The notes under the pieces are model-generated. The model was given only the letters and a program-made list of their open reading frames with translations. It searched no databases and was not told where the DNA came from. This document shows, in pieces, positions 1 through 64,000 of a stretch of 64,000 bases of DNA (position 1 is its first letter; each line of letters opens with the position of its first letter). This DNA comes from Haliotis rubra. Lineage: Eukaryota. The position numbers and the translations under genes are program-made. The stretch is from the NCBI RefSeq assembly GCF_003918875.1, contig NW_025767360.1, forward strand, positions 186,001 to 250,000, read 5' to 3'.

Positions 1-2508
1 AAAATAAGACAATACCAGATGTTGATGAGCAGATGATGAGCAAATCCAAGTCCATTGTTCACATGACAAAGCAAGAGCACAGACGATACAAATAAATAAC
101 ATATTGCATCATTGTTGTCACGGATGATTCACATTTAGTATTGTCAAAACTGACATGTACCAAAGTTGATGTCTTGAAAATTGTAACCTTGATCAAAGAC
201 CATTGGAGCAGGAGTCGAACGACGCTTCTTCAAAGAAAGACCATGTTCGATCATACCTCAAACGTTGTAAACTTTTACTACCAAGGCTGGAGCTGCTGAA
301 ATATTAATATTGCTTGACACGAAAGAGAAGTTGACTGTTAGAAAGTCATCCCATTTATCATACGGTCTAGTGGGAAATTATTACCTAAATGAGTAGTTCA
401 GTTCAGTGCTATACCTGAATCATACGTTCAACATATTTGAGAGTTTACTTTGTCAGTCCCAACATAAATTGTGAATAATATTCATAATATTACCATCAAG
501 AAAAAGTGTGCAGAAGGTTCCACATGGGAGGCATGTGTTTTTACTCAATGCTTTACACCACAATTTTACATAGATTTATCATTAGGGAAGGGCAACATTT
601 TCCAATAATAGAAATCATCTTAAAATACATGACCGATATGTTTGTGGCAGTGTGATGTCACAGTGTCTTGGCACCCAACAGAAGTGCAATTTGCATCATC
701 AGCTGCCAGGTTCCTATGACAGAAAATAAAAATATATGGTGTCCGTGCTGTGGAATGAAACTGTTTCTGGTTCATGAAAATGTGCAATGTCGACGTAATA
801 TCTTTCTGAGAAGATTTAACATTGTACTTATCAGAGATTTCATATGACTGTCGCGTTTGAAATGTTTTGATAAATATGTTTTTAAATATATAGATAGCAC
901 AATCGTCAACGGCTGAAGTGTAAATCCAGCTAGGGTCCATGCAGTGGTCCTCGGTGCGGTAATGTACTTTCAGTTGTTGGCGATCTGTAGCTTGTTTTAT
1001 ATACTGGACAAAATAAGTTAGGGATATTGGTATTTTTATGATTGATATTTCAACAATGTGTCAATGAATAAATACATCATTATTCATAATTTCAAAATTT
1101 ACATATATCCCTAACTATTTTTGTCTAGTATATGTTGTATTGCAAGTGGTTTTAGATTTACATGCTAGTTTTGCTTTTCTGGTTGTTTTAATGAAATACT
1201 GCCGGTGTGAAAAGACTAGTCAGTCACGACGGCCCATTCTTATTGGAACACTAATAAACCTGACTTTGGGTCTCAGTCTGATCTGGGCGATACCGGGACG
1301 AGTGAAGCTTCATTTGCAAACATTATAGTTGACATTTCAAGACATTGTTTAATAAGGTGTGACAGTATCGGGTTTTTATGTGGTTATTAGTAAACAAGGT
1401 GTTCATTAAATCCGCTTTTCTGTTATGATCAGCCAATCAATCATTGAAATTATTAAAGAAATAACCCGGTCAGACCTTGCGAGGATGAGGCTGTGTGATA
1501 ACTCGCCTCGCTTAACAGGCTGCATGAGTTGAATACTCCCCAAGGAGCTGCGTTGGTTAAATCAATGCCAGAAACAAGACATCCGTTGATCAAGGAAACA
1601 TTCCAGCGCTTTGAGCATGTACTAGTTGCGTGGATATGTGCGCTATATAAATATCCTATAATAATAATAATTCAATTATCCTATATGAAGGCCAAAACAA
1701 ATACGCACATAAACAAGATCATAACTTTCAAAATAAAATGTTTACTTAAAGCACTTCGATGGGTTACATAGCAAAGTCTTTTGGCTACTCAGCTTTTGAA
1801 GTATCACTTTATCATCATAAAATTCCACTTCAACTTTCATTTCAAGTGCTGCCGGGATCGCCCTCAAGTCTTCTCATACACACTCACTTAAAATAGTCAA
1901 TACTTTCCGGGGAAGGTATCCAACAATAAACTGTTGCTACATTGTGTAATACTTTCACCTGGTTATTCTCACCGGTGTGTTTATTTCCTTTCAGCTGAAA
2001 CTGGCTTTCTTAATTTATTGCACCATGTCTGTTCACTTCTTCTCAGCAGGGCAAGTTGTACAATGTGCAAACTAACGTCCTGTTAGTGCAGGGCAATTTA
2101 TCGTTGTGTGGCAAACCTCAACAGTGACGCGCAGACAAACACCAGAGTAAGGATAAGAGTTGAGTAGTTCTTGGTGGATATCCTTAAATTTATGATAGGT
2201 GCAAGGTAACAAACAGCATGTTTGAACTCACGACAAAACACAGACATGCATGTATTGAGAATTTTAACGAGACAAGTCTGTACATGGTTGTTGGATACCG
2301 GGCTTTGTTGAAGGAGGTCTGTAAGTAATCTTCGCTCTTGATTTTATTATTTTTTGGGTTGACTGCATTCGTATTTACACATTGCTTACACATTCGAAAA
2401 AAAAATAAACTAAAGACGTGAAGAATTCTTCAGTACATTCTTCTATTTCTATTGTGGCCTTATGTTAGCTCAATGTTGTTGTTGATGGGTTAACTGAATA
2501 GTGTTATG

Positions 2509-2700
2509 ACCCGTGAAGATCCGGGTAAGAATTGTTGTTCAGCTACCCACGCGGGATCGGGTGGTCAGGCTTGATGACATATGTAATCGTGCCCTAACTA
2601 CGTAGATCTCATGCTGTTGATTACTGGATTTTCGGGTTCAGAATCAATTATTTACAAACCGCACAGCTTGAATATTGGAATGCACCGTTAAACAACTTAA
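2509..2700 (+). mobile_element. Same retroposon family, diverged (paralog 33794-33875)
   Basis: acccgtgaagatccgggt..gggatcgggtggtcaggc..gaatattg. Confidence 0.8.
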
Positions 2701-5700
2701 AAAAACATGCACATTGTGTTCACTTATATACATTTACCCATTTAGGTACCATGATTTAACTTTGAATAATTTCATATGGTCAAAATTCTTTTTAAGTACT
2801 AAGTTTTTTTATCTGCCTTCAATTTCAGAAACAATTACTTCTTACTACATATTATTGTCTTTTGGGTTATTTCAATGAGCATGACCAAGTCAATTTCCAT
2901 CATGTATTAGATATCAAGAGAGTTTGCTGTACCTAAGGCCATCGGTCCATATGCTTAGTATCACAATGATACGCAAAGTATGACAATGAGAAGTTAAAAG
3001 CATGATAACAAATAATGTAATTAGTTACCAACACTTAGTCGTTGCTGTTGCCTTTGGTTGTGCTAGAAACAAGGCTTTACCATGGACATATTGGTCCACT
3101 GATACTAAAGCTCTGATGTGTTTCCCAAATTGTCACAAAACAATACTGTGGAATATACGCTTTCATGAAATCGTTATGTGCTTCCGATATTAATAAGCGA
3201 TGACATGTCTTTGATATCCGACATACAAATAGCGCCAAACCTTACATATTCAGCCATTGACTGTTTACGACCAGTGTTAATGTTTCTTGCTTGTAATGTT
3301 TAATATCTCTGAGGCTCAGTAGTGTTTAAGGGACCAATACTCACCAAATCGAGAACCTGAACAAAGGACATTCATCCAATTCTGACGAAACATATCTTTG
3401 ACGAAATATGTTCATAAAATGACTAATTTCCATCACACACACGCCCACCCACACACCCAAACACATACGAACAGAGCAGATACCTTATATTTGATGCCCT
3501 TGTTATAGAACCAAGATTGTCTAGATTGAACAACACGTGTTTCTAGTTTTTGTATTTACCAATATTCAATATTTAATGAATAATTGAAACGACGCCATGA
3601 TACGTATGTTCAGTAACTATTTTCTTTGAACTGCCATCGTGAAAGCATTGTTTTTGATTAACGAGTCGTTCACCCTTTGTTAATTGAACAATATTTGCCT
3701 TATTGGTTCTGTAAACATACCACGGAGTCAGATACTAAGATCTCAGCAAATAGTATATTTAAAATCTCCATATGTCAGGATAGCTCTGAGCACCATGTTT
3801 GACTTTTTATTTTTTTTTCATTTTCTAATTCACTGGTAACGTATGCCCTTGATAGGGTTTTTTTCATTTTCTAATTCACTAAAAGGTACGGCTCAACAAA
3901 CACCTTGTTTAACGGGCATTCAAAATAATCAGTGACATATATTCTATACATGACGTAAACAATTTTGGAGTGACCTCATATGACGTATGACATAATAACA
4001 TTACATGTAAACGCAGATGTGGAAAATATTGTTGGACGTGTAAAATCGTCATTATATTTAACTACTGCTAAACTTGTTATGATGAAGGTTTTGGATAAAC
4101 TATAATGCCGAAAGAATATTTTTTTTGGCTTACACAAAGTAACTTTGTGTTTTGTATATTATATATTAAATTTCCCCTTTCACAGGCGTCAATACACGAC
4201 CTAAGACAACTGGAGCACACGTGTCACAATTGTTTTGCGTATTCATATTATTACAAAGTTACTCGAGTTCGTTTTCAACCCAAATATATGAAGATAGATA
4301 TATCGTTGTTACGAAGTATTAACACTGTCGATTTTGTTAGTTCCTTGTGACCAAGGATCAGTAACTTTTAGTTTTCATAGCATATACAGCACATATTTTT
4401 GTGTATATTTCGAATTTGAGCATGGCAAAATCTATTTTGTGTTGTGAATACTGACTGTTGTGACATAGAGTGACGCTAGATAGTGAGGAGGTTATTCCTA
4501 CGTTACTATCTGAAATATGCTTCTTAATTAATCTTTCAATCCTCTCATATATCTGTGGCAATGATTTGTGTCTTGTATTCTGTTTTTACACTGTCTGTAA
4601 TACATGTACCTTCATAACCTTGCCACTTGTCTCAATATGTTTTCTGTAACTGAGAACGTGCTAAGTAATTCAACATCGGGTAGGTTTATCATATTTAGGA
4701 GGGGACAGACTTGTCCTCTGTTGCATGGCTGTGTTGTAGGATTGCAACTATTACTACTGACCAATACATACTCTAAAATCCTAATCACACGTCTTTTTCA
4801 CCACTTGGTCGATGCTGTTTGCAAACGTTACTTGTGTGATCAATGGTTTAATGTGTGTTGAATTTTTCTTGGAAACCAACCACAGATCATCGCTGTGTAC
4901 AATGAGTATGACATATTCAACAACCGTGACCCTAGAAACTTCTACCTCCAGTGGAGAATAGGTTTTTACGTTCTTAAGATACGTCTCTCTGGGAGTCAGT
5001 TACCACAATAAGGAAATAGCAAGTACTTACATGTTTGTCAAAAGGCAAGTAGAATGGTGGTGTTGAAACTAGACAAAGGCGTCCCAGTAAAGTTTTCGTT
5101 AAAGGATCAATGTTCCCTCTCGAAAACAAATCAAATATGTTGTAACATCATGCAAAATACGTTGATGTGATGCAAAGAGTCCTTTCTGTCTTAGCAGGCA
5201 GCTATGTTGATGTGACTTCCATTTGGTGTAAAACAAAGCAGATATTTGATTATTGAATGGTCATTATTTCAAGGCATTCAATTCGAAATAAACCCCGGGT
5301 ACAATGCTTGTTCCGTTTCTCCTCATGATAATAGGTAATATTATGCATGTTGTTGTTTACTAAAGAAGCAATGTAAAATAAACAATACGATGTTCTATTA
5401 ACTGACCGTTACATGGCTACCCTCGCATGACCAGGTCCTCAGAATCCTAGCTTTGTCAACACACATTTCCTGCTCGTGGAAGTTTTTCAAAGTGGTACAA
5501 ACAGAGGCACATGAGTGATCCCTTTCACTTTCATTCCAAATTAGCAGGTCGTTGTGTATATTTGGACTTCATGGATATATTATCAACTTATTTTGTGAGG
5601 GTCGTCATGAAACATTGCCATTCTGAACTTTATCTATAGCGTGTCTCTCGTGATTGTACCAGGAAAGTACAATCAAGTAACGAGTAAATATAGAAAATTT

Positions 5701-7216
5701 TGATAAACATTAATAGCACTGAAATAACGAGAAATTCCTACCTTTTCACATGTTACCAAAATCACCCCATAAAGTTGCCGCATCACCAGAAACCAATCTG
5801 AAGGATATGATTGTTCTGATTGTTTCATTCTTGCAACTTTATGAGTACAACGATGACGGTATAGTCTCTTCTGACATTTTGAATTTTGTTTTCATTTATA
5901 TGGCAATTGTTGTGTTTTGACATTTCATTTTTCATTTTCATGACAATTGTTATGTTTTGTGAAAGAATTTAAAGAATTTTTTTTGATCAGTGAGTTTAAT
6001 TAGGATGCGATATCCCCATATGTCCTCAATGAACCTTTCTCCATGCGTAGCAAGGCGTGCTTACAGTAAGTTCATAACTTACAAGATACCAGGCGTGACA
6101 GATAACTACAGTTTTGAAGAGTATCAGGAGATTAGAGGTGTCGGACTGGGTTGTTTTATTACCGTTTGTGAATTACCTCGTGCACTGACAATCCCATGGT
6201 GTTTGCAAACTAAGACCTGTTACCTTTTTTCAACGACTATAAATCTTGCTTCCATGCACTAAGGTCTTTAGGAATAGTTCATTTGAAGTGCACCTCAATG
6301 CCAACCAGGCTTGACACTTGATTTCATAAGCTGTGTATGCACAAGCTGATACCACGTATGTCAAAGTCTTTTCCTATTTTAGGACATATAGAAGGTACAT
6401 TGCCTAAACATGTGTTAATTTTATTTCAACAATTTATTCAAAAGAACACGGTGTTGTTACGATAGCGTGTGTCAGTGTTATTTAGATACATAATCAACAT
6501 GAGACAGCTGTTCATCATTTTCCCTGTTTATATCAATCCACTATAATTGAAACACTATTTAGACTATCGATATGTTTGCTGAATTGCTTGCCTCTGATAG
6601 GTATATTTTTACTTGTTAATGTATTGCTTGTATGATTTTGAAGATTTTTTGTCGGGCTAGTGGTCCAGTGACATATGACTTAAAAATGTATATTTGTCTT
6701 CGACTGTAACAAAACACGTGTACATGAATCACTGCCAAAACACCTTTTATCTGTATCAGAGAAAGGTTGAAGTAGCATGGGGTGGAATCTCCAAAACATA
6801 TTATTTTTGTGATCACAAGCCCTCAATCAACAGAGACCAGAGATATCTCATCCCTTCTGCATACAATGAATTGATAAAAACAACAGATTAAAGCACTCCA
6901 GCTATCATTGCTAATTAATCTCATCAGCCATGCATATTTTGTTTCTGCCTCAAGGATCATTGGCTTCCTCCTATTGTCACTACATCATTACCACCGTGCC
7001 TTGTTGTTGTTGTTAATTCTCTTGATTCATACATACATGTTGTTATTACTTAATCCCTCTTGATGTATATAAGTATGTTCTGTGCTGAAGTACTTCACTC
7101 TTGCGTGACCACGGTACACTCACTGTAAGAATCCATACCGAAACGTCGCATCATATAAAATAAAAGAAGTTGTTATCCATAAAGAATCTTACTTTCTGAT
7201 CACTACTAGGACACTT

Positions 7217-7348
7217 ACTGGCCGCTGAACATCGTCGTCGGAGACTGACATGGGCCCGACCTGTACGTCGTTGGCAGCGACGTGACTGGCAGAGGATCGT
7301 CTTCAGTGACGAGAGCAGGTTCGCCTTATTCAAAGCTGATGGAAGACC
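7217..7348 (+). mobile_element. Tc1 transposase fragment
   Basis: LAAEHRRRRLTWARPVRRWQRRDWQRIVFSDESRFALFKADGR; absent from the paralogous site near 40385. Confidence 0.85.
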
Positions 7349-7559
7349 GCCGGAGAGGAGAGACAACAGAGCTAAAACTACTTTTCATTACAATTAATTT
7401 ATATTTATGTTTCTTTCTTTTGGCTGTTAGTATATTTTCAAGTTAAATGGACGTCATTAGGTTTTAAGTAAAAACTTGATAGTACGAATGTATGGTGGCA
7501 GATTTCTTCATCGTAGACATATATGGTAAGATTTGATATATTTATCTTGTTTGATTATA

Positions 7560-7668
7560 TACTCATGCCAATATGTTTACCCACTTCAATTTTTTTTAAT
7601 TGGAGAGTAGGTGTGTGGGGGGTTGGGTTGGGGTGAGGAGGGGCTGACAACCATTATTGGCATGAGTA
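7560..7668. mobile_element. Same MITE (duplicated copy, diverged)
   Basis: TACTCATGCCAAT..ATTGGCATGAGTA. Confidence 0.8.
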
Positions 7669-8403
7669 TATTTGAGACGTTGTCCGTTGGAACAGCAACG
7701 CATCTTTCAGGTTGGGTGTCCAGATTGTGGATGACAAGTGGATGTGACAGCTTTGTCATGCGATTGTGTTTATGGATCCAAATCTACAAATATCGGTACA
7801 AAGATTTGCAATTCTTTTATGGTTTTATCATTTTATGTTCTTGTTGTGGAAAGACATCATAGTCAATTAAGTACATCGTCAGTTTAAATACCATGCAATT
7901 ATGTTACATAACTCACAAAACAGCCCATCTTTCCACGAAAATTCAACAGATATTGTGTTAAAACTTGCATGAGGACAGATGGACAGCCAGCGACAACATA
8001 ACTGACAGCAGGGCAATGGAACCATCTCAGGTATACATAATCATAACACTTGTATTCATAGGAAACCCCAGTTATCCATCTTAACTCCTTTGACATACGT
8101 TGAGTCGTAACTGAATCAACTTATTCTCATTTATTATCTTTGAGATTTGATTTATGTATTTTTAATTTGCATAGTCTTGGTAGTTCATTGCATCTTGACA
8201 ATTTGCAGCTTGCAGTCTCTGTCTGTATTTCGAAGAATATTTGATATGACCTTATTATTGATTGAACGGGCCTTTGATTGTTATTGCACTGCATGTAGCA
8301 ACAAGTTTAGCATAGAATCTCGGTCTATATTTTCAAGTCGCAGCACTTATTTTACCCTCTCGACTGTTGTCAATACACGTTGGTCACTATGACTACGTAA
8401 TGG

Positions 8404-8410
8404 TATATAT
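8404..8410 (+). promoter_or_regulatory. Putative TATA box of EGF gene 1
   Basis: TATATAT about 60 nt upstream of ATG 8466. Same motif and context at 41372-41378 in the paralog. Confidence 0.45.
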
Positions 8411-8465
8411 GGACAAACGCGCAGTAGACATTAAACAGAGGACAAAATTTAAAGCGGTTAAAGAA

Positions 8466-11400
8466 ATGCAGCTATTCAGAGTTCCACTTTTGCTACCTTT
8501 ACTGCGTAAGTTAACAGCTATGAAAAGTTACTCCCGTTTCACTGCGTAACGATAAGTGTAAAGTTAACATTTAAGATTTAAATTATTTAGCAGTAGAAAT
8601 GGTAATTATATATGTTATGTCCGTTTCTGCTTTCTCAGTTTTGTCATGCTGGGCAGTTTTCGATTGCGTTTATGGAACTTGTTCGGGTGACAATCAGTGT
8701 CTTAATGGCGGAAAATGCGACTCAGCCACTTCCAAGTGTGACTGTACCGGTACTGGATATGAGGGTGAAACGTGCCAAACTGGTAAGTCAAAGAAATAAT
8801 TTACTAGTATGAGTAAGAAATCCCCACTCATGTAATTAAAAAAAAATACGTAGGTACAGATAACGATCATATGATGCTGTCACAACAACATTTTGTACCA
8901 GACGACTATCCGGGTAAGATTTCGTCTCCAGCAGCCTATAATTGTAAAATGAAGCCACTAGCGGGATAGGAAGGCTACGCTCGGTGAGATAACTGGTGTA
9001 CATAAATGTATTCCAAACTCATATACTGATGTGAATGATGTCAGTGGTAGGTCTGACTGGTCCCGATTCAAACAGATGGCACATGGAATATTGATGTGTG
9101 GGGTGTTACGATAGAGCGCGCCTGCATTTTTTAGTAACTCAAATACTTCGCAGTGACGTATACGTTTGTCTTCAACTTTACTGGGAAGCAGAAAATCAAA
9201 AATGTTTTTTTCATCACATAAACTTCATTATGAGAAGTAAAATCGTTTCATTTTCGTGTTCATTCTTGGTAGACATTGATGAGTGCACAGAAGGTGATCA
9301 TGACTGTGATACCAACGCCGACTGCACAAACACTGACGGGTCCTTCACCTGCGCGTGCAAGCCTAACTATGCTGGAGATGGAAAGACCTGCATAGGTAAA
9401 TGCATACACGGTTTTGTAAATTGCTGTTATTGTAGCATCTCAAGGTTTGCTTAAATTTTGTGTTCTGTGAAACGAAACTAGGCAACTCCATGTATATGAC
9501 TGAACGACGGGAACGCACATAGAATCAACTAAAAGAGAACTTTTGGATGAGTACAAGAACTGTAATGAGGTCTTTGAATGGCATTTAGAAGTGATCCACA
9601 CAAGGAAGATATATGTTCTCTGCCCCATACCATTCATTCGTCTGATAAAGGAGTAGGGACATACTCTGAAATTGTGTTCCTCATAATAAAGAATTTGACA
9701 TTCTCTTCCTTAAGAATTGTAATGTAGCAAAGGTAATGCCCAGACACAATTACAAAACTTCTTTGAGTGACGTTTAGAGGTTGGTGTGATGAACAAAGAG
9801 AAAATCACTTGCTTGATATCGGTGTTAGTAGCTACACCGAAACGTCGCCAATATTAATATTAAGAACTTGTATTTCCATAGAACTCTCCTTGTTGTACAA
9901 TTACAAACGCTGTAGTAGCTTAGTATCACGTATCAGTAGTTCAGTCACAGAAATTTATTATTAACCATGCACGAGATTGTTAAATGTATTCCCGATGGAA
10001 TAGAGACATAATTTTATGAGAACGAGTGCAGTAATTGTATGATTGTTGCTCTGAGCAAAAAATGGAAAAAGCGCAAAAAGTCAAGTCATTGTAAAATATG
10101 ATGGTCAGTGTGTAAGTACTAAGACTATATGATTTTGTTGCACACGTAAATATATATTGAGTATCAGTGTTATTTGTCAAACCAAACATTCTGTAGAGGT
10201 AAAGTACTTTCGTCCCTGTCATGACATGTTGGGTCCATTAATCTCTGTCGTTCATACAGTTGCTGTGGTGAAGTAAATAATATAGTTGAATATAGACAAG
10301 CTCCTGGTTATTGAATGTGGAAATGGAATATATTCCGATATTGAGTATATGTTTTGAATCCTTTCAAAAAGCATTTGCAATAATAAAATGATTGCACATT
10401 TCTTTTTGTTTTAGCTGGCGTGTGTTCCGCAGATGGCAACGAATGTTTAAATGGTGGAACATGTAATATCCCATCAGACGGGACTGCTAGTACATGTCAA
10501 TGTGCAGATGGATATACTGGTAGCCTTTGTGAAAGAGGTAAGTACTATATATAAATACGTCTTCTATTTTATTCTTAGTAGTAGAAATCATCAATAAAAT
10601 ATTTCATTTGTGTTTTCGTTCGCTATATACTAACAGTGATGTGTAATTTTGTATTGAACTTAACTGAGAAACAATACACTAAAATGCATTTGCTCGTCGC
10701 CATGACATAAACTTCATTGGTAGCCGTAATTTCTTTTCATTTTCGTTTTCATTCTTGGTAGACATTGATGAGTGCGCAACCGATGCTGATGACTGTGATA
10801 CCAACGCCGACTGCACAAACACTGAAGGGTCCTTCACCTGTACATGCAAGCATGGCTACGCTGGAGATGGAAAAACTTGCATAGGTAAATGTATACAGTG
10901 TAAACGTTTTGACGTTGTTGCATGCCAGTTGGATTTGTCTAATGTTGATGCTATATCAAACGAAAGTATCACGCTTCTTGTATAGGAGCATGCAGAGCCA
11001 GCTTCTGAAAAGAAAAATAGAATGGAATCTAGTCACTGTTATAATTCAAACTTAAACATTGTCGAACGTAGATTACAATGAAATTATCATTTCTACCGTT
11101 ACAAATGCACATCGACCAGCAGATCCATTAAAACGTGTGAGCAATTAAATCCACCAAAACTGCAAGTGTACCAACATAGCAACCTATGAATCCATCTTGA
11201 AACTAACCTGATCAACATTGAACGATATAAGATGGTCACAATTCGTTTTTCCTCCTTCTTTAGCGGGTGTGTGTTCTGCGGACGGGGATGAATGCCTCAA
11301 TGGAGGAACATGTGACACAAGCAGCACTCCCACCAAGTGTTCCTGTGCGGATGGTTACACGGGGGACACCTGTCAGAATGGTAAGGAAACATTCTTTTTA

Positions 11401-12119
11401 CATGATACGAATCAAAAATAACTTTTGTGCCGGCAATATTCCATCAGTTCCAATCTTTGTTGTCAACTTGTATCAACTTTTTAGATACAATCGAGCATTT
11501 TCTTGACACGAAGTTGTTTGATCAAAGTTACATTTAGTGCCTCAGTATTAAAGCTTCCAAACATTATCAGGTAGACAGGCATTAAAGCTTTACAACATGT
11601 TAAGGTAGACACGTAGCATTTCCAAATGTAACACACGAGTGATATGAATTAATGCAATTTCGTATATTGATGTGTACATGTTACCGCCTGTATCATGTAG
11701 AACATTGCTCAGTGTTCGAAATAGTCTTAAAATTTTGCTAGCCAGTCGGGCTAGCTATGCCTGAAAGTTACTAGTCCACAAAATAATTCACTAACCCGAA
11801 ATTCGAATGAAGTCGCGGCTTTCATCATTAAACTGATAATATGATGAACATTTTTATTAAGCCTTAGTCTTGCATGATTCATAAGTGTATTCAAGCTTAA
11901 CAGTCGCAGAGAGTCATATATTTACATAGTGCAATAGACTCTGCTTTAACCAGATATTTCTTATGAATGTGAAAAAGATTTTGTTGCTTTGTACGAATTC
12001 CACCACATTCGAATGTTATTATTTGTCCTCATACAATCTCTATTGCAGGTGGAGGTACGGTGACGATTTCCGCTTACCTAATGGGCATGACTGTTCTTAC
12101 TTTCTTCGTCATCCTGTGA
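8466..12119 (+). CDS. Secreted, putatively GPI-anchored 5-EGF protein (EGF-cbEGF-EGF-cbEGF-EGF), 246 aa, 7 exons
   Basis: Exons 8466-8505, 8639-8782, 9273-9395, 10415-10537, 10762-10884, 11264-11380, 12049-12119 sum to 741 nt. All introns are GT-AG, phase 1, and the frame is open. Signal peptide [26 protein letters not shown]. Five 6-Cys EGF modules, two with the DIDEC..CxNxxGSFxC calcium-binding consensus. The C-terminus [25 protein letters not shown] is hydrophobic with no cytoplasmic tail. Confidence 0.85.
8905..9110 (+). mobile_element. Ancient degraded copy of the retroposon in intron 2 of the EGF genes
   Basis: tatccgggtaaga..cagcagcctat..gcgggatagg..ggaatattgatg; orthologous at ~41965-42175 and ~51995-52205. 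Confidence 0.5.
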
Positions 12120-12420
12120 CGAGTTCGTTTTCAGTTTGAAATCCTCATTTAGCATAAATTTGTAATGAATAAGGGATAAGACAATGTCCATTTCTTGGCA
12201 ATTAAGCTGATGTCGTCACCACATTAAACTGTTTTTCGTAGAAATATATATATATTACACAGAATGGAAATTCTGCTATGATTAGAGGTGTTTAGTTAAT
12301 TAAATTGTTCGGTGTTTCTGTATTAGTTTGTAGTGTGTCACTTCGTGTGTATTCTTATCACAAATATATTGATGCCTGTTTGATCACTGACTGTCAGTAA
12401 TTGATACTGATTGATATCAT

Positions 12421-12555
12421 CTCGCTATAGGTAAAAAATAAAAATTCCCCTGTATGCTTTCGACCGCTGATGACATGTTACTGATGACGTGGAGCTGTCT
12501 CCCAGTGACCACTGACAAAGAGTAAATGTTGTCTACTTTTACTTTACAGTGACAA
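12421..12555. promoter_or_regulatory. Conserved non-coding element downstream of EGF-GPI gene (core CTGATGACGTGG)
   Basis: TGATGACATGTTACTGATGACGTGG..CCCAGTGACCACTGAC..GAGTAAATGTT is conserved at 45215-45350 and 54742-54875, and partly at 29670-29710 and 48321-48375. Confidence 0.55.
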
Positions 12556-12849
12556 ACAATTCAAGTTTAAAATAATCTGAAGATATATGATGTATACATT
12601 ATTCCCTGATATTTGTAAATCTTTGCGAATAAACTTCACCTGCAATGTTTTAACTGTCTTTGAGAATTTATTTAATGACGTTTTAGCAGGCGCCTATTGG
12701 AAGTTAGTGACCATTACCACGTATCATATTCAGTGTGTAATACCATACAGCGATGAGAAATTGATATAACTGATTTTATACAAAGTAAATATCAACGCAA
12801 CCGTCAGAAGTTTGAAGCAGAATGACGGTGACACGTATTAGATTTGAGA

Positions 12850-13880
12850 TGGCTGGACAAGGGAATGATGTTATGAACATCGTGTTACCTCGACAGGATA
12901 CGATGACACGATAAAGATAGACCAAACCTCGCGACGTTCGACATACATGCATAGGTCGCTGCGGAGCAACTCAAAAACAGAGGGCGAGACAAAGCACAGC
13001 AAAACATGCAGAACGCAATATGCAATACCATTAAAGTCATATTATCCATGCTTATACAGATCTCTACTCTTTCATACACAGCAGTTATCTTTAGATATTA
13101 GACTGTGTGAAGTGAAAATTTCAAATTTGCTGCCTGATTATACATTTTACAAAATATCTGTTTCCATTAAATTTGTGAGCGATGCATTCACATTTCGTTG
13201 TTGTGTGTGTGTGTGTTTGCGTTTTTTGTTTGTTTTGTTTTGGCGCGCGTCGGGGTGTGTGTTTGTTGTTTGACGCCGCACTCAGCAATATTCCAGCTAA
13301 ATGGCGGCGGTTTGTAGATAATCGAGACCTGACCAGACATTCCAGTGATCAATAGCATGAGCATCGATCAACAGAATTGGGATACAATGACATGTGTCAA
13401 CCAAGCCAGCAAGCCTGTTCCCGATCACGTAGTTGCCTCCCACGACAAGCATGGGTTGCTGAAGACCAACTCTAACCCTGATCTTCACGGGTTTCATAAT
13501 TCGTTCCGTAGAAATATTTTCACCATATACACCATTTGTTGGACATTTGGAAACCGACAGTATCGGTAGGCTAGTATTTTAGCAACACGTGTTCAGCTAT
13601 CGCTAACTTTCTCTCACTGTAAGTCAATCAAAGTTTGTCGTCACCGTCACCTCGTGGTCTGAACATCTGAACGTTTGAACGTCGAACATCGGGATATAAT
13701 CACTCATTAAACTGACCTCTGGTGATGCAGCTGAAAACCTCATCAAAGCTGTTCTAACAAATTTACACTCTCAATTCAGCTGTCAGGAATCATTGCAGTG
13801 TGCAATGTATACACCTGTCAGAGCCCTTCTCAACCACTATAGTCACAGGACGCGGTCAACAGCACGCTGACGCTTCAGTT
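12850..13880 (-). pseudogene. Eroded ankyrin-repeat-like coding remnant
   Basis: Minus-strand fragments IVVEKGSD, YTLHTAM..IESVNLLE and MDNMTLMVLHIA (the paralog at ~55.35 kb reads MDIFGFN) resemble the ankyrin consensus. Many stops and frameshifts. Confidence 0.35.
13262..13492 (-). mobile_element. Same retroposon family (paralog 55578-55810)
   Basis: Full-length reverse copy ending tcttcacgggt. Confidence 0.85.
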
Positions 13881-14271
13881 CATTAGGCAAATACATTTCA
13901 GTTTAGCCACGTTCTTTGTTATTGTTTGTTTTAAATATATCTGTTGGTACATTAGTTATATCTAGAATACGATCAATTAACTGTTATTCCCTTGTAAGGG
14001 GCTTTTAAGGATTTGATATTATCTTCGTAATTTTACGACACTTCAATCAGTCTAACCGTTGCCTTAAGACACTCCATGTTTGTACATGTATTACGCCAAA
14101 TACACTTGCACGTCTTGGACAAATCTTATGTTTATAGTTGGATGTTCTTTTGGACTTAGATGATAAATATACAAGACATGTGATACATCGATCGTTCGCT
14201 CTATCCATTTAGCTATAGAAGTGTTCAGTGTGAAGAACAATATATGCCCGTCCTATGTTCTATTAAGTAGA

Positions 14272-14420
14272 GGGGCGGTTGGGTAGCCTTGTGATTCGCT
14301 CGGCACGCTAAAGACCCAGGTTCGATTCCCAATATGGGCACAATTTGTGATGCCCATTTCTGGTGTACTTTACTGTGATATTGCTGGAATATTGCGCAAA
14401 ACCAAACTCACTCACTCACT
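14272..14420 (+). mobile_element. tRNA(Asp-like)-derived SINE (paralog 56597-56743)
   Basis: GGGGCGGT head, B box GGTTCGATTCC, GCTGGAATATTGC tail, (CTCA)n end. TSD ctattaagtaga is perfect in the 56.6 kb copy. Confidence 0.88.
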
Positions 14421-16102
14421 ATTTTTAAGTAGAACAAGTGTAACAAGATAGATTACCCTGTTTTACCCATAAAACAATATCTTTCCGATAGGTTGAGAAA
14501 CTGTATGCAGATATGTTTTGGTTTTTGAAAGTTTGACGTTTCGTTTACTATTAACTTTACTTCCATAAGTGCTACAACATTCAATGTATCACCCCATGTC
14601 ATAAGAGGGTTTCAATAGTTTCTGGTCGTATGAGTAAAAGGATTAAATGAGTTGATGGTGTGTCATTGTATCCCGACATTACGAATCATTGCTCATTGTA
14701 CCTTCCGCTAGATTGCTTTGTCGAGATTTGAGTAGTGAGTACGTACATCCTACCCGTGTACTAATGTATCTGGAATATTATTTATCAACGACTAACATCT
14801 AGAGCATTCACACAATACTGTCACACGGACCTGGAGATAAATGAATACTGCAACTGTTCCTGTGTGCCGTTCAGTAGAAGACCCTGCACAGTCCTGATAC
14901 GAGCAAAGTCCTGGTCCTGGTCCTAGTGATGGTTCTAGATCCTCCTCCACGTACTACTCAACACTCACTCGGTCCAGTTTCAGTGAACAAAATTGACATA
15001 TTTCTTCATAGCAGAGCTGCATTTTATATTAAAGTGTCTAGTTTACAAAATACATTTTGTTTCCACAAGGAATGGACACAACCTTATTCACATTCACTTG
15101 ACGAGAAGGTGATTACAAACTGCAGTCTCAGAATAATCTCCGGTAACAGATCCTGCTCCTGGTGATGGTTCAAGGGCCTACTTCACACGATGACGAACAC
15201 ACTCACTTAGTAACACTCCAAATATAATGCCTCGTAAAATGAGCATATCAAAGGAAGTTAATCCAAAACCTAAAACAGGTACATGTATTGGTGAGGTTTG
15301 AAGAACTTTGTGCCACTCAAAAGAGTCAAACTGATCGGTGATAGGGTGTGTCAAAGACTGCGAACTTTAATGCTCACCCCAAAATGTGATAATCTGCGAA
15401 TATCTCACTTTCTAACTTACAAATTTCATCAATGTTTTCAGGTCCGATCGTTTTGCCTAATACATGTTTACCATGTAATAAACCACGATAACGCGAGTTC
15501 TCTCCCTTTATTTGTCGAATTTTCTGCACATGCACCTGACAACTCACAATTATGATAGGTTTTGTATCTATCCTTATTAGCAATACAAAGTTAATGTAAC
15601 AGATACTTTAAAAAACAAGCACACTAAAATATGAAATGTATCTCCATTCTTTGATTATCACACCACTCCCTTGAATATTGAATCCAAATGATATAATAAT
15701 TGAGTTTAAATCAGTGATCGACATCATGAGCATCGACTTGCTCCATTGGGATACCAGGATATTACACATTGCACGCAGACAAGTAAACTATGCTCCATAG
15801 TGACCCTTTCATTTCTCTTGATTTAATGTCATATCTGTATGTCCCTCATTGGGCAAATGTTCACGAATACCAAAACCTGATGCTTTACATTTACGAAGGG
15901 AGGTAATCCTGTGTTGAATCACACGAAGCGGTCGTATAATACCCATACTCATTTATATTGAAAGGAACAGATACACACCTCATCACAATCACAGGATATA
16001 ATGAATTAATTAGGTCTTATCTGACAGTCCCGAATGTCAAATTGGTGGTTACAACGTATTAACTTTAGCGTCCCCTATTCCGCCTCGTCATGAATTCCTG
16101 TA

Positions 16103-16255
16103 GGGGCAGTAGGGTAGCCTAGTGCTGAAAGGGTTCATAGAAGGCCGAGGTTCGATTCCTTACATGGGTACAGCATGAGAAGTCCATTTTAGGTGTTCCC
16201 CGGCGTGATATTGCTGGAATATTGTTAAAATCTCTGTAAACCCCAACCCCATATG
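16103..16255 (+). mobile_element. tRNA-derived SINE, diverged (paralog 58489-58640)
   Basis: Same head, B box and tail. Confidence 0.8.
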
Positions 16256-16365
16256 CATACCTGTATAAAATATGAACACAATGTTTAACCCAATGTTTAT
16301 TTAAGCTGCAGTGTTGTCACTCTTGTCGTCGAAAGCTCAGGTGCTCTCGGGCTCATTGGATATAT

Positions 16366-16499
16366 GAATGAGTGAGTGAGTGAGTGAGTGAAAAATATCA
16401 CGATGGTGAACACCACACATTGTACCCATGTGTAGAATCGAACCCGGGTCTTCAGCGAGACGAGCGGACGCTTTAACCACTAGGCTACCCCATCGCCCC
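16366..16499 (-). mobile_element. tRNA-derived SINE (paralog 58757-58930)
   Basis: Reverse-complement copy; TSD ca(t/c)tggatatat. Confidence 0.85.
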
Positions 16500-16561
16500 A
16501 CACTGGATATATAGTTTGCAGTGACGTTGAATCAGTACGGGGCACCACATCCCTCAGACAA

Positions 16562-16804
16562 AACACGTGAAGGTCCGGGTTAGAAATGGTCTTCAGCAAC
16601 CCATGCTTGTCGTAAGAGGCGACTAACGGGATCGGGTGGTCAGGCTCGCTTACTTAGTTCACACATGTCATTGTATCCCAATTGCGTAGAACGATGCTCA
16701 TGCTGTTATTGGATCGTCTGGTCCAGATTCGATTATTTACGGACCGCCGCCATATAGCTGGAATATTGCTGAGGGCAGCGTTAGACAAGAAACCATCCAA
16801 ACAA
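16562..16804 (+). mobile_element. tRNA-less short retroposon with structured 5' end (paralog 58988-59235)
   Basis: ACCCGTGAAG..CGGGT-type head, GTCGTAAGAGGCGAC hairpin, GCTGGAATATTGCT tail; 11-bp TSD ccctcagacaa. Confidence 0.85.
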
Positions 16805-17310
16805 CCCTCAGACAATCATGAATTCTGTCGACTGAACTGCTAAATTCTTTTTGACACTGTTTGTCTGTTGATTCACTGCGACCAATTTTGTGATGGTAGA
16901 CAGATGATATCCAAATTGTATTGCCGCCTCAGTTGAGGTGGGTCCAACCAGGAGTAACGCCTGTCTAGAATTCAGCTAATCGACCTGTGTTTCCTTTCCT
17001 TATGAAATACTTGGTGTTTTTGTTTTTAATTAGAATTATGAATGATGGACGTGTCGGAAATGCACCCATTTGGTCATATTAGTTGCGCATCATGTGAGAA
17101 ACAGAGAAGGCAGGACTGCGTTCCTGACTTGGAACAAGTGATGTACACAATGACCAGAGTCCATTCCCTGTGCTTCCTTACGTTTGTATTCATTCCTTTT
17201 CACAAATTATTCTCGTTTGCATGTCAAAAGGAGAAAAAAACTCGACTTGCCATTCTAAGTATGAAACGTAATGTAATAATGTGACTGGTGTCATTGCTAA
17301 CGTTCAGTCT

Positions 17311-17467
17311 ACCCGCGAAGGTTCGGGTTAGAATATTGATCTTCAGTAACACTTGCTTGTCGAGAGAGGCGATTAACGGGATCGGGTGGTCAGGCTCGCT
17401 GACTTGGTTGACACATGTCATCGATTCCCAGTTGCGCAGATAGATGCAGTTAATCACTGGATTGTCA
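17311..17467 (+). mobile_element. Same retroposon family, 3' part lost (paralog 59741-59902)
   Basis: Head and body present, fused to a Tc1 remnant. Confidence 0.82.
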
Positions 17468-17475
17468 AATCACTA

Positions 17476-17657
17476 CGCCACGTCTTGACGCTGCGACACG
17501 GAATATCGCCTTTGAAAGAATGCACGCTGGAGATTACCAATCTTCTGTTGCCAGGCGTCTGAATGTTAGTCTGAGCACGATATCACGGCTTGCAGCTCGT
17601 TACAACCAAACAGGTATAACAAATGACCGTCCCCGTACAGGCAGACCTTGAGTCACC
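17476..17657 (+). mobile_element. Tc1 N-terminal remnant (paralog 59910-60092)
   Basis: PRLDAATRNIA..HAGDYQSSVARRLNVSLSTISRL..DRPRTGRP. Confidence 0.8.
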
Positions 17658-17859
17658 AATCAATCTTTCAATCTTTATTCTCTTTTTGACCACCCACGGT
17701 GGTACAAGAGCATTGGATCTAATATTGCACATAGATTTGATTTCATTGTTGGAAGGTCGTTGCATAATTTACAGTTTCTTGCGTAGCTTTAACACGGTTA
17801 TTGATAATAGATATAAACTTTGATAATTTCTTAAGAATAGACAGTTTGTTGGATGCGAA

Positions 17860-18050
17860 CAATGATTTCATCTTATACAAATTTGCGAATGTACAATAAT
17901 ATGGTTCCAAATCATGAGATCTAATTTGAGTGAAGGCAGAACATCTAAATAGATAATGGAATTCATCAGCTGTTGAAGGTGAGTTACAGAGATGGCAGGT
18001 TCTGTCATTTTAAGGGGTGCGTTCCCAACGGCCAGATTTCTTGTTCTAAA
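17860..18050 (-). mobile_element. LINE ORF2 C-terminal fragment (paralog 60290-60530)
   Basis: GRWER..CHLCNSPSTADEFHYLFRC zinc-knuckle-like motif. Confidence 0.7.
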
Positions 18051-18069
18051 TAACAGTAAGGGATTAGAT

Positions 18070-18500
18070 ATTTCTTAAGTCACGTGTAGCTCTTGCAGTA
18101 TAGGCCCGGGCGTTATCATGGTTGAAAATGTTGTTCCGGTAATGTGCAAAATGTGGTAGGACGTGGGGTCTGAGAGCCTGGTCGATGTAGCGCACCGCTG
18201 TGATGCCGCCTCCTCTCCCTGGACCAAGGTTCTGGAACACCACAGGACCAACTCTCTGGTTCAGGCCTATTCCACCCCATACCATGATGCTTGCACCTCC
18301 CCATGAGTCTCTTTCCAGAACACATTGGTCTGAGTAACGCTGGCCACGTCGTCGCCATATTCTTGTTCTGCCACCTGCAGTTGATACGCAGTACCGACTC
18401 TCATCTGTGAACAGAACAGTTCCCCATTGCTTGTATCGCCAGTTTTGGTGTTGTAGGGCAAACTGTAGACGTTCACCCCAATGACGAGGGGTGAGGATAG
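18070..18500 (-). mobile_element. Tc1 catalytic-domain remnant (partial paralog 61235-61475)
   Basis: MVWGGIG..RYIDQALRPHVLP..FNHDNARAYTAR, and LFCSQMRV at the FTDES position. Confidence 0.8.
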
Positions 18501-19865
18501 GTCCCCGGTAATCTAATGCAAAGAAGGGCTACTCAAGTAGGCATTAATAAATTACGTGATATAAAACCCTATATTGGTTACATCTACTTGGGTTGTCAGC
18601 CCAGATTTGATGAAGTCATTTTAAGACGATGCAAATCGATATACAAATGAACACCTGTTCAAAGGTGAGGATCCTCTGTTTTGCATCCTATCATTTAGTT
18701 ATCGAAATTGTAAAAGAAATTGAACTGATTAATACATTTTAATCGATATATTTTGTATATAGATATATATTTTATTATGGGTAGTTTCAATTTGCAACTT
18801 AGATTGTTAGTGGTTGTATCCTCACATGACGTTGAAGTATTGTAAAATACATACGTTTTTGGAATAAACCCGTATACAGCCAAAGGCAAACCCCTCCTAA
18901 TAAACCTGATTTAGTTCTTTTTATTAAAGCCAATGACTGTAGACTGTATGTGACTGTATGTCAGTTTTTAAGCCTTCTACTATGGTGATCAATTTCTTCG
19001 CAAAATATCCCCTACTTGTTACATTATACGAATTAGTACATACATATCAACAGAATAACGCATCCTTGTAAACTGCTCACTTCAATACACTTCGGTGCAA
19101 GGATACTTGAATTACATTACATTCTATTATTAGTCTACTCATCTGTCATCTCAAGAGCTGCCAGGGTCACCCTGTCACCTAAACGACTCAATATTTTCCG
19201 GGTAGCGCCTCCAACAATAAACTGTTTTCACATTGTGTAACACATTCGTCTCGTTTCTCTCCCATACAGCTGAAACTGGGTTTCTTAATTTATTGCATCA
19301 TGTCTGTTTCTCTCTGCAGGGGAAATTGTAAAAGTGCAAACGAACGTCCTGTTAGTGCAGGGCAATTTATCGTTGTGTGGCAAACCTCAACAGTGACGCT
19401 CAGACAAACATGAAACAGGGTTGAGTCTGTATTTCTTAGATAAGGTCGATATGTTTAAATGAATTATAAACAAAAACAGACATGCAATTATTGAGCACTT
19501 TAACAAGTCTGTACATGGTTGTGGGATATCTGGAGTTGTTGAAGGAGTCGTCACCCGGACTGTGAGTAATTTTTTGTTAAATTATTCTTCCAGTTGACGT
19601 CAATAGTGTATATCCATTGCTTATACATTCGATCATTTCGAAAATAGAGTAAACTAATAATGTAAGAACTACTATTGTGCATTCTCCTTTAGTCGTTTCC
19701 CTTTAGACCCGACACACACATTGGACCAAACCTTTAAATATTTAGCCAATGACTACATTAATCGTCATATCTGTCAAACCAAATCTAAATCTTATCACTT
19801 TTACTAATAGTCAACATTCAATGTATAATTAAGAGGTACACGATGATATTTATGTTCAGTAACTA

Positions 19866-20575
19866 TAGTCTGTTTGCTCCAAAATCGTAATGATGAATTC
19901 CTAATTACAAAGAGTTACAAGCAAAAGTCACAATTTTCACATCTTTCTTATTTGTTTTCCTGTACCATCTCATGGTGTAAATTTAGCGCATTAATATAAG
20001 TAATAAAACACAACTTACAAATTACCATAAGATTGTTGTTGTTCTAATACATTTGATTACACGGGAGTCACAATCACTGTAATAGTCGAATGTTTGCACC
20101 TGAAATACATGTCGGTGTGATCATTCGTGCAAGGGATTTACCGTATATGAAAGCATTCAAGTGAACACATCTTAAAAGGCACATAAATTGTTAGATATCA
20201 AATATATTTTGAATCAATAAAATTCATTGGTGAAAAGAATCTTTAGATTGTTTATACATTTATGTGATAATATGAACATTTAGGGAACGTTGGTTGCCTC
20301 TGACGCCACGCAATCTCCCCCTTGGCAAAGGAGAAAGACTAATCACATGCTGGGTGTGAACGTAAAGGATTTCTGCCAGGATGTGAATTGGTCTTACAGT
20401 GACTTTCATATAGAGATGAATGACTCCCGTGTAACCAAATGCAGTAAAACAACAGCAATCTTATTACTTTATATGAATGAAAACAAATAAGAAAGATGTG
20501 AAAATTGTTGACGACTTTTACTTTTACTTCTTGTAATTAGGAACCCATCGGTACGATTTTGGAGCAAACAGACTA
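19866..20575. mobile_element. Non-autonomous DNA element with ~100-bp TIRs, TA flanks
   Basis: TAGTCTGTTTGCTCCAAAATCG..CGATTTTGGAGCAAACAGACTA. The flanks rejoin to match 3610-3680. Confidence 0.8.
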
Positions 20576-20863
20576 TAATTTCACTGATCTGTCATTACAG
20601 ACTCATCGTTTGTGATTAGCGAGTCGTCCACCCCTTGTAAATGCGACAATATTTCAAGTATTAATTCTGTAAACCTACCACGGAGTCAGACACTAATATC
20701 TCATCGTCAGCAAACAGTACGATTAAAATCTCCAAAATGTTAGGATAGTTCTGTACAGCATTTTTGACTTAATAACATCCTGTCGTATTTGTTTTCCATA
20801 ATACGTATTATTACAAAGTTGTTGGTGTTTGTTTCCAACCCGAATATACAAAAATACAATATT

Positions 20864-20865
<2 letters not shown>

Positions 20866-20896
<31 letters not shown>
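20866..20896. repeat. (GT)n microsatellite
   Basis: About 15 GT units. Confidence 0.95.
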
Positions 20897-20898
<2 letters not shown>

Positions 20899-20942
20899 CT
20901 TGTGATAAATAATAGGTTCATACTTTTAGTTTTAAAGGCATA

Positions 20943-22360
20943 TACACTCTTCAAAATAAAGAAACTCATAGGTAATTTTGCGAATATAAGCCCCATGTAA
21001 CTGCGGCAAAAAAACAAAACAAATACAAAAATACTGTGTTTCTTTCCGAACATCATCTTTGTGTAACCGTAAACAGCTTCAGCTCCAAAACGCGGCAATT
21101 TTAACGTTTTCCTTTTTTTTAGAAGTTTTTGAAGAAATATTCCTAACAAAGTCACCAAAAAATTCAAGCAAAGCAAAATGCACGTGCGAGTAAACGGGAA
21201 AGCATGCGGTATCCATCACTATAAAAAGGCAAACGTTGTGTTTAATTTTGCCATTAGTTTTTGCTTTGAAAAAAGGAAATCATCATGCCACGACTGACTG
21301 CCGCCATCAAAACATCCCCATTGGTCGCCTTGAAGCTGGAGAGTCGCAGTCTGCACTTGCCCAACATTTCAACATTCATCAGAGCACCATATCTCGCCTT
21401 TGGGATCGTTTCCTGCAGACCAATTCCGCCCAAGATCGCCCGAGAAGCGGCCGTCCAAGAGTAACCACCCAAGTCAAGGACCGCTCACTTCCATCATCGT
21501 CTTGGAAGACTGCACAACGCATCCCTGGTTTGAGGAGATTTTCCTACCAAACTGTCAGAAATCGATTGGGGATATGATCAAACTAGCCGGTTGTCGCCAC
21601 TGTTTTGAGAGACTTCCATCGGCGAAATGGCTTGCGGTGGTGTCGTAGAGTCCGGAACTGGAACCTTAGAAACTAGAGGCGAATCTGGTTCAGTGATGAA
21701 TCACAATTTCTTCTTCACCAGCGAGATCGAAGACAGCGTGTTTACCGTGGGAGAAATTAACGTTTTGCCCCTAATTGCAATCCACTTGTCAACAGATTCC
21801 GTGGAGTCTGTGTCATGGTGTGGGGTGCGATATCCAGCAAACAAGGATCTGATTTAGTGGTGGCTCAGGGGAATTTGATAGCAAATCGGTACATCAACAA
21901 AGTCCTTGGACGTCACATGCTTCAGATTATGGAGCGACAGAGGGAGTTGTTCCAGCATGACAACGCTACTTCACATACATCACGCATCAGGGTCATCTAC
22001 CTTGCCAATTCTAACGTCAGTCTCTTGCCATGGCCTTCCCGATCACCACATCTAAACCCAATAAAACACCTATGGAATGAACTCGATCGACGTGTAGGTC
22101 AGCGTCAAAACACGCCTCAGACACTTCCACAACTGGCAATCATATTGCTGGAAGAGTTATCCAGTGTGTGCCGAGACGGTGCGGAGCAATAATTACTGCC
22201 AATGGTGGCCATACAAAGTACTGACTTTGATGCGACCTTGTGGACTCAAGTAAACAGAAACAAAACATTAAAGGCTGCTGTTGTGTTGGCGAACTCTGTG
22301 TCTATAGATGTGTGATTTTCACCCTTTTACCATTGAAATTACATGAAATAATTGCTCTTA
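20943..22360 (+). mobile_element. Degraded Tc1 element (different subfamily)
   Basis: TIR-like TACACTCTTCAAAATAAAGAAACTCATAGG. Broken transposase 21285-22224 (GRPRVT, FQHDNA, WPSRSPHLNPIKH, GGHTKY*). Confidence 0.88.
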
Positions 22361-22506
22361 AACTAACGCTAACTTATTTATTTTAACATGTGTCTGTAAC
22401 TCAGAAGGTGTTAAGTACATCAACATGGGCTAGGTTTGTCATAGTTAGGAGGGAACAGACTTGCCCTCTTGTGCATGGATGTGTTGCAAGTTTAGGCATG
22501 TTACTA

Positions 22507-24036
22507 TACTCTCCCAAAAAAGAAACGCATCATGAAAATAGCAATTTCATGTAGCAATGAATTAAAACGTGATTCATTTTACAAAAGGCTTTGCTCTGTT
22601 TATGAGTGCTGTGGTGTTTATGTTTTGAAACATCACAACAAAACGCACCATCCATAAAATACCCGTATTTAACAACATGATTTTTAATTTCGGCGTGTAC
22701 TGTCACAGAATACACAATTCACATGCAATGCACGTGAAAGTTGGGGGACAGATAGTCTCAATGATGGGTATAAAAAGGTTGATCGCTGTCTGTCGATTAT
22801 TCACTGTATTTGGAATATTGTTGACGAACGCCAAATGCCACGTCTAAATGAAGCCAACCGTCATATCGCCATTGGTTTGCTTCATGCTGGCCAGTCTCAA
22901 CGTGAAGTTGCCCGACGCATGAATGATCACCAAAGCACCATTTCACGGCTCTGGGAGAGATATCGCCGGCAGAATTCGGTAGCAGATACCCCTCGTAGTG
23001 GGGCGACCTCGAGCGACCGCTGCGGCGCAGGATCGCTACATCCGGGTACATCACCTGCGTCATCGAACAGCTACGGCGACCAGTACCGCTCAACAAATAG
23101 CCGGATTGAGGAGGCTTTCTGCACAGACCGTCAGGAACAGGTTGAGAGAGGCTGGTTTACGTGTCAGAAGACCTTATTTTGGCCCTGTGTTTCGACAACA
23201 ACATCGTCGTCATCGAGTTCAATGGTGCACCAGCGTTCAGGCCTGGAGCCTACCGAATTGGCGTAGAATCTGGTTCAGTGATGAATCACGATTTCTATTC
23301 GAACGACGCGATGGAAGAATGCGGGTGTACAGACGTCGACGTGAACGTTTCGCCGACGCTTGCGTTCCCCAGGTGGACAGATTCGGCCGGGGCAGTGTTA
23401 TGATGTGGGGAGCGATCACCTGCCGTAGGAGAAGTGATTTGGTGATGATCCAGGGCAACCTGACAGCTCAACGGTACTGTGACGAAATCCTACGCCCACA
23501 CCTCCTTCCAATCATTGATCGCCAGAGGGAGTTGTTTCAACACGACAATGCCAGACCACACACAGCACGTCACACTAGAGACTTCCTCCACTACCACAAC
23601 ATCACTGTGCTCCCCTGGCCCTCAAGATCACCGGACTTAAACCCGATCGAACATCTGTGGGATGCCCTGGACAGGCGGGTGCGACGCCGTAACCCTCAGC
23701 CCCAGACACTTCAACAACTCGCACAGGCACTACAGAGAGAGTGGGCTGCGATTGGGCAACACGAGATTCTGAGACTTATTCGTTCGATGCCGAGGCGATG
23801 CCGTGCAGTTCTGGATGCCCACGGTGGTCACACGAGGTATTGACTTCAGCGCCACCACACGTCTCCATGTGACACTCAAACTGACTTTTCTCGAGTTGGT
23901 GCCAAAGGCGGATAAGTCTGCATTCCCAGTGTGCAATTTCGCTATATTTCATTGACTCATAAAGCCTACAAGATGTTTCAAAATAAACATTAAAAAAAAG
24001 TTGAAATTCCTATATGCGTTTCTTTTTTGGAGAGTA
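22507..24036 (+). mobile_element. Full-length Tc1-family DNA transposon (DD34E), 1530 bp
   Basis: TIR TACTCTCC(C)AAAAAAGAAACGCAT at both ends; TA target duplication at 22505-06 and 24037-38; transposase inside. Confidence 0.95.
22835..23843 (+). pseudogene. Tc1 transposase with a single +1 frameshift (335 aa if corrected)
   Basis: MPRLNEANRHIAIG HTH, GRPR, FSDES, QHDNA, WPSRSPDLNPIE (34 residues between D and E), GGHTRY*. Extra G at ~23000. Confidence 0.93.
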
Positions 24037-26446
24037 TAGTTACCAGTTCATACTCTCAAACCTTTTTTACCTGCCTATTTCCACCACTTGGTTAAAACTT
24101 CGTTTCCAAACATAATTTGTGTGATCAATGCGTGAAATATTGAAATTTTCTGGGAATCGGACAACAGATCATAGCTGTAAACTATGAGCATGACATATTC
24201 AACAACCATGATCCTGGAAACGGGGACCTCCTGTGGTATACAGGTTTTAAATTCTTAAGATACGTCTCACATGAGGTTAGTTGCCACGATAAATGTAGTA
24301 ATACGCATTCACATGTTTGTCAAAAGGCAGGTAAACACATCGTGTTGAGAACAGACAGACGCTGATTACGTAAGCGTTCCAGTCCATGCCTCTTTTAAGA
24401 ATCAGTGTCACAAAACAAACATTTTGAAACATCATATACATTACGTCGAGGGTCAGTCCGCCTTCCCAGCCAGCTACAATAACAAGACAGGTGTTGCACA
24501 AAGCAGATACAAGATTGTTGAGAGATCATTTTTTCGTTAATTGCTGCACTCCGGGTACATAATTCTTCTTGTTCTGTTTCTCCTCGGGACAACACGTAAC
24601 GTTTGTTTTCTGTCATTGTTCTCGAAAGAAGCAATGTACTGCATTCAATACGATATTTTATTCATAGCTGACCATTATCATTGATTGACCTGCATTTCAT
24701 CTGGTCTTCAGTATCCTTTCTTGTCAATACATATTTACTGCTCGTTGGATATCTTCAAAGCGCTTGAAATAGAGGCACACGGTCCCCTTTTACATTCATT
24801 ACAAATTATCAGGTCGGCGTGTATTTTATGAAACAACGAGAAATTTCGGATTAAAAGGACTTGCTACCAAAATGACCCGATTATCCTTAGATTTAACCAG
24901 AAACAAATCCTAAGAACATGATGGTAATGGACTGTTTTTTCAGTCCCGTTAGTTTATAAGTACAACCTTGCTGATAGAATTTCTTTTGTCTTTTGATTTT
25001 CGACTTGTGTTTTCATTTTAATGATAGTCGCTATGTCATTTGACAGAGCTGTTGGTATTGTAAACAACTTTTTGATGTGCAGCTATTAGTGAGTATAAAT
25101 GGGATATCATGTTCGCATGTTTCTTTTCTTCGTGCGTTACCACGAGTGTTTACATTGAGGTCATAACTTACAAGCTTTAACACTGGACAGAAACTAGAGT
25201 CTTGAAGAGTATTGGGAGATTAGAGGTGTCGGACTGGAATGTTTAATTACCTTTTGTGAATTACAACGTGCACCAATAAACCCACCAATACAAACTGAGG
25301 CCTGTAACATTTGTTTTACGGCAATAATTCTTTAATCGATGAGGGTTTTGGGAATAGTTCAGTTGAAGTGCACCTCAACGCCTCTCTCGCTTGACACTTG
25401 ATTTTGTACGATGTGTCTGCACCATGCACATGTTTTGTGTCACGTACGCCATGTGGCGGTTGACGTGAACCAGGTGTATTGTAGACACATGCTTCTTTTA
25501 TTTATAACCATAGTTTAAAACTACAGTTTATTATCATAATAGTGGCTGAGATTTTGTATGATAATTAATATGCACCGGGGAGACGGGTCTGCGTCGTTCG
25601 TAGTGTGGACACACGAAGCACTGGAAACGCTGCTTTGACCAAACTCGTATTTAATGATCATTGTGTTATTCTGTGCAGTCGTTTTTCAAGGGGAAATGGA
25701 CTACCACTGGTATCATTCCTGATATTTGATGAATAATTACAATGCTTTGTACTTTCCATAGGGTTGCGGGTTCCAATAAACCCTTTCATTTTACCGTCAC
25801 AGGGGTGATAAATATAGCAAATGTCACCGAAGCACGAGACCGGTATTATTGAGATTTTTCCACATATAATATTCTCAAACAACGATGCACAGATGCTATC
25901 AATGATAAAATCCAGCATTTCAGATGAGTCGTCGTTATGGTGTATCGTAAATTGGAATAAATACAACGAATACATTGACTCCTTTTACCAGGTAAGGTTC
26001 TGTCAATGAATCTGTTTTGAGGAAACATTGGTCAGACTCATCCTCAAACATTGTGTTGATATTCTTAATAAAAGTTCATTGACACCAGTTCACATGGAGC
26101 CCAGGTACTTGTTTCCGGTCTTACAAATTTTATTAAGGAGGAGATAAACATGTCCTCTGTGGAATAGGGGTTTTGAAAGAAGCTGCGGCTGAGTGGGTTA
26201 GATCGCTGACTTAGTGTGCTGGCGATTAGGGGCCTGATTAGATTTTTCTGAGAAAGTGTTTAGCAAATACATGTGTAGCAAATGCTACATTTTAACTCTT
26301 ATTAAATGGCATTGTGTATTCATCTTGATTTATCAATATGTATGCCCTTCTTGTGGATGTAATGAAGTCAGCCTACTGCTACTCTAATTAACACCAACTA
26401 ACTTACGCAATATCATTACCCCAGAATGATCAGCTGTATTGTAAAC

Positions 26447-26666
26447 GACCCGAAGGTCTGGGTTAGGATGAACCTTCAGTAACCCATGCTTGTTGTAAGA
26501 AGCGAATAACGGGATCGGGTGGTCAGGCTCGCTGACTGGGTTGACACATGTCATCGCTTCCCAATTGCATAGATCGATGTTCATGCTGGTCCAGATCCGA
26601 TTATTTACAGACCGCCGCCATATAGCTGGAATATTGGAGTGCACACTCAACTTACTCACTCACTCA
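26447..26666 (+). mobile_element. Same retroposon family
   Basis: 13-bp TSD ctgtattgtaaac; (ACTC)n tail. Confidence 0.88.
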
Positions 26667-26714
26667 CTGTATTGTAAACACTGCATTGGATACATATTTG
26701 ACACAATCATTTTT

Positions 26715-26913
26715 AGTGAGTGAGTGAGTGAATGAGTGTTTGAGTTTAGTTTTACGCCGCACTCAGCAATATTCAAGCTCGTATATGGCGGCCGTCTGTG
26801 TGGACCACACAATGCAGTGATCAACAAGGAGCATCAATCTACGCAATTGATATACGATGACATGTGTCAACCAAGTCAGCAAACCTGACCACCCGATCCC
26901 GTTAGTCACCTCT
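26715..26913 (-). mobile_element. Same retroposon family, 5'-truncated, inverted
   Basis: Reverse complement of the family body with a (GAGT)n tail. Confidence 0.85.
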
Positions 26914-27243
26914 GGCAATATTTTGAAATATTAGACTTTATTATAAATGTATATATAATGACAACCATTTCCGCTGAAAAAGAACTTACCTCAATAAATA
27001 TCAGGTTAACAATTATTGAAATGCTCCTTACATAAATTTTAAAAAAAACACAACCCCTAGATGATTCGGCTGCTTCCCAGCTGTTAATTGATACAGTGTG
27101 TACCAATTCTTCAGAGCAGCTATAAGCGAGAGTATGTGCTTGATAAACATGAATATGAAACAGATTTCAAGATAGAGAACGTTTGTTTAATGGCAGCGAA
27201 CCATAGGTATGTATGGCAAGACTTCTTCAACTTTAATATAATA

Positions 27244-28702
27244 TACTCTCCCAAAAAAGAAAGGCATATAGGAATTTCAACTGTATTTTTATGTTTATTT
27301 TGAAACATCTTGTAGGCTTTATGAGTCAATGAAATATAGCGAAATTGCACACTGGGAATGCAGACTTATCCGTCTTTGGCACCAACTCGAGAAAAGTCAG
27401 TTTGAGTGTCACATGGAGACGTGTGGTGGCGCTGAAGTCAATACCTCGTGTGACCACCGTGGGCATCCAGAACTGCACGGCATCGCCTCGGCATCGAACG
27501 AATAAGTCTCAGAATCTCGTGTTGCCCAATCGCAGCCCACTCTCTCTGTAGTGCCTGTGCGAGTTGTTGAAGTGTCTGGGGCTGAGTTTTACGGCGTCGC
27601 ACCCGTCTGTCCAGGGCATCCCACAGATGTTCGATCGGGTTTAAGTCCGGTGATCTTGAGGGCCAGGGGAGCACATTGATGTTGTGGTAGTGGAGGAAGT
27701 CTCTAGTGTGACGTGCTGTGTGGGGCCTTGCATTGTCCTGTTGAAACAATTCCCTCTGGCGATCAATGATTGGAAGGAGGTGTGGGCATAGGATTTCGTC
27801 ACAGTACCGTTGAGCTGTCAGGTTGCTCTGGATCATTACCAAATCACTTCACCTACGGCAGCTGATCGCTCCCCACATCATAACACTGCCCCGGCCGAAT
27901 CTGTCCACCTGGGGAACGCAAGCGTCGGCAAAACGTTCACGTCGACGTCTGTACACCCGCATTCTTCCATCGCGTCGTTCGAATAGAAATCGTGATTCAT
28001 CACTGAACCAGATTCTACGCCAATTCGGTAGGTTCCAGGCCTGAACGTTGGTGCACCATTGAACTCGATGTCTACGATGTTGTTGTCGAAACACAGGGCC
28101 AAAATAAGGTCTTCTTGCACGTAAACCAGCCTCTCTCAACCTGTTCCTGACGGTCTGTGCAGAAAGCCTCCTCAATCCGGGTATTTGTCGTGCGGTACTG
28201 GTCGCCGTAGCTGTTCGATGACGCAGGTGATGTACCCGGATGTAGCGATCCTGCGCCGCAGAGGTCGCTCGAAGTCGCCCACTACGAGGGGCATCAGCTA
28301 CCGAATTCTGCCGGTGATAAATCTCCCAGAGCCATGAAATGGTGCTTTGGTGATCATTCATGCGTCGGGCAACTGCACGTTGAGACTGGCCAGCATGAAG
28401 CAAACCAATGGCGATATGACGGTTGGCTTCATTTAGACGTGGCATTTGGCGTTTGTCAACAATATTCCAAATACAGTGCATAATCGACAGCTTGTGATCA
28501 ACCTTTTATACCCATCATTGAGACTATCTGATCCCCAACTGTCAGGTGCATTGCATGTGAATTGTGTATTCTGTGACAGTACACGCCGAAATTAAAAATC
28601 ATGCTGTTAAATACGGGTATTTTACGGATGGTGCGTTTTGTTGTGATGTTTCTAAACATAAACACCATAGGAGCAGAGCAAAGCCTTTTGTAAAATGAAT
28701 CA
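27244..28702 (-). mobile_element. Second copy of the same Tc1, inverted, 5' TIR lost
   Basis: Near-identical reverse complement of 22570-24036. 3' TIR at 27244 with TA. Confidence 0.93.
27438..28445 (-). pseudogene. Tc1 transposase, in frame (1008 nt) but with AGA->TGA nonsense at 27849-27851
   Basis: ORFs 27849..28481 and 27438..27842 are in the same frame, separated by one stop. Confidence 0.92.
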
Positions 28703-28717
28703 TATATATGTTATATA

Positions 28718-28845
28718 TACTCAAGCCAATAATGGTTGTCACCCCTTCAATATTTTTAATTTGGAGAGGGTGTGTGGGGTGTGTGTGTGAGGTGTGTGTG
28801 GAGTTGGGATGGGGAGGGGGGTGACAACCATTATTGGCATGAGTA
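28718..28845. mobile_element. Same MITE, independent insertion at the broken end of the inverted Tc1
   Basis: Same TIR, different flanks. Confidence 0.85.
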
Positions 28846-29323
28846 TATTTTAGCGATATGGAAACGTAACCTTACATATGCCAAAAAGAAAGAAGGTCGG
28901 AACATAGAAACATTTTACTACGTTTAAACAAATCTGGTTTGAGTTTGAAACATGTCTTGTTGACTTTTTATATATGTTCATGATCAAAACCAGACGATCA
29001 TCATAAACATAATTCTGATGAACAGTTCACGCAAATACACTTTTATCAAATAGACATGGCTGAACTTTCATTGTGTGTGGTTTCATGAGCCTTAACTTGG
29101 AAGCATACGAATTTGTGTTTGTGCTGACCTTATCACATTGCCTGGTCCTCGGGATACGTGGGATGTCTTTAACTTTGACTTTTTACCCAAGGTTACTGAC
29201 GTCGATATCTATACTAATCTTAGTAGTTGACATAAATAATGCACGCTATGCGTTTGCAGTGAAACCTGTCCGTATTAAGTTCACGTAATTACTGTCTATG
29301 TTAAATTTTCCCTATTTTCGTAG

Positions 29324-29406
29324 ATGCTGGAGTTTCCACTCTGAGGAAGTGCAGTGCGATCGCTTTTCTCCTTCCCCTCACCCTGGTGGCCTTTCTCATT
29401 GTTTAA
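29324..29406 (+). pseudogene. Orphan phase-1 terminal exon encoding a GPI-anchor-like signal
   Basis: Acceptor ttttccctattttcgtag, then (x)AGVSTLRKCSAIAFLLPLTLVAFLIV*. Same phase and design as the other tails, followed by the conserved downstream motif at 29670-29710. No EGF exons found nearby upstream. Confidence 0.6.
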
Positions 29407-29668
29407 AGCAGCCGTCAAACATGTATGCAGTTGTTTGTAACTGTTTATTCTCTTTTTATCATTAAGTTTGTGTTATTCCAAGCAATTACATTTCACTGAA
29501 GATTGTACTTATTATGTTTAATCTTGCATTCTCTGAAATAGAAGTAAAATATCAACATTGACAATCATTGGGGTTTCGTGTGCAGTGTTACATGTATTAT
29601 GTCAATGCTACTGCAAACTGGCTAAGGGGTCACAAAATCACTGTTAGAGTACATACAATTAGGCAATG

Positions 29669-29710
29669 CTGATGACATTTTCTGATGACGTGGGCCTCCG
29701 AACACTGACG
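29669..29710. promoter_or_regulatory. Conserved downstream element, copy 2
   Basis: ctgatgacattttctgatgacgtgggcctccgaacactgac; core 276 nt after the orphan GPI exon stop. Confidence 0.5.
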
Positions 29711-32700
29711 TATAGAAACTGCCATCAACCCTTTAGTCACTTTGACAATATATTCTACTGTTAATTTGTACATTCAGAAGATGCATGTTGCATGTACTTA
29801 TATAACAGGAATTTCGTCCCTAATAAACGCATTATAGTAATTACTGAGAGTTGTGTTTTGGAGCATTTATTACTTTGAGTCCAATGACCAATCCACGACA
29901 ATGAAACATTCATGTCACAGGCCTTGACCATACAGTTCACTTTATTTGCCTCTTTCAAACAGTGCTCACTTGAATTCCACAAAGAGATATACTGGAATGA
30001 ATGAAACCTCCCAGGTTCAGAACAAATTATTTAAAATGAAAGGAAATGTGATGTGAAGGTTATTCAGTGAATACCATGTGCAAGAACTTCCTAATTTATA
30101 ACGTCGTGAGAACCTTCGACATTTTTGGACATCCTCAGGGGCGCAAATGACCCTCTCCTTACTGATCTGATTTTCAGTACATATCAGAATCAGAATTTCT
30201 GCTCAAATTGACAAATTCAATACATGGGAATTTGGCCGAGGCGTTCAACGTAACCTACGGGCCTATCTATGAATTCATATCATCATCATCAATAAAAAGG
30301 AAAGCACTTACCGATCACCAGACTCACCTACGTCGACGCACGTCGTTGTATACATAAATTATCTTGTACGCGACGTTAAATCCTGTTTTTACACCTGACA
30401 TCACCTTGTAAATTGCACGTACCTTTGCATCAGCTACACGATCATGAGTTAGGAACTACTTAAGGCAACTGATACATGTACTCATTGCTGTTCCAGGATC
30501 TTTGATTTTCCTTGACCTCATTATGGTGCTGATTGTTCCTGTGATTAAGGGAAATGTGTAAACCTTGGTCATCCTTTGTAATGGAATAACTGGGGGTTCA
30601 CCTTGTACCAAATCTGCAACTCTGCTATGCGTAAACACCGGTGTTACAGTTTCCAATAATGGACGGATTGTAAGCATGTCCTGTTCTACCGGTAGTAACT
30701 TCATTTCCAGAATAGCGTGTATTTGAAATACACTGACGAGACGTTTGGGGGTCTAACTGACATTTGTATACATATTGGTTGGCGTACAAAGAACATGAAC
30801 ATAAGCTTACAATCAAATCACAACTGGTTTGTGAATCACTTTAGAATAGTAAACAGTGACTTGATGACATCCTTGTACGATGCGAGCCTTCCGGTGATTC
30901 GCGACATCAACTTTTAGAACAGGATAGAAGTGGTGGAATCATTTTCCTTTCACGGACCTGTGTTTTTCGCATGATCGGTTCTCTGTTATCCATATAAGAA
31001 TCACTCCTCATCTGGATAACTAACATGTCTATAATCAGAGTTGAGAATGTGCACTGCATTTCACAATATTATTATGTCTGCGAACCACAACAAGTAACTG
31101 GCTAAATTGTTAAGTAACATCACGTGACAAGGTTTAAGAGAATATAAGCGACAAAAAAATATTTATGAAGAAATCTTTGACAAAACAGAGTGGATTTGAT
31201 GATTTCAGCTATATCATGAGGACTTGTTTATGAATCAATACCCAAAGTAACATAATAGCAGCTGTTGATGAGCAGATGAGCGTTTCAAGACTTAAACATC
31301 CAAGTCTATTGTTCACATGACAGAACAAGAGCACAGACGATACAAATGAACAACATATTGCAACATTGTTGCCACGGATGATTCACATTTAGTATTGTCG
31401 AAACTGTCACGTACCAAAGTTGATGTCTTGAAAATTGTAACCTTGATCAAAGACCATTAGAGCAGGAGTCGAACGACGCTTCTTCAAAGAAAGACCATGT
31501 TCGATTATACCTAAAACGTTGTAAACCTTTTCTACCAAGGCTGGAGCTGCTGAAACATTAATCTTACTCGAAACGAAAGAGAAGTTGACTGTTAGAAAGA
31601 TAAAGCCATCCCATTCATCATACGGTCTTGTGGAAAATGTTTACCTTAACGAGTAGTTCAGTTCAGTGCATTGGTGGAAGGCATATTTGAATTATATCCG
31701 ATTATCGCTATACCTGAAGCATACGTTAAACATTTTTGAGAGATTGCTTTGTTAGTCCAAACAAAGAATTTGAATAATATTCATAAAATTAACATCAAGA
31801 AAAATTGTGCAGAAGGTTCCACATGGAAGGCATGTGTTTTTACTCAATGCTTTACACCTCAATTTTCCATAGATTTATCATTAGGGAAGGTCTACATTTT
31901 CGAATAATAGAAATCATCTTAAAATATATGACCGATATGTTGGTGGCAGTGTGATGTCACAGTGTCTTGGCACCCAACAGAAGTGCAACTTACATCATCA
32001 GCTGCCAGTTTCCTATGACAGAAAAATAAAAATAGATGGTGTCCGTGCAGTGGAATGAAACTATTGCTGATCATGCAAATTTGCAATGTCGATGTAATAT
32101 CTTTCTGAAATTAATATTCTGTTTATTAGAGATTTCATATGACTGTTGTGGTTGAAATGTTTTGATAAATATGCTTTTTAACATATAGATAGCACAATCG
32201 TCAACGGCTGAAGTGTAAATCCAGCTAGGGTCCATGCAAAAAGCGAACGTACAGTAAGACCCCATAGTCCTCAGTGCGGTGATGTATCTTCAGTTGTTGA
32301 CGATTTGTAGCTTGTTTTATATGTTGTATTGTCTGTGGTTTTAGATATACATGCTAGTTTTGCATCTATATCTGTGACTTCTGGTTGTTTTGAATGTAAT
32401 TCTTAAACATGGTTTTATGTTCTCGATTTATGTGTCATGAATGTATAACTTGTTTTCACCAGTATATGGCTGAAATACTGCCGATGTCAAAGGGTATAGA
32501 CAATCACGACGGTCCATCCTGATAGGAACACTAATAAACTAGACTTTGGGTCTCAAAGTATGATCTAGGCGATACCGGGAACGAGTGAAGCATCATTTGC
32601 ACACATTACAGTTGACATTTTAAGACAATGTTTAACAAAGTGTTACAGTATCGGAGTTTCATGTGGTTATCAGTAAGCAAGGTGTTCATTAAATCATGTT

Positions 32701-33875
32701 TTCTGTTATGATCAGCAAATCAATCATCGAAATTATTAAAGAAATAACCTGGTCAGACCTTGTGAGGACGAGGCTGTGTGATACCTCGCTGCGCTCAACA
32801 GGCTGCATGAGTTGAATACTCCCCAAGGAGTTGCGTTGGTTAAATCAATGCCAGAAACAAGACATCCGTTGATCAGGGAAACATTCACCGCCTTGAGAGT
32901 GTACTAGTTGCATGGATATGTGCGCTATATAAATATCACATTATAATAATAATTCAATTATCCCATATGAAGGCCAAAACCAATACTCACATAAACAAGA
33001 TCATAACGTTTCAATGAAAAATGTTTACTTAATGCACTTGTTACATGACAAAATCTTATGGCTCAGCTTTAAAAGTATCACTATATCATCATAAAATTCC
33101 ACTTCAACTCTCACTTCAAGTGCTGCCGAGATTGCCCTCAAGTCTTCTCATAAACCCTCACCTAAAGGAGCCAATACTTTCCGGGTAACGAATATAGCAA
33201 TAACCTGTTGCTACGTTGTGTAATACTTTCACCTGGTTTTCCTCCCCGGTGTGTTTCTTTCCTTTCAGCTGAAACTGGCTTTCTTAATTTATTGCACCAT
33301 GTTTGCTCACTTGTTCTCAGCAGGGCAAGTTGTAAAAGGTGCAAACAAACGTCCTGTTAGTGCAGGGCAATTTATGGTTGTGTGGCAAACCTCAACAGTG
33401 ACGTGCAGACAAACATAAAACACCAGGGTGAGGATAAGAGTTGAGCAATTCTTGGTGGATATACTTAAATTTATGATAGGTGCAAGGTAACAAACAGCAT
33501 GTTTGAACTCCAGGCAGAACACAGACATGCATGTATTGAGAATTTTAAGGAGACAAGTCTGTACATGGTTGTGGGATACCGGGCTTTGTTGAAGGAGGGC
33601 TGTAAGTAATCTTGATTTTATTATTCTTTCCGTTGACTGCATTCGTATTTACACATTGCTTACACATTGGATCCTTTCGAAAATACAATAAACTAAAGAT
33701 GTGAAGAATTCTTCAGTACATTCTTCTATTTCTGTTGTGGCCTTCTGTTAGCTTAATGTTGTTGTTGTTGATGGATTAACTGAATAGTGTTATGACCCGT
33801 GAAGATCCGGGTAACAATTGATCTTCAGCAACCCACGCGGGATCGGGTGGTCAGGCTTGGTGGCATATGTAATCG

Positions 33876-34205
33876 AGCGTCCGTCCGGAGAGCGGAAGGT
33901 CGCGGGTTCGATCCCCGACCGCGTCATACCAAACGACGTTAAAATATCGTACTTGTTGGTCCCTGCCTGGCGCTCGGCATTAATGGGTACAACAAGGACT
34001 GGCCGGCTCGGAGTCAGTATAATGTGTCTGAGTGGGATATTCATGCTTCACTGCGGCATGGTATCTCAGTGGGCTAGCACTATAAAACCAGCTTAAGTCT
34101 GGGCTAGTACAAGCAGCCGCACCTACACATACACACGCATGCACGTCGTCATATGAGCGAAATATTCTCAAGCATGACGTTAAACCCAATTTCACCTCAC
34201 CTCAC
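33876..34205 (+). mobile_element. MetaSINE-like element (5'-truncated tRNA head)
   Basis: B box GGTTCGATCCC, then GTCATACCAAA..GTACTTG..CCCTGCCTGGCGCTCGGCATTAA, which resembles the Meta/MESC domain as I recall it; (CACCT)n tail. Confidence 0.7.
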
Positions 34206-35660
34206 ATATGTTTACCCATTTAGGTATCATGATTTAACTTTAGATAATTCTTTTTACATATTTTTGTCTTTGGGGTCAACTCAATAAGCATGACCGAATC
34301 AATTTCCATGATGTATTAGAGATCAAGAGAGTTCACTGTACCTAGGGCCACCGGCCAATATGCTTAGTATCACAATGATACGCAAAGTATGGAAAATGAG
34401 AAGTAAAAGCATGATAACAAATAATGTAATTAGTTACCAACACTTATAGTCGTTGCTATTGCCAATGGTTGTGCTAGAAACAAGGCGTTACCACAGACAT
34501 ATTGTCCACTGATACTAAAGCTCTGATGTGTTTCCCAAATTGTCACAAAAACAATACTGTGGAATATACGCTTTCATGAAATCGTTATGTGCTTCCCATA
34601 AAAATAAGAGATGACATGTCTTTGATATCCGACATACAAATAGCGCCAAACCTTACATATTCAGCCATGGACTGTTTACGACCAGTGTTAATGTTTCTTG
34701 CTTGTAATGTTTAATATCTCTCAGGCTCAGTAGTGTTTAAGTGACCAATACCCACCAAATCGAGAACCTGAACAAAGGACATTCATCCAATTATGACGAA
34801 ACATATCTTTGACGAAATTTGTTCATAAAATGACTAATTTCCATCACACGCACACCACACGCTTCCAAACACATACGAACAGAGCAGATACCTTATATTT
34901 GATGCCCGTGTTATAGAACCAAGATTCTCTAGATTGAACAACACGTGTTTTTAGTTTTTGTTTTTACCAATATTCAATATTCAATGAATAACTGAAACGT
35001 ACACCAAGATACGTATATTCAGTAACTATTTTCATTGAACTGCCATCGTGAAACCATTTGTTTTTGATTAACGAGTCGTTCACCCCTTGTTAATACAACA
35101 ATATTTGCCTTATTGGTTCTGTAAACATACCACGGAATCAGATACTAAGATCTCAGCAAATAGTATTATTAAAATCTCCAAATGTCAGGATAGCTCTGTG
35201 CACCATGTTTGACTTTTTATTTTTTATTCATTTTTCTAATTCACTAAAATGAACGGCTCAACAAACACCTTGTTTAACGGGCATTCAAAATAATCAGTGA
35301 CATATATTCTATACATGACGTAAACAATTTTGGAGTGACCTCATATGAAGTATGACATAATAACATTACATGTAAACGCAGATGTGGAAAATAGAATTGT
35401 TGGACGTGTAAAATCGTCATTATATTTAACGTACTACTAAACTTGTTATGATGAAGGTTTTGGATAAACTATAATGCTGAAAGAAAATTTTTGTTGGCTT
35501 ACACATAGTAACTTTGTGTTTTGTATATTATATATTAAACTTACCTTTTCACAGGCGTCAATACACGACCTAAGACACCTGGAGCACACGTGTCATAATT
35601 GTTTTGCAGATTCATATTATTACAATGCTACTCGAGTTCGTTTTCAACACAAATATATTA

Positions 35661-37452
35661 AGATAAATTCTACCATGACTTCAGTAAACACTGGATTGTG
35701 ATCGGTTAATTAAAGTCATTCAGAGGTATATAATCACGTTATACAGGTCTCTGTTTTCCGTGCGCAATCATACATGGTTTAGGGTAATGCACTATTTTTG
35801 TCTGCCTACTAACATGGCGGACACCAAACAACCCACCGATGCATCGATAAATTACGGCGATTTTGCTGTCGGAAATTACACATATGTCTTTAAAGATGGA
35901 TTTAGCGATGACGGGCTCGACTCACAACTTGCGTAAATCACAGCAATAGGTGTTTATACATACAAAAGTACTTCGAAAGCATGGAAACAAATATTCAGTC
36001 GAACAAGATCAAAACATCGTCTGCTTTACGAATAAAATTCCACAAAACAAATATGTTTACGTTGATTTTATGTTATGTCAGAATAGATCCAGCAATAGAC
36101 TGCTACATAATTTCGTGTTAAATTTATTATCAGCTTTCGTCAACGATATCGCCACTGATCTTGATCCGGTAACGGAGGATGCATTAACATCGAACGCCGA
36201 AGAAATTGTAATGCCTTCCGTCCACATAAATAAACAGTTGGGTTATCAATTCAAACAAAATGATATTTTGAAATTTGCACTATTTCAAATTTAGCGGTAG
36301 TAAAACACAATTACAGAATCTGCAAACCGTTCTGTTTAGCCCAACATATTTTTTTTCTAAAAGTATAATATCGTTGAAAAAGTTATTTAGCTTAGTCATG
36401 ATCCCTCTTATCCATTAAACTGCTTGATCTAAAGTAGTCTATTAAAGTATAATTAATTACCTTACCGTGTTTATGCCAGAGGTACACCCTCGTGTCCTGA
36501 TCCATCCTTTCGGAAATATCACCACAAATCTGGCTCTTTGTCAACAGACTCCCGAACATGCCAGCGAATCCGATTCAATTTGAATTCACTACACTTTGAA
36601 GCCACTAGGTCACAAAACACTTTCCAAAATGTAGAAAATAATATCCGTAGAATCGAATTTGAGCACAAAGTACACACATGAGTGTAAGAGTCACCACAGC
36701 TGTCGCACGCAGACGTAGAGGTGCGTGAAATCGTCAAGTTGACAGGGCGCAAAATTCAACAGTATCTAAATTCGGTACAACACGGACTTCTCGTTACAGC
36801 AAAAGCGCCCCTACTCTTAAATTTTGTACCAGTACCAGTAATTAGATATCAAAGACTATTTCAGTCATACAATGAGGTTAACCTTGCGCAAACTATCAGA
36901 GGCTCTCCTGTCGCATCTTTCCAAATTTGCACGTAAATGTAAACAAGGACTTCCGAGAAAAGGTCAAGGCCATGAGGTTGCTGCCACTATTCTGGTGGGG
37001 AAAGGGTCTACGGTGGAATGTTCAAAAGTGAACCAAGCTTTTAAACTTATTTGATATATGTTTTCCAACTTATCAGTTAATGATTGGTGATTGATGCATT
37101 GAAAAACAAAACGTGATTTGTTATTACTGAATCTGGAGTTAGTTAGTCATTGACGGTTTGCCACCAAACACCCCGTTTCGGGCGATGCCACTTGAGATTG
37201 GAATGCGAGGCCGCTTCACGTATTGACTCGTAACCAAAGAAAGAGCTCCACCTGAAATTGTTCATAAAATTGTCATGGTAGAATGGAGATAAACCTACTG
37301 TGTTGGAAAATCAGAGGTATATAACGAAATTATAATAGTTTCTAAATTGTTCATTTAAAACCTCACGCTACGCGTTCGGTTTTAAATGAAATTTAGAGCT
37401 ATTATAATTTCGTTATATACCTCTGATTTTCCCACACAGTAGGTTTATCTCC
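35661..37452. mobile_element. ~1.8 kb non-coding insertion with long terminal hairpin (Crypton-like, tentative)
   Basis: Absent at the paralogous site ~4290. Palindrome 37285-37452 with loop CTCACGCTACGCGTTC. ATTCTACCATGAC / GTCATGGTAGAAT inverted pair. No ORF recognised. Confidence 0.6.
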
Positions 37453-38982
37453 TAAATATATCGTTGTTACGAAATATTTACAGTGTCGATTTTGTTAGTT
37501 TCGTGTGATCAACGATCAGTTACTTTTAGTTTTCATAGCATATACAGCACTTATTTTTGTGTATATTTCGAATTTGAGCATGGCAAAATCTATTTTGTGT
37601 TGTGAATACTGACTGTTGTGACATAGGGTGACGCTAGATAGTGAGGCGGTTACTCCTACGTTACTATCTGAAATATGCTTCTTAATTAATCTATCAATCC
37701 TCTCATATATCTGTGGCAATGATTGTGTCTTGTATTCTGTTTTTACACTGTCTGTAATACATGTACCTTCATAACCTTGCCCCTGGTGTCAACATCGGTC
37801 TCAGGACGTACTAAGTACTTCAACATCGGCTAGGTTTGTCATATTTAGGAGGGGACAGATTTGTTCTCTGTTGCATGGCTGTGTTGTAGGATTACAAGTA
37901 TTACTCCTGACCAATACATATTCTAAAATCCTAATCACACGTCTTTTTCACCACTTGGTCGATGCTGTTTGCAAACGTTACTTGTGTGATCAATGGTTTA
38001 ATATGTGTTGAATTTTTCTTGGAAACCAACCACAGATCATCGCTGTGTACAAGGAGTATGACATATTCAACACCCGTGACCCTAGAAACTTCTACCTCCA
38101 GTGGAGAACAGGTGTTTACGTTCTTAAGATACATCTCTCGGGGAGTCAGTTACCACGATAAGGAAATAGTAAGTACTTACATGTTTGTCAAAAGACAAGT
38201 AGAATGGTGGTGTTGAAAATAGACAAATGCGTTCCAGTAAAGTTTTCGTTTAAGGATCAATGTTCCCTCTCGAAAACAAATCAAATATGTTGTAACATCA
38301 TGCAAATTACGTTGATGTATTGCAAAGAGTCCTTTCAGTCTTAGCAGGCAGCCATGTTGATGTGACTTCCATTCGGTGTAAAACAAAGCAGATATTTGAT
38401 TATTGAGAGGTCATTATTTCAAGGTATTCAATTCGAAATAAACTCCGGGTACAATGCTTGTTCCGTTTCTCCTCATCATAATAGGTAATATTATGCATGT
38501 TGTTGTTTACTAAAGAAGCAATGTAAAGCAAACAATACGATTTTCTATTAACTGAGCGTTACGTGGTTACCCTTGCTTGACCAGGTCCTCAGAATCCTAG
38601 CTTTGTCAACACATAATTCCTGCTCGTGGAAGTTTTCAAAGTGGTACAAACAGAGGCACATGAGTGATCCCTTTCACTTTCATTCCGTTGTGTATATTTG
38701 GACTTCATGGATATATTATCAACGTATTTTGTGAGGGTCGTCTTGAAACATTGCCATTCTGAACTTTATCTATAGCGTGTCTCTCATGATTGTACCAGGA
38801 AAGTACAATCAAGTAACGAGTAAATATAGAAAATGTGGAATAACATTAATAGCACTGAAATAACGAGAAATTCCCACCTTTTCACATGTTACCAAAATCA
38901 CCCCATAAAGTTGCCGCATCACCAGAAACTAATCTGCAGGATATAGTTGTTCTGATTGTTTCGTTCTTGCAACTTTATGAGT

Positions 38983-39150
38983 GACTGACTGACTGAGTAT
39001 GGTTTTACTCCGCTTTTAACAATATTCCAGCAATATCAAGGCGGTGAACACCAGCAATGGGCTTCACAAGTTGTACCCATGTGGGGAATCGAACCCGGGC
39101 CTTCGGCGTGACGAGCCAACGCTTTAACCACTAGGCTACCCCACCGCCCC
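38983..39150 (-). mobile_element. tRNA-derived SINE inserted after the segmental duplication
   Basis: 15-bp TSD tgcaa(c/t)tttatgagt; empty site at ~5832-5846. Confidence 0.92.
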
Positions 39151-40506
39151 TGCAATTTTATGAGTACAACGTTGATGGTATAGTCTCTTTTGACATTTTG
39201 AATTTTGTTTTCATTTTCAATTGTTGTGCTTTGACATTTCATTTTTCATTTTCGTGACTATTGTTATGTTTTTACTGAACTCTCAGTGTTGTAAAGCATT
39301 TTCTGATCAGTGAGTTTAATTAGGATGCGATATCCCCGTATGTCCTCAATGAACCCCTCTCCATGCGTAGCAAGGCGTGCTTACAGTAAGTTCATAACTT
39401 ACAAGATACCAGGCGTGACAGATAACTACAGTTTTGAAGAGTATCAGGAGATTAGAGGTGTCGGACTGGGTTGTTCTATTACCGTTTGTGGATTACCTTG
39501 TGCACTGACAATCCCATGGTGTTTGCAAACTAAGACCTGTTACCTTTTTTCAACGACTATGAATCTTCCTTCCATGCACTAAGGTCTTTAGGAATAGTTC
39601 ATTTGAAGTGCACCTCAATGCCAACCAGGCTTGACACTTGATTTCATAAGCTGTGTATGCACAAGCTGATACCTTGTATGTCAAAGTGTTATCCTATTTT
39701 TAGGAATATAGAAGGTACATTGCCTAAACATGTGTTAATTTTATTTAAACAATTTATTCAAAACAACATGGTGTTGTCACGATAGCGTTTGTCAGTGTTA
39801 TTTATATATATAATCAACATGAGACAGCTGTTCATCATTTTCCCTGTATATATCAGTCCACTATAATTGAAACACTATTTAGACAATCGATATGTTTGCT
39901 GACTTGCTTGCCTCTGTCAGATATATTTTTACTTGTTAATGTATTGCTCGTATGATTTTGTCGGGCTAGTGGTCCAGTGACATATGACTTACAAATGTAT
40001 ATTTGTCTTCGACTGTAACAAAACACGTGTACATGAATCACTGCCAAAACACTTTTTATCTGTACCAGAGAAAGGTTGAAGTAACATGGGGTGGAATCAC
40101 CAAAACATTTTTTTTTTATCACAAGCCCTCAATGAACAGAGACCAGGGATATCTCATCCCTTCTGCATACAATGAACTGATAAAAAACAACAGATTAAAG
40201 CACTCCAGCTATCATTGCTAATTAATCTCATCAGCCATGCATATTTTGTTTCTGCCTCAAGGACCATTATTAGCTTCCTTCCTACATCATTACCACCGTG
40301 ACTTGTTGTTATTGTTAATCCCCTTGATTCATACCTAAATGTTGTTATTACTTAATCCCTGTTGATGTATATAAGTCTGTTCTGTTCTGTTAAATGGACG
40401 CCTTTAAGTTTTAAGTAAAAAATTGATAGTACGGATATATGGTGGCAGATTTCTTCATCGTAGACATATATGGCAAGATTTGATATGTTTATCTTGTTTG
40501 ATTATA

Positions 40507-40625
40507 TACTCATGCCAATAATGGTTGTCACCCCCTTCAATTTTTTTAATTGGAGATGGGGTGTGAGGTGTGTGGGGGGTTGGGTTGGGGTGGGGAGGGG
40601 GTGACAACCATTATTGGCATGAGTA
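40507..40625. mobile_element. Tc1/mariner-type MITE with G-rich core
   Basis: Perfect 30-bp TIR TACTCATGCCAATAATGGTTGTCACCCCCT; TA flanks. Confidence 0.88.
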
Positions 40626-41371
40626 TATTTGAGACATTGTCCGTTGGAACAGTAACGCATTCAGGTAGGGTGTCCAGATTGTGGATGACAAGTGGATGTG
40701 ACAGCTTTGTTATGCGAATGTGTTTATGGATCCAAATCTACAAATATCGATACAAAGATTTGCAATTCTTTTATGGTTTTATCATTTATGTTCTTGTTGT
40801 GGAAATGACATCATAGTCAATAAAGTACATCGTCAGTTTAAATACCATGCAATTATGTTACATAACTCACAAAACAGCCCATCTTTCCACGAAAATTCAA
40901 CAGATATTGTGTTAAAGCTTGCATGAGTGACAGATGGACAGCCAGCAACATCATAATTGATAGTAGGGCAATGGAACCATCTCAGGTATACACAATCATA
41001 ACACTTGTATTCATAGAAAAACCCCAGTTATCCATCTTAACTCCTTTGACATACGTTTAATCGTAGCTGAACTTATTCTCATTCATAATCTGTGAGAATT
41101 GTTTTATGAATTGTTATTAATTTGCATAGTCCTGGTACAGACTTTTGTAGTGTCATTGTATCATGAAAATTTGCAGCTTACAGTCTCTGTCTCTATTTTG
41201 AAGAATATTGGATATGACCTTATTATTGATTGAACGCGCGTTTGATTGTAATTGCACTGCATGCAGCAACACGTTTAGCATAGAATCTCGGTCTATATTT
41301 TCAAGTCGCAGCACTTATTCTACCCTCTTGACTGTTGTCAATACACGCTGGTCACTATGACTACGTAATGG

Positions 41372-41378
41372 TATATAT
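41372..41378 (+). promoter_or_regulatory. Putative TATA box of EGF gene 2
   Basis: TATATAT upstream of ATG 41427, homologous to 8404-8410. Confidence 0.45.
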
Positions 41379-41426
41379 GGACACACGCGCAGTAGACATT
41401 AAACAGAGGACGAAGCGGTTAAAGAA

Positions 41427-44400
41427 ATGCAGCTATTCAGAGTTCCACTTTTCCTACCTTTATTGCGTAAGTTAACAGTTATGAAAAGTGGCTTCCTTCC
41501 TGTGTAACGATACGTGTAAAGTTAACATTTAAGATTTAAATTATTTAGCGGTAGAAATGGTAATTGTTCTTCTTATTCGCAGATAACAATTTAGCAGCAA
41601 TGTTGTGTATAAACTAACAGTTTCCTATAAACATGTGAACACAAACAATGATAATTATACATGTTATGTCCGTTTCTGCTTTCTCAGTTTTGTCATGCTG
41701 GGCAGTTCTCGATGGCGTCTCCGGAACGTGTACGGCTGACGCTGATTGTCTTAATGACGGAAAATGCGACTCAACCTCTTTCAATTGTGACTGTACCGGT
41801 ACTGGGTATGAGGGTGAAACGTGCCAGACTGGTAAGTCAAAAGGAATATTTTACCAGTGTGTGTTCCCAGTTAGAAATTAATTAAAGAAATACGTAAGCG
41901 ATACAAGTGTATTAAGTACAGATAACTATCACATAATACTGTCTCAACAGCATTTTATACCAGGCGACTATCCGCGTAAGATCGATCTTCAGCAGCCTAT
42001 ACTTGTACAAAGAGGCCACTGGCGGGATATGATGGCCACGCTCGGTGAGATAACGGGTGTACATGACTGTATTTCAAACAAATATACTGATGTAAATAAT
42101 GCCAGTCGTAGGTTTGACTGGTCCTGACCCATACAGCGCCGTGATGCACCTGGAATATTGATGTGTGCGGTGCTACGATAGTGAGCGTCTGCATTTTTAA
42201 ATAACTCAAATACTTTGCAGGGACGTACTTTTGTTGTCCACGTTACTGAGAAACAGAAATCTAAAATGTTTTTTTCACATCGTCATAGCATAAACTTCAT
42301 TAGTAGTAGTAAAATGTTTTCATTTTTGTTTTCATTTCTTGGTAGACATTGATGAGTGCGCAACAAATGCTGATGACTGTGATACAAATGCCGACTGCAC
42401 AAACACTGAAGGGTCCTTCACCTGTACGTGCAAGCCTGGCTATACTGGAGATGGAAAGACTTGCACTGGTAAATACATACACTGTTTTGTAAATTGTTGG
42501 TATTGTTTTGCTTAAATTTGATGTTCTGTGAAACGAAACTAGGCTTATCCTCGTTTATGACGGAACAACGATACGTGTATAGAATAAATCAACAGAGAAT
42601 ATTTGTATCAGAACAAGAATTGTAATGTTGCAAAGGTAATGGGAACGGTTTTTTGCGTTGTACTTTTGTAACCAAACACAATTGCAAAAGTGTTTACTTG
42701 CTTTATATTACGTATCAAAGTTCAGGTACTGCCATATGACATTGTTATTGACTTTACAAGAGATTGTTAGATCGAACAGAGATACAATCTTATGGGAACG
42801 AGTGCAGTTATTGTGTGAATCTTGACTGAAAACCGTGGAAAAAGCGTCAAAGGCCAATGGCTTTGTATAATGCGTTTCAAAGGAGGTTGTAGTCATTTCA
42901 AAATGTCATGGTCGATGTCCTCACTACTAGGGCTGTATGGCTTTGTTGCACACTTGCAATTTGTGTTGCAAGGTAGACTATAATTAAGGGATCTTTGACT
43001 GAGTTGTGTTCAGAATATTTCAGTATGTCATGTTAGTGAACATCAGAACATTGTATTGATAGAATACTAAATTGATGAAGGACTTGTCAAACATCGATTT
43101 TCTATTTATTTTAGTGTTAACACTCGGACCAATATTAAGAGCAATATATTGTCACTGTGGTTAGAGCATTTGACAAACATCAGTGCTACTTCGATTGTGT
43201 CATACAGCCTTGTGTAAATGTCGAGAAAACTCAATTTAAGGGGACACAAAGAGTTATGTGATGATGTGTGAAAAGTGACTTTTTGCTGGTAACGCATGCG
43301 GAACTGGTACATGAGACGAAATATGTAACTTGTGTGATATTCGGAAATATACACATATGTAGTAAGGAAATCTGTTACGTTAAGCTGAAAATGAAGTTGA
43401 AGAGGTTTTGATTAGGCGACGTGCATATAATATGCAGGATCGCCATATGTTTGTGCGAATGAAACATGTAAATACAAAGAGTTTGCAATGGGTAAAACTG
43501 ATAGAATATAACGGTATCTAAGGAGCAAAAGCTCAATAATTGTTCGACTGTAGCTCTGCGTGTAACTCCACTGACACTTGCAATAAGTGAAAATGAGTCG
43601 GTGCCTGGCGTCTTAGTCAAATAAGGTTGTATTGATTTTAGCATATGTTCAGTGTTGTAAGTACTGGGAATGTATGGTCACGTTTTTCTTATGTGCAGTA
43701 AGGTAGTCAGTAATCACCCACGTTCTGAAGACTTTACTGATGTCAGTGAATCATGTTGGCCAATAGTATGTTTCAGGGACATTTGTGTTCAAGTTGCTTT
43801 GATGAGCCCCGAGCCTTATCGTTTTATTCCGCTAATCATTAATGCGCTCAAAAAAGTATTTTTCCTTTTTTAAGGAACGCACATTTGATTATTTTGGAAA
43901 GCAAATCACATCTAATGTAATTAAGATGCCGCTTAACGACAATAAGTTGCTATAGCATAATGCACCAGTTACGTTTCCTGAAATCGGGCATATGTTTCAC
44001 AGCAAATATCTTTTTCAACTCAAAGTTCTAATCTAATGATTATTTTTATAGATGTTGATGAATGCACTGAAGGTAAAGATAACTGCCATGAAGACGCTGA
44101 CTGCACCAACACAGACGGCTCCTTCACCTGTACATGCAAGGATGGCTATGTGGGAGACGGAGTGACATGCCAACGTAACAACCTTGCTGAATTTTCGATG
44201 GCTTAAGTATCATTGGCATACGTCGAATAGATCTCGTTTCGCCGGATGTGAAACCATTCTGACTTTTTAATGGTGTATACATTCACAATATTAAACGAAC
44301 AAGGGGCTACTTATAAAATTGAGCAATACTGGTTAGTTTTACTCCAGGCACTATTGCATCACTAAAGGGCCACAGTTCAGGCAACTTTGAAACTATAATG

Positions 44401-44895
44401 TCATACCATTATTTGTTTAAACCTGTTACAAGGATCTGCATTAAATTGATTCTTGTCCCTTTTTAAGTTATGAAAGAGACGCATGTACGTGGACAAACAC
44501 ATTCTCGTCATGTTGTGTTCTTTTCATCTGGCATTTATGCCGATGGCCTTAATCTTGTCAACCTTCTTCTCACATTTGCCTTTACAAGTGTGTAAATAGA
44601 CTACAAAACTTGTGAATTTGCATTTCCTCAATGTTGATGTGTTTTCTGCAATCAATTCTGATGCCTCAAGACACAGTTACCATAACAAACTACGCAAATT
44701 TTATGATAATAATCCATTATCCATTATTTTGATTGTTTAATATTTAATTCAATTATTGTTACCCTGTATCAATGACGGTTTACGATACGACTGACATGAC
44801 TGCACTGTATTTCAGATTCTGGTGCTGCTAAGTTATCGGGACACCTCCTCTTGCTCATTGTTGTTGCTGTCCTCGCTCAGCTAAGTCTCTTCTGA
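41427..44895 (+). CDS. Secreted, putatively GPI-anchored 3-EGF protein (EGF-cbEGF-cbEGF), 169 aa, 5 exons
   Basis: Exons 41427-41466, 41688-41831, 42346-42468, 44052-44174, 44816-44895 sum to 510 nt, all phase 1, open frame. The exon 4 donor is weaker (C/gtaaca). C-terminus [26 protein letters not shown] fits a GPI signal (small residues, spacer, hydrophobic end). Confidence 0.8.
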
Positions 44896-45214
44896 ATACA
44901 ACCGGACCGGAACAAGACCATGCTGTTTGTTAGATGTGTTTGAGTTGCCTACAGAACTTCATGGAAGTATATACTATAATTATGTTGTAATTTGACTGAT
45001 TATGTTTACAAGAGACGCAGTAAATTTCCTTTTAAGTAATGACATCCAAACTTCTGACAGTTGGTGGTACTGGTGACGTTTATGAAATGTTTTATCCTGG
45101 TCAGAAACTCAGTATCAGTCAAGAAAGAACCATGTGTTCAGGGTGTGTCATTTGGACCTGCATTTCAGTGACATTTTAAAAAGAACTCATCTCCTTCATG
45201 GCAATGTAAGTTCC

Positions 45215-45350
45215 TCACTGTAGATAAGAAGACAAAATTCTTCCCTGGTTCCCTTTAGACCGTTGATGACATGTTACTGATGACGTGGACCTGTCCCCCA
45301 GTGACCACTGACACTGAGTAAATGTTATCTACTTCTTGTCTGTAGTGACA
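45215..45350. promoter_or_regulatory. Conserved downstream element, copy 3
   Basis: Aligns with 12421-12555 although the adjacent GPI exon and UTR do not align by eye. Confidence 0.55.
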
Positions 45351-45599
45351 TTGGGTGTCACCTATCAGCCAGAAGTTTGGAAATGAGACTATAAATGTTA
45401 TCCTTTGTCATATACGATCAAATGAATACTTGTAGATTGGAAAATATGTATAATAAATTACATGCATGCCAATTCACGTGTAATCGTCTTTACTTTATGG
45501 GTAATTTCACAAAGGGGGAGAAAATGACTTTGGATCAAAGTGTCACTTTAGAATTACCTCAGTCACACAGCGGCTAGAAGACATTTAGAACAAAAAAGA

Positions 45600-46250
45600 C
45601 AATTTTTCAAAATAGCAGACATATAGTTGAAAGCAATTAAAAGCATATTTAGCATAGCAATGTCTAACTGCTTGAAACGAAAGCTATAAGCCACAGCATC
45701 TAAAACCAGACTACTTCTGGCATTGACTGCATCATTTTAGCCACCCGTGGTGGGCAAAGTTAACTAGTATTGAAGCTAATCTCTTGCTGATGATAGTTAC
45801 TTTGATCATATTATGGTCATGGTTTGGGATTCGAATGTGGATCTTCACGCTGTCATACAACCGCTGGAATATTAGTGAGTGTCATCTTCATTGATCACAG
45901 CATCGCATAAAATGTGGAAGCATGCAATGGTACATATCGATTCCATTCAAAGTGATATGCACGTGAACGCGGGAAAAACAGATGGTCCAATATTCTGCTG
46001 TAGAATATAAGAACCTCAAATAAATGCAATGGTGCTCGTGAACGGACAGTGAGCCGTTCATCGCTGCCTTTTCTGTTGTTCGATTACATGTGTCTGATGG
46101 GTGTTTCTCATGAAATTGAACAAAGTTCAATAAAAAAGGTGAAGTAATCATGTGTGGGTCGTATGAAGCGTCCACACACCGAGGAAGAATGACCTCTATG
46201 AATCAATCAATAGCAAAGGTTCATCCTTACCATTACCCTATTGTGAAATG
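45600..46250 (-). pseudogene. Ankyrin-like remnant downstream of EGF gene 2
   Basis: Minus-strand DAVNARSSLVLDAVAYSFRFKQLDIAML resembles an ankyrin repeat (ADVNAR..G...A.....LDI..LL). Confidence 0.3.
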
Positions 46251-46392
46251 ACTTCACAAAAATAAGAAGATTTGATAGATGGGTGATTTAAATTCATAAG
46301 GTTTATTGATGGTGACTTCGTTGTCTCATCCTTTTTGCATAATATTCTCAAAATTTCTTTTCCTCTGTGTGTTTTGTTTCATGTCGATTTAT

Positions 46393-46930
46393 GGTATAAG
46401 TAAGAAGTGGAGGACCCTTCATGGATATATTGACAAATTCAAGTTGTTATTTCTTGGTCGCCTGTGTAACCTAAAATGTAGCAATACTGCAAAAATGATG
46501 TTTTGTGCCTCTGTTACACAGCCTACGTCATCTAATGCTATAACGGCAATTATTTAAATAGTTGCTAATAAGTATAAGCGAGGCAAATATATTAGGTTAT
46601 ATGTGAACCATGGGATATTTCTACCAAAAGATCAATGGCGAAAGGAGCTGTTTGATGCAATTCACGGTTACGGGAACTATGGGTCAACATGGTTTCCATA
46701 AACGCCGGTATGTTCCGATGTTGGGAGGAAAATCCACTGTAACCTCACATATCATCTACTGTGGGATATCATATTTCTTTATCCACAACACAGATCAACG
46801 CTGCAATTTTGTATTCGTGTATCATCCCGTAATATTGTTTCTAAAACATGTACACTCTGTGACAAACATGCGTATGATTACGATTGTCATGTGCTATTGC
46901 ACTTTGAGAAACTTCTGCAAAGCAGAAACA
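46393..46930 (+). mobile_element. Degraded LINE post-RT fragment
   Basis: WRTLHGYIDKFKLLFLGRLCNL resembles the post-RT region of invertebrate LINEs. Confidence 0.55.
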
Positions 46931-48320
46931 GATTTTTTTCTTACCCAATAGATCACCTAGACGTTGAGGCCTATGTCAAATTTGAAATGCTGGACAAACA
47001 CGACATGTTGTCGTTCCTGTTTCGAGGTGATACTTACCCGATTGAATGTATAGAAAACTAAAGATCTCTCTCCCTCTCTGTGCGTTGCACAGCACAGTCG
47101 CATCTTTTGAAATCTTTTATTACCAAGCGTGGGAAGTGTGTAAAAGATATTTAACATTTCAAATATGGTTTTCCTCTACTTTCATAAAAGCAAGCTTCAT
47201 CTGTGCATGTCGACACACGGATTTGAAAACATTCCTGATCTAAACACAAAGACACCGTGAATATGACTGAATTTGTCAGAACGTGCAATATCGTACAAAT
47301 ACTCAGAAAGTATGTATGCCATTAAAGGGACAGAAAAGGCCAAAAACGACCAAGTGCAGATTATCACAGAAAGAGATTCCCATGGTCAGGAAAGGCAAAT
47401 TGGGTGAATGAATCCTTGAACCATATTAATGACACAATATTATTGTGGAACATTCTGTTCTGTGCAGTAAAGAGATTTTACAGTCTCTTTCCTATAATCA
47501 CATCCCTTTTGCCCTGTACGATCCTTACACAATTATTACAGACCGCCTGCCTGTCTGTGTCTGAATCTGTACAGGGATTTAGGTAAGCAAATGTTATTGT
47601 ATAGATATGACAATTTAAAATTGTAGCACGAATACAGCTGTAACAGTTCATTCTTTTATTTGAAAACGTAACCATCATGACACTTACAGTCTGTTTGGCT
47701 AGAAAGTGTCCCCATAAATTGCTTAATATGTCAGTTTAGAAAGGTAGTTAAGAAATATTACGAGGCAAGATATACATGAATAACCTATACCCAAACACCG
47801 AAAAAGTTATTTAACAAACTATCACGGACCTTCACGGGTATGAAAGTTTGAGAGTAACAAATTCTTCACAATACATAGATTTAACCAACGATGACAATTT
47901 CATGTTTTTCTATTATCGTTACTCAATATCCCCCACAATCCAATGGATTACCAAGCATGGATATATTTTGTGGCTGACCATACAAACTTTAACCTTATTT
48001 AGAACATCCTGAAACGAACAACCGTTGAGTAGATGCATATTGCCTTAGATGTTGGAATTGATACCATATTTGTCACAGGATAACTATGGATTCGGGAAAC
48101 TATCAACGATTGTTAGCCAAAAAATATATGTTGCCGATAACTTGTCACCAAATGTTTTTAAGACACAATTTAATACTTCACAGGTAGGCATCGTTCTAAT
48201 ACCTAAAGCCTTATATATCTGTTGAAATAACTCATTTTATTCCTGGCTACAACTATATCATCCAATATGATTGGACAGTCGACCACAGTAAGAGTATAAT
48301 ATTTTTACATTTACAATGAA

Positions 48321-48375
48321 TTACTGATGACGTGGATGTTTCTCCCATTGGCTGACACAGATTAAAGTTACCTGT
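48321..48375. promoter_or_regulatory. Conserved element, diverged copy 4 (no adjacent exon recognised)
   Basis: ttactgatgacgtggatgtttctcccattggctgacacagattaaagtta aligns with the core of the other copies. Confidence 0.45.
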
Positions 48376-49899
48376 TGCTATTGTATACGTTGGGACTGTT
48401 TTCAATCCATGTATCTCATAATGGTGTATGGTCCGCTGAACATTGGTTGGAATCCTGCAAATACAACGAACGAGCAAGCAAGTTTCTTACTTATTTTACG
48501 GATATTTTCACTGGGGAAAATTTGACTGGACATGAACATTTCGCAGCCAATAAGTAACAGGAATGGAATGCAAAGAAAGTTATCAACACATCAAAAGTAA
48601 GTGAAACACATATTGGGAAGGCTATAAGAATGGATCACTGGAAATAAGTAAGAACGCCAGGTGTTTGCACCAGGACATGCATGTCATGATGTACCGTTAA
48701 TGCAAATTCTTACACAATTTGTAGAAACGTCCCAATCTTTACAAAGTCGAGCCATAATAATACTTTTGAGAAAAATCGCAAAACGTGAAATGTACTTACT
48801 TTCCTTCTTTGTTGTATTACACCACTCTCGTCAATATTATATCCATCTGGAGTTCAGCTAACCAAACCGTGTTTCAGGTCCTTTTTCATAGTCTTTGTTG
48901 AATGTTTGGTGTTTTTGCATTAAAGGAAGTTGATGAAGGATGGGCACGTGGGGAAATGCATCTATTTTGGCAGAGGAATTGCGCTTAATGTGCGAAAAGA
49001 GACAAAATGACTAAGTTCCTGCCACGACCCAAAACGAGTGATGTACATAATAAACAGTGTTTCTTCTATGCACTTCTTTACGTTTGTCTTCGTTCCTAAA
49101 TTGTAAATCGGTAATATTGTGATGAAAATATGTGTCTGTGTAATCATTCTTTTGAGTGTGACTTTGTGTAAATATTGGATTTGTATATATCGGTAAACTT
49201 GGTCTCGTTAGATTTGAACCCACTCAAACATTTGCCTTCAGAATTGTCATTTAAGGTCTTTATGGTCAGTTGATCCAGATAGTAAGTTAAATTGAAGGGT
49301 TTGGATTAATTGCTTTGGCTGTGGTTTAAGATTAACATATTGATACTATAAAACATATAGGGCGTTTCGATACTGCTTGTCCAAGTGTATCTGTCAGTCA
49401 TGTGACCCTATCATGACCCTCGTTGTTTGAGGGAAGGATATTATTGACATTATTCTGGCAGCAATATGAGTTCTCTCTTGACAATAGGTCGCTTGTCAAG
49501 TCAGACATGCAGCTAATAGTACAACAATTCGGGTATGCCTGCGAGTGCTTGTGTGTTGTTCAACACCCCATCCAGCAATATTCTATGACGGTGTTCTGTT
49601 CATATCCGAGTCAGATTCAGCTGTGACTGATGCTATGAGTAACGTTAGCTGAAGCAACATGTGGCCAAGAACGATGACAGTTAACTATTGTTTGCCATCA
49701 TTGTATGCCTACAAGGTAGTAAGTTTTTCACTGGGTGGGCAGGAAACACGACATGACATAACCCATTAGACATGTCTTGAACATATGTACAAGCCTAATG
49801 AAGTGAACGATTACAACTTAAACGAGGAACGAGTGTCCTCAGAGCGATGTGCCATATCAAATAAGATCTGGTTCATTTTATGAATGGAAGACTCTCTGA

Positions 49900-50250
49900 A
49901 CGAATACTGCACCGGTCGGGCTGTGTGTCCAATAGAAGAGCAACTCTACTAAGTACTTCGCTTGGATGAAGTCATCTGGCCTGACGAGTGAAACAGGAGG
50001 TTTTCTGTTTACTACTGTCTGGTCTAGTCACTTTCCTCTTAATGAAGAATATTGTGTCAAATGTAATGAATTTAACCAGACTTCCCACTACCCTGTCAGT
50101 GGATCCCCAGCGACAGGCACAGAGATTATCTTCAGCAGCATGGTGACACCGTTATTACTGCAGTTTCCATCCAAGACATGCAGAATATGCGTCATGGGCA
50201 ATGGAATTTATGCAATTCTTTTGAATAGGCCCGTATACAGCCTCAGGCGT
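49900..50250 (+). mobile_element. R4-clade-like (RLE) non-LTR retrotransposon fragment
   Basis: FAWMKSSGLTSETGGFLF..CVKCNEFNQTSHYPVSGSP resembles W..S.GL..ETEG.I.AAQDQ..CxxC..ET..H..SGCP. Confidence 0.6.
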
Positions 50251-50649
50251 ACCTAAGCCAACATTCATGGTAGGAAGTTGTCAGACTCCCTATTGTCATT
50301 AAGCTAAACACCCCAAAATCTCGAGACTGATAGGAACACAGCCCATTATTCATTGTTGAATTTTAATGATGGTCATCATGATTTTCGAAATTATGAAAAA
50401 GATCCCCTACTGTCAAGGAACATACATTATCAGAATTATTGCATACATGTCATCAGAATAAAGTTTAAATATAATGTATTCAGCTAATGCACTAAGATAG
50501 GAGCCAGGATACCTGAGTTACGTAACATAGTTTTTGGCTATTCAACCATCAACGTATCACATTTCCATAATAAGATTCAATTTCAACTTTCATTTCATTT
50601 CATCTCTTCTCATACACCGTCGCTTAAAGGACCCATTACTCTCCGGGTA

Positions 50650-50722
50650 ACTGACCGACTGACAGTTTAGTTTTACGCCGCTTTTAGCAATATTCCAGCA
50701 ATATCACGGCGGGGGACACCAA
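50650..50722 (-). mobile_element. 5'-truncated SINE tail
   Basis: ttttacgccgcttttagcaatattccagcaatatcacggcgggggacacc, flanked by tccgggt(a/g)ac. Confidence 0.8.
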
Positions 50723-52373
50723 AAAATTTCCGGGTGACGATTCTAACAATAAACGGCTGCTACATTGTGTGACACTTTTACCTGATTTTTCTTCCCTGTT
50801 TGTTTTCCCCAGGTGTGTCTTTTCCCTTTCATCTGAAACTGGATTTCTATATTTTTTTTAAAAATCGATATACTTGCTGAATTGTTTGCCTGTCTTATAT
50901 TGTTTTTTACTTGTTTACTGGCCTGGTTATTGGGCTATATCCTATGAATGAAGATATATATAAGAGTAGGCATCAACAGAAGGGTTCACAGTCATGAAAA
51001 TTCAATGCTTAAATCAAAGTATATTTGTATTCAACTGCAACAAAAACATGTGTATGTGAATCACTGCCAAATGAACTTTATATCTGTATCTGAGTCAAGT
51101 TGAAGTTACATCACGTGGATTCTTCAAAAGAAAAAATATTTGTTTACAACTTTATAGACCACACTATAACGACCACACAAATGATAGACATAATTATAGA
51201 CGCGACAAAACCCATTCCACATTCATAAGAAATCTCTGCCAAAAGCTGACTCGATTGTACAATTATTACAACATCATGAGCAGATACTCATGATCAGTAT
51301 TTGTTTGAGAAGTATTACAGTTGTATGATGTTGTTTGTAAGCAAATCAGGTCTGAACCCGATAATCCAGTGATTGTTACTATGCGATACGATGACAGAGT
51401 ATGTGTTTATGAATCACTATAAAATAGTGATGATACCAGGTGAACGTATCCAGCTCCACCGGTGGTACCCGTCTTACACATATGCCAAGTCTAGTCAATT
51501 GTTCAACTCAAAAAAATTCGGGAAAGTATGGTATAAGTCAAAATGGAGATTGCATCGGGCATGTTTTTTGTCACTGACGCATCCAATTTGGAAATTTCCT
51601 CCACTTTTTTACCATAAAACTTCTTGAAAGCTTTTTCTGGAGTGTTGATTCTTTCATTCCCTTGATTGTATGGAGGATTATGGTGAACCTTTTTGGCTCG
51701 AACTAATTACTTACTTACAAAGTCTACTTACCTGTCTGCAAAGGACAGTAAACAATGTCAGTCTATCAGAGATTTATACTTAGAACTTGCATATAACCAT
51801 TAAACACTATTTCTATCTTTAACAATACATTATTAAAAAGGGCTATAGATCGTCAACAACTGAAGGCAGATTACCATACTAGGGATCATGGGGACTTATA
51901 GTGCTCTTTCAATTAAACGAATACGTAAGAGATGCAAATTCATTAAGTACAGAGAACGATCACATTATACTGTCACAAAAGCATTTTGTACCATCTATCC
52001 GGGTAAGATTTGATTCCTGAGCAGCCTATACTTGCAAACAGAAGCCACTAACAAGATAGGATGGCCACGCTCAGTGAGATAGCTGGTGTACATGACTGTA
52101 TTTCAAACACATATATTGATGTAAATGATGCCAGTCGTAGGTTTCACTGGTCTGATCCATACAGCGCCGTGATGCACCTGGAATATTGATGTTTGCGATG
52201 CTACGATAGTGCGCGTCTACATTTTTAAATAACTCAAATACTTTGCAGGGACGTATGATTTTGTTTTCAACTTATCTGAGAAACAGAAAACAAAAATGTG
52301 TTTTTTGTTCACATCACCATCACATAAACATCATTAGCAGTAGTAAAATGTTTTCATTTTTGTTTCCTTTACT

Positions 52374-54447
52374 TGCTGATGACTGTGACACAAACGCCGA
52401 CTGCACAAACACTGAAGGGTCCTTCACCTGTACATGCAAGCCTGGCTACGCTGGAGATGGAGAGACCTGCACAGACCCGCTTTCAAAAAAGCATTTGCAA
52501 TAATAAAATGATTGCACATTTGTTTTAGTTGGCGTGTGTTCCGCAGATGGCAACGAATGTTTAAATGGTGGGACATGTAGTATCCCATCAGACACCACTG
52601 CTAGTACATATCAATGTGCAGCTGGATATACTGGTAGCCTTTGTAAAAGAGGTAAGTACTATACATAAATACGCCTTCTATTTTATTCTTAGTAGTAGAA
52701 ATCATCAATAAAATATTTCATTTGTGTTTTCGTTCGCTGTATACTAACAGTGACGTGTAATTTTGTTTTGAGCTTAGCTAAGAAACAATACACTAAAATG
52801 CATTTGCTCGTCACCATGACATAAAATTCATTGGTAGCCGTAATTTCTTTTCATTTTCGTTTTCATTCTTGGTAAACATTGATGAGTGCCCAACCGATGC
52901 CGATGACTGTGATACCAACGCCGACTGCACAACCACTGAAGGGTCCTTCACCTGCACTTGCAAGCCTGGCTACGCTGGAGATGGATAAACTTGCATAGAT
53001 AATTGTATACAGTGGAAACGGTTTGACGTTGTTGCATGCCAGTTTGATTTGTCTAATTTTGATGCTTTATCAAACGAAAGTATGACGCTTCTTGTATAGG
53101 AGCATGCAGAGCCAGCTTCTGAAAAGAAACATAGTACGGAATCTAGTCACTGTTGTAATTCAAACTTAAACATTGTCGAACGTAGATGACAATGACATTT
53201 TCATTTGTACCGTTACAAATGCACTTCCATTATTAGACAACAGAGCGACCAGCAGATCCATTCAAAAGTGTGAGCAATTAAGTCCACCAAAACTGCAAGC
53301 GTACCAACATAGCAACCTATGAATCCATCTTGAAACTTTCCTGATCAACATTTAACGATATAAGATGGTCACAATTCGTTTTTCCTCCTTCTAGAGGGTG
53401 TGTGTTCTGAGGACGGGGATGAATGCCATTAATGGAGGTACATGTGACACAAGCAGCACCCCCACCACGTGTTCCTGTGCGAATGGTTACACGGGGGACA
53501 CCTGTCAGAATGGTAAGGAAACATTCTTTTTACATGATACGAATCAAAAATAACTTTTGTGCCGGCAATATTCCATCAGTTCCAATCTTTGTTGTCAACA
53601 TGTATCAACTTTTTAGATACAATCGAGCATTTTTTTCTGACACAAAGTTGTTTGATCAAAGTTACATTTAGGGCCTCAGTATTAAAGCTTGCAAACATTA
53701 TAAGGTAGACAGGCATTAAAGCTTTACAACATGTTAAGGTAGACACGTAGCATTTCCAAATGTAACACACGAGTGATATGAATTACTGCAATTTCTTATA
53801 TTGACGTGTACATGTTACCGCCTGTATCATGTAGAAAATTGCTCAGTGTTCGAAATAGTCTTAAAATTTTGATAGCCAGTCGGGCTAGCTATGCCTGAAA
53901 GTCACTAGTCCACAAAATAATTCACTAACCCGAAATTCGGATGAAGTCGCGGGTTTCATCATTAAACTGATAATATGATGAACATTTTTTATTAAGCCAT
54001 AGTCTTGCATGATTCATAAGTGTATTAAAGCTTAACAGTCGCAGAGAGTCATATATTTACAATATGACTCCATGACAATTCACTTGGAGATTTACTGTCC
54101 CGACTGGATTTTTACTCGCCACTGGCTAGCGGGACAGTGGCTATTTCGAACACTGGAATTGCTACTCTTGCCTTGTGTTTGTGACGGGTGCGAACACCTG
54201 GTATAATCACTGTTTAAAATGATTCCTGAACACATGTTCATTATATAGTCGGAATAGTGCAATAAACTCTGCTTTAACCAGATATTTCTTATGAATGTGA
54301 AAAACGCTTTGTCGCTTTGCACAAATTCCACCACAGTAGAATTTTATCATTTGTACACACACAATCTCTACTGCAGGCGGAGGGACAGTGAAGATTTCCG
54401 CATACCTAGTGGGGATGACTGTTCTCACTTTCTTCCTCATCCTGTGA
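52374..54447 (+). pseudogene. 5'-truncated pseudogene of EGF gene 1 (exon 3-7 homologues)
   Basis: 52374-52474 has lost its acceptor and donor by deletion. 52529-52651 keeps splice sites but has Cys4->Tyr. 52876-52998 has AG->AA, TAA at 52986-52988 and GT->AT. 53395-53512 has a +1 frameshift. The terminal GPI exon 54377-54447 is intact. No signal-peptide exons. Confidence 0.85.
53844..54155. mobile_element. hAT-like MITE (left part only at 11710-11926)
   Basis: 15-bp TIR CAGTGTTCGAAATAG; 8-bp TSD (a/g)aattgct. Confidence 0.85.
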
Positions 54448-54741
54448 CGCGTTCGTTTTCAGTTTGAAATCCACATTTAGCATAAATTTGTAATGAATAA
54501 GGGATAAGACAATATCCATTTCTTAGTAATTAAGGTGATGTCTTCACTAAATTAAACTGTTATTCGTAGAAATATCTATATATTACAGAATGGAACTCTA
54601 CTATGATTAGCGGTGTTTAGTTAATTCTATTCATCGTTATTTCTGTATTAGTTTGTAGTGTTCACTCCGTGTATGTTATTATCACTAATAGTTGATTATT
54701 TGATGACTGACTGTTAGTAATTGATACTGATTGATATCATC

Positions 54742-54875
54742 TCGCTGTAGGTAAAAAGATAAAATTTCCCCTGTATGTTTTCGACTGCTGATAATATGTT
54801 ACTGATGACGTGGAGCTGTCCCCCAGTGACCACTGACACAGAGTAAATGTTATCTACTTTTTACCTACAGTGACA
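54742..54875. promoter_or_regulatory. Conserved downstream element, copy 5
   Basis: Duplicate of 12421-12555; core at 54802-54813. Confidence 0.55.
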
Positions 54876-56596
54876 AACAATTCAAGTTTAAAATAATTTG
54901 AATATATGAAAAAGTGTGTACATTATTCCCTGATATTTGTAACTTTTACGAATAAACACCACCTGCAATGGTTTGACTGTCTTTGAGTATATTTAATGAC
55001 GTTTTAGCTGTCGCCTTTTTTAAGTAAGTTACCATTACACGTAACATATTCAATGTGTAATTCGATACGGCGATGAGAAATTAATATAACTGTTTTATAC
55101 AAATTAATATCAACGCAACCGTCAGAAGTTTGAAGCAGAATGACGGCGACACTTATTACATTTGAGATGGCTGGACAAGGGAATGATGTTATGAGCATGG
55201 CACGTCGACAGGATACGATGACACGATACAGATAGACCAAACCTCGCGACGTTCGACATACAGGCATAGGTCGCTTGGGACCAACTCAAAATTACAGAGG
55301 GCGAGACAAAGTACAGCAAAACATTTAGAACACAATATGCACTACCATTAAAGCCAAATATATCCATGCTTGTACAGATCTCTACTCTTTCATACACAGC
55401 AGTTATCATTAGATATTAGACTGGGTGACCATTTCAAATTTGCTGCCTGATTATACATTTTACAAAATATCTGTTTCCATTAGATATTTGTGAGCGATGC
55501 ATTCACATTTCGTTGTTGTTGTGTTGGTTTTTTTGTTTTTTTTTGTTTTGTTTTGTTTTTTTTGTTTTTTTGGGGGGGTTGTTGTTTGACGCCGCACTCA
55601 GCAATATTCCAGTTATGTGGCGGCGGTTTGTAGATAGTCGAGACCTGACCAGACATTCCAGTGATCAATAGCATGAGCATCGATCAACAGAATTGGGATA
55701 CAATGACATATGTCAACCAAGTCAGCAAGCCTGTACACACGATCACGTAGTTGCCTCCAACGACAAGCATGGATTGCTGAAGACCAACTCTAACCCTGAT
55801 CTTCACTGGTTTCATAATTCGTTCCGTAGAAACATTTTCGCCATATACACCATTTGTTGGACATTTAGAAACCGACAGTATCGGTAGGTTAGTATTTTAG
55901 CAACACATGTTGAGCTATCGCTAACTTTCTCACTGTAAGTCAATCAGAGTTTGTCGTCACCGTCACCTCGTGGTCTGAACATCTGAACGTTTGAACGTCG
56001 AACATCGGGATATAATCACTCATTAAACTGACCTCTGGTGATGCAGCTGAAAACCTCATCAAAGCTGTTCTAACAACTTTACACTCTCAATTCAGCTGTC
56101 AAGAATCATTGCAGTGTGCAATGTATACACCTGTCAGAGCACTTCTCAACCACCATAGTCAGAGGACGCGGTCAGCAGCACTTTTACTGACGCATCAGTT
56201 CGTTAGGCATATGCATTTCAGTTTATCCCCCCCACGTTCTTTGTTGTTGTTTATTTGAAATATATCTGTTGGTACATTAGTTATATCCAGAATATGATCA
56301 ATTAACTGTTACTCCCTTTTAAGGGGCTTTCGAGGATTTGCTATTATCATCGTAATTTTACGACACTTCAATCAGTCTAACCGTTGCCTAAAGACACTCC
56401 CTGTTTGTACATGTATCACGTCAAATACACTTGCACATCTTGGACAAATCTTATATTTATAGTTGGGTGTTCTTTTGGACTTAGATGATAAATATACAAG
56501 ACATGTGATACATCGATCGTTCTCTCTATCCATTTAGCTATAGAAGTGTTCAGTGTGAAGAACAATATATACCCGTCCTATGTTCTATTAAGTAGA

Positions 56597-56743
56597 GGGG
56601 CAGTTGGGTAGCCTTGTGGTTCGCTCGTCACGCTAAAGACCCAGGTTCGATTCCCAATATGGGCACAATTTGTGATGCCGATTTCTGGTGTACCCTACCG
56701 TGATATTGCTGGAATATTGCGCAAAACCAAACTCACTCTCTCC
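56597..56743 (+). mobile_element. tRNA-derived SINE
   Basis: Perfect 12-bp TSD ctattaagtaga. Confidence 0.88.
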
Positions 56744-58756
56744 CTATTAAGTAGAACAAGTGTAACAAGATAGATTATCCTGATTTACCCGTAAAACAAT
56801 ATGTTTCATTTAGTGTCCATACATGTGGAACAATATCTTTCCGATAGGTTGAGAAACTGTATGCAGATATATTTTGGTTTTTGAAAGTTTGACGTTTCGT
56901 TTGCTATTAACTGTACTTCCATAAGTGCTACAACATTCAATGTATCACCCTATGTCAGAAGAGGGTTTCAATAGTTTCTTGTCGTATGAGTAAAAGGATT
57001 AATGAGTTGATGGTGTGTCATTGTATCCGACATTACGAATCATTGCTCATTGTACCTTCCGCTAGATTGCTTTGTCGTACGTACATCCTACCCGTTTACT
57101 AATGTATCTGGAATATTATTTATCAAAGACTAACATCTAGAGCATTAACACATTAATACCTTGTCACACGGACCTAGAGATAAATGAGTGCTGCAATTGT
57201 TCCTGTTTGTGTGCCGTTCAATACAAGACCCTGCACAGTCCTGATACGAGTCCTGGTCCTGGTCCTAGTGATGGTTCTAGATTCTCCTCCGCATACTGCT
57301 CAACACTCACTTGGTCCAATTTCCGTGAACAAAATTGACATATTTCTTCATAGCAGAGCTGCATTTTATATTAAAGTGTCTCTTTTACAAAATACATTTT
57401 GTTTCCATAAGGAATGGACACAACCTTGTTCACATTCACTTGACGAGAAGGTGATTACAAACTGCAGTCTCAGAATAATCTCCGGTAACAGATCCTGCTC
57501 CTGGTGATGGTTCAAGGGCCTACTTCACACGAGGACGAACACACTCACTTAATAACACTCCAAATATAATGCCCCGTAAACTGGGCATATCAAATTACGT
57601 AAATCCAAAACCTAAAACAGGTCAATGTATTGGTGAGGTTTGAAGACCTTTGTGCCACTCAAAAGAGTCACACTGTTCGGTGATAGGGTGTGCTCACTCC
57701 AAAATGTGATAATCTGCAAATATCTCACTTTTTAACTTACAAATTTCATTAACTGTTCATCATTTATGATAACTGGTGTTTAATACAGCCTTTCGTATTG
57801 TTATTAGTGGTGTTTCATAATGTTTACAATTTCGATTGTTTTGCCTAATACATGTTTACCATGTATTAAACCACGATAACGCGAGTTCTCTCCCTTTATT
57901 TGTCGAATTTTCTGCACATGCACCTGACAACTCACAATTATGATAGGTTTTGTATCTATCCTTATTAGCAATACAAAGTTAATCTAACAGGTACTTTAAA
58001 AACAAGCACACTAAAATGTGAAATGTATCTTCATTCTTTGATTATCACACCACTCTCCTGAATATTGAATCCAAATGATACAAAAATTGAGTTTAAATCA
58101 GTGATCGACATCATGAGCACCGACCTGCTCCATTAGGATACCATGATATTACACATTGCACGCAGACAAGTAAACTATGCTCCATAGTGACCCTTTCATC
58201 TCTTTTGATTTAATGTCATATCTCTATGTTTCTCATTGGGCAAATGTTCACGAATTCCAAAACCTGATGCGTTACATGGACAAAGGGAGGTAATCCTGTA
58301 TTGGATCACACGAAGCGGTCGTATAATACTCATACTCATTTATATTGAAGGAACAGATACATCCCTCATCTCAATTACAGGATATTATGAATTAATTAGG
58401 TCTTATCTGACAGTACCGAATGTCAAATTGGTGGTTACAACTTATTAACGTTAGCGTCCCCTATTCCGCCTCGTCATGAATTCCTGTAGGGACAGTAGGG
58501 TAGCCTAGTGCTGAAAGGGTTCATAAAATGCCGAGGTTCGATTCCCTACATGGGTACAGCATGAAAAGTCCATTTTAGGTGTCCCCCCGCGTGATATTGC
58601 TGGAATATTGTTAACATCTCTGTAAACGCCAACCCCATATCCATACCTGTATAAAATATGAACACAACGTTAAACCCAATGTTTTTTTAAGCTGCAGTGT
58701 TCTGTTGTCACTCTTGTCGTCGAAAGCTCAGATGCTCTTGGGCTCACTGGATATAT

Positions 58757-58930
58757 GAATCAGTCAGTGAGTGAGTATGTTTTTACGCCGCTTTTAGCGA
58801 TATTCCGGCAATATCACGACGGGGAACACCAGAAATGGGCTTCACACACATTGTACCCATGTGGGGAATCGAACCTGGGTCTTCAGCGTGACGAGCGAAC
58901 GCTTTAACCACAAGGCCACCCCACCGCCCC
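58757..58930 (-). mobile_element. tRNA-derived SINE
   Basis: Full-length reverse copy; TSD cactggatatat. Confidence 0.88.
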
Positions 58931-60539
58931 ACACTGGATATATAGTTTGCAGATATATAGGTATGGGGCACCACTTCCCTCAGGCAACACCCGAGAAGGT
59001 CCGAGTTAGAACTGGTCGTCAGTAACCCACGCTTGTCGAAAGAGGCGACTATCGGGATCGGGTGTTCAGGCTCGCTGACTTAGTTCACACTTGTCATTGT
59101 ATCCCCCTTTGCGTAGAACGATGCTCATGCTGTTTATTACTGGATTGTCTAGTCCAGACTCGATTATTTACAGACCGCCGCCATATAGCTGGAATATTGC
59201 TGAGTGCAGCGTTAGACAAGAAACCATCCAAACAACCCTCAGACAATCATGAATTCTCTCGACTGAACTGCTAAACTCTTTTTAACACTGTTTGTCTGTT
59301 GATTCACTGCGACCAATTTTGTGATGGTAGACAGATGATATCCAAATTTTATTGCCGCCTCAGTTGAGGTTGGTCCAACCAGGAGTAACGCCTGTCTAGA
59401 ATTCAGCTAATCGACCTGTGTTTCCTGTCCTTATGAAATACTTGGTGTTTTTGTTTTTAATTAGAATTATGAATGATGGCCATGTCGGAAATGCACCCAT
59501 TTGGCCATATTAGTTGCGCATCATGCGAGAAACAGAGAAGGCACGACTACGTTCCTGACTTGGAACAAGTGATGTACACAATGACCAGAGTCAATTCCAT
59601 GTGCTTCCTTACGTTTGTATTCATTCCTTTTCACAAATTATTCTCGTTTGCACGTCACAAGGAGAAAAAACTCGACTTGCCAGTCTAAGTATAAAACGTA
59701 ATGTAATAATGAGACTGGTGTCATCACTAACGTTCAGTCTACCCGTGAAGGTTCGGGTTAGAATATTGATATTCAGTAACCCTTGCTTGTCGAGAAAGGC
59801 GATTAACGGGATCGGGTGGTCAGGCTCGCTGACTTGGTTGACACATGTCATCGGTTCCCAGTTGCGCAGATCGATGCTCATGCTGTTGATCACTGGATTG
59901 TCAAATCACTACGCCTCGTCTTGACGCTGCGACACGAAATATCGCCCTTGAAAGAATGCACGCTGGAGATTACCAATCTTCTGTTGCCAGGCGTCTGAAT
60001 GTTAGTCTGAGCACGATATTACCGATTGCAGCTCGTTGCAACCAAACAGGTATAACAAATGACCGTCCCCGTACAGGCAGACCTCGAGTCACCAATCAAT
60101 CTTTCAATCTTTATTCTCTTTTTAACCAAGAGCATTGGATATAATATTGCACATAGATTTGATTTGATTGTTGAAAGGACGTTGCATAATTTACAGGTTC
60201 TGCGTAGCTTTAACACGGTTATTGATAATAGATATAAACTTAAGAATAGACAGTTTGTTGGATGCGAACAATGATTTCATCTTATACAAATTTGAGAATG
60301 TTCCAAATTATGAGATCTAATTTGAGTGATTGCCGAACATCTAAATAGATAATGGAATTCATCAGCTGTTGAAGGTGAGTTACAGAGATGGCAGGTTCTA
60401 TTTTTTTGCGGGATGCGTTCCCAACGGCCAGATTTCTTGTTCTAAATAACATTGAGGGATATGATATTTCTTTTGGCAATAAGAGGTATTTTTCAAATGA
60501 TTGGAAATCTTTCAGGACCCGATAATAAAATCCTTTGGA

Positions 60540-60755
60540 ACTGCTGTGCTTCAGCTCAAGATCGGTACATCCGGGTACTACATTTGCGTGATCGTACTGC
60601 CACAGGTGAGAGCACAGCAGCCAGGGTGCCTGGACTTCGGAGGATATCCGTTCAAACTGCACTAAAGTCTGTTTGTGGACGAGTTATACATGTTTGAAAA
60701 TACAACATTTTCGCAACAGATTTCTGGCGTATGCGTTTCATTTTGGGAATAGTAT
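60540..60755 (+). mobile_element. Internally deleted Tc1 remnant with 3' TIR
   Basis: SAQDRYIRVLHLRDRTAT..PGLRRISVQT, then tatgcgtttcattttgggaatagtata. Confidence 0.7.
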
Positions 60756-60905
60756 ATATCTTCTTCCTGTCTTCTTTCTTCTCCTCCATGGCAATACATA
60801 AGGCCATAAGTAGACTGACAAAGTTTAATAAAAACAGAAACTAATTAATTCCAATATAAACAAGAATATAATCAATTACAAAGTGAATATAATACATACA
60901 TATCC

Positions 60906-61056
60906 TTATTTACATATGGATCCAAGGATGGTGGCGCAGTTGCTTGCGCCAGTGTCTTTGGATCAAGAACAATATATTCTAGATTACCCGACGCCAGTTC
61001 AAGTTTCACAGCAGAAGCAAACGCCATATTAACAGTCCTAAATTATACTCAGCAGC
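60906..61056 (+). mobile_element. LINE RNase H fragment (I/Nimb-like)
   Basis: LFTYGSKDGGAVACA..RLPDASSSFTAEANAIL matches the YTDGSK..RLPD..SIFTAEA.AI motif. Confidence 0.75.
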
Positions 61057-61902
61057 AAAAGAAACGTCAGTACGAATTCAAAATTAGATCGGCTGTAATC
61101 AAATCATTACAGAAATGGACATAATAAGCGGATCAAACACTTTTTTGTGTACAATATCTTGACACATCAATGTATAACTCCACACAATTCCAAGACATTA
61201 CATGAACGTTTGCAGTCCATTCAGACTCTTGACTTCAGTATCTAGTGTGACCACTACGAGCGGCAATAACTCCAGCACCACAGCGTCTATGCATGGAGTG
61301 CACTAATCCATTGATGAAGGCCATTGGCACCTGGAACCACACTCTGAGCAGTTGATACGCAGTACCGACTCTCATCTGTGAACAGAACAGTTCCCCATTG
61401 TCTGTATCGCCAGTTTTGGTGTTGTAGGGCAAACTGTAGACGTTCACGCCAATGACGAGGGGCGAGGATAGGTCCACGGTAATCTAATGCAAAGAAGGGA
61501 CACTCAAGTAGGCATTAATAAATTACGTGCTATAAAACCCTATATTGGTTAATCTACTAGGGTTGTCAGTCCAGATTTGATGAAGTCATTTTAAGACGAT
61601 GCCGTATTGGCCATACTCGATATACAAATGAATACCTGTTCAAAGGTGAGGATCCTCCGTTTTGCATCCTGTCATTCATGCCCTGCTTCACTTTATTAAA
61701 CAAAAGGCAAAACAATGAAGGATCTTTTTAACAATGTCAATCATCATTTAGTTATCGGAATTGTAAAAGAAATAGAATTGATTAATACATTTTAATCGAT
61801 ATATTTTGTATATAGATATATATTTTATTATGGGTAGTTTCAATTTGCAACTTAGATTGTTAGTAGTTGTATCCTCACATGACGTTGAAGTATTGTAAAA
61901 TA

Positions 61903-63545
61903 TACTAAGTCAAAAAAGAAACTTCACAAAATGTCATTTGAAAAATAATGAATAATTTTTTTCTGATGATACATCTATGTATCCGAAATGGGATCCCTAT
62001 CTTTCGACTCTAGAAAAACCCACTCAAACCCATCCATTCGTCATGCAAATGACGTTAGTGCCAAATCAGGTTTTGCACGTGCAGTCAATCACGTGATCTT
62101 CGCATCGAAGTTTTCTTCATATGCACGTGTTTGCATTGGCCTCAAGAATTGAAAAAAACACTTTTAAACCACAGTTCTAAAGGTACTTGAAATGCAACGA
62201 TTGTCAAATGTGCAACGTGAACGTGCCGTTGGCATGTTGCAAGCGGGAAGATCAGTTATTGACGTCGCAAGAGCAATGGGATGCAGCCGTCGTACTGTGT
62301 ATGACTTGCGAGGTCGTCTACAACAAACTGGCACCACTTCTGATCGCCCAAGGTCGGGTCGTCCACGTGTGACGTCACGAGCAGAAGACCGTCAAATCGT
62401 CCTACGTCACCTACATGACAGATTTCTGCAGGCTACACGAACCAGGGCTGAGATGTTTAGAGGTCGACTGTCCTCACAGACCATTCGAAATCGGTTGTGG
62501 GCTGCCAATCTCCATTCTCGACGTCCATATCGTGGGCCAATATTGACGTCGTTTCATCAACGCCAGGGGCGGTGGGGTAGCCTAGTGGTTAAAGCGTTGG
62601 CTCGTCACGCCGAACACCCGGGTTCGATTCCCCACATGGGCACAATGTGTTAAGCCCATTTCTGGTGTCCCCCGCCGTGATATTGCTGGAATATTGCTGA
62701 AATCGGCGTAAAACTAAACTCAGTCAGTCAGTCAGTCAGTCATCAACGTCAACGTCAACGTCTGCTGTGGGCCCAACGTCACCTCCGATGGACCCAGAGA
62801 GACTGGAATCGAGTCGTCTTTAGCGATGAATCCAGGTTTACCCTCAGATTCGCGGACGGCAGGCATAGAGTCTGGAGACGACGTCGTGAACGGTATGCCC
62901 AATGTTGTGTACAGGAAGTCGACAGATTCGGGGGCGGAAGTTGCATGGTGTGGGGTGCTTTCTGTGGGAACAACCGTTCCCGACTTCTGGTCATCCGTGG
63001 AAACCTCACAGCTGCTGCTTACCGCGACCAGGTGCTCACCCCCTGAACTCGTTCCTTTCATGGCGGCTCATGGCCCAGGTCTACAGTTCCAGCATGATAA
63101 TGCTCGGCCGCATACCGCGATGTTGACACGAAATTTCCTTCAAAACGCTTGAATCAACGTCATGGACTGGCCATCGAGGTCCCCTGACCTTAATCCAATT
63201 GGCGCTGCCTTGCAAGAGCAATGGCGCAGAATCCCCAACCACGTGTTCACAAGCATCAGGCAGTCGATGAGGAGACGGTGTTTGGCAGTGGTGAATGCGC
63301 GGGGCGGCCATACACAATTTTGAACTGAGAAATTTCGCATTTTTATTCTTGTGACTTGACATTCTGTATACCCATGTTTTGGAACGGCGGTGTAGCCTAA
63401 TGGAACTGATTATGGCACTGTCAGTGTATCGAGTACATCACACAGATCTCAGCAATGAAATAATAACAATTTAACCATCTTACCATCTCTTGTTCTTTTA
63501 TAGTGCCCTGAAGAATGAATGTGAAGTTTCTTTTTTGACTCAGTA
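61903..63545 (+). mobile_element. Tc1 element (third subfamily) with nested SINE
   Basis: TIR TACT(A/G)AGTCAAAAAAGAAACTTCACA, TA duplications at 61901-02 and 63546-47, empty site at 18848-49 in the paralog. Broken transposase 62192-63323. Confidence 0.93.
62566..62739 (+). mobile_element. tRNA-derived SINE nested in Tc1 ORF
   Basis: TSD tcatcaacg(c/t)ca; (CAGT)n tail. Confidence 0.92.
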
Positions 63546-64000
63546 TACATACGTTTTTGGAATAAACCCGTATACAGCCGAAGGCAAACCCCTCCTAATA
63601 AACCTGATTTAGTTCTTTTTATTAAAGCCAATGACTGAAGACTGTATGTGACTGTTTGTCAGTTTTTTAAGCCTTCTACTATGGTGATCAATTTCCTCGC
63701 AAAATATCCCCTACTTGTCGTTACATTATACGAATTAGTACATACATATCAACAGAATAACGCATCCTTGTAAACTGTTCACTTCAATACACTTCGGTGC
63801 AAGGATACTTGAATTACATTACATTCTATTATTGGTCTAGTCAACTTTCATCTCAAGAGCTGCCAGGGTCACCCTGTCACCTAAACGACTCAATATTTTC
63901 CGGGTAGCGCCTCCAACAATAAACCGTTTTCACATTGTGTAACACATTCGTCTCGTTTCTCTCCCATTCAGCTGAAACGGGGTTTCTTAATTTATTGCAA

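What the first reader, a model, noticed from the sequence alone, without database searches (positions are those of the whole stretch)
8466..54447. Tandem family of tiny GPI-anchored multi-EGF surface proteins built from interchangeable phase-1 exons
Seen: two intact spliced genes (246 aa/5 EGF and 169 aa/3 EGF), one pseudogene and one orphan tail. The ORF track does not show them as genes. Each protein is only signal peptide + EGF modules + hydrophobic C-terminal signal. Each EGF has its own phase 1-1 exon, and there are three mutually unalignable tail exons. Established: symmetric phase-1 exons permit shuffling, and this C-terminal pattern is typical of GPI-addition signals. Inference: a lineage-specific birth-and-death family of variable cell-surface ligands or decoys (recognition, mucus/shell matrix, gamete or immune role unknown). 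I do not recognise it as a named gene.
Basis: partly seen in the sequence, partly recalled or inferred. Interest (0 to 1): 0.8.

Follow-up and report, generated by a model that had tools for sequence, protein, structure and literature searches.

The report
Abalone tandem family of small EGF surface proteins
The window holds two intact genes, one dead copy and one stand-alone tail exon of an abalone-only family of small secreted proteins built only from EGF modules with a probable lipid (GPI) anchor signal; it is a real and tidy example of exon shuffling, uncharacterised, but built from well-known parts.

Summary
Confirmed. The window is Haliotis rubra contig C2470:186001-250000.

Gene 1 is 7 exons, 741 nt, 246 aa, 5 EGF. 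Gene 2 is 5 exons, 510 nt, 169 aa, 3 EGF. All introns are GT/AG and phase 1.
- Pseudogene: 52375-54447 is 5'-truncated and multiply disabled.
- Orphan tail: 29324-29406 is a third hydrophobic tail type.
- External support: a RefSeq model of the next paralog (XP_046547196, 244 aa) and the H. rufescens gene have the same seven-exon plan. dN/dS of gene 1 against H. rufescens is 0.32, and all 30 cysteines are kept.
At least 12 leader-bearing loci, mostly head-to-tail over about 580 kb of this contig, with more on other contigs. Leader-bearing relatives were found only in Haliotis.
- Turnover: whole EGF exons and whole tail modules have been gained, lost and replaced between paralogs.

GPI anchoring and surface function remain inference. 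No RNA run was listed, so no junction was tested with reads. Neither window gene was retrieved among public proteins. The parts are textbook: phase 1-1 EGF exons, and the signal + EGF + GPI plan known from Plasmodium P25/P28. Two first-reader notes (s1-325347, s1-335163) report similar arrays on other pieces of this genome. Joined spliced proteins were never sent to a search tool.

The parts
8466..8505 (+). Gene 1 exon 1: start codon and first half of the signal peptide ([13 protein letters not shown]), phase-1 donor gtaagt
   Evidence: The exon is conserved in all paralogs. Upstream in-frame stops in gene 2 and L022 fix this ATG as the start.
8639..8782 (+). Gene 1 exon 2: second half of the signal peptide plus EGF1
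9273..9395 (+). Gene 1 exon 3: calcium-binding EGF (DIDEC...)
10415..10537 (+). Gene 1 exon 4: EGF (CLNGGTC type)
10762..10884 (+). Gene 1 exon 5: calcium-binding EGF
11264..11380 (+). Gene 1 exon 6: EGF
12049..12119 (+). Gene 1 exon 7: tail type 1 ([23 protein letters not shown], stop), GPI-signal-like
12421..12555 (+). Conserved element downstream of gene 1's tail (core CTGATGACGTGG at 12481)
29324..29406 (+). Tail type 3, the 'orphan' (AGVSTLRKCSAIAFLLPLTLVAFLIV, stop); no EGF exon nearby
29650..29750 (+). Conserved element downstream of tail 3 (core at 29682)
41427..41466 (+). Gene 2 exon 1: start codon and first half of the signal peptide
41688..41831 (+). Gene 2 exon 2: rest of the signal peptide plus EGF1
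42346..42468 (+). Gene 2 exon 3: calcium-binding EGF. It lies in a 263-bp segment (42293-42555) that is absent from the otherwise collinear paralogs at 60 and 138 kb.
44052..44174 (+). Gene 2 exon 4: calcium-binding EGF, donor gtaaca
44816..44895 (+). Gene 2 exon 5: tail type 2 ([26 protein letters not shown], stop), GPI-signal-like
45214..45350 (+). Conserved element downstream of gene 2's tail (core at 45277)
48324..48335 (+). Extra core element with no tail upstream; probably the relic of a displaced tail-1 module
52375..53514 (+). Pseudogene EGF exons: 52375-52474 truncated; 52528-52650 Cys-to-Tyr; 52875-52997 AG and GT lost plus TAA; 53397-53514 frameshift
54377..54447 (+). Pseudogene tail type 1 (open, 86% identical to gene 1's tail)
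54741..54875 (+). Conserved element downstream of the pseudogene's tail (core at 54802)

Best explanation
Genes 1 and 2 are intact members of a Haliotis-restricted, tandemly arrayed family of small secretory proteins.

Shown:
- Each gene has its own start, a 26-residue signal peptide split over two exons, a variable string of alternating EGF and calcium-binding EGF modules, and one short terminal exon that ends in a hydrophobic stretch and a stop.
- Each module after EGF1 has its own phase 1-1 exon; EGF1 shares exon 2 with the second half of the signal peptide.
- The reading frames are under purifying selection across species.

Inferred:
- The protein enters the ER, where the terminal peptide is exchanged for a GPI anchor at the small residues just after the last EGF (NGGG in tail 1, SGA in tail 2).
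- A short, calcium-stiffened EGF rod then stands on the outer face of the cell, with the fast-evolving EGF1 at its tip as the likely contact surface.
- The role is probably adhesion or recognition; tissue and partner are unknown.

The family evolves by unequal crossing-over. That duplicates genes, adds or drops whole in-frame EGF exons, and replaces whole 3' modules (tail exon plus a conserved downstream element).
For: Gene models. Both models splice cleanly: all GT/AG, all phase 1, 246 and 169 aa. The RefSeq model XP_046547196 of the paralog at 262 kb maps with exon sizes 40/138/123/123/123/117/71, against 40/144/123/123/123/117/71 for gene 1. The H. rufescens gene has the same seven exons.

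Selection. dN/dS is 0.32 against H. rufescens at dS 0.52, with the leader and tail constrained too; it is 0.44 against the 262-kb paralog.

Tails.
- Tail 1: 11 copies, no indels in the exon against gap-rich flanks, variable columns 9/6/14 by codon position, stop kept in 10 of 11.
- Tail 2: 12 copies without indels.
- A filter for a phase-1 acceptor plus a short ORF with small residues followed by an uncharged hydrophobic end picks only the three family tails in 64 kb on both strands.
- No tail has a charged residue after the 13-17-residue hydrophobic stretch.

Domains. cbEGF exons score E 1e-12 to 1e-15 in Pfam.

Family and turnover. At least 12 leader-bearing loci. Exon gain and loss is visible between gene 2 and the 138-kb gene. 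A decayed tail 1 lies behind a live tail 2.

EGF1. Pooled pN/pS is 1.03 in EGF1 against 0.37 in the adjacent leader, among the five closest paralogs.
Against: - No RNA run was listed, so no junction was tested with reads and expression of the two window genes is unproven.
- Neither gene's product appeared among public proteins of 103-423 aa, so RefSeq may not model them.
- No SignalP or GPI predictor was available; anchoring rests on sequence rules.
- Gene 1 has an extra Cys in the signal peptide's c-region.
- dN/dS between genes 1 and 2 over exons 1-3 is 0.69, which is weak constraint.
- EGF1's ratio near 1 is not statistically distinguishable from neutrality.
Confidence: 0.7

Rival explanations
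1. The genes are real, but the hydrophobic tail is a short membrane-spanning anchor, or is simply cleaved so that the EGF rod is secreted (for example into mucus or shell matrix). On this reading there is no GPI anchor.
For: No GPI predictor was run. EGF-only secreted proteins occur in mollusc shell matrices. One copy (P0069, 400 kb) has lost the stop and gained 7 residues including an Arg.
Against: The hydrophobic stretches are only 13-17 residues long. In three unrelated tail types and about 30 copies they end at the C-terminus with no flanking basic residue. Each is preceded by 6-8 residues and a cluster of small residues. By established knowledge, that is the GPI-signal pattern.
Confidence: 0.15
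2. Genes 1 and 2 are recently duplicated copies that look intact but are silent or decaying. Only some paralogs, such as the RefSeq-modelled one at 262 kb, are functional.
For: Neither gene was retrieved as a public protein. dN/dS between genes 1 and 2 is 0.69. A clear pseudogene sits 8 kb away. Gene 2's last donor is the weaker gtaaca.
Against: All 10 introns keep GT/AG. There is no stop or frameshift in 741 or 510 nt. All cysteines are kept. dN/dS of gene 1 against H. rufescens is 0.32. The promoter-proximal 1.2 kb is 90% conserved between the two genes.
Confidence: 0.12
3. The exons are parts of one very large multi-EGF gene, or of a cluster with shared promoters or constant exons, and not separate small genes.
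For: All family exons on the contig are on the + strand. Two RefSeq isoforms at 262 and 400 kb share an identical first exon, MKVFGQYWFLQ. H. rufescens has a 374-aa model spanning more than 25 kb.
Against: Each unit begins with its own ATG and signal exon and ends with its own stop. The shared first exon is itself triplicated, with one copy just upstream of each gene. RefSeq models in three species are 146-265 aa.
Confidence: 0.03

Closest known systems
Plasmodium P25/P28 ookinete surface proteins (Pfs25, Pvs25, Pvs28)
   Same: The same plan: signal peptide, a short string of EGF-like domains and nothing else, then a C-terminal GPI signal, about 200 aa in total. Weak Pfam hits to Pvs28 and MSP1 EGF models fall below their cut-offs.
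   Different: There is no sequence relationship beyond the EGF fold. The abalone modules are animal-type cbEGF/hEGF. The Plasmodium genes are not built from one-module phase-1 exons and are not a large tandem array. The analogy comes from my own knowledge and was not tested here.
EGF arrays of Notch, Delta-like, NELL2, uromodulin and fibrillin
   Same: These are the best sequence matches among solved structures: NELL2 EGF region at E 6e-25, DLL1 at 2e-20, Notch1 EGF repeats at 7e-19, uromodulin at 3e-9. The cbEGF consensus DxDEC...CxNxxxxFxC is met. The CLNGGTC loop fits the O-fucose motif of Notch-type EGFs (read directly from the sequence).
   Different: Those are large multidomain proteins with transmembrane, ZP, DSL, vWC or TSPN parts. 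Here nothing but EGF is detected. The RefSeq '-like' names reflect only the EGF repeats.
Molluscan shell-matrix EGFL / EGFZP proteins (Gigasin-2, LUSP-17; PMC9290575)
   Same: Small secreted molluscan proteins with tandem EGF domains, encoded by tandemly duplicated genes, evolving by duplication and domain loss.
   Different: EGFL/EGFZP have two EGFs plus a ZP or ZP-like domain, and gastropods have only the ZP + TM form. The abalone family has 2-6 or more EGFs, no ZP domain and GPI-like tails.
Cripto/TDGF1 (EGF-CFC)
   Same: A small GPI-anchored animal protein with an EGF-like module carrying an O-fucose-type site (my own knowledge).
   Different: It has one EGF plus a CFC domain, is single-copy and is conserved in vertebrates. 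No CFC domain is present here.

Membership tests
EGF / calcium-binding EGF domain superfamily | Six-cysteine EGF pattern with significant profile match | tested here: met
   All 8 intact exons match. EGF_3/EGF_CA score 47-57 bits (cut-offs 27-28.5). PF00008 scores 29-35 bits for exons 4 and 6. EGF1 is borderline at 19-21 bits against a 21.5 cut-off.
EGF / calcium-binding EGF domain superfamily | cbEGF consensus D/N-x-D/N-E/Q-C ... C-x-D/N-x4-F/Y-x-C | tested here: met
   DIDEC/DVDEC ... CTNT(E/D)GSFTC is present in exons 9273-9395, 10762-10884, 42346-42468 and 44052-44174.
GPI-anchored proteins | N-terminal signal peptide | tested here: inconclusive
   The leader is MQLFR, then a 15-residue hydrophobic core, then V-x-G before the first EGF cysteine. 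It is conserved in all paralogs and three species. It was judged by rules only; no SignalP was available.
GPI-anchored proteins | C-terminal signal: small omega residues, 5-10 residue spacer, 12-20 uncharged hydrophobic residues ending the protein | tested here: inconclusive
   All three tail types fit by inspection and by a simple filter that is specific within the window. No trained predictor was run.
GPI-anchored proteins | Experimental release by PI-PLC or a detected anchor | not testable with these tools
   Bench experiment.
Molluscan EGFL/EGFZP shell matrix proteins | Two EGF domains followed by a ZP or ZP-like domain | tested here: not met
   Pfam finds only EGF families in P0064 and P0021 and in the window exons. 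The definition is from PMC9290575.
Notch / Delta / NELL2 / uromodulin (RefSeq '-like' names) | Family-specific non-EGF domains (LNR/ANK, DSL/MNNL, TSPN/vWC, ZP) | tested here: not met
   None was detected. The proteins are 146-265 aa and consist of EGF only.
Haliotis leader-EGF-tail family (RefSeq XP_046547196 and relatives) | Split leader M(Q/L)LFRVP..LPLL | (V/L)L(S/T)CWAVL.GV.G, all-phase-1 EGF exons, tail type 1 or 2 | tested here: met
   Genes 1 and 2 have all three features. Gene 1 has the same seven-exon plan as XP_046547196 and the H. rufescens gene.

The most novel reading that the evidence does not exclude
The 3' end of these genes is a mobile cassette. Three non-homologous GPI-signal exons are each coupled, 276-382 nt downstream, to the same conserved element (core CTGATGACGTGG).

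Cassettes have replaced one another between paralogs. Tail-3 cassettes are kept under constraint as stand-alone units 12-36 kb behind EGF genes. They may be alternative distal terminal exons. Because the GPI signal is cut off, they would give the same mature protein a different anchoring efficiency, a different fate (anchored or shed) or different regulation. The shared element would then be a family-specific 3' processing or regulatory signal.
Probability: 0.15. Interest if true: 0.6.

Novelty: new member of a known kind. Interest (0 to 1): 0.4.

Why it matters
It adds two apparently unannotated genes to an uncharacterised, abalone-restricted surface-protein family that automatic annotation hides under misleading Notch/NELL2/uromodulin-like names.

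The locus is also an unusually clean, datable record of exon shuffling. A single 263-bp segment carrying one in-frame EGF exon is present or absent between 92%-identical paralogs, a block of four EGF exons differs likewise, and one gene's anchor signal has been replaced while the old one decays behind it.

If the proteins sit on the cell surface with a fast-evolving distal EGF, they are candidates for recognition in immunity, settlement, gamete contact or mantle-shell contact. All of these are of interest in a farmed species. None of this changes known principles.

Tried and rejected
- RNA evidence. The look-up of sequencing runs listed no run, so read laying could not be used.
- Exact-protein look-ups. 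Those for the H. rubra models returned nothing.
- Public models of genes 1 and 2. Word searches with P0013 and P0066 did not return them. An exact look-up of the joined products was left out because a spliced protein has no reference. Joined sequences were used only inside local scripts for length, translation and dN/dS.
- More genomic context. A pattern search was used instead.
- Shared-promoter cluster (protocadherin-like). Rejected, because the shared first exon is locally triplicated.
- Tail 1 behind tail 2 as a live alternative exon. Rejected for the 72.5-kb copy, which has an in-frame TAG and a 3-nt deletion.
- Conserved downstream block as a coding exon. Rejected, because all frames have stops in at least one copy.
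- Conserved downstream block as a known RNA. Only a sub-threshold snoRNA hit lies beside it, at E 0.36.
- Shell-matrix EGFL/EGFZP membership. Rejected, because there is no ZP domain.
- Literature. Searches by accession and by signature peptides found nothing.
- Upstream partners of tail 3. No EGF exon and no conserved block lies within 10-20 kb upstream of the copies examined.
Full report
WHAT IS THERE

The window is eukaryotic, with 36-47% GC and no long ORFs. It is Haliotis rubra contig C2470 (624,275 bp), positions 186001-250000.

A six-cysteine scan finds five EGF motifs at 8680-11373 and three at 41729-44170, all on the + strand. Each motif sits in a short open frame bounded by a pyrimidine tract plus AG and by a GT donor. 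Pfam scores the DIDEC-type exons as EGF_3/EGF_CA at E 1e-12 to 1e-15. It scores the others as EGF at 1e-6 to 1e-8. EGF1 is borderline.

GENE MODELS

| Gene | Exons | CDS | Product |
|---|---|---|---|
| Gene 1 | 8466-8505, 8639-8782, 9273-9395, 10415-10537, 10762-10884, 11264-11380, 12049-12119 | 741 nt | 246 aa, 5 EGF |
| Gene 2 | 41427-41466, 41688-41831, 42346-42468, 44052-44174, 44816-44895 | 510 nt | 169 aa, 3 EGF |

All ten introns are GT..AG and phase 1.

The signal peptide is split. Exon 1 encodes MQLFRVPL(L/F)LPLL and exon 2 continues with LLSCWAV...G before the first cysteine. An in-exon ATG at 8599 gives the same length by coincidence. However, the upstream exon is conserved in every paralog and is used by the RefSeq models. 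Stops upstream of the MQLFRV codon in gene 2 and in the 262-kb paralog fix that ATG as the start.

INDEPENDENT SUPPORT

An exhaustive protein search with exon 2 returned small Haliotis proteins whose match runs into the leader. Their sources are RefSeq models from H. rubra, H. rufescens and H. cracherodii, under automatic names such as notch 1-like, SVEP1-like, NELL2-like, uromodulin-like and delta-like.

- XP_046547196 (244 aa) maps to the paralog at 262-267 kb, which starts about 11 kb beyond the window. Its exon sizes are 40/138/123/123/123/117/71, against 40/144/123/123/123/117/71 for gene 1.
- The H. rufescens gene for XP model P0065 has the same seven exons.
- Gene 1 against H. rufescens gives dS 0.52, dN 0.17 and dN/dS 0.32. 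All 30 EGF cysteines are kept, and the leader (0.49) and tail (0.21) are constrained as well.
- Gene 1 against the 262-kb paralog gives 0.44, with exons more conserved than the adjacent introns.
- Genes 1 and 2 over their shared exons give 0.69.

THE TAILS

Tail 1 ([23 protein letters not shown]) recurs in at least 15 loci.
- Eleven aligned copies, including H. rufescens, have no indel in the 71-nt exon, while the flanks are gap-rich.
- Major-allele frequency is 0.86 in the exon against 0.70-0.72 in the flanks.
- Variable columns by codon position are 9/6/14, and the stop is kept in 10 of 11.

Tail 2 ([26 protein letters not shown]) has 12 copies on C2470, C469 and C897. They align without indels behind a conserved tttcag acceptor. 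Tail 2 also ends RefSeq models in H. rufescens and H. cracherodii.

Tail 3 (AGVSTLRKCSAIAFLLPLTLVAFLIV) is at 29324-29406.
- It has five more copies, all on C2470 between family genes.
- Conservation peaks at the exon (92-100%) and again 276 nt downstream (96-100%), against 76-86% in between.
- No EGF exon and no other conserved block lies within 10-20 kb upstream.

A filter for a phase-1 acceptor, a short ORF, small residues first and an uncharged hydrophobic end picks only the two gene tails and the pseudogene tail in the whole window on both strands.

None of the tails has a charged residue after the 13-17-residue hydrophobic stretch. All have a cluster of small residues 6-8 positions before it. 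By established knowledge this is the GPI-signal pattern and not a transmembrane anchor. No trained predictor was available, so GPI anchoring stays an inference.

THE PSEUDOGENE

The copy at 51911-54447 starts inside the equivalent of intron 2, so it has no leader and no EGF1. Its lesions are:
- the first cbEGF is 5'-truncated;
- the following intron is almost wholly deleted;
- the next exon has a Cys-to-Tyr change;
- the next exon has lost its AG and its GT and carries a TAA;
- the next exon has a 2-nt deletion at the acceptor and a +1 insertion;
- the tail is still open.

FAMILY AND TURNOVER

Exon-2 homologues that include the leader occur at 12 loci. Ten are on C2470 between 30 and 610 kb, all on the + strand. 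The others are on C446 and C440. EGF number per locus ranges from 2 to 6 or more.

Gene 2 is collinear at 92-93% with the six-EGF, tail-2 gene at 138-148 kb, with two differences:
- it has a 263-bp segment (42293-42555) carrying one complete cbEGF exon with its splice sites, which that gene and the 60-kb gene lack;
- it lacks the 5.4 kb that holds four EGF exons there.

Behind the tail 2 of the 60-kb gene lies a tail-1 copy with an in-frame TAG and a 3-nt deletion, still followed by its own downstream element. The tail-less core element at 48324 behind gene 2 is best read as the last trace of the same kind of displaced module.

So genes, single EGF exons and whole 3' modules have been gained, lost and replaced. 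Phase 1-1 symmetry keeps every product in frame. In H. cracherodii the RefSeq model uses three of six available EGF exons.

The alternative first exon MKVFGQYWFLQ, shared by two RefSeq isoforms 140 kb apart, is itself present three times, each copy just upstream of a family gene. The genes are therefore separate units and not a shared-promoter cluster.

HINTS ON FUNCTION

- Among the five closest paralogs, EGF1 has pooled pN/pS of 1.03, against 0.37 for the adjacent leader.
- Changes are confined to the loops before the invariant CDCTGTGY(E/D)G(E/D)TC half.
- In the closest pair, EGF1 differs at 12 of 96 sites while the intron differs at 6%.
- This fits a relaxed or diversifying distal contact surface, but it is not statistically distinguishable from neutrality.
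- The cbEGF consensus is intact. The CLNGGTC loop fits the O-fucose motif of Notch-type EGFs (read directly from the sequence).

COMPARISON WITH THE KNOWN

By sequence, the nearest solved structures are the EGF arrays of NELL2, DLL1, Notch1 and uromodulin. None of their defining non-EGF domains is present.

The molluscan shell-matrix EGFL/EGFZP families need a ZP or ZP-like domain (PMC9290575), which is absent here. In overall plan the closest analogue is the Plasmodium P25/P28 family; this rests on my own knowledge and is analogy only.

No paper mentions the accessions or signature peptides. Leader-bearing relatives were found only in Haliotis.

LIMITS

- No RNA run was listed, so no junction was tested with reads.
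- Neither window gene was retrieved as a public protein.
- The joined spliced products were built only inside local scripts and were never sent to a search tool, so an exact look-up of them was left out.

VERDICT

The birth-and-death, exon-shuffling reading is supported and extended. GPI anchoring and a surface recognition role are plausible but untested. The components are textbook, so interest is moderate. The most unusual feature is the exchangeable tail-plus-element cassette.

Noticed in passing
window 12421-12555, 29650-29750, 45214-45350, 48324, 54741-54875; also L041:16208 (H. rufescens) and L056:25337 (H. cracherodii): A conserved element of about 100 nt with core CTGATGACGTGG (preceded by TGATGACAT, followed by ...CCCAGTGACCACTGAC) lies 276-382 nt after the stop of all four tail exons in the window (types 1-3) and recurs downstream of the tails in nearly all paralog loci checked; it is kept in all three Haliotis species. 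It is not coding and not a known Rfam family. TGACGTGG resembles a CRE/UPRE-type site (my own knowledge). It could be a 3'UTR or regulatory element.
   Followed up: partly
window 22998-23840 (+) and 27852-28481 (-): A Tc1/mariner-type transposase ORF (281 aa; DDE_3 at E 6e-16, HTH_Tnp_Tc3_2) and a second, truncated copy on the other strand (HTH only). Both lie between gene 1 and tail 3.
   Followed up: partly
window 13256-13499, 16561-16800, 17311-17466, 26452-26912, 58989-59235, 59741-59902: A short interspersed repeat of about 200-240 bp, present in both orientations at 73-81% identity, and also found in other cluster loci.
   Followed up: no
window 14271-14420, 38980-39155, 58762-58930, 62565-62730: A second interspersed repeat of about 165 bp (74-91% identity), frequent across the cluster in both orientations.
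   Followed up: no
G000:C2470:96173, 261087, 394461: An identical 33-nt alternative first coding exon (MKVFGQYWFLQ), used by RefSeq isoforms X2, is triplicated; the 261- and 394-kb copies lie a few kb upstream of family genes. No copy lies in the window.
   Followed up: yes
L028 (G000:C446:2638000-2647999), RefSeq XP_046559769 (P0015): This RefSeq model skips the last cysteine of the final EGF, reads the tail-1 exon in another frame, and runs on into the start of the conserved downstream element. Either the locus is mis-modelled or there is a real 3' intron reaching that element.
   Followed up: partly
L056 (H. cracherodii JAJLRC010000019.1:15664066-15698986): The locus holds six EGF exons, including a near-identical duplicated cbEGF+EGF pair. 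The 187-aa RefSeq model uses only three of them, which suggests exon skipping or a conservative model.
   Followed up: partly
window 12581-12659 (+): A sub-threshold C/D-box snoRNA hit (RF00527, 26 bits against a gathering score of 44, E 0.36) just after the conserved element. Probably chance.
   Followed up: no
P0008 (H. rufescens XP_048242230, 177 aa): A more distant small protein with a different signal peptide, three near-identical EGFs and a hydrophobic tail (...VVVRMSAYCVIIGL...) that faintly recalls tail 1. It may be a sister subfamily.
   Followed up: no

Follow-up and report, generated by a model that had tools for sequence, protein, structure and literature searches.

A conserved base-paired domain downstream of Haliotis multi-EGF genes is a candidate structured 3′UTR element

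Results

The window that we analyzed, a 64,000-nucleotide stretch of contig C2470 (186001–250000) in the genome of the abalone Haliotis rubra, contains three genes with EGF exons, at 8.6–12.1 kb (EGF gene 1), 41.4–44.9 kb (EGF gene 2) and 52.4–54.4 kb (EGF gene 3). The family encodes small secreted proteins in which a signal peptide precedes two to five modules of the EGF or calcium-binding EGF type and the C-terminal tail is hydrophobic. The database proteins that match the exons in the window are RefSeq proteins of H. rubra itself; the family members in RefSeq are complete proteins that have six cysteines in each EGF domain, and a search of protein databases, for which exon 1 and database proteins served as queries, found no specific relatives of them outside Haliotis. 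Exons encoding hydrophobic tails end in TGA or TAA, at stops located at 12119, 29406, 44895 and 54447, and that of EGF gene 1, a GPI-type tail exon, spans 12049–12119 (+ strand) and ends in TGA. EGF gene 3 (52378–54447) is broken by a TAA nonsense codon at about 52985, in a calcium-binding EGF exon, and by a frameshift at about 53391–53426 in its last EGF exon. Fragments of Tc1/mariner-type transposases (DDE_3, HTH_Tnp_Tc3_2) lie between the gene units at 21815–23843 (+), 27849–28481 (−) and 62192–62653 (+).

The original prediction singled out a 12-mer, CTGATGACGTGG, at five positions of the window, and we found it exactly there, at 12481, 29682, 45277, 48324 and 54802, in every case on the + strand. 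Five copies compare with 0.24 expected by chance, a number that none of 100 shuffles reached. Four of the copies lie 362, 276, 382 and 355 nt past hydrophobic-tail stops, distances that had been claimed at the outset and that we reproduced from the stops at 12119, 29406, 44895 and 54447. The description of the 12-mer as an element downstream of every GPI exon is correct in that each GPI exon is followed by one, but the copy at 48324 has no GPI exon, and neither a tail exon nor an EGF exon was found upstream of it.

To learn whether the block around the 12-mer is confined to this gene family or dispersed, as the original prediction had proposed, we searched the 1.38-Gb H. rubra genome with the 135-nt block (12421–12555) as the query, which returned 28 copies. 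A pattern search added shorter variants of the block, and a covariance model, with which the best 150 first-pass candidates were scored, brought the number to at least 38, spread over six contigs; copies that have diverged further may be present as well. These copies fall into a long form (type A, 28 copies), a form with a short apical part (type B, six copies including that at 29682), a single intermediate copy on contig C469 (type X, locus L035) that links types A and B, and a relic form (type C, two copies including that at 48324). Because the type C copies share 96% identity, we counted the two as a single lineage. Seven further loci, distributed over five contigs, have EGF exons 5′ of the block in the same orientation, and most type A and type B copies are preceded at 270–430 nt by a hydrophobic-tail ORF (up to 604 nt in locus L017), such that all of the checked loci other than those of types C and X are positioned behind multi-EGF exons or a hydrophobic-tail ORF. 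Because the copies track the exons and tail ORFs of the family, the block is not a dispersed repeat, and the suspicion that it might be part of a high-copy transposon does not hold for an element with about 38 copies that is linked to the family in all but types C and X.

Two further occurrences of the 12-mer were set aside as chance matches. One is at a locus on contig C2391 (L036) and the other is in a satellite, a 34-nt tandem repeat at C2362:119345–119688 (− strand), in which the same 12-mer is followed by CTGAC and which is unrelated to the EGF family. A mollusc SINE domain was likewise rejected as the source of the block, since the motif is absent from PMC4758252 and the copy number also speaks against it. 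Near one type B copy (locus L030) we observed tRNA-like matches at 128–186 (−) and 1864–1922 (+) that score 28.6 and 20.1 bits, just below the Rfam gathering score, and that are probably SINE heads. One of the Tc1/mariner fragments in the window lies immediately 5′ of the type B copy there. No EGF exon was detected 5′ of the tail exon that belongs to this copy (29289–29406), an exon that is conserved in all six type B copies, and the type B unit may be a gene remnant or part of an unrecognized gene.

The block out-conserves its surroundings. Between subgroups of type A, whose tail exons and UTRs can no longer be aligned, identity is 0.86–0.95 from −20 to +60 around the 12-mer and 0.2–0.5 in the flanks, including the tail exon, which bears out the earlier suggestion that the block has outlasted coding sequence. 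The same trend is seen in other abalones. For four orthologous proteins of H. rufescens and H. cracherodii there is one element per gene, 385–435 nt past the end of the coding range, which scores 88–95 bits and has an intact 12-mer; in ortholog pairs the identity of the element is 0.88–0.95, as compared to 0.5–0.8 for the flanks.

At the core of the block is a hairpin of about 65 nt, made up of an 8-bp helix (P1a), a single bulged G, a 5-bp helix (P1b), an internal loop, a 4-bp helix (P2, GUGG with CCAC), a helix of about 3 bp (P3) and a C-rich apical loop of 5 nt. In copy 1, the copy with the 12-mer at 12481, this inner hairpin occupies 12469–12533 on the + strand (−20 kcal/mol, z −2.4), with P1a formed by 12469–12476 and 12526–12533, P1b by 12478–12482 and 12521–12525, P2 by 12489–12492 and 12509–12512, and P3 by 12494–12497 and 12503–12506. 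The TGATGAC that lies upstream of the 12-mer is the 5′ strand of P1a and pairs with ATGTCATC downstream, for which reason we rejected its reading as a second C box. Folded singly, copies of the inner hairpin have energies of −16 to −20 kcal/mol and z scores of −2.4 to −3.4. Across 34 distinct sequences, 93.5% of the pair cells are paired, as compared to 35–50% when the partners are shifted by 1–3 columns. Compensatory changes are found in P1a, where pair 10–72 of the alignment is GC in 11 sequences, GU in 10 and AU in 10, and in P3, where pair 37–43 is GC in 16 and CG in 4. A third compensatory change is in P1b, whose pair 18–65 is AU in 29 sequences and UA in 5; types A and C have the former and types B and X the latter.

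The letters that never vary in these copies are concentrated at the internal loop of this hairpin. The 12-mer (12481–12492 in copy 1, + strand) begins in the last two pairs of P1b, runs through GAUGAC on the 5′ side of the loop and ends as the 5′ strand of P2, while a second invariant motif, CUGAC (12512–12516, + strand), supplies the last base of P2 and the 3′ side of the loop, which reads UGAC and then continues with variable bases. The distance between the two motifs varies from 28 to 36 nt. An 11-mer within this region, TGATGACGTGG, is invariant in all 38 genome copies, which were found without requiring it, and in four copies from the two other Haliotis species. The leading C of the 12-mer is replaced by U in two copies, in which pairing is kept as U.G. 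That the invariant letters can mutate is shown by a decayed copy (C2470:16722–16803; positions 1501–1582 of locus L047), in which a base is inserted before UGAUGA and CUGGC replaces CUGAC.

Both strands of the internal loop read 5′-UGAC-3′, and their antiparallel juxtaposition gives U.C, G.A, A.G and C.U. The loop could thus accommodate tandem sheared G.A pairs that stack under P2, with pyrimidine mismatches at the sides, a geometry on which covariation is silent since the letters of the loop are invariant. RNAalifold prefers a shifted Watson-Crick register for the loop, in which one A.A mismatch remains and a U is bulged, and in one H. cracherodii copy a C replaces the U that is bulged in that register. 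The type C relic in the window (48321–48366, + strand) retains only P1b and the invariant letters of the loop, along with a portion of P2, and has lost P0 (the outer helix described below) and P1a; this copy, with its 12-mer at 48324, no longer folds (z +0.85).

The inner hairpin is nested within a 17-bp outer helix, P0, which also encloses a C-rich linker. In copy 1, a type A copy of subgroup G1 located 3′ of EGF gene 1, the whole domain as defined by homology to the type A alignment spans 12422–12552 (+ strand), and the 5′ strand of P0 (12422–12438, + strand) pairs with its 3′ strand (12536–12552, + strand), in agreement with the limits of 12421–12555 that had been drawn for the block earlier. 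P0 of copy 1 is weakened by an indel, and the minimum-energy fold of this copy on its own is consequently different. In the type A domain that follows EGF gene 2 (45215–45348, + strand; −47.4 kcal/mol), P0 is formed by 45215–45231 and 45332–45348 around an inner hairpin at 45265–45329 (z −3.4). In the type A domain that follows EGF gene 3 (54742–54873, + strand), P0 is formed by 54742–54758 and 54857–54873, and P1 by 54790–54803 and 54842–54854; this domain is fully intact in spite of the broken gene that precedes it. The type B domain, with its short apical part, spans 29612–29747 (+ strand), with P0 formed by 29612–29630 and 29728–29747 and the inner hairpin at 29670–29727. Types B and X differ from type A in the sequence of P0 and are alike in architecture.

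Taking P0 to P3 together (37 pairs), 94.8% of the cells are paired in 32 sequences, as compared to 35–50% in shifted controls, although the paralogs are related and shuffle controls accordingly overstate the significance. Within P0, pair 12–138 covaries between UA (15 sequences) and CG (5), pair 15–135 is found as four pair types (AU 13, GC 7, GU 6 and CG 3), and pair 19–131 covaries between GC (18) and AU (11). By our count, roughly six to eight of the compensatory changes are independent. The segment that links P0 to P1a (12439–12468 in copy 1) and its equivalents in other copies contain a moderately conserved C/U-rich patch, UUCUCCCCUG or similar; this patch and the apical loop of the hairpin, which is likewise rich in C, are possible candidate sites for poly(C)-binding proteins.

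An element of about 131 bp with a 17-bp terminal inverted repeat and an internal palindrome, and with Tc1/mariner fragments nearby, has the appearance of a foldback (MITE-like) transposon, and we considered whether the domain is simply a relic of such an insertion into an ancestral 3′UTR, with P0 as the terminal inverted repeat and with no present function. There are, however, only about 38 copies, of which all that were checked except types C and X sit behind exons or tail ORFs of the one family, no target-site duplication is evident in the flanks, and compensatory changes maintain the pairing, both between paralogs and between species, in spite of flanks that decay. We regard a relic of this kind as a very improbable explanation.

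P0 also bears on the reading of the domain as a set of splicing signals, in which two YAGs would be acceptors of a terminal 3′UTR exon or alternative exon and CUGAC a branch point, with the hairpin controlling how they are used. In one RefSeq model, XP_046559769 (P0020), the YAG in the 5′ strand of P0 is used as an acceptor, a purine-rich run follows the first YAG, and CUGAC lies 28–34 nt before the second. Against this, both YAGs are accounted for as complementary strands of the palindromic P0, the first YAG is lost in three copies and the short frame that follows it is not conserved. Moreover, the donor in XP_046559769 is weak, the gene is frameshifted in an EGF exon, and we found no other protein that shares its C-terminus. 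At the locus of this model (L041, C446:2638043–2648042; positions 8413–9042) the tail exon is read in another frame and the model ends 10 codons past the YAG; its splice into P0 is possibly an annotation artefact. We place little weight on splicing as the explanation, about as little as on a transposon relic. That the domain is instead a coding exon, on either strand, we regard as barely credible. Several copies do have an open + frame that ends at a TAA they share, and there is an open minus frame too, but three copies carry 1-nt indels in the apical loop, the stops fall at differing places, subgroup G1 is in a different frame, and 12 consecutive bases are invariant, third positions included.

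We next consider the position and strand of the domain. An AATAAA or ATTAAA hexamer is present in all type A and type B copies, 130–180 nt past the 12-mer and 50–70 nt past P0 (AATAAA at 12628–12633, + strand, after copy 1), whereas hexamers upstream of the block are sporadic. Since a hexamer lies 3′ of every type A and type B domain, the domain lies within the presumptive sense 3′UTR and would be transcribed as part of the mRNA. The original prediction had offered, as one of two interpretations, a 3′-end or RNA element at the junction of two convergent genes. The nested, covarying fold and its position between stop and poly(A) hexamer support the RNA element; the convergent gene is not supported, as a scan of minus-strand ORFs downstream returned only Tc1/mariner transposase fragments or ORFs with no Pfam match.

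G.U pairs are tolerated in RNA, here that of the + strand, and they outnumber A.C by 32 to 17 pair-by-lineage occurrences overall (13 to 2 within the inner hairpin), an excess that mildly favors the sense strand. The consensus structure is as stable on the + strand (−29.0 kcal/mol) as on the − strand (−28.8 kcal/mol), and the minimum free energy is slightly better on the minus strand; as the energies do not separate the strands, the strand call rests on gene context and on the ratio of G.U to A.C.

The other interpretation offered originally was that of a DNA element. On such a reading, the core of the 12-mer, GATGACGTGG, is a UPRE/CRE-like site for XBP1, ATF6 or bZIP factors of the CREB3 family that serves as a 3′ enhancer of secretory-pathway genes. 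The sequence TGACGTGG is indeed present within the core, and the two bases that precede it presumably also fit published bZIP motifs. Furthermore, the core, which about 42 copies from three species carry without alteration, is more invariant than anything else in the block, it survives in the type C relic despite the loss of P0 and P1a, and the host genes encode secreted, GPI-type proteins. A bZIP site does not, however, predict that 37 pairs around it are 94.8% paired and show compensatory changes, that G.U outnumbers A.C, that a second invariant motif, CUGAC, follows at a variable distance of 28 to 36 nt, or that the position before a poly(A) hexamer is fixed. In addition, TGACGTGG occurs in the window only at the five copies and is found 5′ of none of the three EGF genes. 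Weighing these observations, we consider an enhancer of this kind unlikely.

The fold could also be that of a small-RNA precursor, either a miRNA-like hairpin or a snoRNA-like particle, which is released from the 3′UTR and whose mature or protein-bound portion corresponds to the invariant letters. The hairpin is about 65 nt long, its 5′ arm is most conserved over the first 15 nt, and UGAUGA and CUGA are C and D box sequences. Its dimensions argue otherwise, with arms of 29–31 nt, a loop of 5 nt and energies of only −16 to −20 kcal/mol, and in type B the hairpin is even shorter. Helix P1b extends to the C-like box, whereas the D-like box is five or six unpaired bases away from it; there is no guide, and Rfam gave no match to the block, at the gathering score in the window or at E ≤ 10 in five loci. 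An animal pri-miRNA hairpin, for which a stem of about 33–35 bp and a loop of at least about 10 nt are required, was rejected on account of the several internal loops, the 29–31-nt arms and the 5-nt loop. A small-RNA precursor of any sort therefore seems to us very unlikely.

Discussion

Taken together, our analyses favor, with a probability of roughly 0.55, the reading that the block is a base-paired domain of about 130 nt in the sense 3′UTR of a Haliotis-specific, tandemly arranged family of multi-EGF genes with GPI-type tails, in which the invariant internal loop is a predicted docking site for a protein. The element is most likely a new structured 3′UTR regulatory RNA rather than a stress-response enhancer, a function that we infer from the fold, its conservation and its position. 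In the mechanism we propose, the nested helices would hold the invariant internal loop in place, the loop thus positioned would serve as a docking site for an RNA-binding protein, and the docked protein would set mRNA stability, translation or localization for the whole EGF family. The sequences that look like a bZIP site and a pair of splice acceptors make better sense as, respectively, a loop and the paired strands of a helix.

The element out-conserves the tail-coding sequence of the genes that carry it, and its pairing is maintained by compensatory changes across paralogs and in three abalone species. As it is common to at least some 28 genes of the family, a single factor could control a whole repertoire of surface proteins, and the motif is a compact RNA that lends itself to testing. 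To our knowledge, conserved structured 3′UTR elements with a defined protein-docking loop are few, the main examples being SECIS, the IRE and the sites for Roquin and Staufen, and there are almost none in molluscs. Our searches of the literature returned only primers for the 12-mer and nothing relevant on abalone EGF/GPI genes or on stem-loops in abalone UTRs.

Several known RNAs resemble parts of the domain. The Staufen-binding site of ARF1 mRNA reportedly has a 19-bp stem that closes an apex of about 100 nt, and P0, a long perfect or near-perfect stem of 17 bp that closes an apex of about 100 nt in a 3′UTR, may be comparable to it. Recognition by Staufen is not sequence-specific, however, and so leaves the invariant letters of the loop unexplained. 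The hammerhead ribozyme, including the discontinuous type found in the 3′UTRs of rodent Clec2 genes, shares with the abalone element the order CUGAUGA, helix, GA and the location in the 3′UTR of a tandemly duplicated gene family. In the abalone element, though, GAC takes the place of the invariant GAAA and there is neither a stem I nor a strand with a cleavage site; given the absence of GAAA and stem I, and of any Rfam hammerhead match, we rejected this assignment.

Box C/D RNAs and kink-turns have in common with the element the presence of UGAUGA and CUGA on opposite strands of a loop beside a helix, with the potential for G.A and A.G pairs. The likeness to the C box (RUGAUGA) and the D box (CUGA) is one of sequence only (cUGAUGA and CUGA). 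Unlike in a box C/D RNA, five or six unpaired bases separate CUGA from P1b, there are no guide segments and no C′ or D′ boxes, and the 24 nt between the C-like and D-like boxes form a hairpin and hence contain no guide region of 10 nt or more. We therefore rejected a box C/D snoRNA, in view of a terminal stem that does not flank both boxes, the lack of a guide and the lack of an Rfam snoRNA match. A canonical kink-turn was rejected as well, as neither of the two registers, when examined by hand on the alignment, fits a 3-nt bulge together with a GA that abuts the C helix.

A further parallel in arrangement is with SECIS elements, in which an AUGA/GA internal loop under an upper helix forms tandem sheared G.A pairs that are bound by a protein of the L7Ae type; kink-turns and domain 2 of the hammerhead use the tandem sheared G.A motif too. 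The abalone element is likewise a 3′UTR hairpin, in which the internal loop between a lower helix (P1b) and an upper helix (P2) has AUGA on its 5′ strand and GA on its 3′ strand. It differs in that its upper helix is interrupted after 5 nt, in that there is no unpaired AAR (or CC) 11–12 nt past the core, in that the EGF genes have no in-frame UGA for selenocysteine, and in that the hairpin sits inside a further helix of 17 bp. In type A there is an unpaired A 5 nt past AUGA and a C-rich loop of 5 nt, and in type B there are three pairs above the core and a loop of 10 nt. With an upper helix that is short and interrupted, no in-frame UGA and no Rfam SECIS match at E ≤ 10, membership of the SECIS class was rejected. 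A more specific version of the docking model is nonetheless conceivable, and we put it forward tentatively as doubtful, namely that a SECIS-core-like tandem G.A loop, displayed by the nested helices, recruits a protein of the L7Ae family, or another specific protein, and so co-regulates some 40 GPI-anchored EGF proteins. Regulation of this kind could operate through translation at the ER, mRNA localization or decay, and it would be the first family-wide RNA regulon of its sort described in molluscs. The abalone element is thus one that resembles the families built around G.A motifs without belonging to them.
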